The translations under genes and the position numbers were made by a program. Of a stretch of 64,000 bases of DNA, positions 1 to 64,000 are shown piece by piece. Location: positions 1 to 64,000 of the IMG/VR virus record IMGVR_UViG_3300032116_000032, one strand, 5' to 3'. Positions within the stretch are counted from its first letter, which is position 1; each line of letters begins with the position of its first letter. The DNA comes from a virus. The notes beneath the pieces were generated by a model. That model was not told the DNA's origin. It searched no databases and worked only from the letters and a program-made list of their open reading frames with translations.

Positions 1-1047
1 GGAACTAATGGATCTTCGGGAACTAATGGTACTAGCGGTACTAACGGAACATCAGGAACGAATGGTACTAGCGGAACAAACGGAACTTCAGGAACCAACG
101 GGACTAATGGAACATCAGGTACAAATGGAACGTCAGGGACTAACGGTACAAATGGGTCAAGTGGTACAAACGGAACGTCAGGTACTAATGGGACTTCGGG
201 AACAAATGGAACCAACGGTACAAATGGGTCAAGTGGTACAAACGGAACAAACGGTACAAGTGGAACCAACGGAACATCGGGAACTAATGGTTCTAGCGGT
301 ACGAATGGTACTTCAGGAACTAATGGTACGAATGGATCTTCGGGAACTAATGGTACTAGCGGTACTAACGGAACTAATGGATCTTCAGGTACAAATGGAA
401 CATCAGGTACTAACGGAACTAATGGATCTTCAGGTACAAATGGAACATCAGGTACTAACGGAACTAATGGATCTTCAGGTACAAATGGAACGTCAGGAAC
501 TAATGGAACTTCAGGTACAAACGGAACAAACGGTAGTTCGGGAACAAATGGAACTAGCGGTACAAATGGGACTAATGGCTCTTCAGGAACAAATGGAACT
601 TCAGGAACCAACGGAACAAACGGTACTTCAGGAACCAACGGAACATCGGGTACTAACGGAACTAGTGGGACAAATGGTACTAACGGGTCTTCAGGTACAA
701 ATGGAACGTCAGGAACTAATGGAACTTCAGGTACAAACGGAACAAACGGTAGTTCGGGAACAAATGGAACTAGCGGTACAAATGGGACTAATGGATCTTC
801 AGGTACTAACGGGACAAATGGTTCAAGCGGTACCAACGGAACTTCAGGAACTAACGGAACATCCGGTACTAATGGAACAAATGGTTCAAGTGGTACCAAC
901 GGAACTAGTGGTACTAACGGAACAAATGGATCGAGCGGTACAAATGGAACAAACGGTTCAAGTGGAACAAACGGAACATCAGGAACTAATGGTACAAGTG
1001 GAACCAACGGAACATCAGGAACTAATGGAACCAATGGTACAAGTGGG
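1..1047 (+). repeat. Collagen-like 9-nt-period repeat (GTN/GTS/GSS triplets), about 116 triplets
   Basis: Gly codons fall at every checked position 1+9n. There is a perfect 45-nt tandem unit at 361-491 (about 2.9 copies) and an exact 107-nt duplication at 472-578 / 688-794. Confidence 0.95.
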
Positions 1048-4000
1048 GTTTCTCCTACAGTACCTGGAGCTAATAATGAAGTACTAACTTCAGATGGTGC
1101 GGGCGGCATAGTTGCTGAATCACTTTTAACTTTTGATGGTACAATCACATCACCTTACTTGAATATTAATTCAGTAAAGGTAGGTAGAGGGAATAACAAT
1201 GTTGCAACTAACATTTCAATTGGATGTACGGTTGCATTTGCTAATACCGCAACGGGACCATTAAACATTGCAATTGGTGGATTTTCTTTAAAATGTAATA
1301 CTACAGGATGTAGGAATGTTGGTATTGGACCGAACAGCCTTTACACGAATACTTCAGGAAATAGAAATATTGGTATTGGATATAGGTCTTTACTGTTGAA
1401 CTCGAATGGTGCAGAAAACGTCGCAATAGGGGGACAATCTACTTTATCTTCAAATACCTCGGGAAGTAATAATGTTGGTATTGGTAGCTACGCTTTGAGA
1501 TATACAACAACAGGAAATTACAACTTTGCGATTGGTAGTAGAGTATTAAATTGTAATACAACGGGAAGTTGTAATATTGGTATTGGTCGATTATCATTAT
1601 ATTGTAACACAACTGGTTGTCACAACACGGCATTTGGATTTTGTTCATTACGTAGTAATACTACAGGTTCACAAAATAATGCAATGGGTCAATACGCATT
1701 GAGAAGTAACACTACAGGTTCACAAAATAATGCATTTGGGCGTAATGCTTTACGAAGCAATGTTAGTGGTGTCAATAACGTCGCAATTGGTGATGGTACT
1801 TTATTTAATAATACAATTGGTAGTGGTAATTTAGCAGTTGGGTATCGATCTATGTCTTCAAACATAAATGGGGGTAATAATACCGCAATTGGTAGATACT
1901 CTTTACAATCTAACACACAGGGAACCTATAATAACGCGATAGGATTATCTTCATTACGTAATAACACATTAGGTTGTCATAATACGGCAATTGGTAGGTA
2001 TTCATTGTTAAATAACAATACAGGTAACTTTAATACCGCAATTGGTCAATATGCTTTAAGAAATAATACGTCGGGTCTTCATAACATAGCAATTGGTTGT
2101 CAATCCTTACGTTATAATACAACAGGGTGTGATAATGTTTCGTTTGGACGAGACGCATTACGTTTCTCTACAACAGGCAGTAATAATATTGGAATTGGTA
2201 GAGAAACTCTATACGCATTTGGGGCTAAATATGACAACGTTGCGATAGGGTATCGATCTTTAAAATGCGTAACAACAGGATGTTGTAATATAGCAATTGG
2301 TAGACGAGCATCATATAATAATACAACTGGTAATAATAATGTTTCTATTGGATCGGGAGTATTATTTCAAAATACAACGGGTTGTCAAAATATTGGAATA
2401 GGAATATCTAATTTAGATAATAATACGACAGGTTATCAGAATATCTCCATAGGTGCGTCCGCTTCACTTGCCAATACAACTGGATCACGAAACCTTTCAA
2501 TTGGGTACAGAGCATTATTTTCAAATGTTGGGGGTTGTTATAATATTGCAATAGGTCACTTTAGTTTATATTGTAGTAATACACTAAGTCACGAAATTGC
2601 AATTGGTTCGGAAGCTATGAGATATAGAGCCCCTTTCAATTTACCTGGACCTGCAAATATTGCTATTGGTCTGTTCGCCCTAAGGGGGTGTAACTATACG
2701 TATAAACAATGTGGATATGGAAACATTGCAATTGGCGGTTGTTCTCAAAGATATAACTCTACAGGACATTACAATATAGGTATAGGTAGTAACACATTAA
2801 CTTTAAATAAAACTGGACGGCAAAATGTTGCTATTGGTGCAAATGCACTTAGAAATACAACAGCTTACAATCCATCCGTAGCGGTAGGTTTTTTAGCCTT
2901 ATGTACCCAAACAACAGGTTATAATAATACTGCAGTAGGTACGAGAGCTTTACAATCAAATTCAACTGGTATTAGAAATACCGCAGTTGGTCATTTCGCA
3001 TTAATATATAATACTGGAAATGACAATACTGGAGTGGGTTACAATACTCAAAATAATGGAGGAACTGCATATGCAAATAGTTCCTTAGGAAGTAAAACAT
3101 TAGAGTCCAACATAGCAGGTTTTCATAATGTTGCTATGGGATATAGAGCATTAGCAAAAAATTTGACTGGTTTTAAAAATACTGGTTTAGGTTCTCGTTC
3201 AATAGAAAATAATACTTATGGTCATAATAATATTGGAATTGGTTATCAATCTCTATATAACAATAACACAGGATATCAAAACATTGCAATAGGTACTTGT
3301 AGTTTACTAAATAATACATACGGTCAATTTAATATTGCTCAAGGATATAGAGCCATGTATAATAACACGTATGGATGTTTTAACGTTGCAATTGGTAGAT
3401 GTGTACTTGAAAATAATACAACCGCAAATGAAAACATTGCTATCGGTAGAAAACCTTTATTCTCAAACACTACAGGTACTCAAAACATCGCTTTAGGTAG
3501 AAACGCACTTATCTGTAACTCAACAGGAAATTACAACATTGCAATGGGTAGAACTGCACTATATGAAAATACAACTGGTGTAGGAAACGTTTCAATTGGT
3601 ATTCGAACAATGGCATATAACAAATCAGGATCTTGTAATGTTGTTTTAGGTTATAGAGCAAATTATAATGGTTATCAGTCGTGTTTTAATGTGTTTATAG
3701 GTACTAAAGCAGGTTGTAATCATTCTTGTTATTGTACTAATGCTAATGTTGCAATAGGATTTCAAGCTTTATTCTCAAGTGTTGCAACTTCAGAAAACGT
3801 TGCTATTGGTACTGAAACATTATATGGTAATACTTCGGGTGGTGTAAACGTTGCAATAGGGGAAAGATCTCAAAGAAATTTAACTACAGGTCAAAGAAAC
3901 GTAAGTGTTGGTTCGCGAGCCATGTATTATGCAACCACAACTAGATATAGTATTGGTGTAGGTGCTTGGGCGGGGTCTAAATTAACTACAGGTTATGATA

Positions 4001-4332
4001 ATATTGCAATCGGTAGATGTGCATCTTATAATCAACCAACAACATCTAAGAATAATATTGCCATAGGTAGAGAAGCAAACTGTGCAACAACTTATCAAGG
4101 TGATAATAATATATTTTTGGGTTACAGAACTGGTATGCCGACTGGTAACTACACCGCTTCAGTTGCGATAGGTGGTTATACAGACATACAAGCTAGTAAT
4201 TATATACACTTTGGTTCTGCAGTAGGAGGATTCAATTTGGGGGTTGTTAGTTCAGGTATTGGATGTACGGTTAGTGATATTTGGCCTGTTTATATCAATG
4301 GAGTGTTGAGAAAAATAATGTTATCTTGTTAA
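1..4332 (+). CDS. Long fibre/adhesin, 5'-partial: collagen-like Gly-X-Y stalk (nt 1-1047) plus Cys-rich 14-aa beta-roll repeats (YadA-head-like)
   Basis: Frame +1 reads GTNGSSGTNGTS... from base 1. I found no stop through 1021-1158 (TNGTSGVSPTVPGANNEVLTSDGAGG...), and it is in frame with track ORF 1159..4332, whose TTG start is therefore internal. The C-terminal part repeats N-x-A-I-G-x-x-(A/S)-L-x-x-N-T-T-G. Confidence 0.85.
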   Translation, partial: GTNGSSGTNGTSGTNGTSGTNGTSGTNGTSGTNGTNGTSGTNGTSGTNGTNGSSGTNGTSGTNGTSGTNGTNGTNGSSGTNGTNGTSGTNGTSGTNGSSGTNGTSGTNGTNGSSGTNGTSGTNGTNGSSGTNGTSGTNGTNGSSGTNGTSGTNGTNGSSGTNGTSGTNGTSGTNGTNGSSGTNGTSGTNGTNGSSGTNGTSGTNGTNGTSGTNGTSGTNGTSGTNGTNGSSGTNGTSGTNGTSGTNGTNGSSGTNGTSGTNGTNGSSGTNGTNGSSGTNGTSGTNGTSGTNGTNGSSGTNGTSGTNGTNGSSGTNGTNGSSGTNGTSGTNGTSGTNGTSGTNGTNGTSGVSPTVPGANNEVLTSDGAGGIVAESLLTFDGTITSPYLNINSVKVGRGNNNVATNISIGCTVAFANTATGPLNIAIGGFSLKCNTTGCRNVGIGPNSLYTNTSGNRNIGIGYRSLLLNSNGAENVAIGGQSTLSSNTSGSNNVGIGSYALRYTTTGNYNFAIGSRVLNCNTTGSCNIGIGRLSLYCNTTGCHNTAFGFCSLRSNTTGSQNNAMGQYALRSNTTGSQNNAFGRNALRSNVSGVNNVAIGDGTLFNNTIGSGNLAVGYRSMSSNINGGNNTAIGRYSLQSNTQGTYNNAIGLSSLRNNTLGCHNTAIGRYSLLNNNTGNFNTAIGQYALRNNTSGLHNIAIGCQSLRYNTTGCDNVSFGRDALRFSTTGSNNIGIGRETLYAFGAKYDNVAIGYRSLKCVTTGCCNIAIGRRASYNNTTGNNNVSIGSGVLFQNTTGCQNIGIGISNLDNNTTGYQNISIGASASLANTTGSRNLSIGYRALFSNVGGCYNIAIGHFSLYCSNTLSHEIAIGSEAMRYRAPFNLPGPANIAIGLFALRGCNYTYKQCGYGNIAIGGCSQRYNSTGHYNIGIGSNTLTLNKTGRQNVAIGANALRNTTAYNPSVAVGFLALCTQTTGYNNTAVGTRALQSNSTGIRNTAVGHFALIYNTGNDNTGVGYNTQNNGGTAYANSSLGSKTLESNIAGFHNVAMGYRALAKNLTGFKNTGLGSRSIENNTYGHNNIGIGYQSLYNNNTGYQNIAIGTCSLLNNTYGQFNIAQGYRAMYNNTYGCFNVAIGRCVLENNTTANENIAIGRKPLFSNTTGTQNIALGRNALICNSTGNYNIAMGRTALYENTTGVGNVSIGIRTMAYNKSGSCNVVLGYRANYNGYQSCFNVFIGTKAGCNHSCYCTNANVAIGFQALFSSVATSENVAIGTETLYGNTSGGVNVAIGERSQRNLTTGQRNVSVGSRAMYYATTTRYSIGVGAWAGSKLTTGYDNIAIGRCASYNQPTTSKNNIAIGREANCATTYQGDNNIFLGYRTGMPTGNYTASVAIGGYTDIQASNYIHFGSAVGGFNLGVVSSGIGCTVSDIWPVYINGVLRKIMLSC

Positions 4333-4378
4333 AAAACATAGACATTTTTATTAACTATAGTATTTTTTAAAATAAAAA

Positions 4379-5197
4379 ATGGTACAAAAAATATTTTATA
4401 ACACATCACTCCCAAGAGCAGGGTCTACATTACTTCAAAACATTTTGATGCAAAATCCTGAATTTTATTCAACACCAACTTCTGGCCTTGCTGATTTATT
4501 GATGACTGCAAGGAGTGTTTATTCAACAGGAGACGCATTTAGAGCTCAAGATCCTGAGGAAATGAAAAATGGAATGAAAAATTTCTATAAACAAGGTTTG
4601 TATGGGTTTTATAATGCAATTACAAATAGACCGTATGTTTTTGAAAAAAGTAGGGCTTGGATCGGTAATTATGGATTTTTGGAGTTTTTTGAAGAAGATA
4701 TCAAAATGGTTTGTATGGTTAGAGACTTACGTTCTATTTTTTCATCAATGGAAAAAAACTTTAGAAAAAATCAACACAAAGATCCTATGATTGTCAATGG
4801 AGTTGAATTGAAAAATATGACAACAGTTGCAAGAATTGATCACTTCTCAACAACTCCACCTGTTGGTCCGTCAATTGAATGGTTATTTGAAGCAATACAC
4901 CAAGGATATGATAAAAAAATTCATTTTATACGTTTTGAAGATTTGACTGTAAATCCTGAAAAAGAAATGAAAAAACTATATAACTATTTAGGATTTGATT
5001 ATTATCCTCACCACTTTACAAACATGGAACAACTAACACACGAGAATGATGTAATTCATGGAATTTTTGGCGACCATACAATTAAACCAAATATTGAGCC
5101 ATATAAAGAAGACTTTATTGAAGTTTTAAGTAAAGAACAATCAGATAGAATTAGATCTCACTATGATTGGTTTTATAAAAGATTTAACTATTTATAA
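4379..5197 (+). CDS. PAPS-dependent sulfotransferase
   Basis: The N-terminal 5'-PSB loop is LPRAGSTLL, the 3'-PB-like motif is VRDLRSIFSS, and IRFEDL appears later. Size is 272 aa. Confidence 0.85.
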   Translation: MVQKIFYNTSLPRAGSTLLQNILMQNPEFYSTPTSGLADLLMTARSVYSTGDAFRAQDPEEMKNGMKNFYKQGLYGFYNAITNRPYVFEKSRAWIGNYGFLEFFEEDIKMVCMVRDLRSIFSSMEKNFRKNQHKDPMIVNGVELKNMTTVARIDHFSTTPPVGPSIEWLFEAIHQGYDKKIHFIRFEDLTVNPEKEMKKLYNYLGFDYYPHHFTNMEQLTHENDVIHGIFGDHTIKPNIEPYKEDFIEVLSKEQSDRIRSHYDWFYKRFNYL

Positions 5198-5199
5198 TT

Positions 5200-5460
5200 A
5201 TGGAAACACAAGACACACCACCAAACCCAAGAAATTCTGTATCGGCAGCCTTTGATTCGGTAAACTTAATCAATAACACAATACCATCTACAGGAAAAAC
5301 TATAGATGAAAAAATAGACATTGTGAAACGCAACAAAGACCATTTAGAAATTATGATGGGTAAAAGTTGGTTTACAGAAGCTTTAATAAATGACGAAGGC
5401 AATCAAATACAAACCTGTATTGTAAATGCTCAAAATTTCTTAGACTCTAATGGCGGATAA
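5200..5460 (+). CDS. Small helical hypothetical protein (possible fibre chaperone)
   Basis: 86-aa ORF. It shares the DSxxxIN...NKxHLxI pattern with the next ORF. Confidence 0.6.
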   Translation: METQDTPPNPRNSVSAAFDSVNLINNTIPSTGKTIDEKIDIVKRNKDHLEIMMGKSWFTEALINDEGNQIQTCIVNAQNFLDSNGG

Positions 5461-5944
5461 TTCTTTTGATAGGGTAAAGGTTGCATTAGACTCAATTACA
5501 ATGATCAATAAATTGATTGAGAATACAAGCACGCCTTCAGGAAATTTAGATCCACCAAATATAAATGAGATTATTGAATTTAATAAAAAACATTTAATGA
5601 TTGAAAAAGATAAAGGTGGTTTTAGTGAGACTGAACTTACATTGATTGAAAATAAAATTTCTGAGGCTACAACTTTCATAGAAAACAATCCTAATAACGG
5701 TGGAGGAGGAGTTTCACCATACGTTGTTTTTTTCCAAGATTGTAAGTTAGGGTTTGAATTTGGGGTCAATTTTTCTCCCGAATACCCAAATTTAAAAATT
5801 GGTGACACATATGGTTTAGACGCCAAAGGATATCGAGGTTGTGGTCAAGTAACATCTACACCAAAAAAAACACCACCAATTTATAAAAGTCCGTCAATAG
5901 TAACGTACTTTGAATTTTGTCAGCAATGTATTGACAAGTTCTAA
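5450..5944 (+). CDS. Hypothetical protein, N-terminal paralogue of 5200..5460 plus a Cys-containing C-terminal domain
   Basis: ALDSITMINK...FNKKHLMI aligns with AFDSVNLINN...RNKDHLEI. A GGGG linker precedes the second domain. Confidence 0.6.
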   Translation: MADNSFDRVKVALDSITMINKLIENTSTPSGNLDPPNINEIIEFNKKHLMIEKDKGGFSETELTLIENKISEATTFIENNPNNGGGGVSPYVVFFQDCKLGFEFGVNFSPEYPNLKIGDTYGLDAKGYRGCGQVTSTPKKTPPIYKSPSIVTYFEFCQQCIDKF

Positions 5945-6001
5945 TATATCTTACTAAAAGATTTATTTAAAATTTATTTTTCTTATTTTTTTATAAAAAA
6001 T

Positions 6002-6880
6002 ATGGAAGAAAAATATATTGTTTGGCATATTGAGGGTGGTTTAGGAAAAAACGTTGCTGCAACATCTTTACTAAAATCCATTAAAGAAAAATATGTCGAT
6101 AGAAAAATAATTGTTGTTGCTTCTTATCCTGACATTTTTATTAATAACCCAAATATCTACAGAGTTTATAGAGTAGGTAATACTCAATACTTTTATGATG
6201 ATTTTATAAAAGATAAAGACACTATAGTGTTTAGACATGAACCATATTATCAAACAAATCATTTTCATAAAAGAAAACATTTAATAGAAAATTGGTGTGA
6301 ATTATTAAATTTAGATTACGAAAATCAAACTCCAGATATACAATTTAATTTAGTTCAAGAAAGAATTGGTTTAAAGTGGAGACGAGAAAAACCTATATTA
6401 CTCATTCAAACCAATGGTGGTCTAATTACATCTGATCTACCTTATTCTTGGACAAGAGACATACCTTTTGATCTATCCCTACAAATTGTAGAAAAATATA
6501 AAGAGGAGTACCATATCATACAAGTTTGTAAACCATCCTCAAGAAAAATTCCTGAAGCTGAAGTGATTGATCAAGAAATGTCAAATATAGATTTATTCAC
6601 ATTACTAACTTATAGTAGTAAAAGAATTCTTATTGATTCTTGTTTACAACATGTTGCTGCGGCTTTTAATTTAGAATCGTCTGTTTTATGGATTGGTACT
6701 TCACCAAAAGTATTTGGTTATACAATTCATAATAATATAGTTGCTAACCCACCTACGGGTAATATTAAACATCCAAATTCATATCTGTTTGATTATTCAT
6801 TTGAAGGTTTGGCCTTTGAATGTCCTTATTATTCAATAAACGAAATGTTTGATGTTGATAAACTTTTAGAAAAAATATAA
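6002..6880 (+). CDS. GT-B glycosyltransferase, GT9 (heptosyltransferase)-like
   Basis: HIEGGLGKNVAATSLL at the N-terminus and IDSCLQHVAAAF...VLWIGT resemble GT9 motifs (GLGD...; DSGxxHxAxA). Confidence 0.7.
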   Translation: MEEKYIVWHIEGGLGKNVAATSLLKSIKEKYVDRKIIVVASYPDIFINNPNIYRVYRVGNTQYFYDDFIKDKDTIVFRHEPYYQTNHFHKRKHLIENWCELLNLDYENQTPDIQFNLVQERIGLKWRREKPILLIQTNGGLITSDLPYSWTRDIPFDLSLQIVEKYKEEYHIIQVCKPSSRKIPEAEVIDQEMSNIDLFTLLTYSSKRILIDSCLQHVAAAFNLESSVLWIGTSPKVFGYTIHNNIVANPPTGNIKHPNSYLFDYSFEGLAFECPYYSINEMFDVDKLLEKI

Positions 6881-6882
6881 AT

Positions 6883-7335
6883 ATGATTTATTGGTTTACA
6901 GGTCAACCTGGTGCGGGTAAGACCTCAATTGCTGAAGTACTAATTACAAAACTACCAAATAACACCTTTCACGTTGATGGTGATGATCTAAGAGAAATCT
7001 TTAATAACAAAGATTATAGTGAATTGGGAAGAAGAAAGAATATTGAACTTGCTCAACACATTACACATTTTCTACATAACAAAGGTAATGATGTTATTGT
7101 AAGTTTAGTTTCTCCTTACAGAGATCAGAGAGAAGAATTTAAATCAAAGTTGGGTAATGACATTATCGAGATATATGTTCATACCGAAAATTTAAGAGGA
7201 CGTGAAGACTTTCACGTTAAGAACTACGAAGAACCATTAGAAAACTTTTTAGACATGGATACTTCAGATGTAATAATTGAAACTTGTGTTAATCAAATTT
7301 TAGGATATGAAAAACTACATAGCAAAAGCAGATAA
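6883..7335 (+). CDS. cysC: Adenylyl-sulfate (APS) kinase
   Basis: WFTGQPGAGKT P-loop, DGDDLRE, RRKNI and VSLVSPYRDQRE are all hallmark CysC motifs. Confidence 0.9.
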   Translation: MIYWFTGQPGAGKTSIAEVLITKLPNNTFHVDGDDLREIFNNKDYSELGRRKNIELAQHITHFLHNKGNDVIVSLVSPYRDQREEFKSKLGNDIIEIYVHTENLRGREDFHVKNYEEPLENFLDMDTSDVIIETCVNQILGYEKLHSKSR

Positions 7336-7705
7336 GAAAACCTCATCAACAGACAGACAATACTCAATGTTTGTTGGGAGATGGCAACCATTGCATGAAG
7401 GTCATCAATGGTTATTTAATCAAGCGTTAGAGGAAGGTAAAAACGTTTTGATTTGTATTAGAGATGTAAAACCTGACGATAAAAATCCTTTTACTCCTGA
7501 TGAGGTTAAAAAGAATATTGAGGACCACTATGGTAACTTAATCACTGAAGAGCGTGTTAAGGTAATTATTATTCCCGATATAGAATCAATTAACTACGGT
7601 AGAGGTGTTGGATACGACGTAATTGAGCATGTACCACCACAAAATATTCACGACATTTCTGCGACTAAAGTAAGAGAACAAATGAAGAAAGAAGGTAAGA
7701 TATGA
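7307..7705 (+). CDS. HxGH (HIGH)-superfamily nucleotidyltransferase, NadM-like motif; candidate minimal ATP sulfurylase
   Basis: GRWQPLHEGH and C-terminal DISATKVRE motifs. It overlaps cysC by 29 nt. Confidence 0.75.
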   Translation: MKNYIAKADKKTSSTDRQYSMFVGRWQPLHEGHQWLFNQALEEGKNVLICIRDVKPDDKNPFTPDEVKKNIEDHYGNLITEERVKVIIIPDIESINYGRGVGYDVIEHVPPQNIHDISATKVREQMKKEGKI

Positions 7706-8145
7706 AAGAAAAAATAAAAAAATTCCAAATCAGATTCAATGTTAACAGTACATCTGAAATTGATCGATGGAGATTAATTACAGATGGTGATGAAAAATTG
7801 GTAAAAGATATTATTATTGATGGTCATACATATACTTCTATGGACTGGATGGAGGATATTAATCAATATAAATGGCATGTCAGTTGTGAAGGTTATGTGA
7901 CAATAACTAATAATGTTGCTTATGTTGTAACCGTGAAAGAAGATGCTGCCATGCTCAGACACATATTAAAAACAATATCCTATCGTTTTTTAGGTACTTT
8001 TACAACAATTGTGACCGCATATTCATTAGGAGTTTCTTTAGAGTTATCATCTTTATTAGGTGTTGGTGAACTTATGATAAAACCTGTTATGTATTTTTTT
8101 CACGAAAGAATTTGGTATAAATTTGTAAGAATAGGTAAAAAGTAA
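7702..8145 (+). CDS. Soluble N-terminal domain fused to a DUF2061-like membrane domain
   Basis: The C-terminal RHILKTISYRFLGTFTT...KPVMYFFHERIW matches the DUF2061 pattern as I recall it. It has an ATGA overlap with the upstream gene. Confidence 0.7.
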   Translation: MKEKIKKFQIRFNVNSTSEIDRWRLITDGDEKLVKDIIIDGHTYTSMDWMEDINQYKWHVSCEGYVTITNNVAYVVTVKEDAAMLRHILKTISYRFLGTFTTIVTAYSLGVSLELSSLLGVGELMIKPVMYFFHERIWYKFVRIGKK

Positions 8146-11055
8146 TTACCTATTGTCCATATATATTATCACTTCATTATAATATTCTATGAATTCGTCA
8201 TTCCATAGATTCCATTTAATATCAAGACCATCGACTGAATAAACTTGAATATTATTGAATTGGGATAAAATATTATCTCTAAACCATCTAAACTTACATT
8301 CGTGGTAATTTGAGTCGTTTCTGAGATGAAACTCTGTTACAATTTTTGGAATTGATTTTAAAAATTCAATGTTACTTTCTTGAAAAACATCGTATTCCCC
8401 ACCTTCACAATCACACTTCAAAAAATCAATTTTATCAATTTTATATTCATCTAAAAATTCTTTGAAACTAAATGTCGGGACGTTTTCTGTCATATTATCC
8501 CAAGTGATTTCAATTTTCTTTTTATCAGTTATTGCTCCCTGAATAATTTTTACATTTTCTTGACCTACATTGTTTTTTAAAATTTTGATTTGGTGACTTA
8601 ATGGTTCGACAACATAACATTGTTTTGGTTTTTTCGGTAATATTTTATAAGTAAATGGACCTAAAGATGCACCTAAATCTACAACAATGTCACCCTCCTC
8701 AACCTCAAAAAATCTTTCATAAGTATTACCTTCAAATATTTCTTCCTCAGCTTGTTTTACATACCATTCACTTCTTCCACCCCAATCAAAATTAATTTCT
8801 TGAGTTATTTCCTTATTTGTGATTTTATTAATTTCTGAAATAACCATTTCAGAAGTAATTTGTTTTGTACATTCAAATTGACGATCAGTTCCTTTATGGT
8901 GAGGACACCAATTCCAATCACCAGCATCTAATCTTTCTGAATTAAAACATCCGTGACAAACATTTTGATTTATAACTCTATAGGTATCTAAAGTTGTTTC
9001 TGCCCACTTTGCACTAAAACCTGAAATTAAAATAACAGGAAGTTTACATGCCCAAGCCAACCAAGATAAACCTGATCCTAAACCAATAAAAAATTCACAT
9101 GTTGATAAATCATCTATAACTTCTTGTATGTTCCCACCTTTATATATTGTAACTCCTTTTGGGTAAAAATTATTCATATATCCGTCTCCTTCTTTTGAAT
9201 AAACCATACACTCATATCCTAAACCTATAAGATAATCAACAACCTCTTGCCAACCACTTTGATTATTCCAATATTTTGCTTGTGCTGTTGAATGGATCCC
9301 AATACCAACTTTTTTAACTTTTTCTACTTTTGGTAGTTTTAATTTTGGTCTAATTTCAGAATAATCTAACCCTAAAATATCTGTTGCTGTTTTTTGAAGT
9401 GGTTGTCTTCTGAAATCATTTTTATGATTATTTTTATCGTATAAACCTTCTGATGTATAATACCAACCAAGCCTGTATTGTGCATATATGTTTTCAACAA
9501 CTTTACCTGGATCAACAAACTCAATTTCAGGGTATTGGTCAATAAACAAGTCGTTCATGAAAGTTGAAACGATTAATTTGCAATTGTGTTTTTGTCTAAA
9601 AACCTCACAGTATGGAACCCAAGCCATTGTATCACCTAATGATTTTGACCCGAAAGAAATGTAAACTCTTTTGTTTGTCAGATCCAATGTATTTGTGTAA
9701 ATTAATTCGTCATTTTCTCTTATTTCTGTTTTCCATTTTACGTAATATTCTGTGTTAATTTTTACCCAATGGTTTATAGGTAGAGTATTTTCGTAAATTA
9801 AATTATCATTATCATCAAATATTTTTATATTAAATGGATTTTCACTCTGACCTAAAATTTCAACAAAAGGATTTATAACGAAATGTTGATTAACAATGTA
9901 ATCGTTTTTAATTTTTTCATTTTTTTGTTTAGGTGTATGCATTACATTTTTATAAAAATAATATAAGCTGTCCCCAAAATCATTTTGATATTCAATCGTA
10001 TAATTTGAGTCCTTATCTATTAAATCGATTAAGTTATTTTTTATTTCATTATAATCGTCACTTGATATAGGATAAATGTATTTGTCAAACATACCTACAT
10101 ACTGAGGTAAATTTCTTGTCAATATTTTTAATCCATAATTAATAGATTCTCTAATAACTAATGGATTACATTCCCAAGTTGAGTTAAACATTAAAACATC
10201 AGATGCTATCATGAAATCATCGACATCGTCTCTTTCACCCCAAACCGTCACATTACTTGGTAAGTTATTCATAATTGGACCCCAATAATCCTCAAAATTT
10301 GGTGCTTGGTTTCCAATAAAATGAAAATGAACGTTGGGATGAGATTCCTCAAATAATCTTGCAACTTCAACACCCTCTTTTTGATTTTTACCCGATGTCC
10401 ACAGACCAACGTTTAAAACATGAGTCTTCATATGATCTAAACCTATTTTATCTCTTACCTCAATTTTTTTAAGAAGAGGTACTCTATGATCATCATAATA
10501 TATTTCTAATTCATCTAAAATTGGTTTTACTTTATTTTCATATGGATACATTATGAGTTCTTTTTTAGATGGTGTGTCTTTAAAAGAAACTTGATTATGG
10601 TATGGAGTTACAAGACAATAGTAATCAGGATGTAATTTTTTATTATTAGGATCAAACCAAATGTTATGACAAGTTTCTACTACTCTCCAAGTTCTATTAT
10701 TATCATATAATTCGTTTAATAAATCTAATGGCATTTTATTAAAACTTTCAAATGCTTCAGGAATTTCTTCAGCATGTACTATATCTATTTTGTTTTCTTT
10801 TATAATACGAATCAATTCATATTTTTTTTCTTTTTCTGTTGTTCCACCAAGAGTCCAAAAATGACCAGTTTCCAATAAATCAATAATTTTATTTCTTTGC
10901 ACAACATAAGTGTCACTAAACTGAGAATACTCAACTAAAAAAATTTCAATTTGATTTTTGTATTTTTGAAGGGACTGAATTCTTTTCAAAACAAATTGTG
11001 GCATACCCCCTGTTGAAAGGTGTGGTGTAAGATATAATAATTTAATTTTTTCCAT
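8146..11055 (-). CDS. Three-domain enzyme: GT4 glycosyltransferase + Aah/TibC-like protein O-heptosyltransferase + FkbM-like methyltransferase
   Basis: GT4: HLSTGGMPQF and GERDDVDDFMIASDVLMFNSTWECNPLVIRES. Aah/TibC-like: SKSLGDTMAWVPYCEVF, GLGSGLSWLAWA and CHGC-x13-C-x11-C. FkbM: VVDLGASLGPF and LKCDCEGGEYD. Confidence 0.8.
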   Translation of the reverse strand: MEKIKLLYLTPHLSTGGMPQFVLKRIQSLQKYKNQIEIFLVEYSQFSDTYVVQRNKIIDLLETGHFWTLGGTTEKEKKYELIRIIKENKIDIVHAEEIPEAFESFNKMPLDLLNELYDNNRTWRVVETCHNIWFDPNNKKLHPDYYCLVTPYHNQVSFKDTPSKKELIMYPYENKVKPILDELEIYYDDHRVPLLKKIEVRDKIGLDHMKTHVLNVGLWTSGKNQKEGVEVARLFEESHPNVHFHFIGNQAPNFEDYWGPIMNNLPSNVTVWGERDDVDDFMIASDVLMFNSTWECNPLVIRESINYGLKILTRNLPQYVGMFDKYIYPISSDDYNEIKNNLIDLIDKDSNYTIEYQNDFGDSLYYFYKNVMHTPKQKNEKIKNDYIVNQHFVINPFVEILGQSENPFNIKIFDDNDNLIYENTLPINHWVKINTEYYVKWKTEIRENDELIYTNTLDLTNKRVYISFGSKSLGDTMAWVPYCEVFRQKHNCKLIVSTFMNDLFIDQYPEIEFVDPGKVVENIYAQYRLGWYYTSEGLYDKNNHKNDFRRQPLQKTATDILGLDYSEIRPKLKLPKVEKVKKVGIGIHSTAQAKYWNNQSGWQEVVDYLIGLGYECMVYSKEGDGYMNNFYPKGVTIYKGGNIQEVIDDLSTCEFFIGLGSGLSWLAWACKLPVILISGFSAKWAETTLDTYRVINQNVCHGCFNSERLDAGDWNWCPHHKGTDRQFECTKQITSEMVISEINKITNKEITQEINFDWGGRSEWYVKQAEEEIFEGNTYERFFEVEEGDIVVDLGASLGPFTYKILPKKPKQCYVVEPLSHQIKILKNNVGQENVKIIQGAITDKKKIEITWDNMTENVPTFSFKEFLDEYKIDKIDFLKCDCEGGEYDVFQESNIEFLKSIPKIVTEFHLRNDSNYHECKFRWFRDNILSQFNNIQVYSVDGLDIKWNLWNDEFIEYYNEVIIYMDNR

Positions 11056-11091
11056 AGCATAAAAAATAAGTTTAGAGTTTACAAACTAAAG

Positions 11092-11099
11092 TATTTATA
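11092..11099 (+). promoter_or_regulatory. Representative copy of the recurrent TATTTAT(A) late-promoter-like motif
   Basis: The same motif lies about 4-45 nt upstream of at least 15 structural genes, in the sense orientation on either strand (see finding). Confidence 0.6.
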
Positions 11100-11119
11100 G
11101 AATAAAGATATATTTTACA

Positions 11120-12118
11120 ATGGCAACTGCAAGACCTTTTGCGTACAACACAGGATCGACAATTTCGGGAACCATACAAGTTGGTAACTTGGCAGTTGGT
11201 TACCCGACTGCAGGATTTGCGTCAACAGGTCTTGAATGGTGGAATGGTCCTGATGAAGATTTGGGTTACGTTATTGCACAACAAGTTCCTGATGATAGTC
11301 AACCAACACCAGTTGTTGGGGTTACAGCATCTGTGGGATTCTTCAGAACTAACGGATTTGATGATAATGAATTTGTAACTTTGGCAAATTTAGTGTCAAA
11401 TGCGAACTATACTAATGCGTCAAATGCCGCTATAGGGTTAACTTCTAATGGGTATTGGACATCTTATGTTCCTAATTCAAATTTAAAATTACACTTAGAT
11501 GCATCAGACCCAAATAGTTATTCAGGGGTAGGTACAACATGGTATGATTTGAGTAGTAGTGGTAATGATGTACAAATGAACAACTCAGGAAGTATTAATT
11601 GGGTTAATACGGGTGCTACATATTTTTCCACAGGATCTAATGGTTGGTTTTCAAACCCTTCAGGAATAGATTTGCCAACAGGTAACACACCTTATACTTT
11701 CATTATATGGGCTCAAATAGAATCAGGTTGGAATGCTAACGGTTTCATGAGTATTGGTCCATTTGGTATTGCTAATCAATCAAATGCATTTAGGACTGGT
11801 ATAGAAAATCAATTTATAAACTATTGGTGGGCTAATGATTTAGCCGTAGTAGGGTCACTACCTTCAACCACCTCTTGGTTTAACGCTGTTGCTAAATTTG
11901 ATGGAACAACAAGAAGTATATTAGTTAATGGTGTACTTTTAGGTTCTGACACTCCTGTAGGTCATTACGTTAGCACAAGCGAATTACAAATTGCAAAAAC
12001 ATATACTAATGAGTATTTAAATGGAAATGTTGGTGAAGTGTTAATTTATGATATCGCATTATCCGATTCAGATATATTACAATATTATAATGATACCAAA
12101 ACAAGGTTTGGTCTATAA
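11120..12118 (+). CDS. Virion-associated protein with a C-terminal LamG/ConA-like jelly-roll domain
   Basis: LHLDASDPNSYSG...WYDLS and NGNVGEVLIYDIALSDSDILQYYN are typical of phage LamG-like domains. It is preceded by the TATTTATA motif. Confidence 0.75.
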   Translation: MATARPFAYNTGSTISGTIQVGNLAVGYPTAGFASTGLEWWNGPDEDLGYVIAQQVPDDSQPTPVVGVTASVGFFRTNGFDDNEFVTLANLVSNANYTNASNAAIGLTSNGYWTSYVPNSNLKLHLDASDPNSYSGVGTTWYDLSSSGNDVQMNNSGSINWVNTGATYFSTGSNGWFSNPSGIDLPTGNTPYTFIIWAQIESGWNANGFMSIGPFGIANQSNAFRTGIENQFINYWWANDLAVVGSLPSTTSWFNAVAKFDGTTRSILVNGVLLGSDTPVGHYVSTSELQIAKTYTNEYLNGNVGEVLIYDIALSDSDILQYYNDTKTRFGL

Positions 12119-12158
12119 TTAATTTATATATTTTCATTTTTTTTGGTGTATATTTTTC

Positions 12159-13097
12159 TTGATGAAAAACATTTGTATTGATATTACACAATGCCGAGCT
12201 TTAGGAGATACTTTATGTGCCACACCTGTAGTTAGAAAAATTAGTAAAACATATAATCAAAAAGTTTCTGTAATCTCCCATCATTCAGAAATATTTTCAA
12301 ATTTACCTTATGTAGAAAATAATTATCAATATTCCCCCGAAACGTTTGATAAAATAAAAGACGAGTATGAAATGTTTCAAACTTTCGACGTTTTTTATAA
12401 GGAAAGTGGTATTTGTAACAAACATAATACAATGGACATCAGACAACTTCATGCCATTAGTTTAGGTTTTATGTTAACAAAAAAAGAAATGGAAATGGAT
12501 TATATCACTGATGACAATGTCATCTTACCTGATTTACCATTAAAATATGTTTTAATTCATCCAGTTCAAAATTGGGATTCAAGAACTTGGCCGGCAAAAA
12601 GTTGGCAAATGTTAACACAACTTTTAAATGAAAAAGGTATTTCAGTAATTTCTGTGGGTAAAGATTCTTCAGAAATGGGAGGTTCTAATGTTGATAAACC
12701 CGTATTTAATTTTCCAATAAAGCTTGGGTACAACTTAATGAATCAAACGACCTTAGATCAAACTTGGCATTTGATTAACAATAGCTCTTGTTTTGTAACT
12801 ATGGATTCAGGTCTTTTACATTTAGCAGGAACAACAGATGTTAACATAATTCAGTTGGGAAGTTCCATTGATCCTGAGTTCAGATCGCCCTATAGACAAG
12901 GTTCTCAGAATTATAAATACCACTATGTTAGAGGTGGTTGTGGATTAAATTGTGCTTCAGATATGAAATATGGTGTTAGAGAATGGGGGACAATTCAAGG
13001 AATACCATCTTTAGTTGGGTGTTTAGAAAGAAAAAAAACTTTTGAGTGCCACCCATCTGTTTTACAGGTATACCAAAAAATTTTGGAAATAGTGTAG
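12159..13097 (+). CDS. GT9-like glycosyltransferase with a C-terminal four-Cys cluster
   Basis: RALGDTLCATP, SRTWP and FVTMDSGLLHLAG motifs, then C-x3-C-x22-C-x8-C. Confidence 0.8.
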   Translation: MMKNICIDITQCRALGDTLCATPVVRKISKTYNQKVSVISHHSEIFSNLPYVENNYQYSPETFDKIKDEYEMFQTFDVFYKESGICNKHNTMDIRQLHAISLGFMLTKKEMEMDYITDDNVILPDLPLKYVLIHPVQNWDSRTWPAKSWQMLTQLLNEKGISVISVGKDSSEMGGSNVDKPVFNFPIKLGYNLMNQTTLDQTWHLINNSSCFVTMDSGLLHLAGTTDVNIIQLGSSIDPEFRSPYRQGSQNYKYHYVRGGCGLNCASDMKYGVREWGTIQGIPSLVGCLERKKTFECHPSVLQVYQKILEIV

Positions 13098-13116
13098 TTA
13101 GGTATTTATATTATAT

Positions 13117-13419
13117 ATGCCAAATTACGTAAATATAAATTCAATCGTAGGAACACCTCCATACACAATATTTGTATGTGATCAGACTTTTACTTCTTGT
13201 TTTTTGGCTGCAGGACCAATTCCAATATCTACACCATATACTTTTATGGTACCACCACCATTAACTAATGTGACAGACATTATTGTTAAAATAATTGATA
13301 GTAACGGATGTGATACTTGGTATCCACTATCTTGTGGGACTTACTACGGAAAGGAATTCGAAGATTTTGCAATATTTTTGTTTCAGGACACAAATATATA
13401 TTTATTTGAAGGTCAGTAA
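13117..13419 (+). CDS. Small virion adaptor-like hypothetical protein
   Basis: 100-aa ORF with a beta-rich body and an acidic/aromatic C-terminus (EFEDFAIFLFQDTNIYLFE). It is preceded by TATTTATA. Confidence 0.55.
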   Translation: MPNYVNINSIVGTPPYTIFVCDQTFTSCFLAAGPIPISTPYTFMVPPPLTNVTDIIVKIIDSNGCDTWYPLSCGTYYGKEFEDFAIFLFQDTNIYLFEGQ

Positions 13420-13430
13420 TATTTATTAGT

Positions 13431-14765
13431 ATGCCAGTTTATAATAGACTCACAGATAGATCTCAAGTTTCAGCCGTCACAGTTAACGATATTTTTCACG
13501 TTGTAGTTACAGGTGATACAAGTCAGAGCCCACAAGGTTCTTCATATTTTGCCCCAATTAGTTTTTTACAACCAATATTAAGTGGTGCTAGTGGTTCGGC
13601 AGGTACTTCAGGTACAAATGGCACAAGTGGTACTAATGGGACTAGCGGGACTTTTGGTACTTCAGGTACAAATGGCACAAGTGGTACTAATGGTACTAGT
13701 GGGACTAACGGTACAAATGGTACTAATGGTACTAGTGGGACTAACGGTACAAATGGTACAAGCGGAACTAATGGTACAAATGGTACAAATGGTACAAGCG
13801 GAACTAATGGCACAAATGGTACTAATGGAACATCAGGTACCCATGGCACATCGGCAACTAACGGTACGTCAGGTACTAATGGTACAAGTGGAACAACTCC
13901 ACCGGGTTTTACATCAGGTACTAATGGTACTAATGGTACAAACGGAACATCTGCAACTAATGGTACAAACGGAACTAATGGTACTTCAGGTACAAATGGG
14001 ACATCAGGTACCAACGGAACATCAGGGACTAATGGAACTAATGGTACTTCAGGTACATCGCCAACTTCAGCAACTACAGTCAGTACTATAGAAAACACAG
14101 GAAATACTAAATTTTATGTAACATTTGTTGATTCAAACAATACCGTTGCGCTAGCAGAAAGTTTATACACAAATGCAGGTATTAGCTTTAATCCAAGTAC
14201 TGATATTCTTGAAGTTTCTTCCGCATACCAAAGTGGTGACGGAACAGTATCCGCACCATCACATAGTTTTACTTCAGACCCAAATACGGGAATTTATAGG
14301 ATAGGTACCGATAATATCGGTGTTGCCACTGGCGGTGTAAGACGAATGAGTGTTGATAGTAGTGGTACTTTATATGTTGGTAACGGGAATGAATCTAATG
14401 GATCAAACTTCATAATTCCTTTAGGTGGGTACGTCCAAACATCTAACGCAACTCCAACAACATTAATAACTTTGGCAACATCAAACGATAATGTTTATAC
14501 GGTAGAGGCGTTTGTTGCTGGTGCAACAACATCAGGGACTGTTGGTATTGGTGGAATTATAAGTGCAACTTTTTTAAATAACGGAGGAACTGTTAATCTT
14601 ATTGGGGCAGTTCAAGGGTCAGTTCAAGAAAACATTATAGGGTCACCAACATTTACACTTCTTGGGTCGGGTAGTAATATTATTTTACAAGTTACAGGAG
14701 TTGCCTCAACTACTATTAATTGGTTCGGTAAAATTAAATATATCACAGGAAGTAGGTCAATTTAA
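13431..14765 (+). CDS. Collagen-like fibre protein
   Basis: About 50 GTN/GTS triplets (nt about 13584-14060) with one PPGFTS interruption. A PSHSFTSDPNTGIYR fibre-type motif and a beta-rich tip follow. Confidence 0.8.
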   Translation: MPVYNRLTDRSQVSAVTVNDIFHVVVTGDTSQSPQGSSYFAPISFLQPILSGASGSAGTSGTNGTSGTNGTSGTFGTSGTNGTSGTNGTSGTNGTNGTNGTSGTNGTNGTSGTNGTNGTNGTSGTNGTNGTNGTSGTHGTSATNGTSGTNGTSGTTPPGFTSGTNGTNGTNGTSATNGTNGTNGTSGTNGTSGTNGTSGTNGTNGTSGTSPTSATTVSTIENTGNTKFYVTFVDSNNTVALAESLYTNAGISFNPSTDILEVSSAYQSGDGTVSAPSHSFTSDPNTGIYRIGTDNIGVATGGVRRMSVDSSGTLYVGNGNESNGSNFIIPLGGYVQTSNATPTTLITLATSNDNVYTVEAFVAGATTSGTVGIGGIISATFLNNGGTVNLIGAVQGSVQENIIGSPTFTLLGSGSNIILQVTGVASTTINWFGKIKYITGSRSI

Positions 14766-14813
14766 CTTTCAGTTTTTCATTTATTTTAATCATTATTTTT
14801 TTATTTTTTCTGT

Positions 14814-16058
14814 ATGAGAATATTTGTACAGATTGCTGCTTATCGTGACCCCCAACTTATACCAACAATCAAATCTATGTTGGAGAATGCAAAAAAACCA
14901 AAAAACATTATTATTGGTATCGCAAGACAATTTAATCCTGAAGATGGTTTTGATGATTTAACTGAATATGAAAATGATGATCGTTTCCGTATTTTAAATA
15001 TCCCATACACCGAATCAAAAGGAGTGTGTTGGGCAAGACATCAAGTACAACAATTATATGGGGGTGAAGAATACACACTTCAAATCGATTCTCATATGAG
15101 GTTTGAAAAAGATTGGGACGATACTTTAATTAAAATGATTAAAAAATTACAAAAACTTGGTCATAAAAAACCTTTGTTAACGGGTTATGTTTCATCTTTT
15201 GATCCTGATAATGATCCTGAAGGTAGGGTTAATGAACCTTGGAGAATGGCATTTGATAGATTTACACCTGAAGGCGTTGTATTTTTCTTACCTGAAGTGA
15301 TTCCTGATTGGAAAAAAATTAAAGATCCAATTCCCGCAAGATTTTACTCGGCACACTTTTGTTTCACTTTAGGTCAATTCTCAACTGAAGTACAACACGA
15401 TCCTGAATTTTATTTTCACGGAGAAGAAATTTCAATTACGGTTAGAGCTTATACACATGGATATGATTTATTTCACCCAAACAAAGTTATTATTTGGCAC
15501 GAATACACTAGAAAGGGTAGAACTAAACAGTGGGATGATGATAAGGAATGGTATTTGAAAAATACTGCCTGTCATAAAAAAAATAGACAACTTCTTGGTA
15601 TAGATGGTGAAAAATATGAAGGAGATTATTATGAGTGGTTTGGTAAAGAAAGAACAATAAGAGATTATGAAAAATATGCGGGGTTGCTATTTGAGACAAG
15701 AGCAGTACAACAAGACACTATAGATAAAAAATATCCACCAAACGAGTACAATTTTGAAAATGAGAACGAATGGAAAAAAAGTTTTTCCACAATATTCAAA
15801 CACTGCATTGATTTAGATTTAAATCAAGTTCCTGAAACGGATTATGATTTTTGGGTTGTTGCCTTCCACGATCAAGAACATCAAACAATTTTTAGACAAG
15901 ATGTCGACGCAAACGAGATTATAAGAATAAAGTCAGACCCTGAAGGATACGGTAAAATATGGAGAGAGTTCAACACAACAAAGATACCATCTTATTGGGT
16001 AGTGTGGCCTCACTCAATTTCAAAAGATTGGTGTGATAGAATTGTCGGTAATTTATGA
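14814..16058 (+). CDS. GT60-like polypeptide GlcNAc-transferase (Skp1 GlcNAc-T / GlcNAc family)
   Basis: IFVQIAAYRD, GVCWARHQVQ, YTLQIDSHMRF, LLTGY, FHGEEI and RAYTHGYDLFHP match the GT60 pattern. Confidence 0.75.
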   Translation: MRIFVQIAAYRDPQLIPTIKSMLENAKKPKNIIIGIARQFNPEDGFDDLTEYENDDRFRILNIPYTESKGVCWARHQVQQLYGGEEYTLQIDSHMRFEKDWDDTLIKMIKKLQKLGHKKPLLTGYVSSFDPDNDPEGRVNEPWRMAFDRFTPEGVVFFLPEVIPDWKKIKDPIPARFYSAHFCFTLGQFSTEVQHDPEFYFHGEEISITVRAYTHGYDLFHPNKVIIWHEYTRKGRTKQWDDDKEWYLKNTACHKKNRQLLGIDGEKYEGDYYEWFGKERTIRDYEKYAGLLFETRAVQQDTIDKKYPPNEYNFENENEWKKSFSTIFKHCIDLDLNQVPETDYDFWVVAFHDQEHQTIFRQDVDANEIIRIKSDPEGYGKIWREFNTTKIPSYWVVWPHSISKDWCDRIVGNL

Positions 16059-16942
16059 AAACACTATTTGTAACTTGTTTATATTCTAAACTTTTTGGAT
16101 CTGAATTTGGTGGTAGAGATAGTAGAGACGGACATTATAAAAATTCATTAAAAAGTCTTTTAAAAATGTCTGATGCCAAATTTATTTGTTACACATCAGA
16201 AAATCAGTTAGAGGATTTAAAAACTTTCTTTTATAAACAAAACAAATTTAATGAGGATCAAATTCAATTTAAAATATTTAATTTAAAAAATTGTGAATAC
16301 CATCAACAAATTTCTGAATTAAGAAAAACACAAAGTAATTTACTACAAGACAGATGTTACGAAATACAATACTCTAAATTCTTTTGGTGTTTAGAAAATT
16401 GTAACAATTCAGATTTTGATTATGTTTATTGGATTGATGCCGGATTGTCTCATAGTGGATTAATACCACCAAAATATTTAGACCAAACAAAGGGGTATTG
16501 GGAAAAATATTTTGAGTCTGAATTATTTAACAACACATTTTTAAATAATTTGATTAAACATACTGAAGAAAAGATTGTGGTATGTGCAAAAGAAAACCAA
16601 AGAAATTATTGGTCAAAAACCTTACCAAAAAAATATTATAACAATTATAGTTTTGATAGACATATCATCGGAGGTTTGTTCGGAGGTAAAAGAGAGAAAT
16701 TAAAATACTTCTGTGATTTATTTAATAAAGAAATCAAAAAGGTTTTAAATAATGAAGTTGATCTTTATTTAGAAGAAAATATAATGAGTTTAATATTTTC
16801 TAATAATAAAGAGTTATTCAACCCACTTCTATTTGATATTTGGTGGCACGAAGAAGATTACATACCTGGCGTTGATTTGAAAGAATTGACGTTAAAAGAA
16901 AAAAGTTTTTATAAAATTATAGAAAATCTAAATAATATATAA
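16055..16942 (+). CDS. HtrL/YibB-like putative glycosyltransferase
   Basis: FVTCLY N-terminus, YSKFFW, YVYWIDAGL, IIGGLFGG and EENIMS. Confidence 0.65.
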   Translation: MKTLFVTCLYSKLFGSEFGGRDSRDGHYKNSLKSLLKMSDAKFICYTSENQLEDLKTFFYKQNKFNEDQIQFKIFNLKNCEYHQQISELRKTQSNLLQDRCYEIQYSKFFWCLENCNNSDFDYVYWIDAGLSHSGLIPPKYLDQTKGYWEKYFESELFNNTFLNNLIKHTEEKIVVCAKENQRNYWSKTLPKKYYNNYSFDRHIIGGLFGGKREKLKYFCDLFNKEIKKVLNNEVDLYLEENIMSLIFSNNKELFNPLLFDIWWHEEDYIPGVDLKELTLKEKSFYKIIENLNNI

Positions 16943-16943
16943 G

Positions 16944-18611
16944 ATGATAACATTAGTTACAGGATTGTGGGATATTGGTAGAGGAGATCTATCAGAAGGA
17001 TGGTCAAGGTCTTTTGATCATTATTTAAGTAAATTCGAACAACTATTACAGGTAGATTGTAATATGATAATTTTTGGTGATAGTGAATTAGAAAAATTTG
17101 TTAATGAAAGAAGAAGTGTAACTAACACACAATTTGTATTGAGAGATTTAAGTTGGTTTAGAAATAATGAATTCTTCAATCAAATTCAGTCAATAAGAAC
17201 AAATCCGAAATGGTGTAATCTTGCTGGTTGGTTAAAGGACTCAACACAAGCGAGATTAGAAATGTACAACCCATTAGTCATGTCAAAAATGTTTTTATTA
17301 CATGATGCGGTCTTATTAGATAAATTTAGTTCTGAAAAACTATATTGGATTGATGCTGGTTTAGCAAATACTGTCCACATGGGTTATCTAACTCATGATA
17401 AAGTATTACCAAGAATTGATAATCTTTTTAGTAATTTTACATTCATTTGTTTCCCGTATGTTGCCGATAAAGAAATACATGGTTTTGATATTAATAAAAT
17501 GGATATCATTACAGGAACAAGAGTTGATAAAGTATGTCGAGGAGGATTCTTTGGCGGTCCTGTAAATTTAATTAGACAAATGAACACCCTCTATTATAAT
17601 CTGATGAAATCAACATTAGAAAGAGGATTAATGGGGACGGAAGAAAGTCTATTTTCAATTTTATTATATAACAACCCAACAATAATAGATTATGTAGAAA
17701 TTGAGTCCAACGGTTTGATTTATAAATTTTTTGAAGATGTAAAAAACAATAATTTAGTCATCAAATCATTAAAAAAAGAAAGAGTTATAAAAAATAAAAA
17801 CAATGGTCAAGTTGGTTTATACGTCATAACATTTAATAGTCCAAAACAATTCGAGACTCTTATTAATTCTATGTTATTATATGACTCTGAATTTTTAGAA
17901 AAAACTAATAAATTTTTATTAAACAACTCAACTGATCTATCAACAACGCCTGAATATATTAAGTTGTGTGAGCAATATGGATTTGAACATATCAAAAAAG
18001 ATAATATAGGGATTACAGGTGGTAGAGTGTTTGTTGCTGAACATTTTGAAAATTCAGACATGGAGTACTATTTGTTTTTTGAAGACGATATGTTTTTCAA
18101 CATGGGTGCGGACGATTTATGTAAAAACGGATTTAACAGGAATGTAAGACACTTATATAGAAAAGTTTTACAAATTATGAGAAAAGAAAATTTTGATTTT
18201 TTAAAATTAAATTATACTGAATTTTATGGTAGTCATGAAAGACAATGGTCTTGGTATAATGTGGATCAAGAATTTAGATCAAAACATTGGCCAAATAATC
18301 AAAAACTACCGACACACGGTCAAGATCCTAATTCTCCTTTTTTAGAATTTAAAAATATAAAATCTGTTGATGGCTTACCATACGCAACAGGTGAGATTTA
18401 TTTATCTAATTGGCCAATTATTTTATCAAGAGAGGGAAATTACAAATGTTATATTGAAACTAAGTTTGATCATCCTTACGAACAAACTTTAATGTCTCAC
18501 TGTTTCAAAGAAACAATTAAAGGTAGAATACATGCAGGTTTGTTACTTTTAACCCCAACTGAACACAACAGGTTTGACTTCTATGATGGTAAATTGAGAA
18601 AAGAATTCTAA
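16944..18611 (+). CDS. HtrL/YibB-like domain fused to a GT-A (GT2-like) domain
   Basis: ITLVTGLWDIGR, SKMFLL, YWIDAGL, GGFFGG and GTEESLF. The second domain has YVITFN and YYLFFEDD (DXD-like). Confidence 0.65.
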   Translation: MITLVTGLWDIGRGDLSEGWSRSFDHYLSKFEQLLQVDCNMIIFGDSELEKFVNERRSVTNTQFVLRDLSWFRNNEFFNQIQSIRTNPKWCNLAGWLKDSTQARLEMYNPLVMSKMFLLHDAVLLDKFSSEKLYWIDAGLANTVHMGYLTHDKVLPRIDNLFSNFTFICFPYVADKEIHGFDINKMDIITGTRVDKVCRGGFFGGPVNLIRQMNTLYYNLMKSTLERGLMGTEESLFSILLYNNPTIIDYVEIESNGLIYKFFEDVKNNNLVIKSLKKERVIKNKNNGQVGLYVITFNSPKQFETLINSMLLYDSEFLEKTNKFLLNNSTDLSTTPEYIKLCEQYGFEHIKKDNIGITGGRVFVAEHFENSDMEYYLFFEDDMFFNMGADDLCKNGFNRNVRHLYRKVLQIMRKENFDFLKLNYTEFYGSHERQWSWYNVDQEFRSKHWPNNQKLPTHGQDPNSPFLEFKNIKSVDGLPYATGEIYLSNWPIILSREGNYKCYIETKFDHPYEQTLMSHCFKETIKGRIHAGLLLLTPTEHNRFDFYDGKLRKEF

Positions 18612-18638
18612 TCGAAGTATTTATAGATAAAAGATTAG

Positions 18639-19334
18639 ATGGAGTTTTTTATCAGAAAAAATGCAACACTCCCTGTGTTGAAGATTAATGCTATTAAAGA
18701 CGGAAGAAGTGACTACAATAGATCTATGAGATTTATTGAGGATACCGACATCTTTTTTTCTATGGTGGACACAGAAACAAACATCCCAAGAATTACTTCT
18801 CGACCTGCGGGTTTGATGAAAAAAGACCCATTAGATATTAGTACTGATGCCGAGTATTATGTTTATTATCAATTTACACCATTTGACACAAAAAAAGTTG
18901 CAAGATATAAAGGTCAGTTTTTATTCAGAAATGAAACTGGAATATTAACATTACCATTAAGTGAAGAAATATATATAAACGTAATAGAAAGTTTTATAAT
19001 TGATGACTTCGAGTTTCAAAGTTGTTACGTAGTTGATTATCCTTGTTGTTTCGGACCTGTACCACCAAAACCACCTGGACCTATTCCACCAGGACCATCA
19101 ACAACTACTACAACGACTATAATACCAACTACCACAACTACTACGATATTTGTATCACCGACCCCTACGGTTACGCCGACTAATACGGTTACACCAACCC
19201 CTACGGTAACACCAACTAACACCCCTACACCAACACCAACATCATCTCAACCGGTTGAGGAACTTATAGATCCAATTATTACTGAAAATAATGAGTATAT
19301 TAATATTGGTAATAACGAATACCTAAAATATTAA
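18639..19334 (+). CDS. Virion adaptor protein (BppU-like N-terminal domain) with a Pro/Thr-rich linker
   Basis: FFIRKNATLPVLK...DTKKVARYKGQF, followed by TTTT/PTPTVT repeats and the acidic/aromatic tail ITENNEYINIGNNEYLKY. Confidence 0.6.
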   Translation: MEFFIRKNATLPVLKINAIKDGRSDYNRSMRFIEDTDIFFSMVDTETNIPRITSRPAGLMKKDPLDISTDAEYYVYYQFTPFDTKKVARYKGQFLFRNETGILTLPLSEEIYINVIESFIIDDFEFQSCYVVDYPCCFGPVPPKPPGPIPPGPSTTTTTTIIPTTTTTTIFVSPTPTVTPTNTVTPTPTVTPTNTPTPTPTSSQPVEELIDPIITENNEYINIGNNEYLKY

Positions 19335-19357
19335 AACTATTTATAAAATAAAAAACT

Positions 19358-21397
19358 ATGGCACTAACAGGAAAAACAATCGGAGAATTAGAATACCTAC
19401 AATTCCCAACTAATGATACATTACTCCCCGTACAATATATTGGGGATACTTTTCATATTTCATTTTCTTCGATAACTTATAACGAAGGGACATACGCACA
19501 ATTTGTTTCAGAATCAATCGCTGGCATATTAACACCAGGAAGGTTTTACCTAATGACGGATTTCCAAACTTGTTATGACCAACCAAATTACACTAATGAG
19601 GGTGTTGCAATAACAACAGGAAATTATAAGACAGGTAGTACCGAACCAATCTTGTTATTGGCAATATCAACAACAGAGTTTTCACCAACGGTATATTCTA
19701 CAATATATATAAATGATAAAATAACATATGATTTCACTTGGGATACTACTGAAGTAACAATTTCACCGGCAAAAGGTAGAATAACCGAAAGAATTGATAG
19801 GTTTAATAACAGAGCTGACTACGATTTCAGAGCCGTTCAGTTTATTAGATATCAGGCATTTTTATCTGAAAACTATTATAACGGCACTGTGTCAATAGAT
19901 GGTTCAGGTAATGTTGTTGGTGTCGGTACAACATTTGATACTGATTTTAGTGTTGGGCAAATTTTGGGTATACATAGCCCTAACTATGGAAACCTTATTG
20001 GTGGTTTTGCGTATTATGAAATTTTAACCATCACGGATGCAACAAATATGACAGTAACAGGAACAACTTTCTATACTGAAAGTAACAAATTTTATTCACG
20101 AGGTACTGGAGGAGGTATAAGGTCTCCATTCAAATGTAACGTACCTACACCGTCATACACAGGGTCCTCAGAATATTATACCTTTAATGAAAATGATAAC
20201 GTAAACACATATTTGGGGGATAATCAAAATTATGATACATTTATTCTATCCAACAACGTGTTTTTGAATGGTAGTTATCAAGATATGGTATTTGGTGGTA
20301 ATGTTGTTGGTAACACGTTTGACAATTTTATGACTAGTAGTACCTGTGGGCCATTTTTCCAATTTAACATCATAACAAATAATTTTGATAGAAATACTAT
20401 TGGTCCTGATTTTACATTCAATTTTATAGAGTGTGATATGCAAGGTAATACTGTCGTTGGTAATTTTGACTATAACATGCTTGGGGATAATGACGGATTT
20501 GATTTTGATTTTAATCAAGTAGGTTGGGGTTTCCGAAATAACTTTTTAACAATGTATGATGATGATTTTATTTACAATACGATTGGTCCTAATTTCAATT
20601 CAAACTTGATTCATTATGGTTTTTCAAATAATCTAATTGGTAATAATTTTAATAATAATATTCTTAGGAATAATTTTGACGAAAATGAAATTGGGGTGGC
20701 GTTCTATAGTAATACTGTTAGAGCACCTTTCTTCAATAATAAAATAGGTAGCACATTTTATAACAACATTTTCTACAGTAATGTTAATGGTAATGTTTTC
20801 GGTAATAACTCATTTGGAAATACTTTTGGTGACCTAAATAATGTAGGCGTTTATAATTTCCAAAATAACCAAATTGGTAGTGATATGACGAATAATTATT
20901 TTTCGGGAGCAACTTTCAGTAATATTATAGGTGATGCCTGTCAAAGTAACAACATTGACACAAACTTTTCCTATAACCAAATTGGTAGTAATTTCCAATC
21001 AAACACAATTGCAAATGATTTTGGTTTTGGTGGAGGAATAACAAGAGGTAATGTTATTGGAAATCAATTTTCAAATAATGTAGTTGGTGAATATTGTTAT
21101 GATAACACTTTTGGTGATAATTGTACAAGTAATGTTTTAAACGATAATTTTGTGAATAATAAAATTTCACACGGAGCTACCCTAATAACAGGAGATTTTG
21201 ACAATTCAGGAAGCTTTCAAAATAATGTCCTAACATTTGGTTATTACTCCGCAAACTTAACACTTTCTGGTGGTACTGGTGGTAATCCATACCTTTATAC
21301 TGATGTTAGTTGTAATATTGTTAGAGATGTGAATGCAACAATTTATGTGACTTTCTTAAGTGGTGGTACTGCTTCGTCACAAACGGTAATAATTTAA
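19358..21397 (+). CDS. Fibre/spike protein with Asn-rich beta-helix repeats
   Basis: The N-terminus is GKTIGEL...DTLLPV. A GTVSIDGSGNVVGVGTTF fibre motif is followed by many N-x-I-G-x-x-F-x-x-N repeats. Confidence 0.7.
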   Translation: MALTGKTIGELEYLQFPTNDTLLPVQYIGDTFHISFSSITYNEGTYAQFVSESIAGILTPGRFYLMTDFQTCYDQPNYTNEGVAITTGNYKTGSTEPILLLAISTTEFSPTVYSTIYINDKITYDFTWDTTEVTISPAKGRITERIDRFNNRADYDFRAVQFIRYQAFLSENYYNGTVSIDGSGNVVGVGTTFDTDFSVGQILGIHSPNYGNLIGGFAYYEILTITDATNMTVTGTTFYTESNKFYSRGTGGGIRSPFKCNVPTPSYTGSSEYYTFNENDNVNTYLGDNQNYDTFILSNNVFLNGSYQDMVFGGNVVGNTFDNFMTSSTCGPFFQFNIITNNFDRNTIGPDFTFNFIECDMQGNTVVGNFDYNMLGDNDGFDFDFNQVGWGFRNNFLTMYDDDFIYNTIGPNFNSNLIHYGFSNNLIGNNFNNNILRNNFDENEIGVAFYSNTVRAPFFNNKIGSTFYNNIFYSNVNGNVFGNNSFGNTFGDLNNVGVYNFQNNQIGSDMTNNYFSGATFSNIIGDACQSNNIDTNFSYNQIGSNFQSNTIANDFGFGGGITRGNVIGNQFSNNVVGEYCYDNTFGDNCTSNVLNDNFVNNKISHGATLITGDFDNSGSFQNNVLTFGYYSANLTLSGGTGGNPYLYTDVSCNIVRDVNATIYVTFLSGGTASSQTVII

Positions 21398-21417
21398 TGG
21401 ATATTTAATAATAACAA

Positions 21418-22269
21418 ATGGAATTCACAATAGGACAAAATTCAACCTTACCATTACTTAAACTACAAGTAGTGAATGATGGTACCCAAAATTTTGACTC
21501 AATGATGAAGTTTATTGAGACCTCATCTGTGTTTTTTTCAATGATTAGAACAGAAAATGGAATTCCAAAAATATTAACAAAAAGCGCGGGGTTTGTTGAA
21601 AAGTTAGAGATGGACCCAAATGCTTCACCTGAGTATTATGTTTACTACAGATTTACAACTCAGGACACTTCAAAAGTTGGGAGATATGAAGGTCAGTTTT
21701 TATTCATAAACGAGGAAGGTACTTTAGTTTTACCAATAAGAGAAAGTTTATATATTAATATTATTGAAAGTTTTATTGCCAATGATTTAACTTATGATCC
21801 TTGTTATGTTTTAGAATATAAATGTTGTACAACACCATTTCCATCACCGACTCCTACACCAACAAAAGAACCTGTTATTAGTCCTACACCAACAACTACA
21901 GTCACACCTACACCAACATTAACACCAACACCAACCACAACATCAAATAAACCTGTTTGTCCTCACCCAATAAGAAGAACTTTAGTTTATGGTACAGATC
22001 AACATGGTCCATTTGGTGACAGTCAAGGTAAGGCTTGTGAGGCATATTTTTGTTTTACTTTGGGGTCATGTTCTACTTCAGATTACTTGACCAGATATTT
22101 CAACATTGGGGGACCTAATGTTGGTTCATTAGTTTTTGATACAGAAATTTCGTGTTATAAAACAAATGATACAGGATATTTTATTTCATGGTATGCCGGT
22201 GGGTATACTGTATATTATATTGACAATGGTGTCATCACTGACGTTGTTGATTGTGAATGTGATGTTTAA
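21418..22269 (+). CDS. Paralogue of 18639..19334 with a PT linker and a different, Cys-containing C-terminal domain
   Basis: MEFTIGQNSTLPLLK...YVYYRFTTQDTSKVGRYEGQF aligns with MEFFIRKNATLPVLK...YVYYQFTPFDTKKVARYKGQF. Confidence 0.7.
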   Translation: MEFTIGQNSTLPLLKLQVVNDGTQNFDSMMKFIETSSVFFSMIRTENGIPKILTKSAGFVEKLEMDPNASPEYYVYYRFTTQDTSKVGRYEGQFLFINEEGTLVLPIRESLYINIIESFIANDLTYDPCYVLEYKCCTTPFPSPTPTPTKEPVISPTPTTTVTPTPTLTPTPTTTSNKPVCPHPIRRTLVYGTDQHGPFGDSQGKACEAYFCFTLGSCSTSDYLTRYFNIGGPNVGSLVFDTEISCYKTNDTGYFISWYAGGYTVYYIDNGVITDVVDCECDV

Positions 22270-22275
22270 TACTTA

Positions 22276-22304
22276 TTGACGATAATAAATTAATCATTTA
22301 TATT
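22276..22304 (+). promoter_or_regulatory. Sigma70-like promoter upstream of the DNA polymerase
   Basis: TTGACG-N17-TATATT. Confidence 0.45.
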
Positions 22305-22364
22305 TATTTACGAAGGTAAATGCCGACCTAATTCGGTAGCTAATACACCAAAAGTAAAAAATAT

Positions 22365-25226
22365 ATGATATCACAAGAAGAAATTGAAAACTTCCTTGTG
22401 GGTAATGACCCCGAGGAATATATCGTATCGGTAGAGTACGATTACGTATCTGACAAAATCTACAAAATCAAAGAAGTTCCTGGTAAAGGTAAACAGATCC
22501 AACGAGACACATTGATCTCATTTGCTTGGGTTGGTGATCTACGTGGTCAAAACTTTTACTCATCATCAAAAGGTTTACAAAAAGAAGCCATGACCAAACA
22601 TGGTATTATGATTGAGAAACTTAAAACTGAAGGTAATGATCGCTTAGAACGAGGGCTCACTTTTATGGTTAAGTCTATGAAAGGTTATCGAAATCTTATA
22701 CAATTTTTTAGAGAAGGTGGTGTTGATCCTTGGGGTGAAAAAACAAAAGACCTCATCATGATACTCCCTCCTGTTGAACAATATCTAATCTCAAAAGAGA
22801 AAAGATTGTTTAAAGGATTTGAAGAATACAACGACATCACGAGGATGGTATTCGACTTGGAGACGACCTCACTTGAACCCAAGGATGGTCGTATCTTCAT
22901 GATTGGAATCAAAACAAACAAAGGTTATAAAAAAGTTATCGAATGTGCAACACCTGATGATGAAAGAAGAGGACTTGTTGAGTTCTTCAACATCATTGAT
23001 GATATCAAACCTTCAATCCTTTCAGGTTACAATTCATTTAACTTTGACTGGTATTGGATCTATGAAAGATGTAAGGCACTAAACCTTGACATAAAAAAAG
23101 TTGCAAAATCACTAAATCCTGATAAATCAATTTCAATGAAGGAATCAATGTTGAAATTGGCGAATGAAGTTGAGAAGTTTAATCAAACTCAAATGTGGGG
23201 TTATAATATTATTGATATTCTACATTCAGTTCGTAGGGCTCAGGCGATTAACTCGAACATCAAAGAGGCAGGTTTGAAGTACATTACCAAGTATATCGAA
23301 GCTGAAGCTCCTGATCGTGTATATGTTGACCATGATAAGATTGGATCTATGTATCGAGACAAAGAAGAATATTGGTTAAACATTGAAAATGGTAAGTATA
23401 AGAAAGTAGGTAACGATCCAAAAGTTGATGATGTATGTGGAAGACATTCTAAAGTATATATCAAAACAACGGGGGACGACATCATTGAGCGTTATCTCGA
23501 CGATGACTTGGAAGAAACTCTTTTGGTCGATGAAGAATTTAATCAAGGTTCATTCTTGTTGGCATCATTACTTCCAACAACGTATGAAAGAGTTTCAACA
23601 ATGGGTACTGCTACATTATGGAAAATGTTGATGTTGGCTTGGTCTTACAAACATAACTTGGCAATTCCTGCTAAGAATGACAAAGGGAACTTCGTAGGTG
23701 GACTTTCTCGATTGATCCGAACAGGATACTCAAAGAATGTGTTAAAACTTGACTACTCGTCTCTATATCCATCTATTCAGTTGGTACACGATGTATTTCC
23801 CGAGTGTGATGTTACAGGTGCAATGAAAGGGTTATTATCTTATTTCCGTAACACTCGTATCAAATACAAACAACTCGCTGAGGAATATGCAAGTATTGAT
23901 AAGAAAAAATCTACATCTTACGACCGTAAACAATTACCGATTAAGATCTTTATTAATTCGATGTTCGGTGCGTTATCTGCCCCTCAAGTATTCCATTGGG
24001 GTGATATGGACAAGGGTGAGATGATTACTTGTACAGGTCGTCAGTATCTTAGAATGATGATTAACTTTTTTATGGATCGTGGTTATACACCTTTAGTGAT
24101 GGACACGGACGGTATTAACTTCTCGGTTCCTGAAGGTGTGGAGACAAGAAAATATGTTGGTAAAGGTTTAAATTGGAAAGTAAAAGAGGGTAAAGAATAC
24201 ATCGGTGAAGAAGCTGATGTAATGGAGTTCAATGATCTTGCAATGAGAGGTGAAATGGCACTTGATACTGATGGACAATGGCCAGCTTGTATTAACTTAG
24301 CTCGTAAGAACTATGCTCTGATTACTGCAAAAGGTAAGATTAAACTTACGGGTAACTCAATCAAATCTAAAAAAATGCCGATATATATTGAAAAGTTTTT
24401 GGATAAAGGGATTAAGTTATTACTTGATGGTAAAGGACAAGAGTTTGTTGAGTGGTATTACGAATATGTACAAAAGATATTTGATCAGAAAATTCCATTG
24501 ATGGATATTGCAAATAAAGCAAAGATCAAACAAACAATTGAGGATTATATAGTTCGTAGTAAACAAACAACTAAATCAGGAGCATTAATGTCTCGTCAAG
24601 CACACATGGAGTTGGCAATCAAAGACAAACTAAATGCTAATCTTGGTGAAGTTATCTTCTATGTAAACAACGGTACAAAGGCATCTCACGGTGATGTTCA
24701 GAAAGTTAATAAACCAAAGAAAGGTTGGTCACAAGAACATATTGACAATTACATGAGAGATTGGGGAACTACAATACCTGAGGATGTCGATTCAATAATT
24801 CAATTAAATTGTTATAGAATTGACCCGTTAGATCTTGAAAGTAACCCCACTATGACAGGAGAATATAATATTCAAAGAGCAATTGCAACATTTAACAAAC
24901 GTGTTGAACCTCTGTTAGTAGTTTTCAAACAAGAAGTTCGTAATGGGTTGTTGGTTAAAAACCCTGAAGAGAGACCATTCTTTACTAAAGTCCAATGTGA
25001 ATTAATCAATGGACAACCTTTTGAAGAGGGAGACCAAGACAAATTAGAAGATGTAATGGAAATCTCTGATGAGGAAATGTCTTTTTGGAATCGTGTTGGT
25101 GAAACGCCTTATCACATGTATAAAGATGCGGATCAAACTATGTGGAGATATGTACCTGAAAAAGAGTTAGTCCATTTTAATTCCGTCGGAGGAAAGGATG
25201 TACCAAACACCGTTGACATTTTGTAA
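22365..25226 (+). CDS. polB: Family B DNA polymerase with 3'-5' exonuclease
   Basis: ExoI FDLETT, ExoII GYNSFNFD, ExoIII YLDDD. Polymerase motifs LDYSSLYPSI, KIFINSMFG and MDTDG. Confidence 0.95.
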   Translation: MISQEEIENFLVGNDPEEYIVSVEYDYVSDKIYKIKEVPGKGKQIQRDTLISFAWVGDLRGQNFYSSSKGLQKEAMTKHGIMIEKLKTEGNDRLERGLTFMVKSMKGYRNLIQFFREGGVDPWGEKTKDLIMILPPVEQYLISKEKRLFKGFEEYNDITRMVFDLETTSLEPKDGRIFMIGIKTNKGYKKVIECATPDDERRGLVEFFNIIDDIKPSILSGYNSFNFDWYWIYERCKALNLDIKKVAKSLNPDKSISMKESMLKLANEVEKFNQTQMWGYNIIDILHSVRRAQAINSNIKEAGLKYITKYIEAEAPDRVYVDHDKIGSMYRDKEEYWLNIENGKYKKVGNDPKVDDVCGRHSKVYIKTTGDDIIERYLDDDLEETLLVDEEFNQGSFLLASLLPTTYERVSTMGTATLWKMLMLAWSYKHNLAIPAKNDKGNFVGGLSRLIRTGYSKNVLKLDYSSLYPSIQLVHDVFPECDVTGAMKGLLSYFRNTRIKYKQLAEEYASIDKKKSTSYDRKQLPIKIFINSMFGALSAPQVFHWGDMDKGEMITCTGRQYLRMMINFFMDRGYTPLVMDTDGINFSVPEGVETRKYVGKGLNWKVKEGKEYIGEEADVMEFNDLAMRGEMALDTDGQWPACINLARKNYALITAKGKIKLTGNSIKSKKMPIYIEKFLDKGIKLLLDGKGQEFVEWYYEYVQKIFDQKIPLMDIANKAKIKQTIEDYIVRSKQTTKSGALMSRQAHMELAIKDKLNANLGEVIFYVNNGTKASHGDVQKVNKPKKGWSQEHIDNYMRDWGTTIPEDVDSIIQLNCYRIDPLDLESNPTMTGEYNIQRAIATFNKRVEPLLVVFKQEVRNGLLVKNPEERPFFTKVQCELINGQPFEEGDQDKLEDVMEISDEEMSFWNRVGETPYHMYKDADQTMWRYVPEKELVHFNSVGGKDVPNTVDIL

Positions 25227-25514
25227 CTCAACACAAGCACCCCTACCAACTGATATTTCATCCCAATCTTCGTCTATTCGACCTATGTCGGGAATGATTA
25301 TACAGTTGGTAAGTGTTTTTATTTTAATTCGTTCTGTTGTTGTTGAGTCAAGTTTTATTTTTGATTGTACAACATCCCTTACGATTAAAAGGGTTTCACC
25401 ATTAGTTATGTAAGTTTCATTACTGTTTATTACAATATCAAACGATTCAAAACTATATGATTGATTTCCTTTTATTACGGTTTTTCTAACTGGTTTGTTT
25501 TTTATAATTGACAT
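25167..25514 (-). CDS. Small beta-rich hypothetical protein, probably virion-associated
   Basis: 115-aa ORF directly downstream of the neck gene on the same strand. It overlaps the polB 3' end by 60 nt. Confidence 0.6.
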   Translation of the reverse strand: MSIIKNKPVRKTVIKGNQSYSFESFDIVINSNETYITNGETLLIVRDVVQSKIKLDSTTTERIKIKTLTNCIIIPDIGRIDEDWDEISVGRGACVELQNVNGVWYILSSDGIKMD

Positions 25515-25518
25515 AAAA

Positions 25519-26646
25519 TTAAATTACATATATCTGACGAGGCATAGCTCTAAACTTAAGAGTTTTGTTTAAGTTTTCTGCTAGTAAAGCTTCTCTTTCC
25601 ATAACTTTTTCAGGACGAAGTCTTGTTAATCTTCCTTCAGCTCCGATCAATTCTTCTATTAGTTTAGCCTTTTCATCTTTTCCTTCAGTACCTAATGTTG
25701 CATAATCCATAGTTAAGTCACCATCAGGAGTCTTTAAGTTACCACTAAATTTACCACGAACTCTTGCTAAAGTTTCTTTACAGTATGCTATAAACCATCT
25801 ACGAACCCAAACTTGTGCAGGATTATTTAGTTTGTACCAACTTATCTTATTGAATGGTACATCTGAAGGTAAAAGAACAATATCAGGATTATCCGCCAAA
25901 CATTTGTCTCTATCACCTTGTGAAGTATCATAATACCAATACCAAACTTGACCTTTTGCCAACTCCGCATTACCAAAGTCAAATTTACCACCTGGTGTGT
26001 TTAAAAGGTGTAGTGCTTTTTTACCACCAGGAAGTGCAGTGATATAATAAGTCAAATCACCCGCAAATATTCTTCTTTGGATATTAACTTCTTGCATTCT
26101 TAATAATGTATCAAATGCTGGTGTTAAATAATAACTTCCTGCCATATTACCAATTTGTGCAAGCCCTCCACCACCACCAAGTCCAGTTCCATTACCAACA
26201 CCCGCAAAACCACCCAAACCAAACATTAAGTTGTTTAATGTTGATGGGGTAAACCATAATACTTCATTTATCTCACGACCTGCAGGTATTTCATAAATCT
26301 GTTGGTTGGGTACTAACTGAATATAATCTTTTTTGATTTCCCAATCACCACCTGCTTGTAATCCAACTATTTTTGAATACGCATAGGTATAACGAGTTTC
26401 AAAGTCTAAACTTTTAGTTATGAAAGCTCTTGATAAAGATTGGGTATCTAAATTCAAATTATTTAATGTGGTCCATTGAGATTCAATTAACCAATCTTGG
26501 ACATATTGAGAATAATCGTCAATTGAATATTCTAATAATGTGTCCATCATTTCGTCTTCCAATTCCACAGATCTTAAAGGTGCACCTAATAAGTGTCTAA
26601 CTTTTTGATAGAATTGACTTCTTTCTGGTTCGTCGATTATTGCCAT
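25519..26646 (-). CDS. Neck / head-tail adaptor, T4 gp13-like
   Basis: VRHLLGAPLRSVELEDEMMD and WVRRWFIAYCKETLARVRGKF resemble the gp13 termini. Confidence 0.7.
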   Translation of the reverse strand: MAIIDEPERSQFYQKVRHLLGAPLRSVELEDEMMDTLLEYSIDDYSQYVQDWLIESQWTTLNNLNLDTQSLSRAFITKSLDFETRYTYAYSKIVGLQAGGDWEIKKDYIQLVPNQQIYEIPAGREINEVLWFTPSTLNNLMFGLGGFAGVGNGTGLGGGGGLAQIGNMAGSYYLTPAFDTLLRMQEVNIQRRIFAGDLTYYITALPGGKKALHLLNTPGGKFDFGNAELAKGQVWYWYYDTSQGDRDKCLADNPDIVLLPSDVPFNKISWYKLNNPAQVWVRRWFIAYCKETLARVRGKFSGNLKTPDGDLTMDYATLGTEGKDEKAKLIEELIGAEGRLTRLRPEKVMEREALLAENLNKTLKFRAMPRQIYVI

Positions 26647-26686
26647 AGAGTTTTTCTCTATAAATATCTTTAATAATTAATTTGTG

Positions 26687-28882
26687 TTAGATGGGGCAAA
26701 TGATCTTTTCTCTATCTTTAGATTTGACAGTCAAAGTGGTAGACTCTAAGGTGTTTTTGTCTTTGAAAAAGAATCCATTAATTTTGTCGTATTCAGGTTT
26801 TATTCTAAATCTTATTGATAATCTTTTTTCATCACAACCTCGTTGACCTTTGTTGGACCAATATAAATCTATATATTCAATAGGAACAATTAAGTCACCT
26901 TCATAAATTATACCTGACATTTTGCTTTTAACCTTATTTAAGTACTCCTCAGCTGAAGGTTTACTATTTAACCAAGTGTATAATTTATCTATCAATTCAT
27001 TATATAATTTTATGTATATTGGTTTTTCACTTGATAATGAAGATTGTTTAAATATAGAAAAGAACTCAGACAAATAACTATCAATGAATGGGTCCATTTT
27101 TTTAACCTCAAAAAGTGAATTAGTAGGAAATATTGTATTACCATCCTCATCTTTTAGTTCTTGTTTAGTTATTAAATCCGCTTTGATATAATAACTACCA
27201 CTTTTGAATGACTTAGATAAACAAGAAGTTATTTGAAAAAAAGTATAGTTTAAACTTTCAGTACCTGAATGGATTTTTTTCAAAAGGTCAATTAATGTTT
27301 CTTTTGCATCATCAGAACACTTATAATTCAATTGTAGTTTTGTTTGGTTTTTTTCAAAATAATCACCAACAAATCTATCTTCATATTTACTGTGTTCTTT
27401 TTGTCTTGCATATGCTAACAATCCTTCAATATCATTTGGTATTGTTGTTACGTACCTTTGTTTATTTAGTATTTTTTTAACTTGGTCATCCTCAAATTCT
27501 TTATCAACAATGAAGTCCGATACTAATTCTAAAAAGTTTACAGTTCTATTTGTGTCTTGGAGAGCCAATTGAATTATCACAGGAAATGTACCGACATTTT
27601 TTTTGCCAAAAAATTGGTCTAGTATAAAAATTGATCTTTCTAATTCATGAATCAAATATTGATCTTCTAAACCATCTCTAAAATTTTTTAATTGACAATA
27701 TGGTGATTTTTCAGATTTTGATTGTACACATAAATAATCTATTTTAGAACTTCTTCTAAGAGCAATTTCATTTATTTCTTCAGATTCATTAAGTTTTTTT
27801 TTTGATGTTCTACTCACAAATAAATCATTAACAAATTCCCAATTAACAACATCCCAAAACTTTTTAATATATTCATCACGTTTGTTTTGATATTTCAAAT
27901 AGTAAGCGTGTTCCCAAACGTCCAAACCTAACAGAGGATACCCACCTTTTTTAACTATGTTCATCAATGGATTATCTTGATTTGGTGTAGACATAATCTT
28001 CAAATTACCTTCACTGTTAAGATACAACCAAGCCCATCCTGAACCAAAACGATCCTGAGCGGCTTTGTTAAACTCATCCTTCATTTTTTTTATGTTACCA
28101 AAATCTTTTTTAATTTTTTTCAAAATTTCTCCTCTTGGGAGTTGTTTTTTTGGGGACAACATCTTCCAAAATAATGCATGATTAAATGCTCCACCAGCAT
28201 TATTTCTAACCTTATTGTCAAATTTACTTATAGTTCTTACAATATCCTCTAACTCCAAATCACCATCAATGTCTTTGATTGCTTTATTCAATTTATCAAC
28301 ATATCCTTTGTAGTGTTTATTGTAATGAATATTCATAGTTTTTGAATCTATAAATCTATTCAAAGAAGAATATGAGTAAGGTAACTTTTCAATACCAATT
28401 GATTTCATTTCAGAAATCAAATTTTTTTTGATTAATTGTTTTTCGTTTAATAAAATTTGTTCAGATAGAAGACTAACTTTTCCTTCGATTCCTTTATGTT
28501 CATACATCAGTTCTTCAAGTTCAGGATATTTTTTTTCAAATTTTTTAACAATCTGTCCCGCAAATGCATTTGCTTCGTCTTCATTAATACCACCAATGTT
28601 AGGTCCGTGTTCTCTACCAAGAATTGTCATTTGATATTCATGAACCCATTCATGGGCTAATGTTCTCATGATGTCACGATTTAATCTTCCTTTAGCAAGA
28701 ACTTTAATTAGGTGATCACCTCTTCTACTACCTGTAGACATCTCACCTTTTCTACCATTTAAAAACATAATTTTTAAATCATTTTTAAGTGGGTATTCTT
28801 CTTGTAGTAAAGAAATAAACTTTTTAACAAAGTCTTTTCGATTTTTAATATCGGGATTTTCGTATTTGATAGAAACTTTCAT
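26687..28882 (-). CDS. Fusion protein: HExxH metallopeptidase-like domain + Mn-type superoxide dismutase + unknown C-terminal domain
   Basis: HEWVH...EDEANAFA. SOD motifs are LPYSY, IHYNKH, NNAGGAFNHALFW, FGSGWAWL, STPNQDNP and DVWEHAYY. Confidence 0.9.
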   Translation of the reverse strand: MKVSIKYENPDIKNRKDFVKKFISLLQEEYPLKNDLKIMFLNGRKGEMSTGSRRGDHLIKVLAKGRLNRDIMRTLAHEWVHEYQMTILGREHGPNIGGINEDEANAFAGQIVKKFEKKYPELEELMYEHKGIEGKVSLLSEQILLNEKQLIKKNLISEMKSIGIEKLPYSYSSLNRFIDSKTMNIHYNKHYKGYVDKLNKAIKDIDGDLELEDIVRTISKFDNKVRNNAGGAFNHALFWKMLSPKKQLPRGEILKKIKKDFGNIKKMKDEFNKAAQDRFGSGWAWLYLNSEGNLKIMSTPNQDNPLMNIVKKGGYPLLGLDVWEHAYYLKYQNKRDEYIKKFWDVVNWEFVNDLFVSRTSKKKLNESEEINEIALRRSSKIDYLCVQSKSEKSPYCQLKNFRDGLEDQYLIHELERSIFILDQFFGKKNVGTFPVIIQLALQDTNRTVNFLELVSDFIVDKEFEDDQVKKILNKQRYVTTIPNDIEGLLAYARQKEHSKYEDRFVGDYFEKNQTKLQLNYKCSDDAKETLIDLLKKIHSGTESLNYTFFQITSCLSKSFKSGSYYIKADLITKQELKDEDGNTIFPTNSLFEVKKMDPFIDSYLSEFFSIFKQSSLSSEKPIYIKLYNELIDKLYTWLNSKPSAEEYLNKVKSKMSGIIYEGDLIVPIEYIDLYWSNKGQRGCDEKRLSIRFRIKPEYDKINGFFFKDKNTLESTTLTVKSKDREKIICPI

Positions 28883-28911
28883 CTTTGATAAATATTATAC
28901 TGATCAAAAGA

Positions 28912-30678
28912 TTATCGTCTATTGTTAATTAGGTTTAATATTTCTTCAACAATGTCACCTGTGTTTTCTACAATACCATCACCCATTACGGTTCTAATGA
29001 TTTCTTTTTTACGATTAAGGATGTCATAAATTGCACCTTCAATCGTATTTTCAAACAGTGGATAATAAACCAATACGTTTGATTTCTGACCATATCGATA
29101 AGCTCTATCTTCAGCTTGGGCGTGTTCTGCAGGAACAAAAGATAAATCGTTCATAATCACAGCTTCTGCAGATGTTAAAGTTAAACCAACTCCTGCCGCT
29201 TTTAGGTTACCAACAAAAACTTTGACTTTATCGTCATTTTGAAATTGGTCGACAGCTTGTTGACGAATTGCATTAGAACAACTACCATCGAGATAAACCG
29301 CTTGTTTTTCAAAATGTTGGTATATGGTTTGGAGTGTGTCTGTAAAGTTTGTGAATATTATAACTTTCTTACCTTGATCAATGATATTTTCAGCAAACTC
29401 AATTGTTTGTTTTGTTTTTTCATTCGCAATTACTTTTCTAACTTTCATTAGTTTAGAAAACTGAACCGTTAAAGATGAAGACTCATCGGGGTTTTTATCA
29501 TACCAATCAAAATATTCACCCATTAAATCCTCATACTCTTTTGATTTTAATCTTAGGTAAACAGGAGTGATAATTTTATCTGGTAAGTCTAAAACATCTT
29601 CTTTTAATCTACGAAGAATTTGTTTTGATGTCCTATCTCTTAATTCTTCAAGATTAGATGCACCTGAAACATTCCACACTTTTCTTTTACCTGCTGTAAA
29701 TTGAAACCCTTGACAATACCTAATCGCATAAGCCTTCCAATTCTGAGCAACAGAACTTTCAATTAGATTTAACAAATTATAATAATTCATTGGTCGAGAA
29801 GTCATTGGTGTTCCTGTTAACAACCAAACTCTATCTATTTTTTTTGCAAAACTATTAATAATCTTTGTTCTTTGTGCCTGAACATTTGATATCATGTGAG
29901 CTTCATCTAAGATTACCAAATCAAATCCACTTTTTAATAATAGAGACTCATCCTTTTTTTTCGGATCTGAGTCGTGAAAATTTTTAAGAATGTCATAATT
30001 AACAATGACAAAATCATCTTCAGTTGAAAATTTTTTACCTTCCGCAATAAAAACAGGTCTATCTGAATAATTTGCAATTTCTCTTTGCCAATTTATTTTT
30101 AAAGATGCGGGACAAACAATTAATATTTTTTTTGCACCTGTCTCTAATGCTGCAATAATAGTTGAGGTTGTTTTACCAAGACCCATATCATCAGCAAGAA
30201 TAAATCTTTTTGATCCTGCTAATTTTTCGATTGCAATTTTTTGATGATCAAGCGGAGGACGATGGGAATATTTCGAATAATCAATACTAACAGACTGTAC
30301 ATTATGTGTTTTAATTAAAGCCGATTTTGGAATCCAAAATTCGGATAGTTTATCCTTCTCAAAAAACTTACCCCAAACGTGATAAGACTTTTCCTTCTCA
30401 ACCAAAAGCTTTTCAATAAAAATTTCCTTTGGTACCTCAATAAGATATTTTTCTTCAGCAAACTTTTTGGCAAAGTAGTTGTCTAACTCGACCCATTTAC
30501 GAGCAATCTTAGGCGTTGAGTCGTAATATGTTGTAATATATTCGGATTGACTTCTAGTGGGATAAAATTTACTAGAAACTTCTTTTTTATGTTTTAGATA
30601 TAGTATATAATTATTCGCACCACTATAACTTTCGAGCAACTCTAATGCTTTATGTTCTATCAGTGTTTTTGTTTCCAA
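28912..30678 (-). CDS. SNF2/SWI2-family helicase-like ATPase (HepA/SMARCAL1-like)
   Basis: ILADDMGLGKT, LDEAH, LLTGTP, GVGLTLT and QAEDRAYRYGQ. Confidence 0.92.
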   Translation of the reverse strand: METKTLIEHKALELLESYSGANNYILYLKHKKEVSSKFYPTRSQSEYITTYYDSTPKIARKWVELDNYFAKKFAEEKYLIEVPKEIFIEKLLVEKEKSYHVWGKFFEKDKLSEFWIPKSALIKTHNVQSVSIDYSKYSHRPPLDHQKIAIEKLAGSKRFILADDMGLGKTTSTIIAALETGAKKILIVCPASLKINWQREIANYSDRPVFIAEGKKFSTEDDFVIVNYDILKNFHDSDPKKKDESLLLKSGFDLVILDEAHMISNVQAQRTKIINSFAKKIDRVWLLTGTPMTSRPMNYYNLLNLIESSVAQNWKAYAIRYCQGFQFTAGKRKVWNVSGASNLEELRDRTSKQILRRLKEDVLDLPDKIITPVYLRLKSKEYEDLMGEYFDWYDKNPDESSSLTVQFSKLMKVRKVIANEKTKQTIEFAENIIDQGKKVIIFTNFTDTLQTIYQHFEKQAVYLDGSCSNAIRQQAVDQFQNDDKVKVFVGNLKAAGVGLTLTSAEAVIMNDLSFVPAEHAQAEDRAYRYGQKSNVLVYYPLFENTIEGAIYDILNRKKEIIRTVMGDGIVENTGDIVEEILNLINNRR

Positions 30679-30734
30679 TTAATCTTTTTTAAAAAAATAC
30701 TAATAAAAAAGATATTTATCAATAAAATCGTATT

Positions 30735-31247
30735 ATGAGAAGTAATGTTCCTATTACAAGATTCGGTAAATTCTTTGGAGATCGTGATTTCGAACTAGAA
30801 ATTGGTATGGGTCAAGAATGGTTAATTGGTGACATGAACTTCACTTGTGTACTATATAGAGTAGACAAAAACAAAATAAAAACTGATGACGTATATGGTG
30901 AAGCGGTAACTGACGGAATTAAATTTTTACCACCTGTGGAGTTTAATGCTTATGTTGGTATTGCAGCCCCTGAAAACAAAATGATTGGTTCTACTCGTAT
31001 GGATCAATTTGAACCAGGTAATATAACAATGTCCGTTTACATGAAAACTCTTGAAGATTTAGATATTGAAATAGATTTTGGTGATTATGTGGGATACTAC
31101 GATAGTGAAAATTTTGTAAGATACTATACTGTTGTTAACGATGGTCGTGTGACTTCAGATATAAAACATACCTATAAGGGGTTCAAGCCCTTTTATAGAA
31201 CAATAATTGCGGCTCCTGTTGGACCAAATGAATTCAGAGGACTATAA
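30735..31247 (+). CDS. Putative head-closure/neck protein (gp14-like)
   Basis: DDVYGE motif and beta-barrel-like composition. It sits directly upstream of a gp15-like gene and is preceded by the late-type motif. Confidence 0.5.
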   Translation: MRSNVPITRFGKFFGDRDFELEIGMGQEWLIGDMNFTCVLYRVDKNKIKTDDVYGEAVTDGIKFLPPVEFNAYVGIAAPENKMIGSTRMDQFEPGNITMSVYMKTLEDLDIEIDFGDYVGYYDSENFVRYYTVVNDGRVTSDIKHTYKGFKPFYRTIIAAPVGPNEFRGL

Positions 31248-32290
31248 TGGCTTTACCAAAAAAACACCCAATAAAACCGGCAATACCTTTAACGTATCCT
31301 AAAACTCTTTTACCAAGAAGAGAAGAGATAAAAGACATGATCACTAAGGATGGTACATACCTTCCTAAGTCATTATTACATGCCGATTTAGATGGTGGTT
31401 TTTTAGAATTTGTTAAAAATACTTTAAAAATTTCATCAGAAGGAAAAACAGTTCCTGTTGCCGATATTCTAATAACAACACAAAACTGGTCACAGTTTGT
31501 TGAAACATGGGACTTTCAAAATATTGATAAGAACATTGAACCTCCATTCATTACGGTAATTAGAAATCCTGAAGTAAAATACGGAAATAATCCTGCGGTA
31601 ATGTACAATATACCAAACAGGAGAATGTATTATTATATGGAGGTTCCTACTTGGGATGGAAATAGAGTTGGTGCTGACATTTATAAAATACCACAACCTG
31701 TACCTGCAGATTTTAAATATACAGTGGCGATTGTGTGTAATAGAATGAGAGAATTAAACTCATTTAATAAAAAAGTTTTAGAGACTTTCGCATCAAGACA
31801 AGCATATCAAGTTATTAAAGGACATTACATTCCAATTATAAATGATAGTATGACCGATGAATCAGTTTTAGATTTAGAAAAAAGAAAATACTACATTCAA
31901 AAATACGAATTTACAATGATGGGGTTCTTAATTGATGAGGATGAATTTGAAGTTTTTCCTGCATTATCAAGAACATTTCAAATGTATGAGGTTGATCAAA
32001 GACCTGTTAAGAGACATCAGAAAAAACAAACACCAGTACAACCAGAAACAATACGTTTGATATATCCTGTAGATAATTTGTCTCAAGAATACTTTTTTGA
32101 ATACACGTGTGATTTGAATTTTGATATCTCAGATAATTTAGAAAGTTATTCTGTATACATAAATGACCAATATTATGGTGATAATGTTGATAGAATTCAA
32201 ATCAATACTAACGACACATTGAGAATTGATGTTGTCAAACAAGTAAGTGCCGCCGAATCTTCATTAGCGTTCACACAATTCTTAGTTTAA
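31247..32290 (+). CDS. Putative tail terminator / sheath stabiliser (gp15-like)
   Basis: PQPVPADFKYTVAIV and YEFTMMGFL resemble gp15. It lies upstream of the sheath gene. Confidence 0.55.
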   Translation: MALPKKHPIKPAIPLTYPKTLLPRREEIKDMITKDGTYLPKSLLHADLDGGFLEFVKNTLKISSEGKTVPVADILITTQNWSQFVETWDFQNIDKNIEPPFITVIRNPEVKYGNNPAVMYNIPNRRMYYYMEVPTWDGNRVGADIYKIPQPVPADFKYTVAIVCNRMRELNSFNKKVLETFASRQAYQVIKGHYIPIINDSMTDESVLDLEKRKYYIQKYEFTMMGFLIDEDEFEVFPALSRTFQMYEVDQRPVKRHQKKQTPVQPETIRLIYPVDNLSQEYFFEYTCDLNFDISDNLESYSVYINDQYYGDNVDRIQINTNDTLRIDVVKQVSAAESSLAFTQFLV

Positions 32291-32448
32291 CTTTCCCCGT
32301 ATATATCTTTCTTTTCCTTACATTTTTCAACTATAAGGTTTTCTAAAAATTTATACATTTTAATACCTCTCTTATCGCAATATTTTTTCAGGACATCGTG
32401 TACTTCAACATCAATTTTTAAGTTTTTTATCTTCTTAGGTTCTTTCAT
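32287..32448 (-). CDS. Ribbon-helix-helix-like DNA-binding protein (53 aa)
   Basis: From the ATG at 32448: MKEPKKIKNLKIDVEVHDVLKKYCDKRGIKMYKFLENLIVEKC. This is an alternating beta-strand followed by two helices. The track start at 32505 is probably too far upstream. Confidence 0.7.
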   Translation of the reverse strand: MKEPKKIKNLKIDVEVHDVLKKYCDKRGIKMYKFLENLIVEKCKEKKDIYGES

Positions 32449-32572
32449 AACGGTAGGTAGAAAAAAGGCAGAATAAAATCTTACCAAAATATAAATAGTT
32501 TGCACAATGTAAAGTTTTTACTAAAAACTCGAATATTTATAGGTAAAATAAATAAGTAAAGACATTTTAAAC

Positions 32573-35500
32573 ATGGCAACAAACAGTAAAGTTTTCGTTT
32601 CACCTGGTGTTTATACTTCTGAAGTAGATTTGAGCTTTGTTGCTCAAAGCGTCGGGGTAACAACATTAGGTATCGTAGGTGAAACTTTGATAGGTCCAGC
32701 TTTTGAACCGATTTTTATTACAAATTTTGATGAATTCCAAACAGTATTTGGAGGTACTTCACCAGAAAAATTTGTTAATACCCAAATTCCAAAGTATGAA
32801 GCGGCTTACATTGCAAAAGCATATCTACAACAATCCAATCAATTATTCGTAACAAGAATCTTAGGATTATCAGGTTACGATGCAGGACCATCTTGGTCAA
32901 TAACTACGGTTGCTAACGTAGATCCATCAACAATTGGTGTTTGGTGTCTAAGTTCAGTAACTAATTCGGCAACTTGTGTTACAACATGTGTAGTTCCAAA
33001 AGAACTCACATTTACAGTTCCGTTTACTGCTTGTACTAATTCAACAACAACAATAGGTTTCCAAGGAAGCTTCCCTTCAATTATTCAAGACATAATTACA
33101 GAACAATATGAAGAGTTTAACGGAGATACTTCTACATTAGAAACTCAAATTAATAATTTAATTTTTGATGTTATCACAAGTAACAATCCTTATCTTGCGG
33201 AAGATGAACAAATTGCTTACTTTGGTTCTATTGCTACTGACGACTATAACACATTAAATGGTGCTGGTTGGACAGCGGGAACTAATGTATTTAATGTTCC
33301 ATCTGTATCGTTTGATGCCACTGATTTAACTTCTCCTTTGAATGATTCTTGGTACTATGCGTTATTTACAAATACAGGTAATACAAATTACTCAGGATAT
33401 TCATTCTCTACTTTGGTGTCAGGTTTAACGGCTTATTATCCAAACCCAACTCCTACACCACAAGCATCATCATCACCAACACCTACACCATCGGCAGCTA
33501 ATCCTTGTATTACACCGTCACCTTTTGTGTCACCTACACCTACTCCTACACCTGTTAATATTGATTGTTATTCAGGAACTATTGTTGGTAAAATTTATTA
33601 CTACACAGGGACATCATATGTTGATTACGATAATGTAGTTGTTGCAACTTTAAGATCAAGAGGTATTGCAACTTATACAAACTCAACTAACCCAGCATAC
33701 TCAGTAACGGCAACAACAGATGCTAGTTTAGATATGACAGGAAAATATGCTGGAGTTCTTAAAAACCCATACTTGACATTTGCGGTTAATTGTACTGATA
33801 AATTTGGTCAAAACTTTACGTTTGAAACTTCTTTAACTCAAAATGATCCTGAGTATATTAGTAAAGTGTTTGGGATTGCAAACTTCCAAAAACCAAGAAT
33901 TGAAGTTCCATTATTTAATGAGGAAGTATTCCAATCTTGGTTAAACTACTCTTGGAAAAAAGGATACGTTAGAGGTTTAAATCCAAACTTTATTGAATTA
34001 GACTCTGCTCAAAGTGGTGACCCTAACTCAATTGGATGGTATTTGGACAGATATCAAACGCCTAATTCTCCTTGGGTTGTATCAGAATTAAGAGGTAATA
34101 AAGTTTATGACCTATTCAGGTTCTACACAATTTCTGATGGTGATGCCGCTAACACGTTAATTAAAGTTTCACTTATCAATCAAACTTATAACAACTTAAC
34201 GTTTGATGTATTGATTCGTGACTATTTTGATACTGATGCAAACCCTGTAGTTCTTGAGAAATTTACAAACTGTACAATGGATCCAGGACAAAACAACTTT
34301 ATTGCAAATAAAATTGGTACATTGGATGGAGAATACGCACTGAATTCTAAATACGTAATGGTTGAAATGAACGAGGATGCCCCAATTGACGCACTTCCTT
34401 GTGGATTCAACGGATTTAACTTCAGAAATTATGCAGGAGCTCAATCACCATTCCCAATTATTAAAGGTAAATATGATTTCCCTGGCGAAGTAATTTATAA
34501 CCCACCATTTGGTTTGTCTTCAGGTAATGATGATGCGTTGGTAAGTCCGGGAGATAATGTTAGAAGAACATACTTAGGTATATCTAACAATTTAGGATGG
34601 GATGCCGCTTACTTCGAATACGTTGGTAAGAGAAATCCTAATAATACTTGTGATATTGATGGTTTACCATTCAACTACAGATCTGCAGGTTTCCACATGG
34701 ACGTAAATGCAAGTGGTTTAACAATCGGGCCTGAGTTCTCGACGAGTGGTGACCCAAGATTTATCTGTGGTAACTCACCATTCATCACTGAACCTGAACT
34801 TCCAACAAACGCATACTATAGATTGTTCGCACGTAAATTCACATTCTTAGTACAAGGTGGATTTGACGGATGGGATATCTACAGAGAATGGAGAACTAAC
34901 GAAGATAGATTCCAAATCGGTAGAACAGGATTCCTATTCGGAGCTTGTCCATCTACAAGATACCCACAAGCAACAGGTTGGGGAGCGTTTAAAGAAATTT
35001 CTTTAGGTGACGGAACTCAGAATTGGGCAAATACCGACTACTATGCATACTTGTTAGGTCAACAAACATTTGCAAACCCTGAGGCGGTTAACATTAACGT
35101 GTTTGTAACACCGGGTATTGATTATGTAAATAACAGTAACCTTGTAGAAGATGCGGTTAATATGATTGAATTCAACAGAGCGGACTCATTATACATTTGT
35201 ACAACTCCTGACGTTGATATGTATGTTGCAACTACAACAGGGATTGATGTATTTATCTACCCAACAGAAGCAGTTGACAACTTAGAGAATACAGGAATTG
35301 ACTCTAACTACACGGCTACTTACTATCCGTGGGTATTGACAAGAGATAGTGTAAATAACACTCAAATCTATATCCCACCAACAGCTGAAGTAACAAGAAA
35401 CTTAGCGTTGACAGATAACATCGCGTTCCCTTGGTTCGCTGCGGCGGGTTACACTCGTGGTATTGTTAACTGTATTAAAGCTCGTAAGAAGTTAACTCAA

Positions 35501-35923
35501 GAAGATAGAGACATCCTTTACGTAGGTAGACTTAACCCAATCGCAACCTTCTCTGATGTCGGTACCGTAATTTGGGGTAACAAAACTCTACAAGTAAGAG
35601 AATCGGCTCTTGACAGAATCAACGTTAGAAGATTGTTGTTACAAGCTCGTAAATTGATTTCAGCAGTTTCTGTAAGACTATTGTTTGAACAAAACGACTC
35701 ACAAGTAAGACAAGACTTCTTAAATGCTGTTAACCCAATCTTAGATGCAATCAGAAGAGATCGTGGTTTATATGACTTCCGAGTTACAGTTTCTTCAGAT
35801 CCTGAGGATTTAGATAGAAACCAAATGACAGGTAAGATTTATATCAAACCAACAAGATCACTTGAATTTATCGACATTACATTCTATATCACTCCAACAG
35901 GAGCATCGTTTGAGAATATATAA
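32573..35923 (+). CDS. Contractile tail sheath protein (gp18-like) with a large insertion
   Basis: SPGVYTSEVDLS, PWFAAAGYTRG, GNKTLQ...ALDRINVRRL and IKPTRSLEFI. Confidence 0.95.
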   Translation: MATNSKVFVSPGVYTSEVDLSFVAQSVGVTTLGIVGETLIGPAFEPIFITNFDEFQTVFGGTSPEKFVNTQIPKYEAAYIAKAYLQQSNQLFVTRILGLSGYDAGPSWSITTVANVDPSTIGVWCLSSVTNSATCVTTCVVPKELTFTVPFTACTNSTTTIGFQGSFPSIIQDIITEQYEEFNGDTSTLETQINNLIFDVITSNNPYLAEDEQIAYFGSIATDDYNTLNGAGWTAGTNVFNVPSVSFDATDLTSPLNDSWYYALFTNTGNTNYSGYSFSTLVSGLTAYYPNPTPTPQASSSPTPTPSAANPCITPSPFVSPTPTPTPVNIDCYSGTIVGKIYYYTGTSYVDYDNVVVATLRSRGIATYTNSTNPAYSVTATTDASLDMTGKYAGVLKNPYLTFAVNCTDKFGQNFTFETSLTQNDPEYISKVFGIANFQKPRIEVPLFNEEVFQSWLNYSWKKGYVRGLNPNFIELDSAQSGDPNSIGWYLDRYQTPNSPWVVSELRGNKVYDLFRFYTISDGDAANTLIKVSLINQTYNNLTFDVLIRDYFDTDANPVVLEKFTNCTMDPGQNNFIANKIGTLDGEYALNSKYVMVEMNEDAPIDALPCGFNGFNFRNYAGAQSPFPIIKGKYDFPGEVIYNPPFGLSSGNDDALVSPGDNVRRTYLGISNNLGWDAAYFEYVGKRNPNNTCDIDGLPFNYRSAGFHMDVNASGLTIGPEFSTSGDPRFICGNSPFITEPELPTNAYYRLFARKFTFLVQGGFDGWDIYREWRTNEDRFQIGRTGFLFGACPSTRYPQATGWGAFKEISLGDGTQNWANTDYYAYLLGQQTFANPEAVNINVFVTPGIDYVNNSNLVEDAVNMIEFNRADSLYICTTPDVDMYVATTTGIDVFIYPTEAVDNLENTGIDSNYTATYYPWVLTRDSVNNTQIYIPPTAEVTRNLALTDNIAFPWFAAAGYTRGIVNCIKARKKLTQEDRDILYVGRLNPIATFSDVGTVIWGNKTLQVRESALDRINVRRLLLQARKLISAVSVRLLFEQNDSQVRQDFLNAVNPILDAIRRDRGLYDFRVTVSSDPEDLDRNQMTGKIYIKPTRSLEFIDITFYITPTGASFENI

Positions 35924-35942
35924 GTTGGTTTATTATTCATAC

Positions 35943-35969
35943 AAAGGGGGACGAAAGTTCCCCTTTTTT
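35943..35969 (+). terminator. Rho-independent terminator after the sheath gene
   Basis: AAAGGGGGAC-GAAA-GTTCCCCTTT followed by a T-run. Confidence 0.85.
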
Positions 35970-35990
35970 ATTTAAGAGATATTTATTAAT

Positions 35991-36821
35991 ATGAATTACA
36001 AAAAATTTGTTAAAGAAATTTTATCTGAAATCATTCACGATCAGATGAAACCCACAATGAAGTATTATGCTTTTGACTGGGATGATAACCTTATGTATAT
36101 GCCAACAAAAATTTATCTTGTAGATGATAAAGGTAAAACTGTTGGTATGTCTACGGAAGATTTTGCGGAGTATAGAACTGATATTGGTAAAGAACCGTTC
36201 AAATATGAGGGTCACACTATTGTAGATTTTGATAAGGATGCCTTCAGAGACTTTAAAGTACCAGGTGACAAGGCTTTCATTAGTGATGCTATGAAAGCAG
36301 AAACAGGTCCTGCATGGAGTGACTTTGTTGAGGCGGTTAATAATGGGTCTATTTTTGCAATCATCACAGCAAGAGGACACACCCCTTCGGTTCTTAAAAA
36401 TGCGATTTATAATCTAATTAAGAAAAACAAACACGGATTAAGTGAAAAAGAACTTGTTAAAAATCTTAAAAAATATAGAGATTTGGCAGATGAAGAAGAA
36501 TTGTCGGATGATGAATTGGTAAGAGTATATTTAGATATGAACAAATATCATCCTGTAAGTTTCGGTGAAGGTTCTGCTGCGAATCCTGAAGAACTTAAAG
36601 TAAAAGCAATGAGTGAGTTTATGAGATACGTTCAAGAACTTTCAAGGAAACTACAAGAAAAAGCTTTTATGAAAAATAAAATAAGTAATTATTTTGTACC
36701 TTATATTGGGTTTTCAGATGATGATTTAAGAAACGTTCAAGCAATGAAGAAACATTTTGATGATGAATCTGGATTAGATATTTATCATACAGGAGGAGGT
36801 AAAAAAACTAAATTTGAATAA
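35991..36821 (+). CDS. HAD-superfamily phosphatase-like protein
   Basis: Motif I YAFDWDDNL, motif II IITARGH, motif IV GFSDDD. Confidence 0.7.
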   Translation: MNYKKFVKEILSEIIHDQMKPTMKYYAFDWDDNLMYMPTKIYLVDDKGKTVGMSTEDFAEYRTDIGKEPFKYEGHTIVDFDKDAFRDFKVPGDKAFISDAMKAETGPAWSDFVEAVNNGSIFAIITARGHTPSVLKNAIYNLIKKNKHGLSEKELVKNLKKYRDLADEEELSDDELVRVYLDMNKYHPVSFGEGSAANPEELKVKAMSEFMRYVQELSRKLQEKAFMKNKISNYFVPYIGFSDDDLRNVQAMKKHFDDESGLDIYHTGGGKKTKFE

Positions 36822-36929
36822 TAACTGGGACTAGTTAAGATATAATTTGAAAAATAATTGAAGTAAATAGAAAAATTTTTATTTCATAGTATTTATAATA
36901 AAAATAAAACAAAATTTAAACAATAAGAT

Positions 36930-37418
36930 ATGGCTGATTTATTAATGAAAATGCCGATCCCTTACGAACCGAAAAGGGAGAACCGATGGATCTTAAGATT
37001 CCCTTCATCACTTGGAATTAACGAGTGGTATGTGGAAAGTGCGTCAAGACCAAAACTTACGATCAACTCAAAAGAGATCGAATTTTTAAATACTTCAACG
37101 TTTGTTGCTGGTAGATTTAAATGGGATGCAATTTCAGTTAAATTCCGTGACCCTATTGGACCTTCAGCATCACAAGCTATTATGGAGTGGATTCGTTTAT
37201 GTGCTGAGTCGGTAACGGGACGTATGGGTTATGCAGCAGGTTACAAAAAAAATGTTGACCTTGAAATGTTGGATCCAACAGGGGTAGTTGTTGAAAAATG
37301 GATATTAGAAGGAGCATTTCTTTTAGGGTATGATGGAGGTTCTTTAGCTTACAACTCTGATAATATCGCAGGTATCACATGTCAAATGCAAATGGATAGA
37401 TGTATCTTAGTATACTAA
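36930..37418 (+). CDS. Tail tube protein (gp19-like)
   Basis: YEPKRENRWIL, SRPKL, GRFKWDAISVKFRDPI, LDPTGVVVEKW. It is 162 aa and lies downstream of the sheath. Confidence 0.88.
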   Translation: MADLLMKMPIPYEPKRENRWILRFPSSLGINEWYVESASRPKLTINSKEIEFLNTSTFVAGRFKWDAISVKFRDPIGPSASQAIMEWIRLCAESVTGRMGYAAGYKKNVDLEMLDPTGVVVEKWILEGAFLLGYDGGSLAYNSDNIAGITCQMQMDRCILVY

Positions 37419-37440
37419 TCTAAATAATACTAAAACATAT

Positions 37441-37473
37441 AACCGTAGACTTTACAGTTTACGGTTTTTTTTT
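37441..37473 (+). terminator. Rho-independent terminator after the tube gene
   Basis: AACCGTAGAC-TTTACA-GTTTACGGTT followed by a T-run. Confidence 0.8.
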
Positions 37474-37500
37474 ATCATTTAAGTTGAAATTATATATAAT

Positions 37501-38271
37501 ATGGAACAAAATGAATATACAGTAGGTCACGGTAATTTGAATTTACCTCATGACGTTATAACTCTACCAACACAGGGGATTTTTTATAAATCAAAAAAGA
37601 AATCAGTTAAAGTGGGTTATTTGACTGCGGTTGATGAAAACATACTTTCAGATTACGATGGAACAAGAAATGTTACTGAGTCAATTATTCTACCATTGTT
37701 AAGGAACAAAGTATATGAAAGAGAAATCAGACCTGAAGAACTTTTAGATGGAGATGTTGAAGCAATCTTGTTGTTCTTAAGAAACACAGCTTTTGGACCT
37801 GAATACAAAGTGACAGTCACAGATCCCGTAACCGAACAAAAATTTACTTCAACAATTAAGTTAGATGAACTTAATTTCAAAAAGACAGAGGTAGAACCTG
37901 ATGAAAACGGACTTTTCAATGTGACATTACCTATGTCAAAAAACAAAGTAACTTTAAAATTATTATCAATATATGATACGTTAGAAATTAACGCAATTTT
38001 AAAATCGTATCCTTCTGACAGAACTGCACCGACAATCACAACTAAGTTGAACAAGCACATTGTAAGTTTAAATGGTGATACGGACAGAATTAAAATTTCA
38101 ACATTTGTTGAAAGTATGCCAATTGCTGATTCTAAATTTATTAGAAGATTTCTAGTTGATAACGAACCAAGATTAGATTTAAGAAAAGAAGTAATAGCCC
38201 CGTCAGGAGAAAGAGTAATGGTCAACATTGCTTTTGGGGTGGAGTTTTTTCGGCCTTTCTTCGCAATATAA
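37501..38271 (+). CDS. Tail/baseplate-hub assembly chaperone (gp26-like)
   Basis: LPTQGIFY, LTAVDENIL and a terminal FGVEFFRP. It lies between the tube and tape-measure-like genes. Confidence 0.7.
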   Translation: MEQNEYTVGHGNLNLPHDVITLPTQGIFYKSKKKSVKVGYLTAVDENILSDYDGTRNVTESIILPLLRNKVYEREIRPEELLDGDVEAILLFLRNTAFGPEYKVTVTDPVTEQKFTSTIKLDELNFKKTEVEPDENGLFNVTLPMSKNKVTLKLLSIYDTLEINAILKSYPSDRTAPTITTKLNKHIVSLNGDTDRIKISTFVESMPIADSKFIRRFLVDNEPRLDLRKEVIAPSGERVMVNIAFGVEFFRPFFAI

Positions 38272-38404
38272 GATAACCATATTAGATGAGTTTTATTATT
38301 TCTCTAAAATTTTTAGAACACAATATTCTGAGTTTATGTCTATGCCTACATACATAAGAAAATATTTAATTAACAAATATGTTGAAGAAATTGAAAATAA
38401 ATAA
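38249..38404 (+). CDS. Unannotated +1-frame extension of the chaperone (candidate programmed frameshift product)
   Basis: The +1 frame is open from 38219 to 38404 and reads FGLSSQYKITILDEFYYFSKIFRTQYSEFMSMPTYIRKYLINKYVEEIENK. It fills the otherwise empty gap before 38436. Confidence 0.6.
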   Translation, partial: FGLSSQYKITILDEFYYFSKIFRTQYSEFMSMPTYIRKYLINKYVEEIENK

Positions 38405-38435
38405 AATGATATTTATGAGTAAATAGGTAATTAGA

Positions 38436-40280
38436 ATGAGTGATGAAAAGACATATAGTAAAGAAGAAATTGATAAGTTAGTCAAGGAAGCCTACAAAAA
38501 AGGTAGGAAAGAATCTGGTGATGATGATGGAGACGAAAAACCCGATCTACTTAATTTTGAAAAAGATTATGTAAAAAGTTGGCAAATTGGTCTAAAGGAT
38601 ATTAAAGATATTACTCAAGAAACAATGAAAGCAGTTGCCGATTCTTTTGTTGATCAAAGTTTAGGTGAAAATACTTTTATTAAATTATTAGATCAACAAG
38701 CTACTGAACTTTCTGCACAATTTGGTGTTGGAAAGGGTAGGATGGAGGAATTCCGTCAATCTATCGCAGATGTGTCTCCTGCTCTTATAAGAATGGGTAT
38801 AGACCAAGAAACTGCAATCAAGAACATAGGTAAAATGGGTGAGGCATTGGGATCCGCGGCAAGTTTAGGAAGTGAGGCTATAATTGAACTATCCGCCGCT
38901 TCTAAAGCAACTGGACAAGATGTTGGTGTTTTAACTGGAAAATTCAGAGAAGTCGGTATATCGGTTTATGATGTCGGTGAAAAAATGTTAGAAGTTGCAA
39001 ATTCTGCAAGAGCTGCTGGTGTTTCAGTCGGTGCGGTATCTTCAGCTGTTGCCACAAACATAGGAAAATTAAACGTATATAATTTTGAAGGTGGTATTAA
39101 CGGTCTAACAAAAATGTCTATACAGGCATCTAGACTTGGTGTTGATATGGGTAAAGTATTCAAAATTGCCGATGATTTATTCTCACCTGAAAAAGCGATT
39201 GAGTTATCAGCATCATTACAAAGATTAGGTGTTACATCAAGTGGGTTGTTAGATCCATTAAGAGCGATGGACATGGCTCAAAACGATCCTGAAGCCTTAC
39301 AAAAAGAAATAGTCAATATGTCAAAAGAATTTACCAAGTTCAATGAACAAACAGGTAAATTTGAAATTATGCCAGGGTCAAAACGAAGATTAAGAGAGGT
39401 TGCCGAAGCTATGGGTATGACTGCTGAAGAGTTAGCAGGTATGTCAATAAAAGCTTCTGAGTTCGACAAAAAAATGTCACAAATCAAATTACCAAGTTTT
39501 GCTGAGGGTAATGAAGAAACTAAAGAACTCATTGCTAGTATGGCACAGATGAAGGATGGTGTTGCCACGGTTAATGTAAAAGATGAAAAAACAGGTGAAG
39601 TATTATTAAAACAAGTTGATCAATTAACACCCGAGGATATTGAAAAACTAAAAGAGTCTCAAACAACTCAGGCTCAAACCGTTGAAGAGTTAGCTTATGA
39701 TCAATTAACAGAGTTACAACAGATTAATTATAGTATATCGGGAACAAAGGCTGCAGTTGGGTTTGGGAAAGCTACTTCAGAACCAATCGAAAAACTCTTC
39801 ACAACTATGATGGGTATCAATAAAGATGTTGCCGTGGGCATGAATAGAGGTGTAACGACAAAATCTATTAGAGAACCATTAACACAACTAACCCAACCAA
39901 TTGAAGATGCAATAACCTCATTATTGAAAGAAGATAAAGAAGGTGCGAATTTAGCATTAACTAATTTTTTAACAAACGCCGCTAAAATAGAAGAAGAATC
40001 AAAAGTTAAAATTCAAGCTTCATTTGATGCAACTTTAAAAAGTATTCAGGATACATTTAATAAAGCGTATAATCCACAAAAACCTGCAGAGGGACAAGTA
40101 ATAACCGTTAATTGGAATATTTCAGGTGATCCTAATATTACTAAAAACGTTGATCAAGAAACCGTCAATAAAATGATGATCAAAGGATCGGACACTCCTG
40201 AGGTTAAAGTCAATTTAAATAGTAATTTAAATTCTAAAAACGCACCATCAGCTATGACAGGAGGAAAAAATCAACCTTAA
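38436..40280 (+). CDS. Tape-measure-like tail protein
   Basis: Helical Ala/Gly/Lys/Glu-rich 614-aa protein directly after the tail chaperone. Confidence 0.6.
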   Translation: MSDEKTYSKEEIDKLVKEAYKKGRKESGDDDGDEKPDLLNFEKDYVKSWQIGLKDIKDITQETMKAVADSFVDQSLGENTFIKLLDQQATELSAQFGVGKGRMEEFRQSIADVSPALIRMGIDQETAIKNIGKMGEALGSAASLGSEAIIELSAASKATGQDVGVLTGKFREVGISVYDVGEKMLEVANSARAAGVSVGAVSSAVATNIGKLNVYNFEGGINGLTKMSIQASRLGVDMGKVFKIADDLFSPEKAIELSASLQRLGVTSSGLLDPLRAMDMAQNDPEALQKEIVNMSKEFTKFNEQTGKFEIMPGSKRRLREVAEAMGMTAEELAGMSIKASEFDKKMSQIKLPSFAEGNEETKELIASMAQMKDGVATVNVKDEKTGEVLLKQVDQLTPEDIEKLKESQTTQAQTVEELAYDQLTELQQINYSISGTKAAVGFGKATSEPIEKLFTTMMGINKDVAVGMNRGVTTKSIREPLTQLTQPIEDAITSLLKEDKEGANLALTNFLTNAAKIEEESKVKIQASFDATLKSIQDTFNKAYNPQKPAEGQVITVNWNISGDPNITKNVDQETVNKMMIKGSDTPEVKVNLNSNLNSKNAPSAMTGGKNQP

Positions 40281-40327
40281 TATACTATTCAAAAAAATAG
40301 ACTATAATCTATTTATAAAATAAAAGT

Positions 40328-43300
40328 ATGGCTGAGAGTTTTTTATCTTTTGGTAACTCAGAATTGTTTAGAAAACAGTTATTAGTTAGAAATTTACAAC
40401 CCTATGGAGTACCAGGTGCTTATACATCACCTGGTAACCCTGTAAATTATGAAACAAATTTAACAGTTTCTAATGTGGTAGATTCGCCTAATAATTACGT
40501 TTCAACAAATATATTTGCTTCTGACCTTTATCCTTTAAATGAATATGGACCTGAAGGTGGTTTTGGAAACCCAATTGGTGTTAATCTTACACCGGTTTTA
40601 GAACCAAATCAAGGACCATACTACCCAATTAATGGAGAACAAAGTCAAGGATTGGTACTTGTAAATGAATTCTTTATAGAATCCGCATACGTAACTAACA
40701 GATGGGGACCATCAGGAGGATATAAAGATTTAGTCATTATAACAGATGTTCAACAATCAGGACTTATATACCAACCATATTGGTACCCTGGTTATTATAG
40801 TTATTCTAGTTACTCAACATACGGAATAGTTTTTTCGGACGATCCGTTGGGGTCAAATGGACCTTTATCTGCCGATAGTTATTTGGCAAAAATTGGTGCA
40901 GAACAATTAAAGTTTGCCTTCAATGAAAGAATTGCACAAGAATTAGAACAGGCAACAATTGGTGCTATTAACTTAGATACAATATCTGATCCTTTCTCTG
41001 CGAGTTTATTAGCAACAGGACAACAACCATTCTTTATACGAAATTGGAAAATTACAGTTCCTGAAAATCCCGCTTTGGCTGCGGTATCTTTAGCTAATAG
41101 ATTAACAGGTACTTATTTCCCTGTTTCATTTATCCCTGGTGATTATTTTGATGATGATAATCCTATTAATGGACCACAAAATGCTGCGGCCTTAGGTGTT
41201 GCGAATAATCTAACAGGTGGTTTGTTAGCACCGATATTGAATAAGTATAGAAGTCCATCTGAAGTATTTGTTGCAAATACAGGTAATGGTCAAAGATCTG
41301 CATTATTTTCGGCATTAGATTATAACCTTTATAGACCGGCCTATAATAGAGGTATAGTTGGTGGTCTGATTGCGGGTGCATCGGCAGCAGTAAATAGATT
41401 ATTTGACCAAGACAAAGCTCAATCTTCGGGATATTATGTTGGTAGTGAAAATGCTGAACCATCACAAATTGATGGACCCCCTAATCAATTACCTGTTAAT
41501 CAATTTGGAGTTCAACAACAAACTATAGTTTATGGACCACAAGAGTTAGGTATTTTATATGAAGGTAATGAAAACCAACTTAATTTCGGATTGAAAGGTA
41601 AATCTTATACTGATGGAGGTGGAACATCAGGTCAAATGGTTTGGACTTCACCAAAGTATAAAGGGGATGCTGGTTTCCATGCGACTGTGGGTGGTGGTGC
41701 AGGAAGTTTAGATGACGAGTTTAATCAGATTTCAGGTGATTATTTAAGATATCAATCAATAGATGTTCCTTTCAGACCTGGTTCTATTCTTTATGAGACA
41801 CAAAGATTAGTAGATTCGGCGGATCAAGTACAAGGACAAGCAAGGTTAAAACATGTTGGGACGGCAATCAATCAAGTCTCAAAAGTTTTTAATGATGGTT
41901 ATAAAGAATTAACGAAAGGTTCTAGAGTTTTATCTTATGTTAATCAAGCGGACGGAACTCAAGCAGGATTAGAATATTGTAGAGTGTTCCAAAAAGATAC
42001 TCCATATTACACATATGCTGACTTACAAAAAGTTGACGGTATAACAACTTCAGGTAGAAGATTCGACTATTCAATATTTGATAATACATACAACTTAAAC
42101 ATTGCACCTTTAAGAAATCCGGGCTCAACAAATATTGTTGACGGTAAAGTTAAAAAGTATATGTTCTCAATTGAAAACTTGGCTTGGAGAACTTCAGACA
42201 GACCGGGTTACACTTACGATGATTTACCTGTTTGTGAGAAAGGACCAAATGGAGGAAGAATTATGTGGTTCCCACCATATAATGTTAAGTTTAGTGATGA
42301 CACCAAACCCGATTTTAATGCAACAAGCTTCATAGGCAGACCCGAACCAATTTACACTTATAAGAATACATCCAGAAGTGGACAGATCAGTTGGACCATC
42401 ATTGTGGATAATCCATCCATGATGAACACTATTATTGAAAAACAAATGAAAGGTGCATCAAAAGACAGAATTCAAAGTATAATTGATTCATTCTATGCTG
42501 GTTGTACTAAATATGATATATATGAATTAGGTATTAAATTTAATACTATACCAACAAAAGATTTATACACTTATCAACAAATTTTAAACAACCCAAGACT
42601 AACCACTGAAGAACAAGTAGAAGTTTTACAAAGTATACCTACAAATCAAGAAACTACAAATGCTAATGATGCTTCAGGTGCCGATGGTACTGAAGGAACT
42701 ACAGGTACTGGTAATCAACAAGCCCAAAACATCCAATATGTGGATGCTGATTTAAGTAATTACGTTGGGTATGGTTTTTATTTTGAGAATGATGTTCCTG
42801 GAGGACCTAATGGGACAAAACCTGGAGAAAACAAAGAAGGTGGTACTTCTGCTTACAATTACGATTACTATTATAATCAATATATAGGTTTAGAACCAAC
42901 TTATTTGCAACAAGCACCTCAAACTGTTTATGTTGGTACGGACCAATTTACAAAAGAAGGTATCCCAAACTTCTTCTCAACAGTGGTTACAGGAAACTTT
43001 AACATAATTCAAACCGACTTGATTCAAAAACAATTGAATGAAATTTTAGTTGATAAAAAAGGTAAGGTTGAAATAGAACTCGTTGGGTCGGCATCTGCAC
43101 CACAAAAAGTTTCTTACAACAAAAAATTATCAGAAAGAAGAAATGATTCAGTTAAAAAATGGTTTTTAGCGCAAAAACTTAAAGATGGAAAAACTTTACA
43201 AGAATATCAATCTGCTGGATTTTTTAAGATGACATTAAACGCTAATGGAGAACAACTTGTGATCCCAAAAACCAAAGAAGAAGCCGCAGCCACAACAGGA

Positions 43301-45442
43301 GATACAACCGATATTAGTGTAACAAATGCTCAAGGGGGTAATGTTCTAAATGCTAGTGTTAACTGTACTAAAAATATAACGTTAGTTGCGACAGAGAACC
43401 CAACTTCAGGAGATATTCAAGAATCAAGTAAAGCTCAATGGTATAGTATTCCTGCAATGGCTTGTCGTAGAGTTGCGATCCAAAGGATTAAAGCGGAAAT
43501 TCCAAAAGATGAAACTCCGCAACCAAGTCCTGTACCGCCAAAACCGGTACCAACACCTGTCCCGAACATTCTTACAGGTCAGACTCAAAGTATTAAACCT
43601 GAACCTAAAATTACTATTGAACAAAAAATTAAAGAAGGTATTTCTAAAAAAATATTAAGAAATCTTTTTACTGAGTGTGATTATTTCCAAATCATAAAAG
43701 AAAGTGATCCTATGATATACGATTCTATAAAAGATAGAATTAAATATTTTAGTCCTGCTTTCCACTCGATGACACCTGAAGGTTTAAATGCTCGTTTGAC
43801 TTTCTTACAACAATGTATGAGACCTGGTCAAACAATTCCTGTTATAGGTGCCGACGGTAGACCAAAATATAATGACGCATTAAATACTACATTTGGTGCA
43901 CCACCAATTCTGATTTTAAGATTTGGTGACTTTTATCATACCAAAATAGTGCCGACAAATCTTGGTATTAGTTACGACCCACTTCATTTAGATATAAATC
44001 CTGAAGGGATTGGAGTACAACCAATGTTGGCTAACATATCATTGTCTTTTAATATAATTGGAGGTATGGGTCTTAAAGAACCAGTCCAAGAATTACAAAA
44101 CGCACTTTCTTTCAATTATTATGCTAATACAGAAATTTATGATGAAAGAGCAACCGCAACTGAAGATACGAGTAAGATGGATCAATACGTTGTTCAAAAA
44201 ATAACTTCTGCATTCCCAACTGTAAGTTCACAGGAAGCGGCAAACATAGTTAATAACGTACAACCTAAAAAAGGTGGAAGTACTATGGGTGTAATTGCAA
44301 GTGATACCGATATTGACTATACAACTCTATTAACTTCATTACAAGACGGACTACAAGGATATTTTAAAGCCTATTATGATGCGATTAGTAAAATTAATAC
44401 GGATTATAATTTTGGAGTTTTACAAATTGCATTACAAGATAAATCATATACTGAAGGAGAACTTTCAGAATATACAAATGATAAAGTTAAAACCACACTT
44501 TATGGTAAAAGTAATAATTATCAAGAATATGTTGAGAACTTAATCAAAGAAGTTAAAAAAGACATTGAACAAAATGATGACCCAATTCTTTCTTATTTGA
44601 AGGGAGAAAACCAAATGACAAATAAAATTAAAAGAGAATTAGAAGATAAATTACAAGCGTATGCAACACAAAGACAACAACCAATTTTAGATGTTATAAC
44701 AAACAACACATCAAACATAACAAAAGTTGAAACTGATTTAAATTATTTGTTTAGACAATTAGATGTTGTATCTGATAAATTAGATGGTTATTTAGGATCC
44801 AATAACGAACCAATTGGATATGATCTAAGTGGAGATACTTTCTTTGGGCCAGCAACTACAGATGGAACATTAGCTAATTTATATACCAAAAAAGTACCTG
44901 AAACGATAACCAAGTTTGAAAAACTTTTGGAAAGTTATAAAATAATATCGAAAGATGGATTCTTTAAAAAGAGAACATCAACTATTGAAAATGGGAGTGG
45001 TTGTAAATTTGTGGTAAATAATCAAGGATATTTTGGTTTGAATGGTGATTGTCCTTGGAATAGATTTTATATCGCAATGTCCCCTTTATTTACTAAAGAA
45101 CAATCATATACTGAATTTGTAAATGATTTGGTAAGTGGACCTGAAATAAAAAATAACCCAACTATTATCGACTTAGTAAAAAGGGCGTGTAACAATGTAA
45201 AAGAAGATTACATTCCATTCCAAGAAATATGGACAAAAGTTTTTACTGATATAGAAAAATCACAAGATTATGTTACAGTTACAACATTTAAATTACCCGA
45301 CGGACAAGTGAAGGTGTGTAACTATAAAACACCAATAACCGACAACACAAATCAAAAAAACAAAAAATTAAAAGACCTGTACTCAAGTGTTAACTTGAAC
45401 GACAATAAAAAGACCTTCAATGGTAAAGTAACATTCAATTAA
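40328..45442 (+). CDS. Large baseplate/tail-initiator protein with an inserted OmpA-like domain
   Basis: Tube-initiator-like segments (FPPYNVKFSD...IGRPEPIYTYKNTSRSG; PPILILRFGD) flank IELVGSAS...YNKKLSERRNDSV. Confidence 0.6.
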   Translation: MAESFLSFGNSELFRKQLLVRNLQPYGVPGAYTSPGNPVNYETNLTVSNVVDSPNNYVSTNIFASDLYPLNEYGPEGGFGNPIGVNLTPVLEPNQGPYYPINGEQSQGLVLVNEFFIESAYVTNRWGPSGGYKDLVIITDVQQSGLIYQPYWYPGYYSYSSYSTYGIVFSDDPLGSNGPLSADSYLAKIGAEQLKFAFNERIAQELEQATIGAINLDTISDPFSASLLATGQQPFFIRNWKITVPENPALAAVSLANRLTGTYFPVSFIPGDYFDDDNPINGPQNAAALGVANNLTGGLLAPILNKYRSPSEVFVANTGNGQRSALFSALDYNLYRPAYNRGIVGGLIAGASAAVNRLFDQDKAQSSGYYVGSENAEPSQIDGPPNQLPVNQFGVQQQTIVYGPQELGILYEGNENQLNFGLKGKSYTDGGGTSGQMVWTSPKYKGDAGFHATVGGGAGSLDDEFNQISGDYLRYQSIDVPFRPGSILYETQRLVDSADQVQGQARLKHVGTAINQVSKVFNDGYKELTKGSRVLSYVNQADGTQAGLEYCRVFQKDTPYYTYADLQKVDGITTSGRRFDYSIFDNTYNLNIAPLRNPGSTNIVDGKVKKYMFSIENLAWRTSDRPGYTYDDLPVCEKGPNGGRIMWFPPYNVKFSDDTKPDFNATSFIGRPEPIYTYKNTSRSGQISWTIIVDNPSMMNTIIEKQMKGASKDRIQSIIDSFYAGCTKYDIYELGIKFNTIPTKDLYTYQQILNNPRLTTEEQVEVLQSIPTNQETTNANDASGADGTEGTTGTGNQQAQNIQYVDADLSNYVGYGFYFENDVPGGPNGTKPGENKEGGTSAYNYDYYYNQYIGLEPTYLQQAPQTVYVGTDQFTKEGIPNFFSTVVTGNFNIIQTDLIQKQLNEILVDKKGKVEIELVGSASAPQKVSYNKKLSERRNDSVKKWFLAQKLKDGKTLQEYQSAGFFKMTLNANGEQLVIPKTKEEAAATTGDTTDISVTNAQGGNVLNASVNCTKNITLVATENPTSGDIQESSKAQWYSIPAMACRRVAIQRIKAEIPKDETPQPSPVPPKPVPTPVPNILTGQTQSIKPEPKITIEQKIKEGISKKILRNLFTECDYFQIIKESDPMIYDSIKDRIKYFSPAFHSMTPEGLNARLTFLQQCMRPGQTIPVIGADGRPKYNDALNTTFGAPPILILRFGDFYHTKIVPTNLGISYDPLHLDINPEGIGVQPMLANISLSFNIIGGMGLKEPVQELQNALSFNYYANTEIYDERATATEDTSKMDQYVVQKITSAFPTVSSQEAANIVNNVQPKKGGSTMGVIASDTDIDYTTLLTSLQDGLQGYFKAYYDAISKINTDYNFGVLQIALQDKSYTEGELSEYTNDKVKTTLYGKSNNYQEYVENLIKEVKKDIEQNDDPILSYLKGENQMTNKIKRELEDKLQAYATQRQQPILDVITNNTSNITKVETDLNYLFRQLDVVSDKLDGYLGSNNEPIGYDLSGDTFFGPATTDGTLANLYTKKVPETITKFEKLLESYKIISKDGFFKKRTSTIENGSGCKFVVNNQGYFGLNGDCPWNRFYIAMSPLFTKEQSYTEFVNDLVSGPEIKNNPTIIDLVKRACNNVKEDYIPFQEIWTKVFTDIEKSQDYVTVTTFKLPDGQVKVCNYKTPITDNTNQKNKKLKDLYSSVNLNDNKKTFNGKVTFN

Positions 45443-45443
45443 A

Positions 45444-45767
45444 ATGCCTTTTCAATATTGGAATAGATATACGAATTTTTTAATCAACGGAGAACAAACT
45501 GTTGTCCCCTTTGTACCAGTACCAGCAAAAACCTCAGATAAAAATTATATTTTTATAATTGGTCAATCAAGATTGGATAAAGCATCACAACAATTTTATG
45601 GATCACCCTACTTTGGATGGTTAATAATGGCGGCGAATCCCCAATATTCAGGAAATGAGTACTCAATACCTGATGGTGCTGTATTGACAATTCCATTTCC
45701 GTTAGTAGCTTCTTTACAAGACTATAAAAACGCATTAGAAAATTACTTCTTCTACTATGGCAGATAA
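45444..45767 (+). CDS. LysM-like baseplate protein (gp53/P2 gpX-like)
   Basis: RLDKASQQFYGSPYFGWLIMAANP...IPDGAVLTIP. Confidence 0.75.
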   Translation: MPFQYWNRYTNFLINGEQTVVPFVPVPAKTSDKNYIFIIGQSRLDKASQQFYGSPYFGWLIMAANPQYSGNEYSIPDGAVLTIPFPLVASLQDYKNALENYFFYYGR

Positions 45768-48700
45768 CGGCGAAAATATATTAGTAGAATTTGACTACGA
45801 TAATATTACTTTAATTGACCCAAATAAATTAATTGACGAACAAGGTAATGTTAAGGACCGACTTGTAAAACAAGAGGACTTAGTTTTCTATGCAAATTTG
45901 GAATGTAATGTTTTACCAAGAACAAAATTAGCGGTAGGGTCTGCGATGAACGATCAACAAAGAACAATCTCTGTTGGTAAGATTAATTTTTTAAATCCTG
46001 GTCATAAAACATTTTTGGATACTGCTTGGTCAGATGAACTAACAGGTAAGGGTACTTTGGAAGGTAAAGGTGTTAACCAACCTAAATTAACCGCAGTTAA
46101 AAACCCAAACAAATCCGACGATTTTTATATAACTCAAAACCTTTGGTCAAATGGAACACCTGGCGCAGTTGATAATGGATTTTTAGGTATTAAAAGTATT
46201 AGATTTTCAATAGGTACAGATTTCTTACCTGTGATTGATATTGAATTAGAGGACGTTAAGGGTAGAGCTTTATTCGAAGGGGGTAATAGTTCACCATACT
46301 CAGCATTTTTTCAGTTACCATATCCACAGTTTACACTAACAATGAAGGGTTATTATGGAAAGGCGGTTAAGTTCCCTATTATGTTACAATCATTCAGTTC
46401 CAAATTCAATCCATCTTCCCATAATTTTGAAATATCATTAAAGTTCTACGGATACAAGTATACTCTATTATCTTACGTGAATTATGGATCACTGATGGCG
46501 GTTCCACACATGTATAATAACGTTGTTAATCAGGCTACCGTATCAAAGACGCAAGGAAGTAACACAAATGAACAATCTGCACAAACACCAACAATTGTTA
46601 GTAGAGGTTATCAAAAAATGAAAGAAATTTATTCTGATTATAAATCAAAAGGATTAATTCCTGATGATTTTCCAGAAATAACTTTGAACCAACTTAATTT
46701 TAGATTACAAAAATTTATTGACGATGTATTAAGTGAGTTTGCAAAAGAAAATCTTGGTGTTCTAACCGAGATGACAAATTATACAAACGCATTAACTTTG
46801 TACCAACAAAAAGTTTATTTGTATGGGTCTTCATGGTTCAATAATTATATGAATGTAAAATCACCCATAGTTTTAAAAAATGGGCAAAATATATATGACT
46901 TCAAACCTGACTTGGACGCTCAAAAACAAGAAACCGCTTTAACGGAACTTGATGGTATTATTAAAGACAATAATGCAAAATTAAACGAAAATAGTATTTT
47001 TGGAACAAACGGATCGTATACTGTTGGAAACAAAACAGTTCAGTCTAAAATATCTGTCCCAATAGAAATGAAGACATTTGCGAAAGGTGAGTTAATAACT
47101 AATGTAGATTTAGAAAAAACTTTCAGAGCATCACCAAACGCACCTAAAGGAACATTGTCACCTTTAAATACACCACAGACCGGATTGACCGCTACAGATT
47201 TGGCATTTGCAACATTTAAAACCAACTTGGAAACTAAATTTAAAGAAACGAATGGACAATTTTTTATTTTTGACGGACCCAATACCTTTATGAGTATTAC
47301 AGATACGGCTGGTAAATCTGCACAAAAGTTTAGAACTCAAATTGAACAACAAATTACAGAAAGTTTAGCATCTAAATTTAATAGTCAGGGTGAAAATAGT
47401 TTAGGATTTATTCCATCCATAAGAAACATATTGGCAATTTTTTATTGTCAAGGTGAGGCATTTTTAAGATTGTTAGATGAGGTTCATAAAAAAGCTTGGG
47501 ACCAAAGAGAAAACCCATATAGAAGGGCTGCTATTTTTGGAAATCAAACAACGGCCCCAAGTGTTGACATTAAAGACTCGACACAAAATAACGAACCAAT
47601 TTATCCTTGGCCACAAGTGATCCAAGAAACCGTTGGGGACGACAATCAAGAAAAGTTTCAAGTAATTTATCCTGGTGCTCAAAATGTTGCAAACTCATAT
47701 AGAGCTTACGATCCTGAAATATGGCCCGAGGTTGAATTTGTTGAACAATTTATTAAAGGGTACACTCAAAGACAAAACGACGCTGATAAAAGAGGTGCTG
47801 AATTTAATGAAATAGATCTACAACCATCTCGAATCTCTTTGAACGGAATTGATTTTCCTGTTTCAAATGAAGTATTTCAGAATAAAGAAGAGTCTAAATA
47901 CTTCTTTGAGATATATGAAAGACTTCTTTTGAATTCATATTACAGTAGACTAAACAGACAATCAGGTTATAATCTATCTATTTATGAAGCTGAAGCTGAT
48001 GATGAAGCTGTAAACATATTAAAAAGTCTTGGTCAAGATAATCCATTCTTATCTAAAACAATTAAAGAATATCTCTTAGATAGTAATAATTATTTACCAT
48101 TCTTAAGACATATATCAAATCAAGGTCAAGGTGAAAGTTGGCAATCATACATAAGAGGTGAGTTTGTTACTAACTATATCAAAAATGATGTAAGGAACCC
48201 AAATGTGTTATATAATGAGGATATTATTGTTTCTACTAAATCTCAACCTAACGTTTCTTTAAGTAACCCAAAAAATTTAACAAATTTAAATAAATACCTT
48301 GCAGGAACTTCAGTTTCTAATGTGTTTGAGTTTGGTGATACATACCCACTCACTGATTTAGATTGGGATAAAAAGAATTTGGCCGATGGTAAATCATTAA
48401 ACAATGCAAACGAAGCATTTGATACAAAAGATGTTTTAAACTACAACCCTATACAATTAACAATAACTAATTTCTTAGATAATACAAACGAAAATCAAAG
48501 GAGACCTTTTACACACTTCAATTTTGTAGACCTAAATGTAACCCCTAATCTTTTAATTCTTAAAAATTTTTATAAAGACAGAGAATACAAAGACCAACTA
48601 GTCACTGAAGGTAATATATCATACTCCAATTATTCAGGAAATGTGTTTTCTGAACAGACAACATCTATGTTGAATACACCTTACTTTATAAACGCAATAC

Positions 48701-51700
48701 AACAAGGGGTTTTTAATTTTAGATACAAACAAAACGATCCATACCCATACAAAAGTGCCGCGTATTTGTTTTTGAATAGTTTACCATTAGGGACACTAAG
48801 AGAAAAATATAAAACTTTCGATGGTCAAGCCACAACTGATTTGAACTACATTTTAGCAACAATGAAAAAATTTGGGGCGGTTCATAAATTACCGTATGCT
48901 TGGATTTTAAAATACGGTTCTATTTGGCATAGATATAAAATCTACGACAAAACAGGAAAAGACTTTTTAGATGACGTATGGAAAAACTTTAACTACTTAG
49001 AAAATTGGGATCCAGGATTTTCTTCATCAACAAAGACATACTCATTGTTGATTGATGGTGATCAAAAAAATCTTGTATTACAAAATACTACAGGAACACC
49101 TCCATTCACAGATATGACAACAGGGTTCTACCCCCAACTAATTGATGACTTTAATGTGTTCTTACAAGGATTAAAATTATTTAGTGGTAAAACACAAGTT
49201 TCTGGTAACTGTGAGGTTAAATCAATTAGTGGTAATTGTAAAACTTTCCAAGTCACGGGAACTTGTTCAAATAACGGTACAGGAATAACAATAAATTCAA
49301 TCACAAACAATTATATTTCTTTACCTCACAAAATTTATATTCCTTCATTGAATATTAATTTACAATTAATAACGCAAGTCACTGGTACTACAGGAGGTAC
49401 TGGATTTTATAATACATCATCAAACTTAAACGCAACATTTAATAATTTACCTTTTGTTTTAGGGACGTTTGCAAATATCACAAATCCAACATCTACTCAA
49501 ATACAAAATGGACAAATTTTAGGAGGATCACCCAATATATCTGGTATAACAATATTAAATGTAATTTCAGCGTCAACAACCACAACCTCAACTTCAGGAG
49601 TGACTAATACTCAAGCTTTACCACCACCACCAACAAAAAGTGGCAACGCAACGGAAGTCACAACATTACTAATTTCAAACGTTACATACACAGTCACTAT
49701 CTATGTTTTTGGACCACAAAAATATGCAGTACTAAGAGATCAAAATCAAGTCGTACTTCAAATAGGACAAAACGCTTCAAATGCTAGCGTCACAAACCAA
49801 CAACTAAGAGAAGAAATTGTCTACAGTTATTTTAACTCTTTAGTTACTAACCCAAACAATCCACAATTCATTCAAAGTGTACAAAGTGTTCAAGGGGCAA
49901 CACCGGCAATTACTTCTTCAGTTGTTACTAGTTTATGTGAAGTATCTTCTGCAAGTTCACAAACATTTAACTATACAGTTTTGAACCCACCAATCCAAAT
50001 TTTGGATGTGTTGAGTAATGTGTTAAATAATGGAACAATCATAAATGGATTAAATTTAAATGGGAATGTAGTTTTAACATCACAAATTTCAGGGACAACT
50101 GGAGGTGTTGGTTTATATAATACAACAACAATACAATCGGCAACAACCTCACCATTTGTAGTTCAAAATCAATATGTACAAGGTATTGCATCATCATCAA
50201 TACAACCATTATTAGACAATAAAAAACTAATAATGTTTAATACCACTAACTCTACCATATTTGGAGCGCCAGGTTTTGACCCAAATAATTCAACAAGAAG
50301 TATGAGGATATCTCCTTACTCTGTCATCGTTAGAAGTACAGATGAAACAGGTTATTACGTTCTACCTTCGTTCGGGTCAAATATAAATCAAGCGAGAGAA
50401 GAATCTTTCAAAAACGGATCAATGAAGATAGAATTATATAACAATCCTTCTATGTTCAATGGAACCGTAAGATTATTTTGGAATGCACCACAATACGGAT
50501 GGTTCAACAATGACCAAGTCAAAAAAAATAATCCCTTAACTTATTTAAAAGAAATTTTAAACGAACAAAAAGAACAGCAAAACTTTTTGATATCAGGAGA
50601 AATTACCGATTACACAAGTTTTGAAGAATTATTTACTACGTTTAATACTCAAACTTTAGATCTATTTGAATCTGAGTTTTTAAATTTTAGTAGATCATTA
50701 TATGATTATGTCGACACATTACCTGAGACTACAAAAGCTGAGGTTTCCGTTGGTACAAGTAATCAAGTTAAAAATCCTGATGGTAGTGTGGTTCAACTCC
50801 AAAACCCTGATGGAAGTGTTGGTTCACTATCCCAAAAAACATTTAAGAATTTTCATTTCTTGATGAGAGAACTAATGAAAATACAGACACCAACAGGAAC
50901 TTCACCTGAAACAAAACTTAGTGAAATAATCACAAGTCAAAACACTCAGTTCCAACAAGTTTTGTCATCTTTTGTGAACTATGATGTAGCGTTTAAGTTT
51001 GGAAACCCGACTCAATTTGATAGAAGATTGTATTTAACTTTCTCAACAAGGTTTTTAGAGAACCCAATTATTTATGGGCCATATGAACAAGGAACACTAC
51101 CACCACAAGTTACTGTTGCTCAATCACAACAACAGAGTCCTGAAACTTGGAAAAAGTTATTATACTATGTTGGTGAATCATCAATACCTAAATTACAATA
51201 TAAAAATAACGGGTCATATATTACTGACTTCTTTATTGATTTAAATGTACAATTTAATGAAAAAAATGTTGAAGACTTTGCACCACTCATTAAAGTTTAT
51301 GCTAGTGAAAAATTAAAAAAGAATAACTTGAATTTAGCGTCATTTTATTCTTTGATGGACAACTACATAATTGCATCTGATAATTACATAGGTAATGTTA
51401 TTAATGTAATGTTACCTCAAGTAAGAAAAGAATTACCAACAGTCTTAATTAATCAAGAGTTGACTGAAAATAGGGCTAATTTGGAGGCAGGTTTTACTGA
51501 ACAAACAAGAACTGAATTATGGGAAACATTCAAAGCATTAAATGATAGTTGGATTGCAGGATTTGATTTTCAAAACAAAACATTATTTGAAGATGTTCTT
51601 TTGGTTGATAGGGCAAGTAGAAATGTAGGTGACAAGATTATCGTAGATATTTTTGAAATTCAAGAATTAATCAAAGACGGAAGTTATAAAAATACATTGT

Positions 51701-53193
51701 TAGACATGGTTACAACAATATTGGTTCAAAATAACTTCCAATATTTTATGTTACCTGCATTTGTCAATTTTTATAATATCCAAGACGTTGAAAAAAACCC
51801 AACACCTAGACCTGACGGAACTTTAGAATTTGGTAATTCTTTATTTGGAACATTCTTAAATGTTGATTACAGAAATAGTTCACCAAAATTCTTATGTTAT
51901 TACGTTAACAAACCAAGTGAACACTTGGATATGAACGATAATATTGATTACAGATACCGAGATGACGCCTTTGATCTTAGACGTGCTAGTGATAACCCAC
52001 TTCAAGAAAATCAGGCTTACAAATTAGATTGGGATAAATCAAACAAAGTGGTTGGTTTTAACGTGGATGTAACAAAACCAAATCAACAAATCTTTAAAAG
52101 TTTTAGTGTTAACCAAAATCCTGGAAAACCAACATCAGAATCTTTAGAAATGTTAAATCAAATGGCAAACTTGGGTGGAAACAGACGATCAACAACTCAA
52201 TCCGTTTCTTTATATAATCTTTATAAGAATAGAAGCTATGAATGTAGTGTTGAAATGATGGGATGTGCATTAATCCAACCATTGATGTACTTTAATATTA
52301 GAAACGTCCCTATGTTCTCGGGGCCATATATGATTACAAAGGTGACTCATGACATCACTGAAGATAATTTCAGTACTTCATTTACAGGAACAAGACAACC
52401 GTTTTATGCACTACCTAAGATTGATAATTTTATTCAAACATTGAATATTAAAATTTTGAATACAATACAATCTAGAATCCAACAGAATGAAAAGAAAGAA
52501 AGAGAAAGTTCGGCAAATGTATTGGCCCAAAAAGAAAATGTTTTATCTAATATCAAAGCGGAAGAACAACTAACTAAAAATCAAGATTGTGTTGCTAATA
52601 TCAACCCAAGATATCTAAACTATACAGGACTTGATACACCGGCACAAACATCTCAAACTACAAAAGAATTGTTTAATGCGATAAGAGATGAATTATTAAG
52701 TAGAGGTTATACAGCGACTGGAGACACAACGCCGTTGGTTGCAGGGTTAGCATTTACAATGGTATATGTTGATTCAGGTAAAGGATCAGGAATAAATGCA
52801 TACGAGAACAACTACAGTACTATAAATCTGACCGAAGTTTATGGACCTAATTTTGTAAATTACATTAAGAAAAGTTATTATTGTATTACAAGAGGAACTA
52901 ACAGTAACTTACCTGTTGCATCATTTAATACATTTAAAGACTTCATAAAATTTGTAGTAGATAAAACATCGACATTATATACATTATTAAATCAAGATAA
53001 AAATAATTTTGATTTCTCAACACTAGAAGGATTATCAGCGGCAACTGCAAAACAATATGTATTAAGTTATCCTGTTGAACAACCTGCAAATGTGTATACT
53101 ACTTTAACAGAACAAGAAAAATTAACACTACAACAAGAATTTGTTGCGGCTTATAATGTTTACGAAACAGTACAAACTTTCAAAATAAGCTGA
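45757..53193 (+). CDS. Giant baseplate hub protein (gp27/VgrG/gpD-like termini)
   Basis: The N-terminus has GIKSIRF...IDIELEDVKGRALF. The C-terminal hub motif is SVEMMG...IQPLMYF...SGPYMITKVTHDI...FSTSFTG. Size is 2478 aa. Confidence 0.65.
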   Translation: MADNGENILVEFDYDNITLIDPNKLIDEQGNVKDRLVKQEDLVFYANLECNVLPRTKLAVGSAMNDQQRTISVGKINFLNPGHKTFLDTAWSDELTGKGTLEGKGVNQPKLTAVKNPNKSDDFYITQNLWSNGTPGAVDNGFLGIKSIRFSIGTDFLPVIDIELEDVKGRALFEGGNSSPYSAFFQLPYPQFTLTMKGYYGKAVKFPIMLQSFSSKFNPSSHNFEISLKFYGYKYTLLSYVNYGSLMAVPHMYNNVVNQATVSKTQGSNTNEQSAQTPTIVSRGYQKMKEIYSDYKSKGLIPDDFPEITLNQLNFRLQKFIDDVLSEFAKENLGVLTEMTNYTNALTLYQQKVYLYGSSWFNNYMNVKSPIVLKNGQNIYDFKPDLDAQKQETALTELDGIIKDNNAKLNENSIFGTNGSYTVGNKTVQSKISVPIEMKTFAKGELITNVDLEKTFRASPNAPKGTLSPLNTPQTGLTATDLAFATFKTNLETKFKETNGQFFIFDGPNTFMSITDTAGKSAQKFRTQIEQQITESLASKFNSQGENSLGFIPSIRNILAIFYCQGEAFLRLLDEVHKKAWDQRENPYRRAAIFGNQTTAPSVDIKDSTQNNEPIYPWPQVIQETVGDDNQEKFQVIYPGAQNVANSYRAYDPEIWPEVEFVEQFIKGYTQRQNDADKRGAEFNEIDLQPSRISLNGIDFPVSNEVFQNKEESKYFFEIYERLLLNSYYSRLNRQSGYNLSIYEAEADDEAVNILKSLGQDNPFLSKTIKEYLLDSNNYLPFLRHISNQGQGESWQSYIRGEFVTNYIKNDVRNPNVLYNEDIIVSTKSQPNVSLSNPKNLTNLNKYLAGTSVSNVFEFGDTYPLTDLDWDKKNLADGKSLNNANEAFDTKDVLNYNPIQLTITNFLDNTNENQRRPFTHFNFVDLNVTPNLLILKNFYKDREYKDQLVTEGNISYSNYSGNVFSEQTTSMLNTPYFINAIQQGVFNFRYKQNDPYPYKSAAYLFLNSLPLGTLREKYKTFDGQATTDLNYILATMKKFGAVHKLPYAWILKYGSIWHRYKIYDKTGKDFLDDVWKNFNYLENWDPGFSSSTKTYSLLIDGDQKNLVLQNTTGTPPFTDMTTGFYPQLIDDFNVFLQGLKLFSGKTQVSGNCEVKSISGNCKTFQVTGTCSNNGTGITINSITNNYISLPHKIYIPSLNINLQLITQVTGTTGGTGFYNTSSNLNATFNNLPFVLGTFANITNPTSTQIQNGQILGGSPNISGITILNVISASTTTTSTSGVTNTQALPPPPTKSGNATEVTTLLISNVTYTVTIYVFGPQKYAVLRDQNQVVLQIGQNASNASVTNQQLREEIVYSYFNSLVTNPNNPQFIQSVQSVQGATPAITSSVVTSLCEVSSASSQTFNYTVLNPPIQILDVLSNVLNNGTIINGLNLNGNVVLTSQISGTTGGVGLYNTTTIQSATTSPFVVQNQYVQGIASSSIQPLLDNKKLIMFNTTNSTIFGAPGFDPNNSTRSMRISPYSVIVRSTDETGYYVLPSFGSNINQAREESFKNGSMKIELYNNPSMFNGTVRLFWNAPQYGWFNNDQVKKNNPLTYLKEILNEQKEQQNFLISGEITDYTSFEELFTTFNTQTLDLFESEFLNFSRSLYDYVDTLPETTKAEVSVGTSNQVKNPDGSVVQLQNPDGSVGSLSQKTFKNFHFLMRELMKIQTPTGTSPETKLSEIITSQNTQFQQVLSSFVNYDVAFKFGNPTQFDRRLYLTFSTRFLENPIIYGPYEQGTLPPQVTVAQSQQQSPETWKKLLYYVGESSIPKLQYKNNGSYITDFFIDLNVQFNEKNVEDFAPLIKVYASEKLKKNNLNLASFYSLMDNYIIASDNYIGNVINVMLPQVRKELPTVLINQELTENRANLEAGFTEQTRTELWETFKALNDSWIAGFDFQNKTLFEDVLLVDRASRNVGDKIIVDIFEIQELIKDGSYKNTLLDMVTTILVQNNFQYFMLPAFVNFYNIQDVEKNPTPRPDGTLEFGNSLFGTFLNVDYRNSSPKFLCYYVNKPSEHLDMNDNIDYRYRDDAFDLRRASDNPLQENQAYKLDWDKSNKVVGFNVDVTKPNQQIFKSFSVNQNPGKPTSESLEMLNQMANLGGNRRSTTQSVSLYNLYKNRSYECSVEMMGCALIQPLMYFNIRNVPMFSGPYMITKVTHDITEDNFSTSFTGTRQPFYALPKIDNFIQTLNIKILNTIQSRIQQNEKKERESSANVLAQKENVLSNIKAEEQLTKNQDCVANINPRYLNYTGLDTPAQTSQTTKELFNAIRDELLSRGYTATGDTTPLVAGLAFTMVYVDSGKGSGINAYENNYSTINLTEVYGPNFVNYIKKSYYCITRGTNSNLPVASFNTFKDFIKFVVDKTSTLYTLLNQDKNNFDFSTLEGLSAATAKQYVLSYPVEQPANVYTTLTEQEKLTLQQEFVAAYNVYETVQTFKIS

Positions 53194-53213
53194 TATTTAT
53201 AAATAAAATACTT

Positions 53214-53438
53214 ATGAGTACTAAAATGTTATTGGATAATTACTTGGGGAAAAATACAAGAGTATCCGAAAAAGATATGGGTGACGGAACAAAACAAGTT
53301 TGTGACTTAGACACAGGAGATTGTTATACTGTCAGAATCAAAGACGGACTCATCGAAAGAGTCGACAACACTATGAGAACATTTAAAAAAATTCAAGTAG
53401 AAACTAATCAAGGTTATAAAACATTATTAAACGGTTAA
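53214..53438 (+). CDS. Hypothetical protein
   Basis: 74-aa ORF preceded by TATTTATA and coupled to the next gene. Confidence 0.6.
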   Translation: MSTKMLLDNYLGKNTRVSEKDMGDGTKQVCDLDTGDCYTVRIKDGLIERVDNTMRTFKKIQVETNQGYKTLLNG

Positions 53439-53439
53439 G

Positions 53440-54147
53440 ATGAATATAGACGATAAAATTTTAAAAGAGATCGCAAGATACAATTCGATCAACAAATATA
53501 TCATGGAACAAGATATTCCGGCACCACCTGCAGATGCGGGAGCAATACCTCCACCTCCGGCAGACGCTGCCGCACCGGTTGATCCTGCTGCAGATCCTGC
53601 GGCGGCAGGTGTAGATCCTGCGGCACCAACACCTCCAGCGGCTCCTGGAGCTGAAGGAGAAGCAGCACCTGTTGATGTTGCGGCGGATCCTGATGTTGAA
53701 GAAGTCCCTGCTGAAGGAGAAGAAGGTGAAGGAGAAACTGAAGAGTTAGACATCACCGATCTTGTTGATTCGCAAAAAACAATTGCTGATAAACAAGAAG
53801 AATATTTCACAAATCTTTTTGACCAAATCAAAACTATGGAAGAAAAATTAGCAGAGATGGATACTATTGTATCTAAGTTAGATTCTTTAGAGGCTAAAGT
53901 TGAAAAATACAGACCAAAAACGGCACAAGAAAAATTGCAACTTAGATCATTAGATTCAGGACCATTTAAACAAAACTTGGCGGATTTCTTTGATGAGAAA
54001 AAAGATGAGATGGAACAAACAGGTAAAAATGAATATGTTCTAACCCAAGATGAAGTTGAAAGTTATAGCCCATCTGACATAGAAAAATCTTTCAACGAAC
54101 CAATGGAGGATGAAGATGATATTTTATTAAACAAATTTAATTCATAA
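53440..54147 (+). CDS. Acidic Pro/Ala-rich coiled-coil protein (scaffold/internal head protein-like)
   Basis: The N-terminus is ILKEIARY...IMEQ. A PAAD-rich low-complexity stretch and a heptad segment follow. Confidence 0.6.
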   Translation: MNIDDKILKEIARYNSINKYIMEQDIPAPPADAGAIPPPPADAAAPVDPAADPAAAGVDPAAPTPPAAPGAEGEAAPVDVAADPDVEEVPAEGEEGEGETEELDITDLVDSQKTIADKQEEYFTNLFDQIKTMEEKLAEMDTIVSKLDSLEAKVEKYRPKTAQEKLQLRSLDSGPFKQNLADFFDEKKDEMEQTGKNEYVLTQDEVESYSPSDIEKSFNEPMEDEDDILLNKFNS

Positions 54148-54149
54148 GT

Positions 54150-54186
54150 TTTAAGGTCGATAAATTCGACCTTAAACTTTTTTTTT
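54150..54186 (+). terminator. Rho-independent terminator closing the structural block
   Basis: TTTAAGGTCGA-TAAAT-TCGACCTTAAA, an 11-bp stem followed by T9. Confidence 0.85.
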
Positions 54187-54197
54187 GGCGACACAAT

Positions 54198-54226
54198 TTG
54201 ACTATAACTTTTTATACACTTATAAT
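54198..54226 (+). promoter_or_regulatory. Near-consensus sigma70-type promoter for the replication module
   Basis: TTGACT-N17-TATAAT, 31 nt upstream of the SSB start. Confidence 0.65.
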
Positions 54227-54257
54227 TTTAACATAAACCTTTAATTTTTATTTACAC

Positions 54258-55124
54258 ATGGCGACAAATTCATTAGACGCAGTACTTGCACAGTACGAAA
54301 AATCAACACAGAACACATCATCGAATGGTTCTAAAATGTCTTCAGAAGACCGAATGAAGAAATATTTCGCGGCTCTTTTGAAAGATAATGAAAAACAAGG
54401 ACAGAGACGAGTACGTATTCTTCCTACAACAGACGGTTCTTCACCGTTTAAAGAAGTATGGTTCCACGAAATCCTTGTGGACGGTAAATATCAAAAATTT
54501 TACGATCCAGGAAAAAATGACAACGAACGTTCACCTTTGAATGAAGTTTACGAAGAACTTATGTCAACAGGTAAGGAAGCCGACAAACAATTGGCAACAC
54601 AATACAAAGCTCGTAAGTTTTATATCGTAAAAGTTATTGATCGTGATAACGAACAAGACGGAGTTAAATTTTGGAGATTTAAACACAACTACAAACAAGA
54701 GGGAATTCTTGATAAAATTATTCCAATTTGGAAAGCAAAAGGTGATATCACAGATCCTGATAAAGGACGTGACTTAATCCTTGAATTAACAAAGGCAAAA
54801 ACTCCTAAAGGTGCTTTCTATACGGTAATCCAAACAGTTATGTATGATGACCCATCTGCAATTTCAGAAGATGAAACTCAAATGTCAGAGTGGGTTAGTG
54901 ATGAATTGACTTGGGAAGATGTATATTCTAAAAAACCTGTTGAATACCTTGAGGCAATTTCAAGAGGAGAAACACCACGTTGGGACTCTGAAAAAGGTGG
55001 ATATGTTTATTCTAATGATGAAACTTCAGAAGTTTCTATGGGAGGAAAATCAGCACCAAAATCAATCAATGAAGTTTCTGATCCTCAAGCAAACGACGAG
55101 GTTGATGAAGAATTACCATTCTAA
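54258..55124 (+). CDS. Single-stranded DNA-binding protein (gp32-like)
   Basis: RRVRILP, FKEVWFH, DPDKGRDLIL and an acidic tail ending EELPF. It is adjacent to the recombinase. Confidence 0.8.
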   Translation: MATNSLDAVLAQYEKSTQNTSSNGSKMSSEDRMKKYFAALLKDNEKQGQRRVRILPTTDGSSPFKEVWFHEILVDGKYQKFYDPGKNDNERSPLNEVYEELMSTGKEADKQLATQYKARKFYIVKVIDRDNEQDGVKFWRFKHNYKQEGILDKIIPIWKAKGDITDPDKGRDLILELTKAKTPKGAFYTVIQTVMYDDPSAISEDETQMSEWVSDELTWEDVYSKKPVEYLEAISRGETPRWDSEKGGYVYSNDETSEVSMGGKSAPKSINEVSDPQANDEVDEELPF

Positions 55125-55143
55125 TTTTAATTATTAAAAATGT

Positions 55144-55174
55144 AACGGGAGCAGTTTATTGTTCCCGTTTTTTT
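55144..55174 (+). terminator. Rho-independent terminator after SSB
   Basis: AACGGGAGCAG-TTTA-TTGTTCCCGTT followed by a T-run. Confidence 0.8.
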
Positions 55175-55204
55175 GTCTATATTTTATATAGTAACACAAA
55201 AATT

Positions 55205-56212
55205 ATGGCACTTAAAAAAAACGACTTTAGTTCATTGAAGAAAAAGTTTTCTTCGGACGCGAAATATAAACCACAAAGATTTTTTGATCTTGGTCCTGAA
55301 TTTTTGGATGCAGTAGGATTACCTGGACCTGCTATTGGTCACCTTAACATGTTATTAGGTCACTCCGATACAGGTAAAACAACAGCACTTATTAAAACTG
55401 CTGTTGATGCTCAAAAGAAAGGTATTCTTCCTGTATTCATTATTACAGAACAAAAATGGTCTTTTGATCACTCAAAAATAATGGGGTTTGAATGTGATGA
55501 AGTGGTTGATGAAGAAACAGGTGAATTAACTTGGGACGGATTCTTCTTGTTTAATAATAACTTCAGTTATATTGAACAAATTACTGATTACATTAACGAT
55601 CTATTGGACGCACAAGAAAAAGGTGAATTAGACTATTCACTTTGTATTATGTGGGATTCAGTTGGATCAGTTCCTTGTAAAATGACTTACGAGGGTAAAG
55701 GAGGTAAACAACACAATGCAAGTGTTTTAGCCGACAAAATTGGTATGGGTATAAACCAACGTATTTCAGGATCTCGTAAGGCAGATTCTAAATACGAAAA
55801 TACCTTAATCATTGTTAACCAACCTTGGGTAGAATTACCTGACAATCCATTTGGTCAACCTAAGATCAAGGCAAAAGGTGGTGAAGCAATTTGGTTAAAC
55901 TCTTCTTTGGTATTCTTATTTGGTAATCAAAAAGGTGCGGGTACAACAAAGATCACTGCAACAAAAGATAAGAGAACTGTAAAGTTTGCTTCAAGAACAA
56001 AAGTGTCGGTTATGAAAAACCACATCAATGGTCTTGGTTTTGAAGACGGTCGAATCATTGTAACACCACACGGATTCTTGCCAGGTAAAGATACCACCGA
56101 AGAAAAATCATCAATAGAAAAGTATAAGAAAGAATACGCCGATTATTGGAAAGACATTATCGGAGTTGACGGAGACTTTGATTTAAAAACAGAAAAAGAA
56201 GAAAACGAATAA
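55205..56212 (+). CDS. recA: RecA/UvsX-family recombinase
   Basis: Walker A GHSDTGKT, Walker B IMWDSVG, IIVNQ and KGGEA. Confidence 0.9.
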   Translation: MALKKNDFSSLKKKFSSDAKYKPQRFFDLGPEFLDAVGLPGPAIGHLNMLLGHSDTGKTTALIKTAVDAQKKGILPVFIITEQKWSFDHSKIMGFECDEVVDEETGELTWDGFFLFNNNFSYIEQITDYINDLLDAQEKGELDYSLCIMWDSVGSVPCKMTYEGKGGKQHNASVLADKIGMGINQRISGSRKADSKYENTLIIVNQPWVELPDNPFGQPKIKAKGGEAIWLNSSLVFLFGNQKGAGTTKITATKDKRTVKFASRTKVSVMKNHINGLGFEDGRIIVTPHGFLPGKDTTEEKSSIEKYKKEYADYWKDIIGVDGDFDLKTEKEENE

Positions 56213-56213
56213 T

Positions 56214-56777
56214 ATGAACAATTGGAATATAATTAGAACAATACCTGAATGGGATTATTCAAGTGTTGATGCAAGATGTCTTACTCATGACGGAGATATA
56301 ATAGATTTGGGATGTTTAGATTGGGACTGGTCAAATTTTTTTATTGGAAAAAAAAGAGTAATTGGTGCTGATCCCTACGAAAATGAAAAAGATGGAACAG
56401 AACTATTCAAAGGAATCGTATGGAATTTTGAAGGAAAAATGAAAATACAAAATAATGGTGTTGGGACAACTATTTTTACAGAAGGTGAAGATGAATTTGA
56501 TGTTATCACATGGAAAACGTTTTGCGATAGATTCAAAATCAGTAAAATATCTGTTTTAAAACTTAATATTGAAGGTGCAGAGTACGACCTTTTAAGAAGT
56601 TTTACGGATGAAGATTTTGATAATATAGATCAAATAGTTGTTAGTTTTCATCATAGAATTAACCCTGAATGGCAAAAAGATACCAATGAGTGTATAGAAC
56701 TTTTAAACAAAAAAAACTTTAGCATTCAAAAGATTAACCATAATTGGGATTGGTTTTTAGCAGTAAAAAATATTTAG
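56214..56777 (+). CDS. FkbM-like SAM-dependent methyltransferase
   Basis: IIDLGC, IGADP and VLKLNIEGAEYDLL...QIVVSFH. Confidence 0.7.
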   Translation: MNNWNIIRTIPEWDYSSVDARCLTHDGDIIDLGCLDWDWSNFFIGKKRVIGADPYENEKDGTELFKGIVWNFEGKMKIQNNGVGTTIFTEGEDEFDVITWKTFCDRFKISKISVLKLNIEGAEYDLLRSFTDEDFDNIDQIVVSFHHRINPEWQKDTNECIELLNKKNFSIQKINHNWDWFLAVKNI

Positions 56778-56798
56778 AAATCACTTAAAAAACAAAAA

Positions 56799-57809
56799 GT
56801 GACCAAAACATTATTAGTAGACGGAAATAATTTATTAAAAATTGGTTTCCATGGTGTTAGAGAATTCTACCACAATGGAAAACATGTTGGAGGTGTTTGG
56901 CACTTCTTAAATACTCTTCGTAAATTTTTGGAAGAACACAACTATGGTAAAGTTGTCGTATTTTGGGATTCTAAAACTTCATCTTCACAAAGAAGATTGA
57001 TATACCCAAAATATAAATTAAATCGAAGACCTTCCGAATCAGAGCAAAAAGAAGAATCTTTTTTAGAACAAAAACAAAGAGTTAGACAATACCTCGAGGA
57101 GATGTTTGTAAGACAACTGGAGACAGAACACGCAGAAGCTGATGACTTAATTGCATATTACTGTCAAGTGTCATTAGATGAGACAAAAACTATATTCTCG
57201 AGTGATAGAGATTTAACTCAATTAATTTCTGAAAAAGTTTCAATTTACTCACCATCAACAAAACAATATTATAAGTTCGGAGATAAAATAAAATTACATG
57301 ATATTGAAATTCCACACTTTAATGTTAAGACAGTAAAGATTCTCACTGGAGACAGTTCAGATAACATTGATGGTATCTTTTATCTTGGTGAGAAAACTTT
57401 GATCAAATTGTTTCCTGAGTTACTTGAAGAATTAGTACAAATACCATATATTTTGGATAAGAGTTCTAATTTACTTAAAGAAGAAAAGGGGAACGTAGCT
57501 CTTCAGAACCTGTTAAGTGGTAAAACAAAAGAAGGTATTTTTGGGGATGAATTTTATGTCATCAATCAAAAACTTGTAGACTTAGATGAACCCCTTTTAA
57601 GTGATGAAGAAAAAGAATTAGTTAGATTATATTACTCAGAGTCGATGGATCCCGACGGAAGAGGACATAGAAATCTAATTAGAATGATGATGGAAGATGG
57701 TTTTTTTAAATACTTACCTAAGGGTGACGACGCTTGGGTAAGTTTTTTGAAACCATTTTTGAAGTTAACAAGAAAAGAAAAAACAAATTTTAGAAACAAA
57801 AAAAATTAA
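56799..57809 (+). CDS. 5'-3' exonuclease / flap nuclease (T4 RNase H or PolA N-terminal-like)
   Basis: LLVDGNNL, VVFWD, EADDLIA, SSDRDL and GDSSDNIDG. Confidence 0.92.
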   Translation: MTKTLLVDGNNLLKIGFHGVREFYHNGKHVGGVWHFLNTLRKFLEEHNYGKVVVFWDSKTSSSQRRLIYPKYKLNRRPSESEQKEESFLEQKQRVRQYLEEMFVRQLETEHAEADDLIAYYCQVSLDETKTIFSSDRDLTQLISEKVSIYSPSTKQYYKFGDKIKLHDIEIPHFNVKTVKILTGDSSDNIDGIFYLGEKTLIKLFPELLEELVQIPYILDKSSNLLKEEKGNVALQNLLSGKTKEGIFGDEFYVINQKLVDLDEPLLSDEEKELVRLYYSESMDPDGRGHRNLIRMMMEDGFFKYLPKGDDAWVSFLKPFLKLTRKEKTNFRNKKN

Positions 57810-57818
57810 AAAAAACAA

Positions 57819-58268
57819 ATGAAAGAACAGGATATTACCAAAGTTGAATTTTTGTTAATGTGTAACGATAACATTGTGGTTCAGAGATTCTTTAATGTTA
57901 GAAACTTTAATAAAAATGCTCATAAATCTGAGGATTTTTATTATCACATTGAGAGTATTTGCAATGAGCTAAAATACGATCTTAAGATGAGATCAGTAAC
58001 CTACATGTTGGATAACCAATATGAAATTTCAGAAAATCCAGATGTACTAAACACATCAATTACCGATGGTCCGGAAAATTTTAATCTAATTATTAAGCTT
58101 GGAGATATGACAATTTGTCAGCGTGAGTTTGACGCGAAAGTATACCCCCCAAAGGTAAGATATACCGTAGACCTACGCCCAAAGTTAAAAAGCATCCTTT
58201 CCTCACTTACTGACATTTTTTCAGGTAAAAATTTTAATTATTTTTATCCTGAATTTATCAAAAACTAA
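57819..58268 (+). CDS. Hypothetical protein
   Basis: 149-aa ORF in the replication operon. I recognised no motif. Confidence 0.65.
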   Translation: MKEQDITKVEFLLMCNDNIVVQRFFNVRNFNKNAHKSEDFYYHIESICNELKYDLKMRSVTYMLDNQYEISENPDVLNTSITDGPENFNLIIKLGDMTICQREFDAKVYPPKVRYTVDLRPKLKSILSSLTDIFSGKNFNYFYPEFIKN

Positions 58269-58302
58269 TACTATTTATTTTTACTAAAGGAGAGAAAACT
58301 AT

Positions 58303-59685
58303 ATGGCGACAGGTAAAAATTTTGAGTATTTAGGTAATACGTTTCAGTTACAATTACTTAATCAAATCATTGTGGATAAAGACTTTTCACATTCAATTAT
58401 CGATGTGATCGAGAATAATTATTTTGAGAACAAGTACTTCAAAATCATCATTCAAATGATTAGAGAGTATTACACGAAATATGACCACACACCGTCGTTT
58501 GATACGTTAGAACAAATCACAAAATCTGAATTACAACAAGAAATTGCATCCAAGATTGTTATGGATACAATCAAGAAAATTAAAGATGCACCTATCGATG
58601 GCGTAGCTTTTGTACAAGAAAAAGCGTTGAAGTTCTGTAAACAACAAGAACTACAAAAGGTAATGGGTAAGGCTCAAAAGATCATTGATGGTGGTGAGTT
58701 TGAGAGTTACGACACACTTGAAGAAATGGTTAAAACGGCTCTTCAGGTTGGTGCAAAAGACACTACTATGTTAGATGTGTTTTCCAACCTTGATCAAGTT
58801 CTTGAGGATGATTACAGACACCCAATCCCAATGGGAATACCTGGAATCGATAGATTATTAAAAGGAGGTTTGGCAAAAGGGGAAATTGGTGTTATCTTAG
58901 CACCTACAGGTGTCGGTAAGTCAACTATATTAACCAAAATGGCTAATCACGCTTTTAACTTAGGATTTAATGTACTTCAGATCTTTTTTGAGGACAACCC
59001 AAAGGTTATCCAAAGAAAGCATTTCACATTATGGACGAAAGTTCATCCTGACGATTTGTCAGAGAAAAAAGATGAGGTTATGAAGAGAGTTAGGGAAATT
59101 GAGGAATCAATGCCAAATAAATTGATAATGAAAAAGTTACCATCTGATACTATGACGATGTTACAAATTAAAAATCAAATTAGAAAAATGGTATCTGATG
59201 GGATCAAAGTAGATATGATTGTTTTAGATTATATCGATTGTATTGTTCCTGACAAAAATTTAGGTGATGAATGGAAGAGTGAAGGGTCAGTGATGAGAGC
59301 ATTTGAAGCAATGTGTCACGAAATGAATATTGTGGGTTGGACAGCAACTCAAGGTAACAGATCTTCAATATCTTCCGAAGTTGTTACAACAGATCAAATG
59401 GGTGGATCAATTAAAAAGGCTCAAGTTGGTCACGTTATTATATCAGTTGCAAAGACATTACAACAAAAAGAAATGAAACTAGCAACAATTGCAATCACAA
59501 AATCACGTATTGGTGATGATGGTGTTGTATTTGAAAACTGTAAGTTTGATAACGCAATGATTGATATAGATACTGAAAGCTCAATGACGTTCTTAGGTCT
59601 TGAAGAACAAAAAGAAGAAAGACAAAGACAAAGAGTTAAGGAACTCTTAGAAAAGAGAAAACAAAGAGAAACACAATCAAATTAA
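58303..59685 (+). CDS. dnaB: Replicative helicase (DnaB/gp41-like)
   Basis: Walker [23 protein letters not shown] and KSRIG. Confidence 0.9.
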
Positions 59686-59707
59686 CAAAATAAGTAAATT
59701 TATAAAA

Positions 59708-60655
59708 ATGGAAAAAATACTAGTAGAAAATCCTGGTCGGTTTGTCATCTTCCCTATCGAACACAATGATATATGGGAATTTTACAAACAACACCAAGCA
59801 GCGTTTTGGACGGCAGAAGAGGTGGATTTAACTAATGACATCAGAGATTGGGAAAATTTAACAGACAATGAAAAATACTTTATCAAAAACGTATTGTCAT
59901 TTTTCGCGGCTTCTGACGGTATTGTAAACGAAAACTTGGCGGAAAATTTTTACCGAGAAGTGCAATATCCCGAAGCTAAATTCTTTTACGGATTCCAATT
60001 GGCGATGGAGAACATTCACTCATTAATGTATTCGTTGTTGATCGATACGTACATTAATAACCCAAAGGAGAAAGATGAATGTTTCAATGCAATTGATAGA
60101 CTACCCGCGGTTCAGAAGAAAGCCAAATGGGCTTTGGAATGGATTGAAAAGGCATCTTTTGCAGAAAGATTAGTTGCGTTTGCTGCTGTCGAAGGTATCT
60201 TTTTCTCAGGTTCATTCTGTTCTATTTTTTGGATGAAATCAAGAGGGATTATGCAAGGTTTGTGTAACGCTAACTCATTAATCTTTAAAGATGAAAATTT
60301 ACATTGTGATTTTGCAATTCACTTATTAAATAACCATTTAGAAAATAAACCTTCCGAAAAAAGAATTAAAGAGATTTTACTTTCGGCATTAGAAATTGAA
60401 AAGGAATTCATAACAGAATCACTTCCTGTTTCTTTAATTGGAATGAACTCAAACTTAATGAAACAATATCTTGAATTTGTAGTTGATGGATTACTCGTTA
60501 AGATGGGATGTAGTAAAGAATTCAACGTAGAACAACCGTTTAAGTTTATGGAGCAAATTGCTGTTGAAACTAAAGGTAACTTCTTTGAATCAAGAACTAT
60601 GGAGTATCAGAAGGCAAAACTGAATGAAACCATAACATTTACAGACGACTTTTAA
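59708..60655 (+). CDS. nrdB: Class Ia ribonucleotide reductase beta subunit
   Basis: [20 protein letters not shown] (radical Tyr), [10 protein letters not shown] and DENLH. Confidence 0.95.
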
Positions 60656-60665
60656 TTTTTGGAAT

Positions 60666-63095
60666 ATGTCATTAAAAATAAATAAAAGAGGAGGAGACAG
60701 TGTATCATTTAATCCTCAAAAAATTTACAACAGAGTTAAGAGAGCATCAAAAGGCTTGAATGTTAACTCTGATGAAATTTTCATTAAAGTAATTACTTCT
60801 GTACCAACGGAAGGTGAGGTAACTACAAAAGAACTTGATAAATTAGTTTATGAGATTGCAGCTTCATACACAGGTAGTCACCATGATTACTCAAGATTGG
60901 CTGCGAGTGTTGCGATTTCTTCATACCACAAAGAAACTAATGAAAGTTTTTCACAAACAATGATGCAACTTTATGAAGATGGAATTATCAATGAAAAATT
61001 GATTGAAACTATTAAAGAATATGGTGAAGATACTATTGATGCGGCTATTAATCATGAAAATGATTATAACTTCGATTACTTTGCTTGGAGATCATTACAA
61101 GAAATGTATTTGTTGAAAAGACCAAATGGTAAAGTAGTTGAAAGACCACAACATATGTATATGAGAGTTGCTCTTTGGGTTACTACCAATATGTCTGACG
61201 CATTTGAGTACTACAAATCATTATCAAATCAGTTGATTTCAAAGGCAACACCAATAATGATTAATGCTGGAACAAAAGTTCCACAATTAGCATCATGTGT
61301 ACTTCACTATAACAACTCCGACTCAAGAAAAGGTTTATTAGATACATTAACAGATATTTCAACTTTCTCCTCTGATGCTGCTGGTATTGGATTATCTATG
61401 TCTAACATTAGAAGTAAAGAAAGTAGAATCTCAAGTTCAGGTGGATATGCTGGAGGTCTTTTAAAATATTTAAAAATTGTTAATGAATCACTTAGATTCT
61501 TTAACCAACAAGGTCGTAGACCTGGTAGTGCCGCTATCTATCTTGAACCTTGGCACAAAGACATCTTTGATCTTTTAGACATCAAGAAGAACACAGGTGC
61601 GGAAGAATTGAGAGCTCGTGATTTGTTTACCGCACTTTGGATTCCTGATAACTTCATGAGAGCGGTTAGAAATAACACTAGTTGGTATTTGTTCTGTCCT
61701 AATGATATCACTAAGGCTGGTTTAAAACCTTTACAAGAATGTTTTGGTGATGAATATGAAGAGGTGTATGAAAAGGCAGTATCAATGGGGTTAGGTAAAA
61801 AAGTAAAAGCTCAGGACATTTGGAGTAAAGTTGTTGAATCTCAAATCGAAACAGGAGTTCCTTATTTATGTTCTAAAGATAATGCTAATAGAAAAACTAA
61901 CCACCAAAATATTGGGGTCATTAAACAATCTAATTTGTGTAATGAAATATATCAATATACTGATGAAGAAACTACAGCGATTTGTACACTTTCATCGATG
62001 GTTTTAAAGAATTTTATTCAAGGGGGTAAATTTGATTTTGAACTTTTATTTAATGAGGTTAGAAAAGTTGTTAGATCACTTAATAAGGTAGTTGATATCA
62101 ACAACTACTCAACTGAAAAAGGTAGAAAAGGTGGTTTGGAACAAAGAGCAATTGCAATTGGTACACAAGGTTTGGCTGATGTATTTTATTTAATGGATTA
62201 TATCTTCACATCTAATGAAGCTAAGAAATTGAACAAGGACATTTTTGAAACAATCTATTATGCGGCAATCTATGAAAGTAATCAGTTGTGCATGAACGGT
62301 AAGTATAAACCTTATTCATTCTTCAACGGATCACCAATGTCTCAAGGAGTATTCCAATTTGATATGTGGGGATTAGACGAAACTCAACTTTCAGGAATGT
62401 GGGATTGGAACAAACTCAAGAATAGTGTTTCACAATATGGGGTTTGTAATTCATTATTCACGGCTCAAATGCCCGTGGCATCTTCAGCTAAAATTACAGG
62501 TTCATATGAAATGACAGAACCAGCACACTCTGCAATCTTTAATAGACGAGTTGTTGGTGGTGAAATCATGATAGTTAACAAATATCTAATCAACGACTTT
62601 GAAAAGATAGGTATTTGGTGTGAAGATTTAAAAAATGAAATCATTATAAATGAAGGATCAATTCAAAATATTAACTTTAATAACTATTTGGATTCTGAAG
62701 ATAAAAACTACAATAAGAAAGTTAAACGAATTGAACATTTAATTCCTAAGTATAAAACTATTTGGGAGATCTCACAAAGAGAACTTATTGATATGGCTGC
62801 AGATAGAGCTCCATTTATTGATCAATCACAGTCAATGAACATCTATATGGCAAACCCAACCCTATCTAAGATTACATCATCACATTTCCACTCTTGGGAA
62901 AAAGGATTAAAAACTTTATGTTATTATGTAAGAACTAAGGCAATATCAACAGGAGCTAAACATTTGGCGTTAGATATGTCTAAACGTGAAAAACCTAAAG
63001 TAACTCCTGAACCACCAAAAGTTGACTATTCTCACCTAAACTTACCACCAAGACCTGAGAATTCTGATTTTGAATGTTTTGGATGTTCATCCTAA
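60666..63095 (+). CDS. nrdA: Class Ia ribonucleotide reductase alpha subunit with ATP cone
   Basis: The N-terminal ATP cone is followed by ATP...QLASC, SNLCNEI, CTLSS, KTLCYY and a C-terminal CFGC pair. Confidence 0.95.
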   Translation: MSLKINKRGGDSVSFNPQKIYNRVKRASKGLNVNSDEIFIKVITSVPTEGEVTTKELDKLVYEIAASYTGSHHDYSRLAASVAISSYHKETNESFSQTMMQLYEDGIINEKLIETIKEYGEDTIDAAINHENDYNFDYFAWRSLQEMYLLKRPNGKVVERPQHMYMRVALWVTTNMSDAFEYYKSLSNQLISKATPIMINAGTKVPQLASCVLHYNNSDSRKGLLDTLTDISTFSSDAAGIGLSMSNIRSKESRISSSGGYAGGLLKYLKIVNESLRFFNQQGRRPGSAAIYLEPWHKDIFDLLDIKKNTGAEELRARDLFTALWIPDNFMRAVRNNTSWYLFCPNDITKAGLKPLQECFGDEYEEVYEKAVSMGLGKKVKAQDIWSKVVESQIETGVPYLCSKDNANRKTNHQNIGVIKQSNLCNEIYQYTDEETTAICTLSSMVLKNFIQGGKFDFELLFNEVRKVVRSLNKVVDINNYSTEKGRKGGLEQRAIAIGTQGLADVFYLMDYIFTSNEAKKLNKDIFETIYYAAIYESNQLCMNGKYKPYSFFNGSPMSQGVFQFDMWGLDETQLSGMWDWNKLKNSVSQYGVCNSLFTAQMPVASSAKITGSYEMTEPAHSAIFNRRVVGGEIMIVNKYLINDFEKIGIWCEDLKNEIIINEGSIQNINFNNYLDSEDKNYNKKVKRIEHLIPKYKTIWEISQRELIDMAADRAPFIDQSQSMNIYMANPTLSKITSSHFHSWEKGLKTLCYYVRTKAISTGAKHLALDMSKREKPKVTPEPPKVDYSHLNLPPRPENSDFECFGCSS

Positions 63096-63102
63096 AATTA
63101 AG

Positions 63103-63132
63103 AATCACTACTTCGGTAGTGATTTTTTTTTT
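63103..63132 (+). terminator. Terminator with a C(UUCG)G tetraloop
   Basis: AATCACTAC-TTCG-GTAGTGATT followed by a T-run. Confidence 0.88.
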
Positions 63133-63167
63133 ACTTAAAAATTCTATAACTTATATTTATATGTGAT

Positions 63168-63626
63168 ATGGCAAATGGTATTACATACGGTATAGGGTTT
63201 CCCTTCGTTGATTCGTTTACAGGTAGATATTTGGATGTTACTGAAACTACCGAAGCTGAAATTAGAGGTAATCTAGTTCACTTACTTTTAACAAGAAAAG
63301 GAAGTAGATATTTTTTACCTGATTTTGGGACAAGATTATATGAATATATATTCGAACCACTTGATGGTCCTACGTTTTCAGATATTGAGGCGGAGATAAG
63401 GGACACCATTAGAACATTTATGCCAAACTTACAAGTTACAAATATTGTTGTTGAACCAGCATCTGCAGGACTTGAAGATAAAGGTTATACGGTTAACCAA
63501 TATGGTGAACGAGAATTTAAAGTTACAAACATTGCCAATTTAGAACACACGGCAAGAATCAAAATTGATTATAAAATCACTGATTCGGCATTTGAATCAC
63601 AAGATTTTGTTATATTAAATATTTAA
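63168..63626 (+). CDS. Baseplate wedge protein (gp25/W-like)
   Basis: NLVHLLLTRKGSRYFLPDFGTRLYEYIFEP. Confidence 0.9.
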   Translation: MANGITYGIGFPFVDSFTGRYLDVTETTEAEIRGNLVHLLLTRKGSRYFLPDFGTRLYEYIFEPLDGPTFSDIEAEIRDTIRTFMPNLQVTNIVVEPASAGLEDKGYTVNQYGEREFKVTNIANLEHTARIKIDYKITDSAFESQDFVILNI

Positions 63627-63632
63627 TGATAT

Positions 63633-64000
63633 ATGGCTGAAAAAAAGATATCCTATACGGTCCGAGATTTTCAAGGAGTAAGATCTGAGTTAATAAATTT
63701 CACAAGAACTTACTATCCTGATTTAGTTCAGAACTTTAATGATGCTGGGATTTTTTCAGTTATGTTGGATCTTAACGCCGCGGTAACTGATAACTTGAAT
63801 TATCAAATTGATAGAAGTATCCAAGAAACTGTATTACAATTTGCACAACAAAAGAATTCGGTTTATAATATTGCAAGAACTTATGGTCTTAAAGTACCTG
63901 GTCAAAGACCATCGGTTGCTTTAGTTGATTTCTCAATAACAGTTCCTGCTTTTGGTGATAGAGAAGACATAAGATATTGTGGAATCTTAAGAAGAGGATC
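63633..64000 (+). CDS. Baseplate wedge protein (gp6/J-like), 3'-partial
   Basis: Not in the track. My translation is MAEKKISYTVRDFQGVRSELINFTRTYYPDLVQNFNDAG...QETVLQFAQQKNSVYNIARTYG, open to the window end. Confidence 0.85.
   Translation, partial: MAEKKISYTVRDFQGVRSELINFTRTYYPDLVQNFNDAGIFSVMLDLNAAVTDNLNYQIDRSIQETVLQFAQQKNSVYNIARTYGLKVPGQRPSVALVDFSITVPAFGDREDIRYCGILRRG

Follow-up and report, generated by a model that had tools for sequence, protein, structure and literature searches.

The gene cluster described here lies at the left end of the window, which is the whole stretch of 64,000 nucleotides that was analysed, from an uncultured, aquatic, jumbo T4-like myovirus represented by an IMG/VR fragment of 136 kb (46% complete). 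The left edge of the window is the end of the contig, and an overlapping, 100%-identical contig places 8.9 kb more of the first gene upstream. Profile searches, fold searches and repeat analysis all bear out the description given in the earlier note, of an enzyme set interleaved with genes for Ser/Thr/Asn-rich structural proteins (Table 1). The strand-specific late-type motif TATTTATA sits before the structural genes of the cluster and is not found directly upstream of the enzyme genes, among which the one for BAHT reads in the other direction. The two small paralogous ORFs at 5200–5944 had no family match in profile and PHROG searches. A PolB gene, at 22365, directly adjoins the cluster.

Table 1. 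Genes of the cluster, with position in the window, strand and basis of each assignment
Feature	Position	Strand	Basis or remark
Fibre protein, C-terminal 1,443 aa (of 4,424 aa)	1..4332	+	Pfam Collagen, PHROG, repeat analysis
PAPS-type sulfotransferase	4379..5197	+	PF13469 6e-16; PF00685 9e-11
Two small paralogous ORFs, 86 and 164 aa	5200..5944	+	Late-type motif upstream of first
GT9-like GT-B glycosyltransferase	6002..6880	+	Fold only: WaaF, WaaC, TibC
APS kinase, short form	6883..7335	+	PF01583 3e-17
HxGH/ISxT nucleotidyltransferase, 132 aa	7307..7705	+	PF01467 3e-6; overlaps genes on both sides
DUF2061 protein	7702..8145	+	PF09834 2e-13
GT4 + TibC/Aah-type (BAHT) + FkbM fusion, 969 aa	8146..11055	-	Profile and PDB matches
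Structural-type protein, ConA-like lectin (Laminin_G_3) domain	11120..12118	+	PF13385 6e-11; PHROG 8510 virion structural
Stand-alone GT9 glycosyltransferase	12159..13097	+	PF01075 1e-15
100-aa protein	13117..13419	+	Late-type motif upstream; in relatives, a domain within larger structural proteins
Second collagen-like fibre, 444 aa	13431..14765	+	Pfam Collagen 4e-20; PHROG tail fibre families
GT60-family (PF11397 'GlcNAc') glycosyltransferase	14814..16058	+	PF11397 1e-70
HtrL-like protein (weak)	16055..16942	+	BLASTP to next gene, E 0.002
HtrL_YibB domain + probable GT-A-like C-terminal domain	16944..18611	+	PF09612 3e-15; weak GT-A fold matches
Structural-type protein, Thr run and Pro-Thr linker	18639..19334	+	Late-type motif upstream
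Asn/Gly/Phe-rich repeat protein, 679 aa	19358..21397	+	Late-type motif upstream
Paralogue of 18639–19334, Pro-Thr linker	21418..22269	+	Sequence comparison

Read across the overlapping contig, the giant fibre possesses 1,020 consecutive Gly-Thr-Asn/Ser triplets, the end of which falls within the window ((GTN/GTS)n at 1–1087). The rod is followed, at ~1190–4200, by ~57 seventeen-residue repeats of the form N[IV]AIGxx[SA]LxxNTTGxx, which probably form a beta-helix and in which N-x-S/T sequons number 50 vs 28.6 in shuffled sequences. The protein matches Pfam Collagen (4e-49), PHROG 6002 'virion structural protein' (2e-162) and PHROG 4636 'tail spike'. Its Gly-X-Y repeats are uninterrupted, as in collagen; X is Thr in 94% of the triplets, Y is Asn (59%) or Ser (39%), and neither proline nor the stabilising Pro/Hyp or charged pairs of collagen were found in the X and Y positions. 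The second fibre combines a globular tip with ~50 Gly-Thr-Ser/Asn triplets, and Pro/Thr linkers are present in the proteins encoded at 18639–19334 and 21418–22269. The GTN/GTS, NTT and Pro/Thr repeats claimed previously are real.

The 969-aa fusion enzyme consists of a GT4 domain (aa ~190–350; PF00534, 4e-9), a TibC/Aah-type domain (aa ~405–750) and an FkbM domain (aa ~790–915; TIGR01444, 4e-16), meaning that the FkbM-like methyltransferase noted earlier is physically fused to glycosyltransferases. The middle domain scores 287.9 bits against TIGR04414, for which the curated equivalog cut-off is 200, covering model positions 28–374 of 374, and matches TibC (PDB 4RAP) over 340 residues with E values of 1e-68 to 2e-68. 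The catalytic base of TibC, Asp-110, corresponds to Asp-475 in the motif SLGDTMAW and is invariant in 18 homologues, as are Cys-700, 703, 717 and 729 (C-x2-C-x13-C-x11-C), which correspond to the iron-finger Cys-339, 342, 358 and 370; Thr-226, Lys-230 and Trp-305 of TibC are also conserved in the alignment. Judged by its sequence, this domain is a member of the BAHT family, whose characterised members glycosylate proteins. The ADP-heptose-binding Arg-286 of TibC is replaced by Val-646 and the stereoselectivity position, Pro-300, by Gly, so that heptose may not be the donor. In a complete relative of 373 kb there are genes for GmhA-, RfaE-I- and RfaE-II-like proteins, which does suggest a supply of ADP-heptose there. 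There is no autotransporter in the window; the neighbours of the BAHT gene are the collagen-like and 17-residue-repeat fibres. The fusion enzyme has 4,295 metagenomic homologues, and a scan of viral contigs gave 212 encoding stretches, from which 80 related loci were kept.

The assignments of the remaining glycosyltransferases vary in strength. The GT60 gene scores 239 bits against PF11397 (gathering cut-off 21), which places its product, by HMM only, in a family with protein-glycosylating characterised members; a solved relative was not found by sequence search. The Skp1 and trypanosome mucin enzymes, after which its acceptor class is presumed, place GlcNAc onto a protein hydroxyl. The stand-alone GT9 (PF01075, 57.8 bits, cut-off 22) is a neighbour of BAHT in 48 of the 80 related loci, and the product of 6002–6880 appears GT9-like by fold only, its model (pLDDT 68) retrieving WaaF, WaaC and TibC in Foldseek at 4e-8 to 1e-6. 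The HtrL_YibB profile match is confined to the N-terminal half of the protein encoded at 16944–18611; its C-terminal half, poorly modelled (pLDDT 49) and with Foldseek E values of ~1e-3 and an EDD motif, is weakly predicted to be GT-A-like, and the preceding gene product is a weak HtrL-like candidate. Among the approximately eight glycosyltransferase-like domains previously counted, GT4, TibC/Aah, GT60, one GT9 and one HtrL are thus recovered by profile and a second GT9 by fold, while the second HtrL-like domain and the GT-A domain stay tentative.

Part of this enzyme set is shared with XacN1, an isolated phage. The GT60 protein is 45% identical to XacN1 ORF334, the product of 16055–16942 is 29% identical to ORF332, and that of 16944–18611 is 41% identical to ORF330 over its full length; the order GT60, (carbamoyltransferase), HtrL-like, HtrL/GT-A, GT9 is syntenic with XacN1 ORF334–328, near a DNA polymerase gene in both phages. 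XacN1 virions display at least two glycoprotein bands, recognised as such by Schiff staining (PMC5852040). XacN1 differs in giving no match to BAHT, in a phage-collection search with the 969-aa protein, or to the sulfotransferase, and in having no visible tail fibres (PMC5852040). In another relative (L002), a carbamoyltransferase and a second FkbM gene take the place of the sulfotransferase, and such exchange of tailoring enzymes between relatives is what would be expected of glycan decoration.

The co-occurrence of the cluster with repeat-rich structural genes, put forward in the earlier note as a check, holds across its relatives. Of the 29 distinct phage loci in which the BAHT gene is flanked by 5 kb or more on either side, 22 have a collagen-like (GT[SN])n gene within 6 kb of it, and all 29 have a collagen-like or Ser/Thr/Pro-rich gene within that distance. 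This linkage persists whether the fibre gene is convergent and downstream or on the same strand and upstream, and where modules have been inserted; at least five families of fibre tip occur in the linked loci, the rod being the constant neighbour. Ten of the 80 loci have a homologue of the Asn/Gly/Phe-rich protein, which is part of a conserved block. Within one lineage the linkage is partly inherited synteny, and (GT[SN])n genes also occur without BAHT (37 of 48 phage contigs, many of them fragments). The pairing recurs in bacteria, independently of phages: of 43 genome loci with BAHT relatives, 18 have the gene immediately next to one encoding a short (GTS/GTT/GTA)n protein that is secreted, the bacteria including Methylobacter, Methylococcales, Polaromonas and Burkholderiaceae.

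The position of the cluster against PolB could indicate that the glycosyltransferases hypermodify phage DNA bases against restriction, a role in base modification then accounting for the proximity to the polymerase gene. Further GT2 genes are found upstream among dUTPase and exonuclease genes, and glycosylation of DNA by phage glycosyltransferases is well known, according to work cited in PMC12619734. However, BAHT and GT60 are protein-acting families, a thymidylate-synthase-type hydroxymethylase was not found in the 136 kb fragment, and the linkage to collagen-like genes, bacteria included, would be left unexplained, so that DNA modification appears highly improbable.

The presence of a collagen-like fibre amid protein-glycosylating, methylating and sulfating enzymes suggests instead that the phage probably sugar-coats its own fibres. 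We favour, with some confidence, a phage-encoded system acting on these fibres in the host cytoplasm during virion assembly, on the strength of the enzyme identities, the retained catalytic residues and a gene linkage that is conserved among relatives. Its main substrate would be the giant proline-free fibre, both the Gly-Thr-Asn/Ser rod and the putative NTTG-repeat beta-helix, with the smaller collagen-like and Pro/Thr-linker proteins as likely further substrates. We infer the substrates, the sugars and their order of addition, in which the TibC/Aah-type and GT60-type enzymes may attach the first sugars to Ser/Thr, the fused GT4, the two GT9-like and the HtrL/GT-A-like enzymes may lengthen the chains, and the fused FkbM domain may O-methylate a sugar. 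In the present phage and a minority of its relatives, any sulfate would be added last by the sulfotransferase, using PAPS from the phage APS kinase and perhaps also the 132-aa nucleotidyltransferase. Of the coat previously proposed for both fibres and sheath, glycosylation of the fibres is supported by the BAHT and GT60 families, the linkage in phages and bacteria, the Schiff-positive XacN1 virions and the fusion of the methyltransferase to glycosyltransferases, and no connection of the sheath with the enzymes was found.

Among the observations that weaken this reading, GT9, GT4 and HtrL are families typical of LPS-core synthesis gene clusters, and TATTTATA marks the structural genes without lying immediately upstream of those for the enzymes. 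Both would agree with enzymes that alter the host surface, be it the LPS core, the capsule or a beta-helical adhesin of the host, and could mask the receptor to keep progeny from being trapped on debris or to block superinfection. Enzymes would then travel with fibre genes because both fit one host surface, and the way in which the sulfotransferase and its GT9-like partner track particular fibres is what receptor matching would predict. The collagen-like rod, however, stays constant while the receptor-binding tips vary, and BAHT is a protein glycosyltransferase family whose bacterial relatives adjoin genes for (GTS)n proteins, not LPS genes. Moreover, no membrane segment was found in any cluster enzyme, and the 136 kb fragment yielded neither a phosphoglycosyl transferase nor other components for export or membrane association. 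XacN1 virions also carry glycoproteins (PMC5852040), and a host-surface role is considered quite improbable.

The fibre-glycosylation reading is least secure where it has the glycan sulfated. The sulfotransferase scores 59.7 bits against PF13469 (cut-off 27) and carries the motifs PRAGST and RDLRSIFSS, which we take to be the 5'-PSB and 3'-PB motifs of PAPS-dependent sulfotransferases. The PDB comparison gave no close characterised relative, all matches being weak (protein-tyrosine sulfotransferase 1, and polyketide-pathway sulfotransferases such as CurM ST), and the acceptor could be a glycan, tyrosine or something else. The claim of PAPS-pathway genes survives, though not on every model, for the APS kinase, which scores 63.5 bits against PF01583 (cut-off 21.1), covering profile positions 4–110 of 152, and 67 bits against TIGR00455 (CysC), below the equivalog cut-off of 138.7. 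It fails for ATP sulfurylase, as the product of 7307–7705 reaches 18.5 bits against PF01747, under the cut-off of 24.3; this is a generic HxGH nucleotidyltransferase, closest in the PDB to NadM-type NMN adenylyltransferase (NMNAT; 1e-5), and an unproven candidate for a sulfate adenylyltransferase. The order APS kinase, 132-aa nucleotidyltransferase, DUF2061 is kept in the loci that carry this trio (L033–L038, L082–L084). The DUF2061 protein matched only phage clusters in the Atlas, and longer fused forms were looked for and none found.

The module at 4379–8145 may have a target of its own, such as Tyr or Ser residues of the fibre tip, a molecule of the host or some small metabolite, with only the BAHT/GT60 block decorating the fibres and no sulfated glycan on the virion. 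It is an accessory module, the sulfotransferase gene occurring in 7 of the 80 BAHT loci, always after a fibre gene, and it goes with fibres that have beta-helix tips, not with the collagen rod as such; the PDB likenesses and the NadM-like nucleotidyltransferase also fit a separate target. Against this, the GT9-like gene accompanies the sulfotransferase in every sulfotransferase locus extending past that gene, the neighbours of a distant homologue in cyanophage S-SRM01 include a glycosyltransferase and a sugar epimerase, and the best NCBIfam match, far below its cut-off, is the Nod-factor sugar sulfotransferase NoeE. On balance, a separate target seems unlikely.

Glycosylated virions are textbook knowledge for viruses of eukaryotes; for phages, to our knowledge, they have been demonstrated in few cases only. 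Here environmental phage sequences by the thousand encode a protein-glycosylating family known from pathogenic E. coli adhesins, and its genes are linked to collagen-like ones that rank among the longest known. Should these fibres indeed carry a sugar coat, views of phage adsorption, stickiness to mucus and particles, and protease resistance in lakes and seas would need revision, (GTS)n proteins would become a new class of TibC-family substrate, bacteria included, and the enzymes would be ready-made tools for decorating recombinant collagen-like materials. We know of no phage particle that carries sulfation, and its confirmation would add a modification new to phage particles. A bolder version, which would give the first known sulfated glycoprotein on a virus of bacteria and in which a fibre of nearly a micrometre is extended or folded only via dense O-glycans, the methylated, sulfated coat is polyanionic and mucin- or glycosaminoglycan-like, and the nucleotidyltransferase with DUF2061 is a new minimal sulfate adenylyltransferase, strikes us as doubtful.

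The closest known systems are TibC-TibA and Aah-AIDA-I of E. coli (PDB 4RAP/4RB4), whose enzyme family is shared by the phage fusion. Characterised BAHT enzymes form a dodecameric ring and transfer heptose onto Ser of a beta-helical autotransporter passenger. Both the catalytic Asp and the four cysteines of the 1Fe-0S finger are retained in the phage enzyme, and the likeness would extend to a cytoplasmic enzyme that glycosylates multiple Ser/Thr along an extended fibrous protein with repeats, the gene for which lies close by. It differs in being fused between GT4 and an FkbM methyltransferase, in its likely substrate, a proline-free collagen-like rod or 17-residue-repeat helix and not an autotransporter passenger, and in the absence of Arg-286, which makes its donor sugar uncertain. 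Viral cytoplasmic enzymes with several glycosyltransferase and methyltransferase domains are also known from chlorovirus PBCV-1 (A064R) and giant-virus fibrils, where they make capsid or fibril glycans; these viruses infect eukaryotes, their enzymes come from unrelated families, and what they make is N-linked or polysaccharide.

Among collagen-like proteins, the BclA exosporium filaments of Bacillus are glycosylated. In Clostridioides difficile the glycosyltransferase gene sgtA adjoins the collagen-like gene bclA3, a precedent for the arrangement in the phage, and sugars are carried on Thr of Gly-X-Y (PMC7157674). SgtA is a GT-A enzyme with TPR that adds beta-GlcNAc, and neither TPR nor an SgtA-like architecture was found in the phage cluster by profile searches; BclA3-type repeats contain proline and run to tens of triplets, whereas the phage rod has no proline and about a thousand. 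In mycobacteriophages, the glycans are on the C-termini of capsid and tail-tube subunits of Actinobacteria phages and other enzyme families are involved, with neither a module for methylation or sulfation nor a substrate of collagen-like type known there. Phage glycosyltransferases in that system likewise decorate the phage's own structural proteins (Freeman et al., 2023, cited in PMC12619734).

Of the explanations for this gene cluster, the best, and on balance a probable one, is that fibre proteins are glycosylated in the cytoplasm by enzymes of the phage itself. Sugar chains would be initiated on the fibres by the TibC-like and GT60-type enzymes and lengthened by the remaining transferases, with methylation by the fused FkbM domain and, in the phage of the window, possible addition of sulfate by the sulfotransferase. 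The firmest part of this reading is the link between the TibC/Aah-type protein O-glycosyltransferase family (BAHT) and collagen-like genes, and the least firm is the sulfated glycan, which is tentative. Full-text literature searches turned up no description of a BAHT in a phage, of collagen glycosylation by a phage or of sulfated phage particles.

The window covers the opening 64 kb of a 136-kb IMG/VR record rated 46% complete by CheckV. Among its gene products are a contractile-tail sheath, proteins like gp32 and UvsX, a helicase of the DnaB type and a family-B DNA polymerase, which together indicate a large T4-like myovirus. The closest sheath matches are from an uncultured 484-kb phage and the cultured Microcystis phage Mel-JY01, and no DNA-level relative emerged when the 22-kb region was compared by megablast with 50,697 deposited phage genomes. 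The lineage may be that of the 'moraphages' (PMC12619734), jumbo phages of aquatic habitats whose predicted hosts are Bacteroidota and which have four core groups of glycosyltransferases. In the sheath protein, the match to the sheath family is limited to the last ~290 residues, with ~800 extra N-terminal residues forming additional domains. Two huge ORFs lie downstream of the sheath region, and a further protein of the window contains a complete Fe/Mn superoxide dismutase domain (residues 164-352).

Most of the enzyme domains claimed in the earlier note were borne out by ORF calling and HMM scans, or by fold in the case of the 292-aa ORF, for which the HMM and PDB sequence searches were both empty and the matches of the predicted structure (pLDDT 68), at 4e-8 to 1e-6, are GT9 heptosyltransferases and TibC. 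The TibC/Aah-type domain of the 969-aa protein scored 288 bits against TIGR04414 (cut-off 200). Of the two HtrL-like domains and one GT-A domain put forward, the HtrL_YibB domain of the 555-aa protein stands and the other two are weak, as the 295-aa ORF has no better match to the HtrL domain than E 0.002, and the C-terminal half of the 555-aa protein gave a poor model (pLDDT 49), borderline GT-A fold matches and an empty profile search of the PDB. PDB sequence searches with the GT60 and 555-aa proteins yielded no match. The proposed PAPS pathway is represented by the APS kinase and not by an ATP sulfurylase; the neighbouring 132-aa gene product is a generic HxGH nucleotidyltransferase nearest to NadM NMN adenylyltransferases and is not recognisable as an ATP sulfurylase. 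Heptose-1-phosphate adenylyltransferase was ruled out for the same protein, the RfaE-II model giving no match.

Features of the window, its relatives and the compared phages
Feature	Sequence	Position	Strand	Remark
Sulfotransferase	window	4379-5197		HMM
292-aa ORF	window	6002-6880		fold
APS kinase	window	6883-7335		HMM
132-aa nucleotidyltransferase and DUF2061 genes	window	7307-8145
GT4 + TibC/Aah-type + FkbM methyltransferase	window	8146-11055	-	969 aa; HMM; PDB 4RAP 2e-68
GT9 enzyme	window	12159-13097		HMM
PF11397/GT60 enzyme	window	14814-16058		HMM 1e-70
HtrL_YibB domain	window	start of 16944-18611		HMM
Superoxide dismutase domain protein	window	26687-28882	-	731 aa
Tail sheath protein	window	32573-35923		1,116 aa
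Two huge ORFs	window	40328-53193		1,704 and 2,478 aa
TATTTATA examples	window	11092, 13103, 18618, 19338, 32534
Double GT2	L215 (upstream contig)	3971-5470	-	500 aa; 6-10 kb upstream of fibre gene
Weak GT4-like protein	L215	6806-8059	-	6-10 kb upstream of fibre gene
Fibre gene	L215	14156 onwards
FkbM-HtrL fusion	L002 (close relative)	3501-5876	-
NodU/CmcH-type carbamoyltransferase	L002	6773-8347	-
DUF2827 protein	L002	18677-19876	+
RfaE-I-like protein	G051 (373-kb relative)	39139-40074		dispersed sites
GmhA-like protein	G051	118722-119126		dispersed sites
RfaE-II-like protein	G051	317253-317645		dispersed sites
519-aa 'hypothetical protein'	L088 (Mel-JY01)	739-2298	-
TibC-like and (GTS)n protein genes	L222 (Methylobacter chromosome)	6860-9044		similar loci L221-L256
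GT60	XacN1	ORF334
Carbamoyltransferase	XacN1	ORF333
HtrL-like	XacN1	ORF332
555-aa protein homologue	XacN1	ORF330
GT9	XacN1	ORF328

The functional residues of TibC, taken from its structure paper (PMC4358343), were transferred onto the 969-aa protein through a HMMER alignment. Catalytic Asp-110, Thr-226, Lys-230, Trp-305 and the four iron-finger cysteines are kept, and are invariant in 18 homologues. Arg-286, mutation of which cripples TibC (PMC4358343), is replaced by valine, and the heptose-stereoselectivity position by glycine. Judged by sequence, the central domain is a BAHT, and with these last two positions not kept its donor sugar may not be heptose. The complete 373-kb relative, which has direct terminal repeats and also carries the GT4-BAHT-FkbM fusion, encodes what looks like a phage-borne ADP-heptose pathway, which is in favour of heptose as the donor. 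A GmhA/RfaE-type set is absent from the window's own record (136 kb, incomplete) and from a closer 274-kb relative.

Remodelling of the host surface by these enzymes is a less likely reading; none in the cluster has a membrane-spanning segment, and no phosphoglycosyl transferase is encoded in the 136 kb of the incomplete record. Modification of DNA is unlikely, and the same 136 kb contain no thymidylate-synthase-type hydroxymethylase. With the record incomplete, the absences of a phosphoglycosyl transferase, a hydroxymethylase and GmhA are all weak evidence.

Gene linkage supports glycosylation of the fibres. Homologues of the fusion in a metagenome protein collection number 4,295 at E <= 1e-10, the contigs reaching 280 kb, and a profile-derived scan of IMG/VR gave 212 stretches encoding relatives, the best 80 of which were kept as loci and had the window proteins and collagen-like ORFs mapped onto them. 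Among these 80, the usual layout is a BAHT gene followed convergently by a very long gene of (GTS/GTN/GSS)n repeats, with as many as 900 triplets. One sub-lineage has the collagen gene upstream of the BAHT gene on the same strand; another (47% identity) is without a collagen gene, and several Pro-Thr-rich proteins adjoin its operon. The co-occurrence of enzymes and repeats raised in the earlier note was upheld in the 29 distinct loci, from the best 80 of 212, that are flanked by at least 5 kb on either side: a collagen-like ORF lies within 6 kb of the BAHT gene in 22, and a collagen-like or Ser/Thr/Pro-rich ORF in all 29. The non-repeat fibre tips sort into no fewer than five unrelated groups, so that the constant partner of BAHT is the repeat rather than the tip. 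The converse linkage is weaker, with BAHT above cut-off on 11 of 48 viral contigs chosen by a (GT[SN])6 DNA pattern alone, many of those lacking it being short fragments. Mel-JY01 is the sole cultured phage with a BAHT, where a GT4-BAHT fusion directly follows a 'structural protein' of 18% serine (PP395634, 3065-8430). Its annotated 519-aa 'hypothetical protein', one third proline with PEVP/PLVP repeats, may be a wrong-strand reading of a repeat gene.

Because synteny inside a single phage lineage does not count as independent support, the BAHT-domain profile was scanned against prokaryotes, one genome per species (GTDB), giving 43 relatives. A collagen-like ORF lies directly beside the BAHT gene in 18, including Methylobacter (one complete chromosome), Methylococcales, Polaromonas, Burkholderiaceae and a Pseudobdellovibrionaceae MAG, which argues that one branch of the family would work on Gly-Thr-Ser repeats. 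Five of these neighbours were read: all are small proteins carrying runs of (GTS)n, (GTT)n or (GTA)n, and four begin with a segment like a signal peptide or that of a lipoprotein, while the frame of the fifth is open at its 5' end. More distant relatives from Selenomonadaceae have no collagen-like neighbour. The pairing, on bacterial chromosomes, of a stand-alone TibC-like gene with one whose product is a small secreted (GTS)n protein has the look of a bacterial glycoprotein system that has yet to be described.

The Ser/Thr/Asn-rich repeats of the structural genes are as previously described. The record starts inside a 13.3-kb gene, position 1 being the contig end. Over 4,890 bases the start of the window agrees, with zero mismatches, with another IMG/VR contig (63,987 bp), which adds ~59 kb upstream; read through that contig, the first ORF is of 4,424 aa, with a 266-residue head, a Gly-X-Y rod and then a beta-helix. 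The rod has 1,020 uninterrupted triplets, with Thr at X in 94%, Asn or Ser at Y, and no proline, and as a collagen helix would be roughly 0.9 micrometre long, estimated from the usual rise per residue. In the beta-helix part, for which a PDB sequence search gave no match, a 17-residue unit that includes an NTTG turn is repeated ~57 times, and N-x-S/T sequons number 50 vs 28.6 in shuffles. Cytoplasmic N-glycosylation of these sequons was considered, and no HMW1C/GT41-like enzyme was seen. The GT2 and GT4-like genes upstream sit amid dUTPase, PolB-type exonuclease and WYL-domain genes.

Of the best 80 (of 212) BAHT loci, 7 carry the sulfotransferase module, as do six further loci found via the sulfotransferase, with the genes in the order fibre gene, sulfotransferase, (small ORF), APS kinase, nucleotidyltransferase, DUF2061, GT9-like. 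In three loci just the sulfotransferase and GT9-like gene are retained; this pair is the core and the kinase trio an optional supply line. In the window, the nucleotidyltransferase and DUF2061 genes overlap each other and the APS kinase, a trio that recurs in related loci. Both proteins fall in phage-only clusters of a protein atlas; longer fused forms of the DUF2061 protein were sought and none found, and literature mentioning DUF2061 was uninformative. The close relative L002 lacks the module across 63 kb and has a carbamoyltransferase and an extra FkbM in its stead, a swap that would be expected of interchangeable glycan tailoring; an FkbM-HtrL fusion and a DUF2827 protein of L002 likewise stand at places taken by other genes in the phage of the window. 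That the module acts on a separate target is rather unlikely. The sulfotransferase has marginal likeness to solved enzymes, e.g., TPST1 and CurM, and in cyanophage S-SRM01 a distant homologue is grouped with a glycosyltransferase and a sugar epimerase.

Across the whole record, 15 genes, among them that of the sheath and those of structural type in the cluster, have the octamer TATTTATA 8-45 nt upstream on their coding strand, vs 3 genes for its reverse complement. The octamer is probably the phage's late promoter. It does not directly precede the cluster's enzyme genes, a mild point against glycosylation of the phage's own fibres, though these genes could still be co-transcribed. Scans for sigma-70 promoters and terminators were at chance level.

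The GT60 protein has homologues of 42-46% identity in four isolated jumbo phages, among which the Xanthomonas phage XacN1 has the gene order of the window's relatives, its ORF330 being 41% identical to the 555-aa protein over the full length. Schiff staining revealed at least two glycoproteins in XacN1 virions, and it was suggested that they are made by the phage's own glycosyltransferases (PMC5852040, including Supplementary Fig. S4).

Follow-up and report, generated by a model that had tools for sequence, protein, structure and literature searches.

A candidate minimal ATP sulfurylase coupled to an APS-kinase homologue in a proposed sulfation cassette of a large marine phage

A run of open reading frames was observed between 4379 and 8145 of the window (the whole 64,000-nucleotide stretch of DNA analysed, positions 1 to 64,000 of virus record IMGVR_UViG_3300032116_000032), and all of those claimed in the original prediction were present on the + strand at the coordinates given here. 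The run begins with a PAPS-dependent sulfotransferase (P0001, 272 aa, 4379..5197), followed by two ORFs with no assigned function (P0002, 86 aa, 5200..5460; P0003, 164 aa, 5450..5944) and a GT9-fold (GT-B) glycosyltransferase (P0004, 292 aa, 6002..6880). Next come a lid-less APS-kinase homologue (P0005, 150 aa, 6883..7335), an HxGH/ISxT nucleotidyltransferase (NTase) that is our candidate minimal ATP sulfurylase (P0006, 132 aa, 7307..7705), and a protein in which a small domain of ~75 aa is fused to a DUF2061 membrane domain (P0007, 147 aa, 7702..8145). P0002 and P0003 overlap by 11 nt, the start codon of P0005 lies 2 nt past the stop of P0004, P0005 and P0006 overlap by 29 nt with an AGGA sequence 4 nt upstream of the P0006 ATG, and P0007 starts within an ATGA overlap with the P0006 stop. 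The virus record measures 136 kb, ~46% of the estimated phage genome, and neither PF01747 (Sat) nor PF01507 (CysD/CysH) had a match across it, which confirmed the claimed absence of Sat and CysD within that scope. The best explanation of the region is a phage-borne sulfation cassette, with its genes coupled on one strand, in a large marine phage.

P0001 was recognised by Pfam as Sulfotransfer_3 (59.7 bits, 6.4e-16, cut-off 27) and Sulfotransfer_1 (42.1 bits, 9.2e-11, cut-off 22), matched phrog_27463 (2.9e-36), and carries the 5'-PSB-like motif PRAGST and the 3'-PB-like motif RDLRSIFSS. Neither P0002 nor P0003 had a match in the Pfam and PHROG searches. P0003 consists of an N-terminal half, a Gly-rich linker and a Cys-containing C-terminal part; P0002 is a weak paralogue of that N-terminal half (E 4e-5), and its homologue was found at only 1 of 80 viral loci. 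For P0004, there was no Pfam match at E<=0.1. In a Foldseek search, its AlphaFold2 model (pLDDT 87.1) matched the GT9 structure 3tov first (E 1.6e-11, TM 0.64) and then heptosyltransferase II 1psw, TibC 4rb4 and WaaC. Since the model matches GT9 structures best, the earlier label "GT9-like" for the gene at 6002 is valid at the fold level. Two further GT9-like domains were observed near P0006.

The DUF2061 domain of P0007 (Pfam, 1.6e-13) covers residues 88-138, corresponding to nt 7963-8115, and at other loci the two halves of this protein are encoded by separate small ORFs. Neighbours of DUF2061 in Bacteroidota genomes included nine ORFs with a PAPS_reduct domain (CysD/CysH type), three that encode APS kinases and one for a member of the Inositol_P family. 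The DUF2061 membrane domain regularly accompanies sulfate-activation genes.

The gene at 6883 had been named cysC, and this assignment held in part. P0005 scored well above the Pfam APS_kinase cut-off (63.5 bits, 3.1e-17, cut-off 21.1), its best solved relative is the APS kinase 8a8h (1.7e-11), and it has in common with bona fide CysC the P-loop, DGD, R37, S46, R50, N53, SP78, R83, R105 and E116-x-P118. Against the NCBIfam apsK equivalog TIGR00455 it reached 67 bits, below the cut-off of 138.7, because ~20 lid residues (KGLYKKA...FTG in the comparison with bona fide CysC) are missing. P0005 is a lid-less variant, and in this it is unlike the kinases of PAPS synthases.

P0006 matched CTP_transf_like (28 bits, 2.9e-6, cut-off 21), and its best solved relative is NadM 2qjo (1e-5). 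Its AlphaFold2 model (pLDDT 90.2) aligned with NMNAT 1f9a (Z 10.0, rmsd 2.9, 110 aligned), PPAT 4nah (Z 9.6, rmsd 3.0, 112 aligned) and ATP sulfurylase 1v47 (Z 7.7, rmsd 3.7, 117 aligned), the last in agreement with the earlier statement that Sat has the same HIGH-superfamily fold. By sequence and fold, P0006 is nearest to NadM/archaeal NMNAT and PPAT, although its score against TIGR01510 (PPAT) was 19.7 vs a cut-off of 103.3. It shares the motifs GRxQPxHxGH, NPF(T), IP-DIE and ISxTxxR with NadM/archaeal NMNAT (TIGR01527, NF002243; 1f9a, 1ej2, 2qjo, 2qjt), and sequence, profile and structure comparisons all upheld the view that its motifs are most NadM-like. Source annotations of some NTase relatives read "nicotinamide mononucleotide adenylyltransferase". 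The residues conserved in the NTase family are G24 R25, H30-x-G32-H33, R52, P61, G98 R99 x V101 G102 Y103, S118 x T120 and R123; across 41 diverse members, HxGH, ISxT and R123 show little or no variation. This family is big and unnamed, and no published description of it was found.

Membership of P0006 in the Sat family was considered and rejected. Its PF01747 score of 18.5 bits is below the cut-off of 24.3, it lacks QxRN and GRDHAG, the motifs of Sat, as well as the PUA-like N-domain, and profile-profile comparison with Sat gave a probability of 34% with only the generic ISxTxxR motif aligned. Unlike Sat, which has roughly 350-400 residues, the adenylyltransferase of the NTase family has only 110-130, and the origin of P0006 lies on the NMNAT/PPAT side of the superfamily.

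The original prediction had suggested comparing the gene neighbourhood of the NTase and its fusion with cysC, and linkage to cysC proved near-universal. An APS-kinase homologue stands directly before the NTase at 79 of 80 viral loci, and an APS kinase directly precedes, overlaps or is fused to it at ~70 of 80 cellular loci, which come from many bacterial phyla and marine archaea. Fusions were found in both orders, kinase-NTase and NTase-kinase, phrog_10255 being one of them. Full-length, lid-bearing CysC also partners the NTase: TIGR00455 scores were 257.9, 276.7 and 150.4 for neighbouring CysC, and CysC domains fused to the NTase in one order or the other scored 201.8 and 200.1, all against the cut-off of 138.7. 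Sulfotransferases were located <=8 kb from the NTase at no fewer than 31 of the 80 viral and 38 of the 80 cellular loci, and the cellular loci are capsule/EPS clusters. At four of four Nitrospiraceae loci, the NTase lies directly 3' of a cysH-type PAPS_reduct gene. A sulfotransferase of the P0001 type was observed beside the kinase-NTase pair at 17 of 80 viral loci, and together with a P0004-type gene at 16 viral loci and at L005, L015 and L037. At many phage loci, DUF3310 and a DNA methylase flank the kinase-NTase pair, and the seeds used detected no sulfotransferase.

Genomes carrying the NTase were also searched for known sources of APS. Sat was found in 6 and CysD in 5 of 50 carrier genomes, with neither in 39, among them G011 and G046, whose records are titled single chromosomes. 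AprA was found in one carrier, which also has Sat, and all three are absent from 39 of the 50. As a control, ribosomal protein S2 was recovered in 47 of 50, and therefore the gap in APS sources is not explained by incomplete assembly. Complementarity is not strict, since Sat or CysD accompanies the NTase in 11 of the 50 carriers. Of the six Sat hits, three are degenerate; these come from Nitrospiraceae and have GWDYAS, EPNYAA or GQDYAS in the position of GRDHAG.

Because gene neighbourhoods, fusions and gene-absence patterns point in this direction, we infer from context that P0006 is probably an undescribed minimal ATP sulfurylase, which together with the kinase would make up a two-gene PAPS synthase. 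Sulfate as its substrate, APS as its product and the target of sulfation are likewise what we infer. The chemistry is plausible, given the intact HxGH and ISxT, the family's own conserved Arg52 and Gly98-Arg99, and the fold shared with Sat. The arrangement is like that of PAPS synthases and Sat-CysC proteins (PAPSS1/2, 1x6v; Aquifex, 2gks), in which APS kinase is joined to a HIGH-fold adenylyltransferase, by coupling or fusion and in both orders, the two proposed steps lead from sulfate to APS to PAPS, and the product would feed sulfotransferases; the metazoan PAPSS 1x6v and the Aquifex Sat-APS kinase 2gks matched the P0006 model with Z 5.8-5.9. The same two-step logic is found in CoaD/CoaE (PPAT and dephospho-CoA kinase), where a P-loop kinase acting on the adenosine 3'-OH follows a small adenylyltransferase of the HIGH fold, but P0005 belongs to the APS-kinase family rather than CoaE, and the context is sulfation and not CoA synthesis.

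It is unlikely that the product of the pair is instead a different, PAPS-like donor, with the NTase joining ATP or CTP to another anion (phosphoramidate, phosphate, selenate or other) and the kinase adding the 3'-phosphate. In Campylobacter jejuni, Cj1416 is a nucleotidyltransferase and Cj1415 a CysC-like 3'-kinase annotated as an APS kinase; if these roles are right, the pairing of an NTase with a CysC-like kinase need not mean PAPS. Cj1415-Cj1418 make CDP-phosphoramidate 3'-phosphate, and this O-methyl-phosphoramidate (MeOPN) pathway is a precedent with a capsule locus and a 3'-phosphorylated nucleotide donor (PMC11800397). The divergence of the lid-less phage kinase below the apsK cut-off and the many phage loci with no recognisable sulfotransferase nearby are consistent with such a donor. 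However, the MeOPN pathway depends on a glutamine kinase together with an amidase and draws on CTP and phosphoramidate, and genes of the glutamine-kinase and amidase types were absent from the recurrent neighbour clusters scanned via representatives. The acceptor enzymes at NTase loci, unlike those of C. jejuni, are sulfotransferases recognised by Pfam, the cellular partners are CysC above the equivalog cut-off, cysH is adjacent in Nitrospiraceae, and DUF2061 links the cassette to sulfate-assimilation genes. Another donor would also leave the missing known ATP sulfurylases of the carriers unexplained.

It is very unlikely that host CysDN or Sat supplies the APS and that P0006 is an accessory of the kinase, acting as a lid substitute, an APS/PAPS-binding regulator or a scaffold. 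The missing lid of the phage kinase would fit this role, non-catalytic partner domains are present in fungal ATP sulfurylases and in the Thiobacillus APS kinase 3cr8, and CysD is present in G003, the Flavobacteriaceae genome with the most phage-like cassette. A predicted P0005-P0006 complex weakly supports it (ipSAE 0.33 vs 0.00 for the best control; partner pLDDT >=83; agreement between runs at least 0% of contacts). Of 80 solved complexes and 110 mismatched pairs, 58 and 2, respectively, attained the 0.33 level; at <=0.60, it was attained by just 7 of these complexes and by both mismatches. On the other hand, the near-invariance of HxGH, ISxT and R123 is unexpected for a non-catalytic domain, the NTase also pairs with lid-bearing CysC, and 39 of the 50 carriers lack all three APS sources, Sat, CysD and AprA.

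Lower again in probability is NAD salvage, with P0006 as an NMN adenylyltransferase and the kinase as a nicotinamide-riboside kinase in a split NadR-like pair. NAD-salvage genes are known from phages, P0006 is matched best in sequence and structure by NadM, archaeal NMNAT and NadR, and the annotations cited above name this activity. Yet every NMNAT model scored far below its cut-off (e.g., TIGR01527, 27.4 vs 181.2), phmmer alignments with NMNAT end at P0006 residue 94, and ~30 NMNAT residues past the DIE motif common to both are missing from P0006, whereas R52 and GRGVGY are the NTase family's own. The kinase matches APS kinase, with no ribosylnicotinamide-kinase family listed, and the cellular partners are bona fide CysC. 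The genomic partners of the NTase are CysC, sulfotransferases, CysH and DUF2061, with no NAD-salvage families of the NAMPT or Nudix type among the recurrent neighbour clusters scanned. NadD is already present in 39 of 50 carriers, those lacking it including the four archaeal ones. Least probable is an HldC-like sugar-1-phosphate adenylyl- or cytidylyltransferase making ADP-heptose or a similar donor for the GT9-fold transferases upstream and nearby: the size and fold class of HldC/TagD agree (5x9q, Z 6.5, rmsd 3.7, 95 aligned; 2b7l, Z 7.4), phrog_7878 matched weakly (E 0.009), and eight Marinimicrobia loci have an HldA-like PfkB kinase on the other strand, immediately downstream, but canonical HldC above the TIGR02199 cut-off was found elsewhere in five of five Marinimicrobia carriers tested, TIGR02199 was not among the NCBIfam matches of P0006, neither GmhA nor HldE domain I is encoded in the virus record (~46% of the estimated genome), and the constant partner is an APS kinase and no sugar kinase, with a GT9-fold gene accompanying the pair at no more than 16 of the 80 viral and 3 of the 80 cellular loci.

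If P0006 is a minimal ATP sulfurylase, its stripped-down NMNAT/PPAT-like HIGH-fold core would convert ATP and sulfate to APS and PPi, and the coupled lid-less kinase P0005 would produce PAPS by phosphorylating APS at its 3'-OH, drawing the unfavourable first reaction forward. The sulfotransferase P0001 would then transfer sulfate from PAPS onto a glycan, which P0004 and the many other adjacent glycosyltransferases may build, probably on Ser/Thr-rich fibre proteins of the phage or on a host surface polymer. If this is true, the family would represent a very small and undescribed enzyme that initiates sulfate activation.

The virus record, of which the window is the first 64 kb, extends to 136 kb with a GC content of ~30%. 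Seven ORFs (P0001 to P0007 in gene order) occupy positions 4379-8145, all on the + strand and either overlapping or spaced by 2-57 nt, and the sulfation module described in the original prediction was confirmed as an observation. The first, P0001 (4379-5197), encodes a sulfotransferase (Pfam Sulfotransfer_3, 6.4e-16; Sulfotransfer_1, 9.2e-11). Two small ORFs, P0002 and P0003 (5200-5944), to which Pfam and PHROG searches assigned no family, lie between it and a gene for a GT9-fold glycosyltransferase. A weak paralogy links the two (31% identity over 80 residues, E 4e-5), and P0003 has a Gly-rich linker as well as cysteine in its C-terminal part. The glycosyltransferase, P0004 (6002-6880), had no match in Pfam, the GT9 family PF01075 included, and its likeness to GT9 is at the level of the predicted fold: the AlphaFold2 model (pLDDT 87.1) was closest to the GT9 structure 3tov (E 1.6e-11), followed by 1psw, 4rb4 and 6dfe (heptosyltransferase II, TibC, WaaC). 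The APS-kinase homologue P0005 (6883-7335; PDB 8a8h, 1.7e-11) overlaps by 29 nt with P0006 (7307-7705), the HxGH nucleotidyltransferase (NTase), which has AGGA just 5' of its ATG. The start of P0007 (7702-8145) lies in an ATGA overlap, and its C-terminal end carries a DUF2061 domain (PF09834, 51.3 bits against a cut-off of 23.1, residues 88-138). A nucleotide search with the cassette found no match in the phage collection.

Fibre-like, collagen-like and glycosyltransferase genes surround the cassette. Convergent with it on the - strand (8146-11055) is the gene for a 969-aa protein with a GT4 domain (Glycos_transf_1), a GT9-like segment and an FkbM-type methyltransferase domain. The run at 11120-18611 encodes a ConA-like lectin domain protein, a GT9 protein (PF01075, 1.4e-15), a collagen-repeat protein, a GlcNAc-transferase (PF11397, 1.2e-70) and an HtrL/YibB-like protein, and this gene content points to a heavy investment of the phage in glycan-building genes next to fibre-like genes. 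The original prediction noted the lack of Sat and CysD/CysN, the known ATP sulfurylases, in the window; the Sat and PAPS_reduct (CysD/CysH) models had no match across the 136-kb record, whose CheckV completeness is 46%.

The NTase family comprises 6811 matches of similar length (1307 representatives at 50% identity). Source annotations call its members 'cytidyltransferase-like', NMNAT or adenylylsulfate kinase, and a full-text literature search found no paper on the family or on the function of DUF2061. The link of the NTase to cysC, on which the original prediction depended, extends to its homologues: the kinase gene was directly 5' of the NTase gene in 79 of 80 viral loci, and it was adjacent, overlapping or fused in ~70 of 80 cellular loci, which came from Marinimicrobia, Bacteroidota, Verrucomicrobiota, Patescibacteria, Acidobacteriota, Planctomycetia, Omnitrophota, Nitrospiraceae, one Pelagibacteraceae MAG and marine group II/III archaea. 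The longer relatives of P0006 carry a fused APS-kinase domain, placed before the NTase in some and after it in others, and phrog_10255 is such a fusion. Capsule/EPS genes and sulfotransferases were recurrent neighbours in cells. In searches with six sulfotransferase seeds, at least 31 of the 80 viral and at least 38 of the 80 cellular loci had a sulfotransferase no more than 8 kb away. A further phage group has a second sulfotransferase type 5' of the pair, with the motifs KCG[TS]SH and RNPYSRFFS, which Pfam barely detects. At locus L116, two tandem paralogous ORFs upstream of the pair (4379-5179 and 5271-5978 of that locus) contain both motifs, score 18.1 and 12.5 bits with Sulfotransfer_1, and resemble a divergent family of phage sulfotransferases. 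In ~50 of the 80 viral loci (L088-L092, L103-L108 and similar), a DUF3310 gene and an N6/N4 DNA methylase flank the kinase-NTase pair, and a 471-aa weakly DHH-like protein is encoded ~3 kb downstream; many of these loci had no sulfotransferase detected with the seeds used. Two complete phages with a bare pair (321 kb and 252 kb) have, at other places in the genome, ORFs with weak similarity to Sulfotransfer_1 (E 5e-5 to 2e-3), which are possible sulfotransferases.

Three MAG contigs (L005, L015 and L037, from Flavobacteriaceae, Sediminibacterium and Ignavibacteria) have the sulfotransferase, kinase, NTase, DUF2061 and GT9-fold genes as in the phage. Beyond these five genes, the 16-kb stretches fetched contained no match to the phage record, which suggests that the cassette travels as one unit. 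The ORFs around DUF2061 in nine Bacteroidota genomes (L167-L179), only one of which (G003) has the NTase, included nine with a PAPS_reduct domain of the CysD/CysH type, three APS kinases and one Inositol_P-family protein. Judged by gene neighbourhood, DUF2061 seems to form part of sulfate activation or assimilation. The N-terminal ~75 residues of P0007 (window 7702-7960) form a separate small ORF elsewhere (L001:1223-1456, L095:4197-4418, L097:6606-6827 and L015:7657-7971), sometimes placed between the kinase and the NTase. As this half of P0007 stands separately in other loci, the cassette may have a fourth conserved component of ~75 aa.

Known sources of APS were sought in the genomes which carry the NTase. 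Because the family was too rare in random phylum samples (for Bacteroidota, 1 of 201 genomes, which was itself the centre genome; for the Marinimicrobia phylum, 3 of 101), 50 carrier genomes with positive controls were used instead of a contingency table. Sat was present in 6 of the carriers, CysD in 5 and neither in 39. AprA is, to our knowledge, the only other route to APS; it was found in one carrier, which also has Sat, and AprBA was rejected as an alternative source. Ribosomal protein S2 was recovered in 47 and NadD in 39 of the 50 carriers, and therefore incomplete assembly cannot explain the absence of Sat and CysD. Two carriers whose records are titled as a single chromosome, G011 (0.97 Mb) and G046 (4.5 Mb), are without Sat or CysD. 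Three of the six Sat matches, all from Nitrospiraceae, have the GRDHAG motif replaced by GWDYAS, EPNYAA or GQDYAS; the open frames with this degenerate Sat-like domain are 582-588 aa long (L164-L166, from G035, G037 and G033). The NTase gene was directly 3' of a cysH-type PAPS_reduct gene in all four Nitrospiraceae loci. Going by these features of the Nitrospiraceae carriers (L164-L166 and L050:7074-8432), the NTase may there be the enzyme that now activates sulfate for assimilation. With an APS kinase, often together with sulfotransferases, and no known source of APS in most carriers, the constantly coupled adenylyltransferase is the obvious candidate for the missing step. On the basis of comparative genomics and fold, the best-supported reading of P0006 is a minimal, non-Sat ATP sulfurylase forming a two-gene PAPS synthase with the kinase, and we consider this likely. 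P0006 would make APS, which the partner kinase would convert to PAPS.

The kinase itself scored 63.5 bits with Pfam APS_kinase (PF01583; cut-off 21.1) and 67 bits with the NCBIfam equivalog TIGR00455 (cut-off 138.7). In an alignment with CysC proteins above the cut-off, G7, G12, K13, D32, D34, R37, R50, N53, P78, R83, R105, E116 and P118 of P0005 were invariant, so that the P-loop, the DGD motif and the Arg/Asn/Ser-Pro core residues are all present. The mobile lid (KGLYKKA...FTG) is missing through a deletion of ~20 residues in the phage kinase and in the short cellular forms; the phage kinase and one short cellular form retain every core residue common to CysC. Among the alternatives for the pair, synthesis of a PAPS-like donor other than PAPS has a precedent in Campylobacter jejuni, where Cj1415-Cj1418 make CDP-phosphoramidate 3'-phosphate (PMC11800397). 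However, the neighbouring sulfotransferase, cysH and DUF2061 genes favour sulfate, as do the several NTase partners which exceed the TIGR00455 cut-off as bona fide CysC (201.8 and 200.1 bits for fusion partners of either order), and the glutamine kinase and amidase families of a MeOPN-type pathway were absent among the neighbour clusters scanned.

P0006 could also be an accessory to the kinase. The predicted P0005-P0006 complex reached an ipSAE of 0.33 against 0.00 for the best control, with a partner pLDDT of at least 83 and a between-run contact agreement of at least 0%. As high a value was attained by 58 of the 80 solved complexes and by 2 of the 110 mismatched pairs, of which only 7 of the 80 solved complexes, and both mismatches, stood at 0.60 or under; support from the prediction for a putative contact between the two proteins is weak. 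The conserved catalytic motifs of the NTase argue against an accessory role. In an alignment of 41 diverse relatives, H30 and R123 were invariant and G32, H33, S118 and T120 were kept in at least 90%, and R52 (IRD) and G98-R99-x-V-G-Y were conserved specifically in this family.

P0006 passed the cut-offs of the HIGH superfamily (PF01467, 28 bits against 21; TIGR00125, 37.5 bits against 27.7), and its AlphaFold2 model (pLDDT 90.2) has the predicted core of a HIGH-type nucleotidyltransferase. With the Sat model PF01747 it remained below the gathering threshold (18.5 against 24.3 bits, residues 27-63 only). The Sat motifs QxRNPxHxxH and GRDHAG are absent; P0006 has GRWQPLHEGH instead and no aligned GRDHAG, to which the family's GRGVGY bears a loose resemblance at an unaligned position. 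P0006 is a single domain of 132 aa, in which the PUA-like N-terminal domain and the ~200-residue catalytic domain of Sat are absent. Since the hhalign comparison of the P0006 family with six Sat domains aligned only the ISxTxxR end (34% probability), P0006 is not a member of the Sat family, and homology with Sat beyond the superfamily was rejected, as only this generic C-terminal motif was shared. The HIGH-superfamily fold of Sat, named in the original prediction, was recovered: VIA-align found the same HIGH-type fold in the ATP sulfurylase of T. thermophilus (1v47, Z 7.7, rmsd 3.7, 117 aligned), tied with cytidylyltransferases, and in 1j70 (Z 6.1), but the M. jannaschii NMNAT (Z 10.0, rmsd 2.9, 110 aligned), PPAT (Z 9.6) and NadM (Z 9.3) ranked higher. 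Foldseek and VIA-align together placed NMNAT and PPAT first and Sat inside a tied middle group. The HIGH fold is common to the whole superfamily, so the likeness to the Sat fold is not specific, and the modelled fold leaves the substrate undecided.

By sequence, P0006 is nearest to NadM/archaeal NMNAT, as predicted from its motif, with the similarity limited to residues 15-94. A housekeeping NMNAT would fit this ranking, but the NMNAT, PPAT and NadR model scores of P0006 are all far below the cut-offs (for the NadM/archaeal NMNAT models, whose matches span only query residues 20-94, 27.4 against 181.2 with TIGR01527 and 35.1 against 127 with NF002243). The alignments to 4yp5 and 1ej2 stop at query residue 94, from which ~23 residues lead to ISAT in P0006 compared with ~47 in those chains. 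About 30 NMNAT residues after the shared DIE motif, a segment which we take to hold the nicotinamide-binding residues, have no counterpart in P0006. The genomic partners of the NTase also argue against this role, and NadD in 39 of the 50 carriers indicates that they have an NAD adenylyltransferase of their own. An HldC-like analogue, suggested by the GT9-fold genes near P0006 and by the gene for an HldA-like kinase next to that of the NTase in eight Marinimicrobia loci, is weakened by a separate canonical HldC above the TIGR02199 cut-off in all five such carriers tested, by the absence of TIGR02199 (HldC/HldE domain II) from the NCBIfam matches of P0006 at E≤0.001, and by the 136-kb phage record, in which no heptose-pathway genes were found.

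According to textbook accounts, sulfate is activated by one of two enzymes, Sat or CysDN. We favour, on balance, the wider proposal that the NTase family, with its ~110-130 residues and an NMNAT-like ancestry, is a third, so far unrecognised class of ATP sulfurylase, which together with APS kinase supplies all PAPS and, in Nitrospiraceae, possibly APS/PAPS for assimilation. Among its carriers would be SAR406, marine group II/III archaea, Patescibacteria, some Pelagibacteraceae and many Bacteroidota, which are now read as unable to activate sulfate, along with hundreds of aquatic phages sulfating their own or their hosts' glycans. If true, a third, miniature ATP sulfurylase would change how sulfur metabolism is deduced from genomes, as APS and PAPS could be made by organisms and phages that are at present classed as devoid of ATP sulfurylase. 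PAPS could be supplied enzymatically with a very small protein. The presence of orphan APS kinases and sulfotransferases in abundant ocean lineages would be explained, and phages would carry a full sulfate-donor pathway for glycan sulfation.
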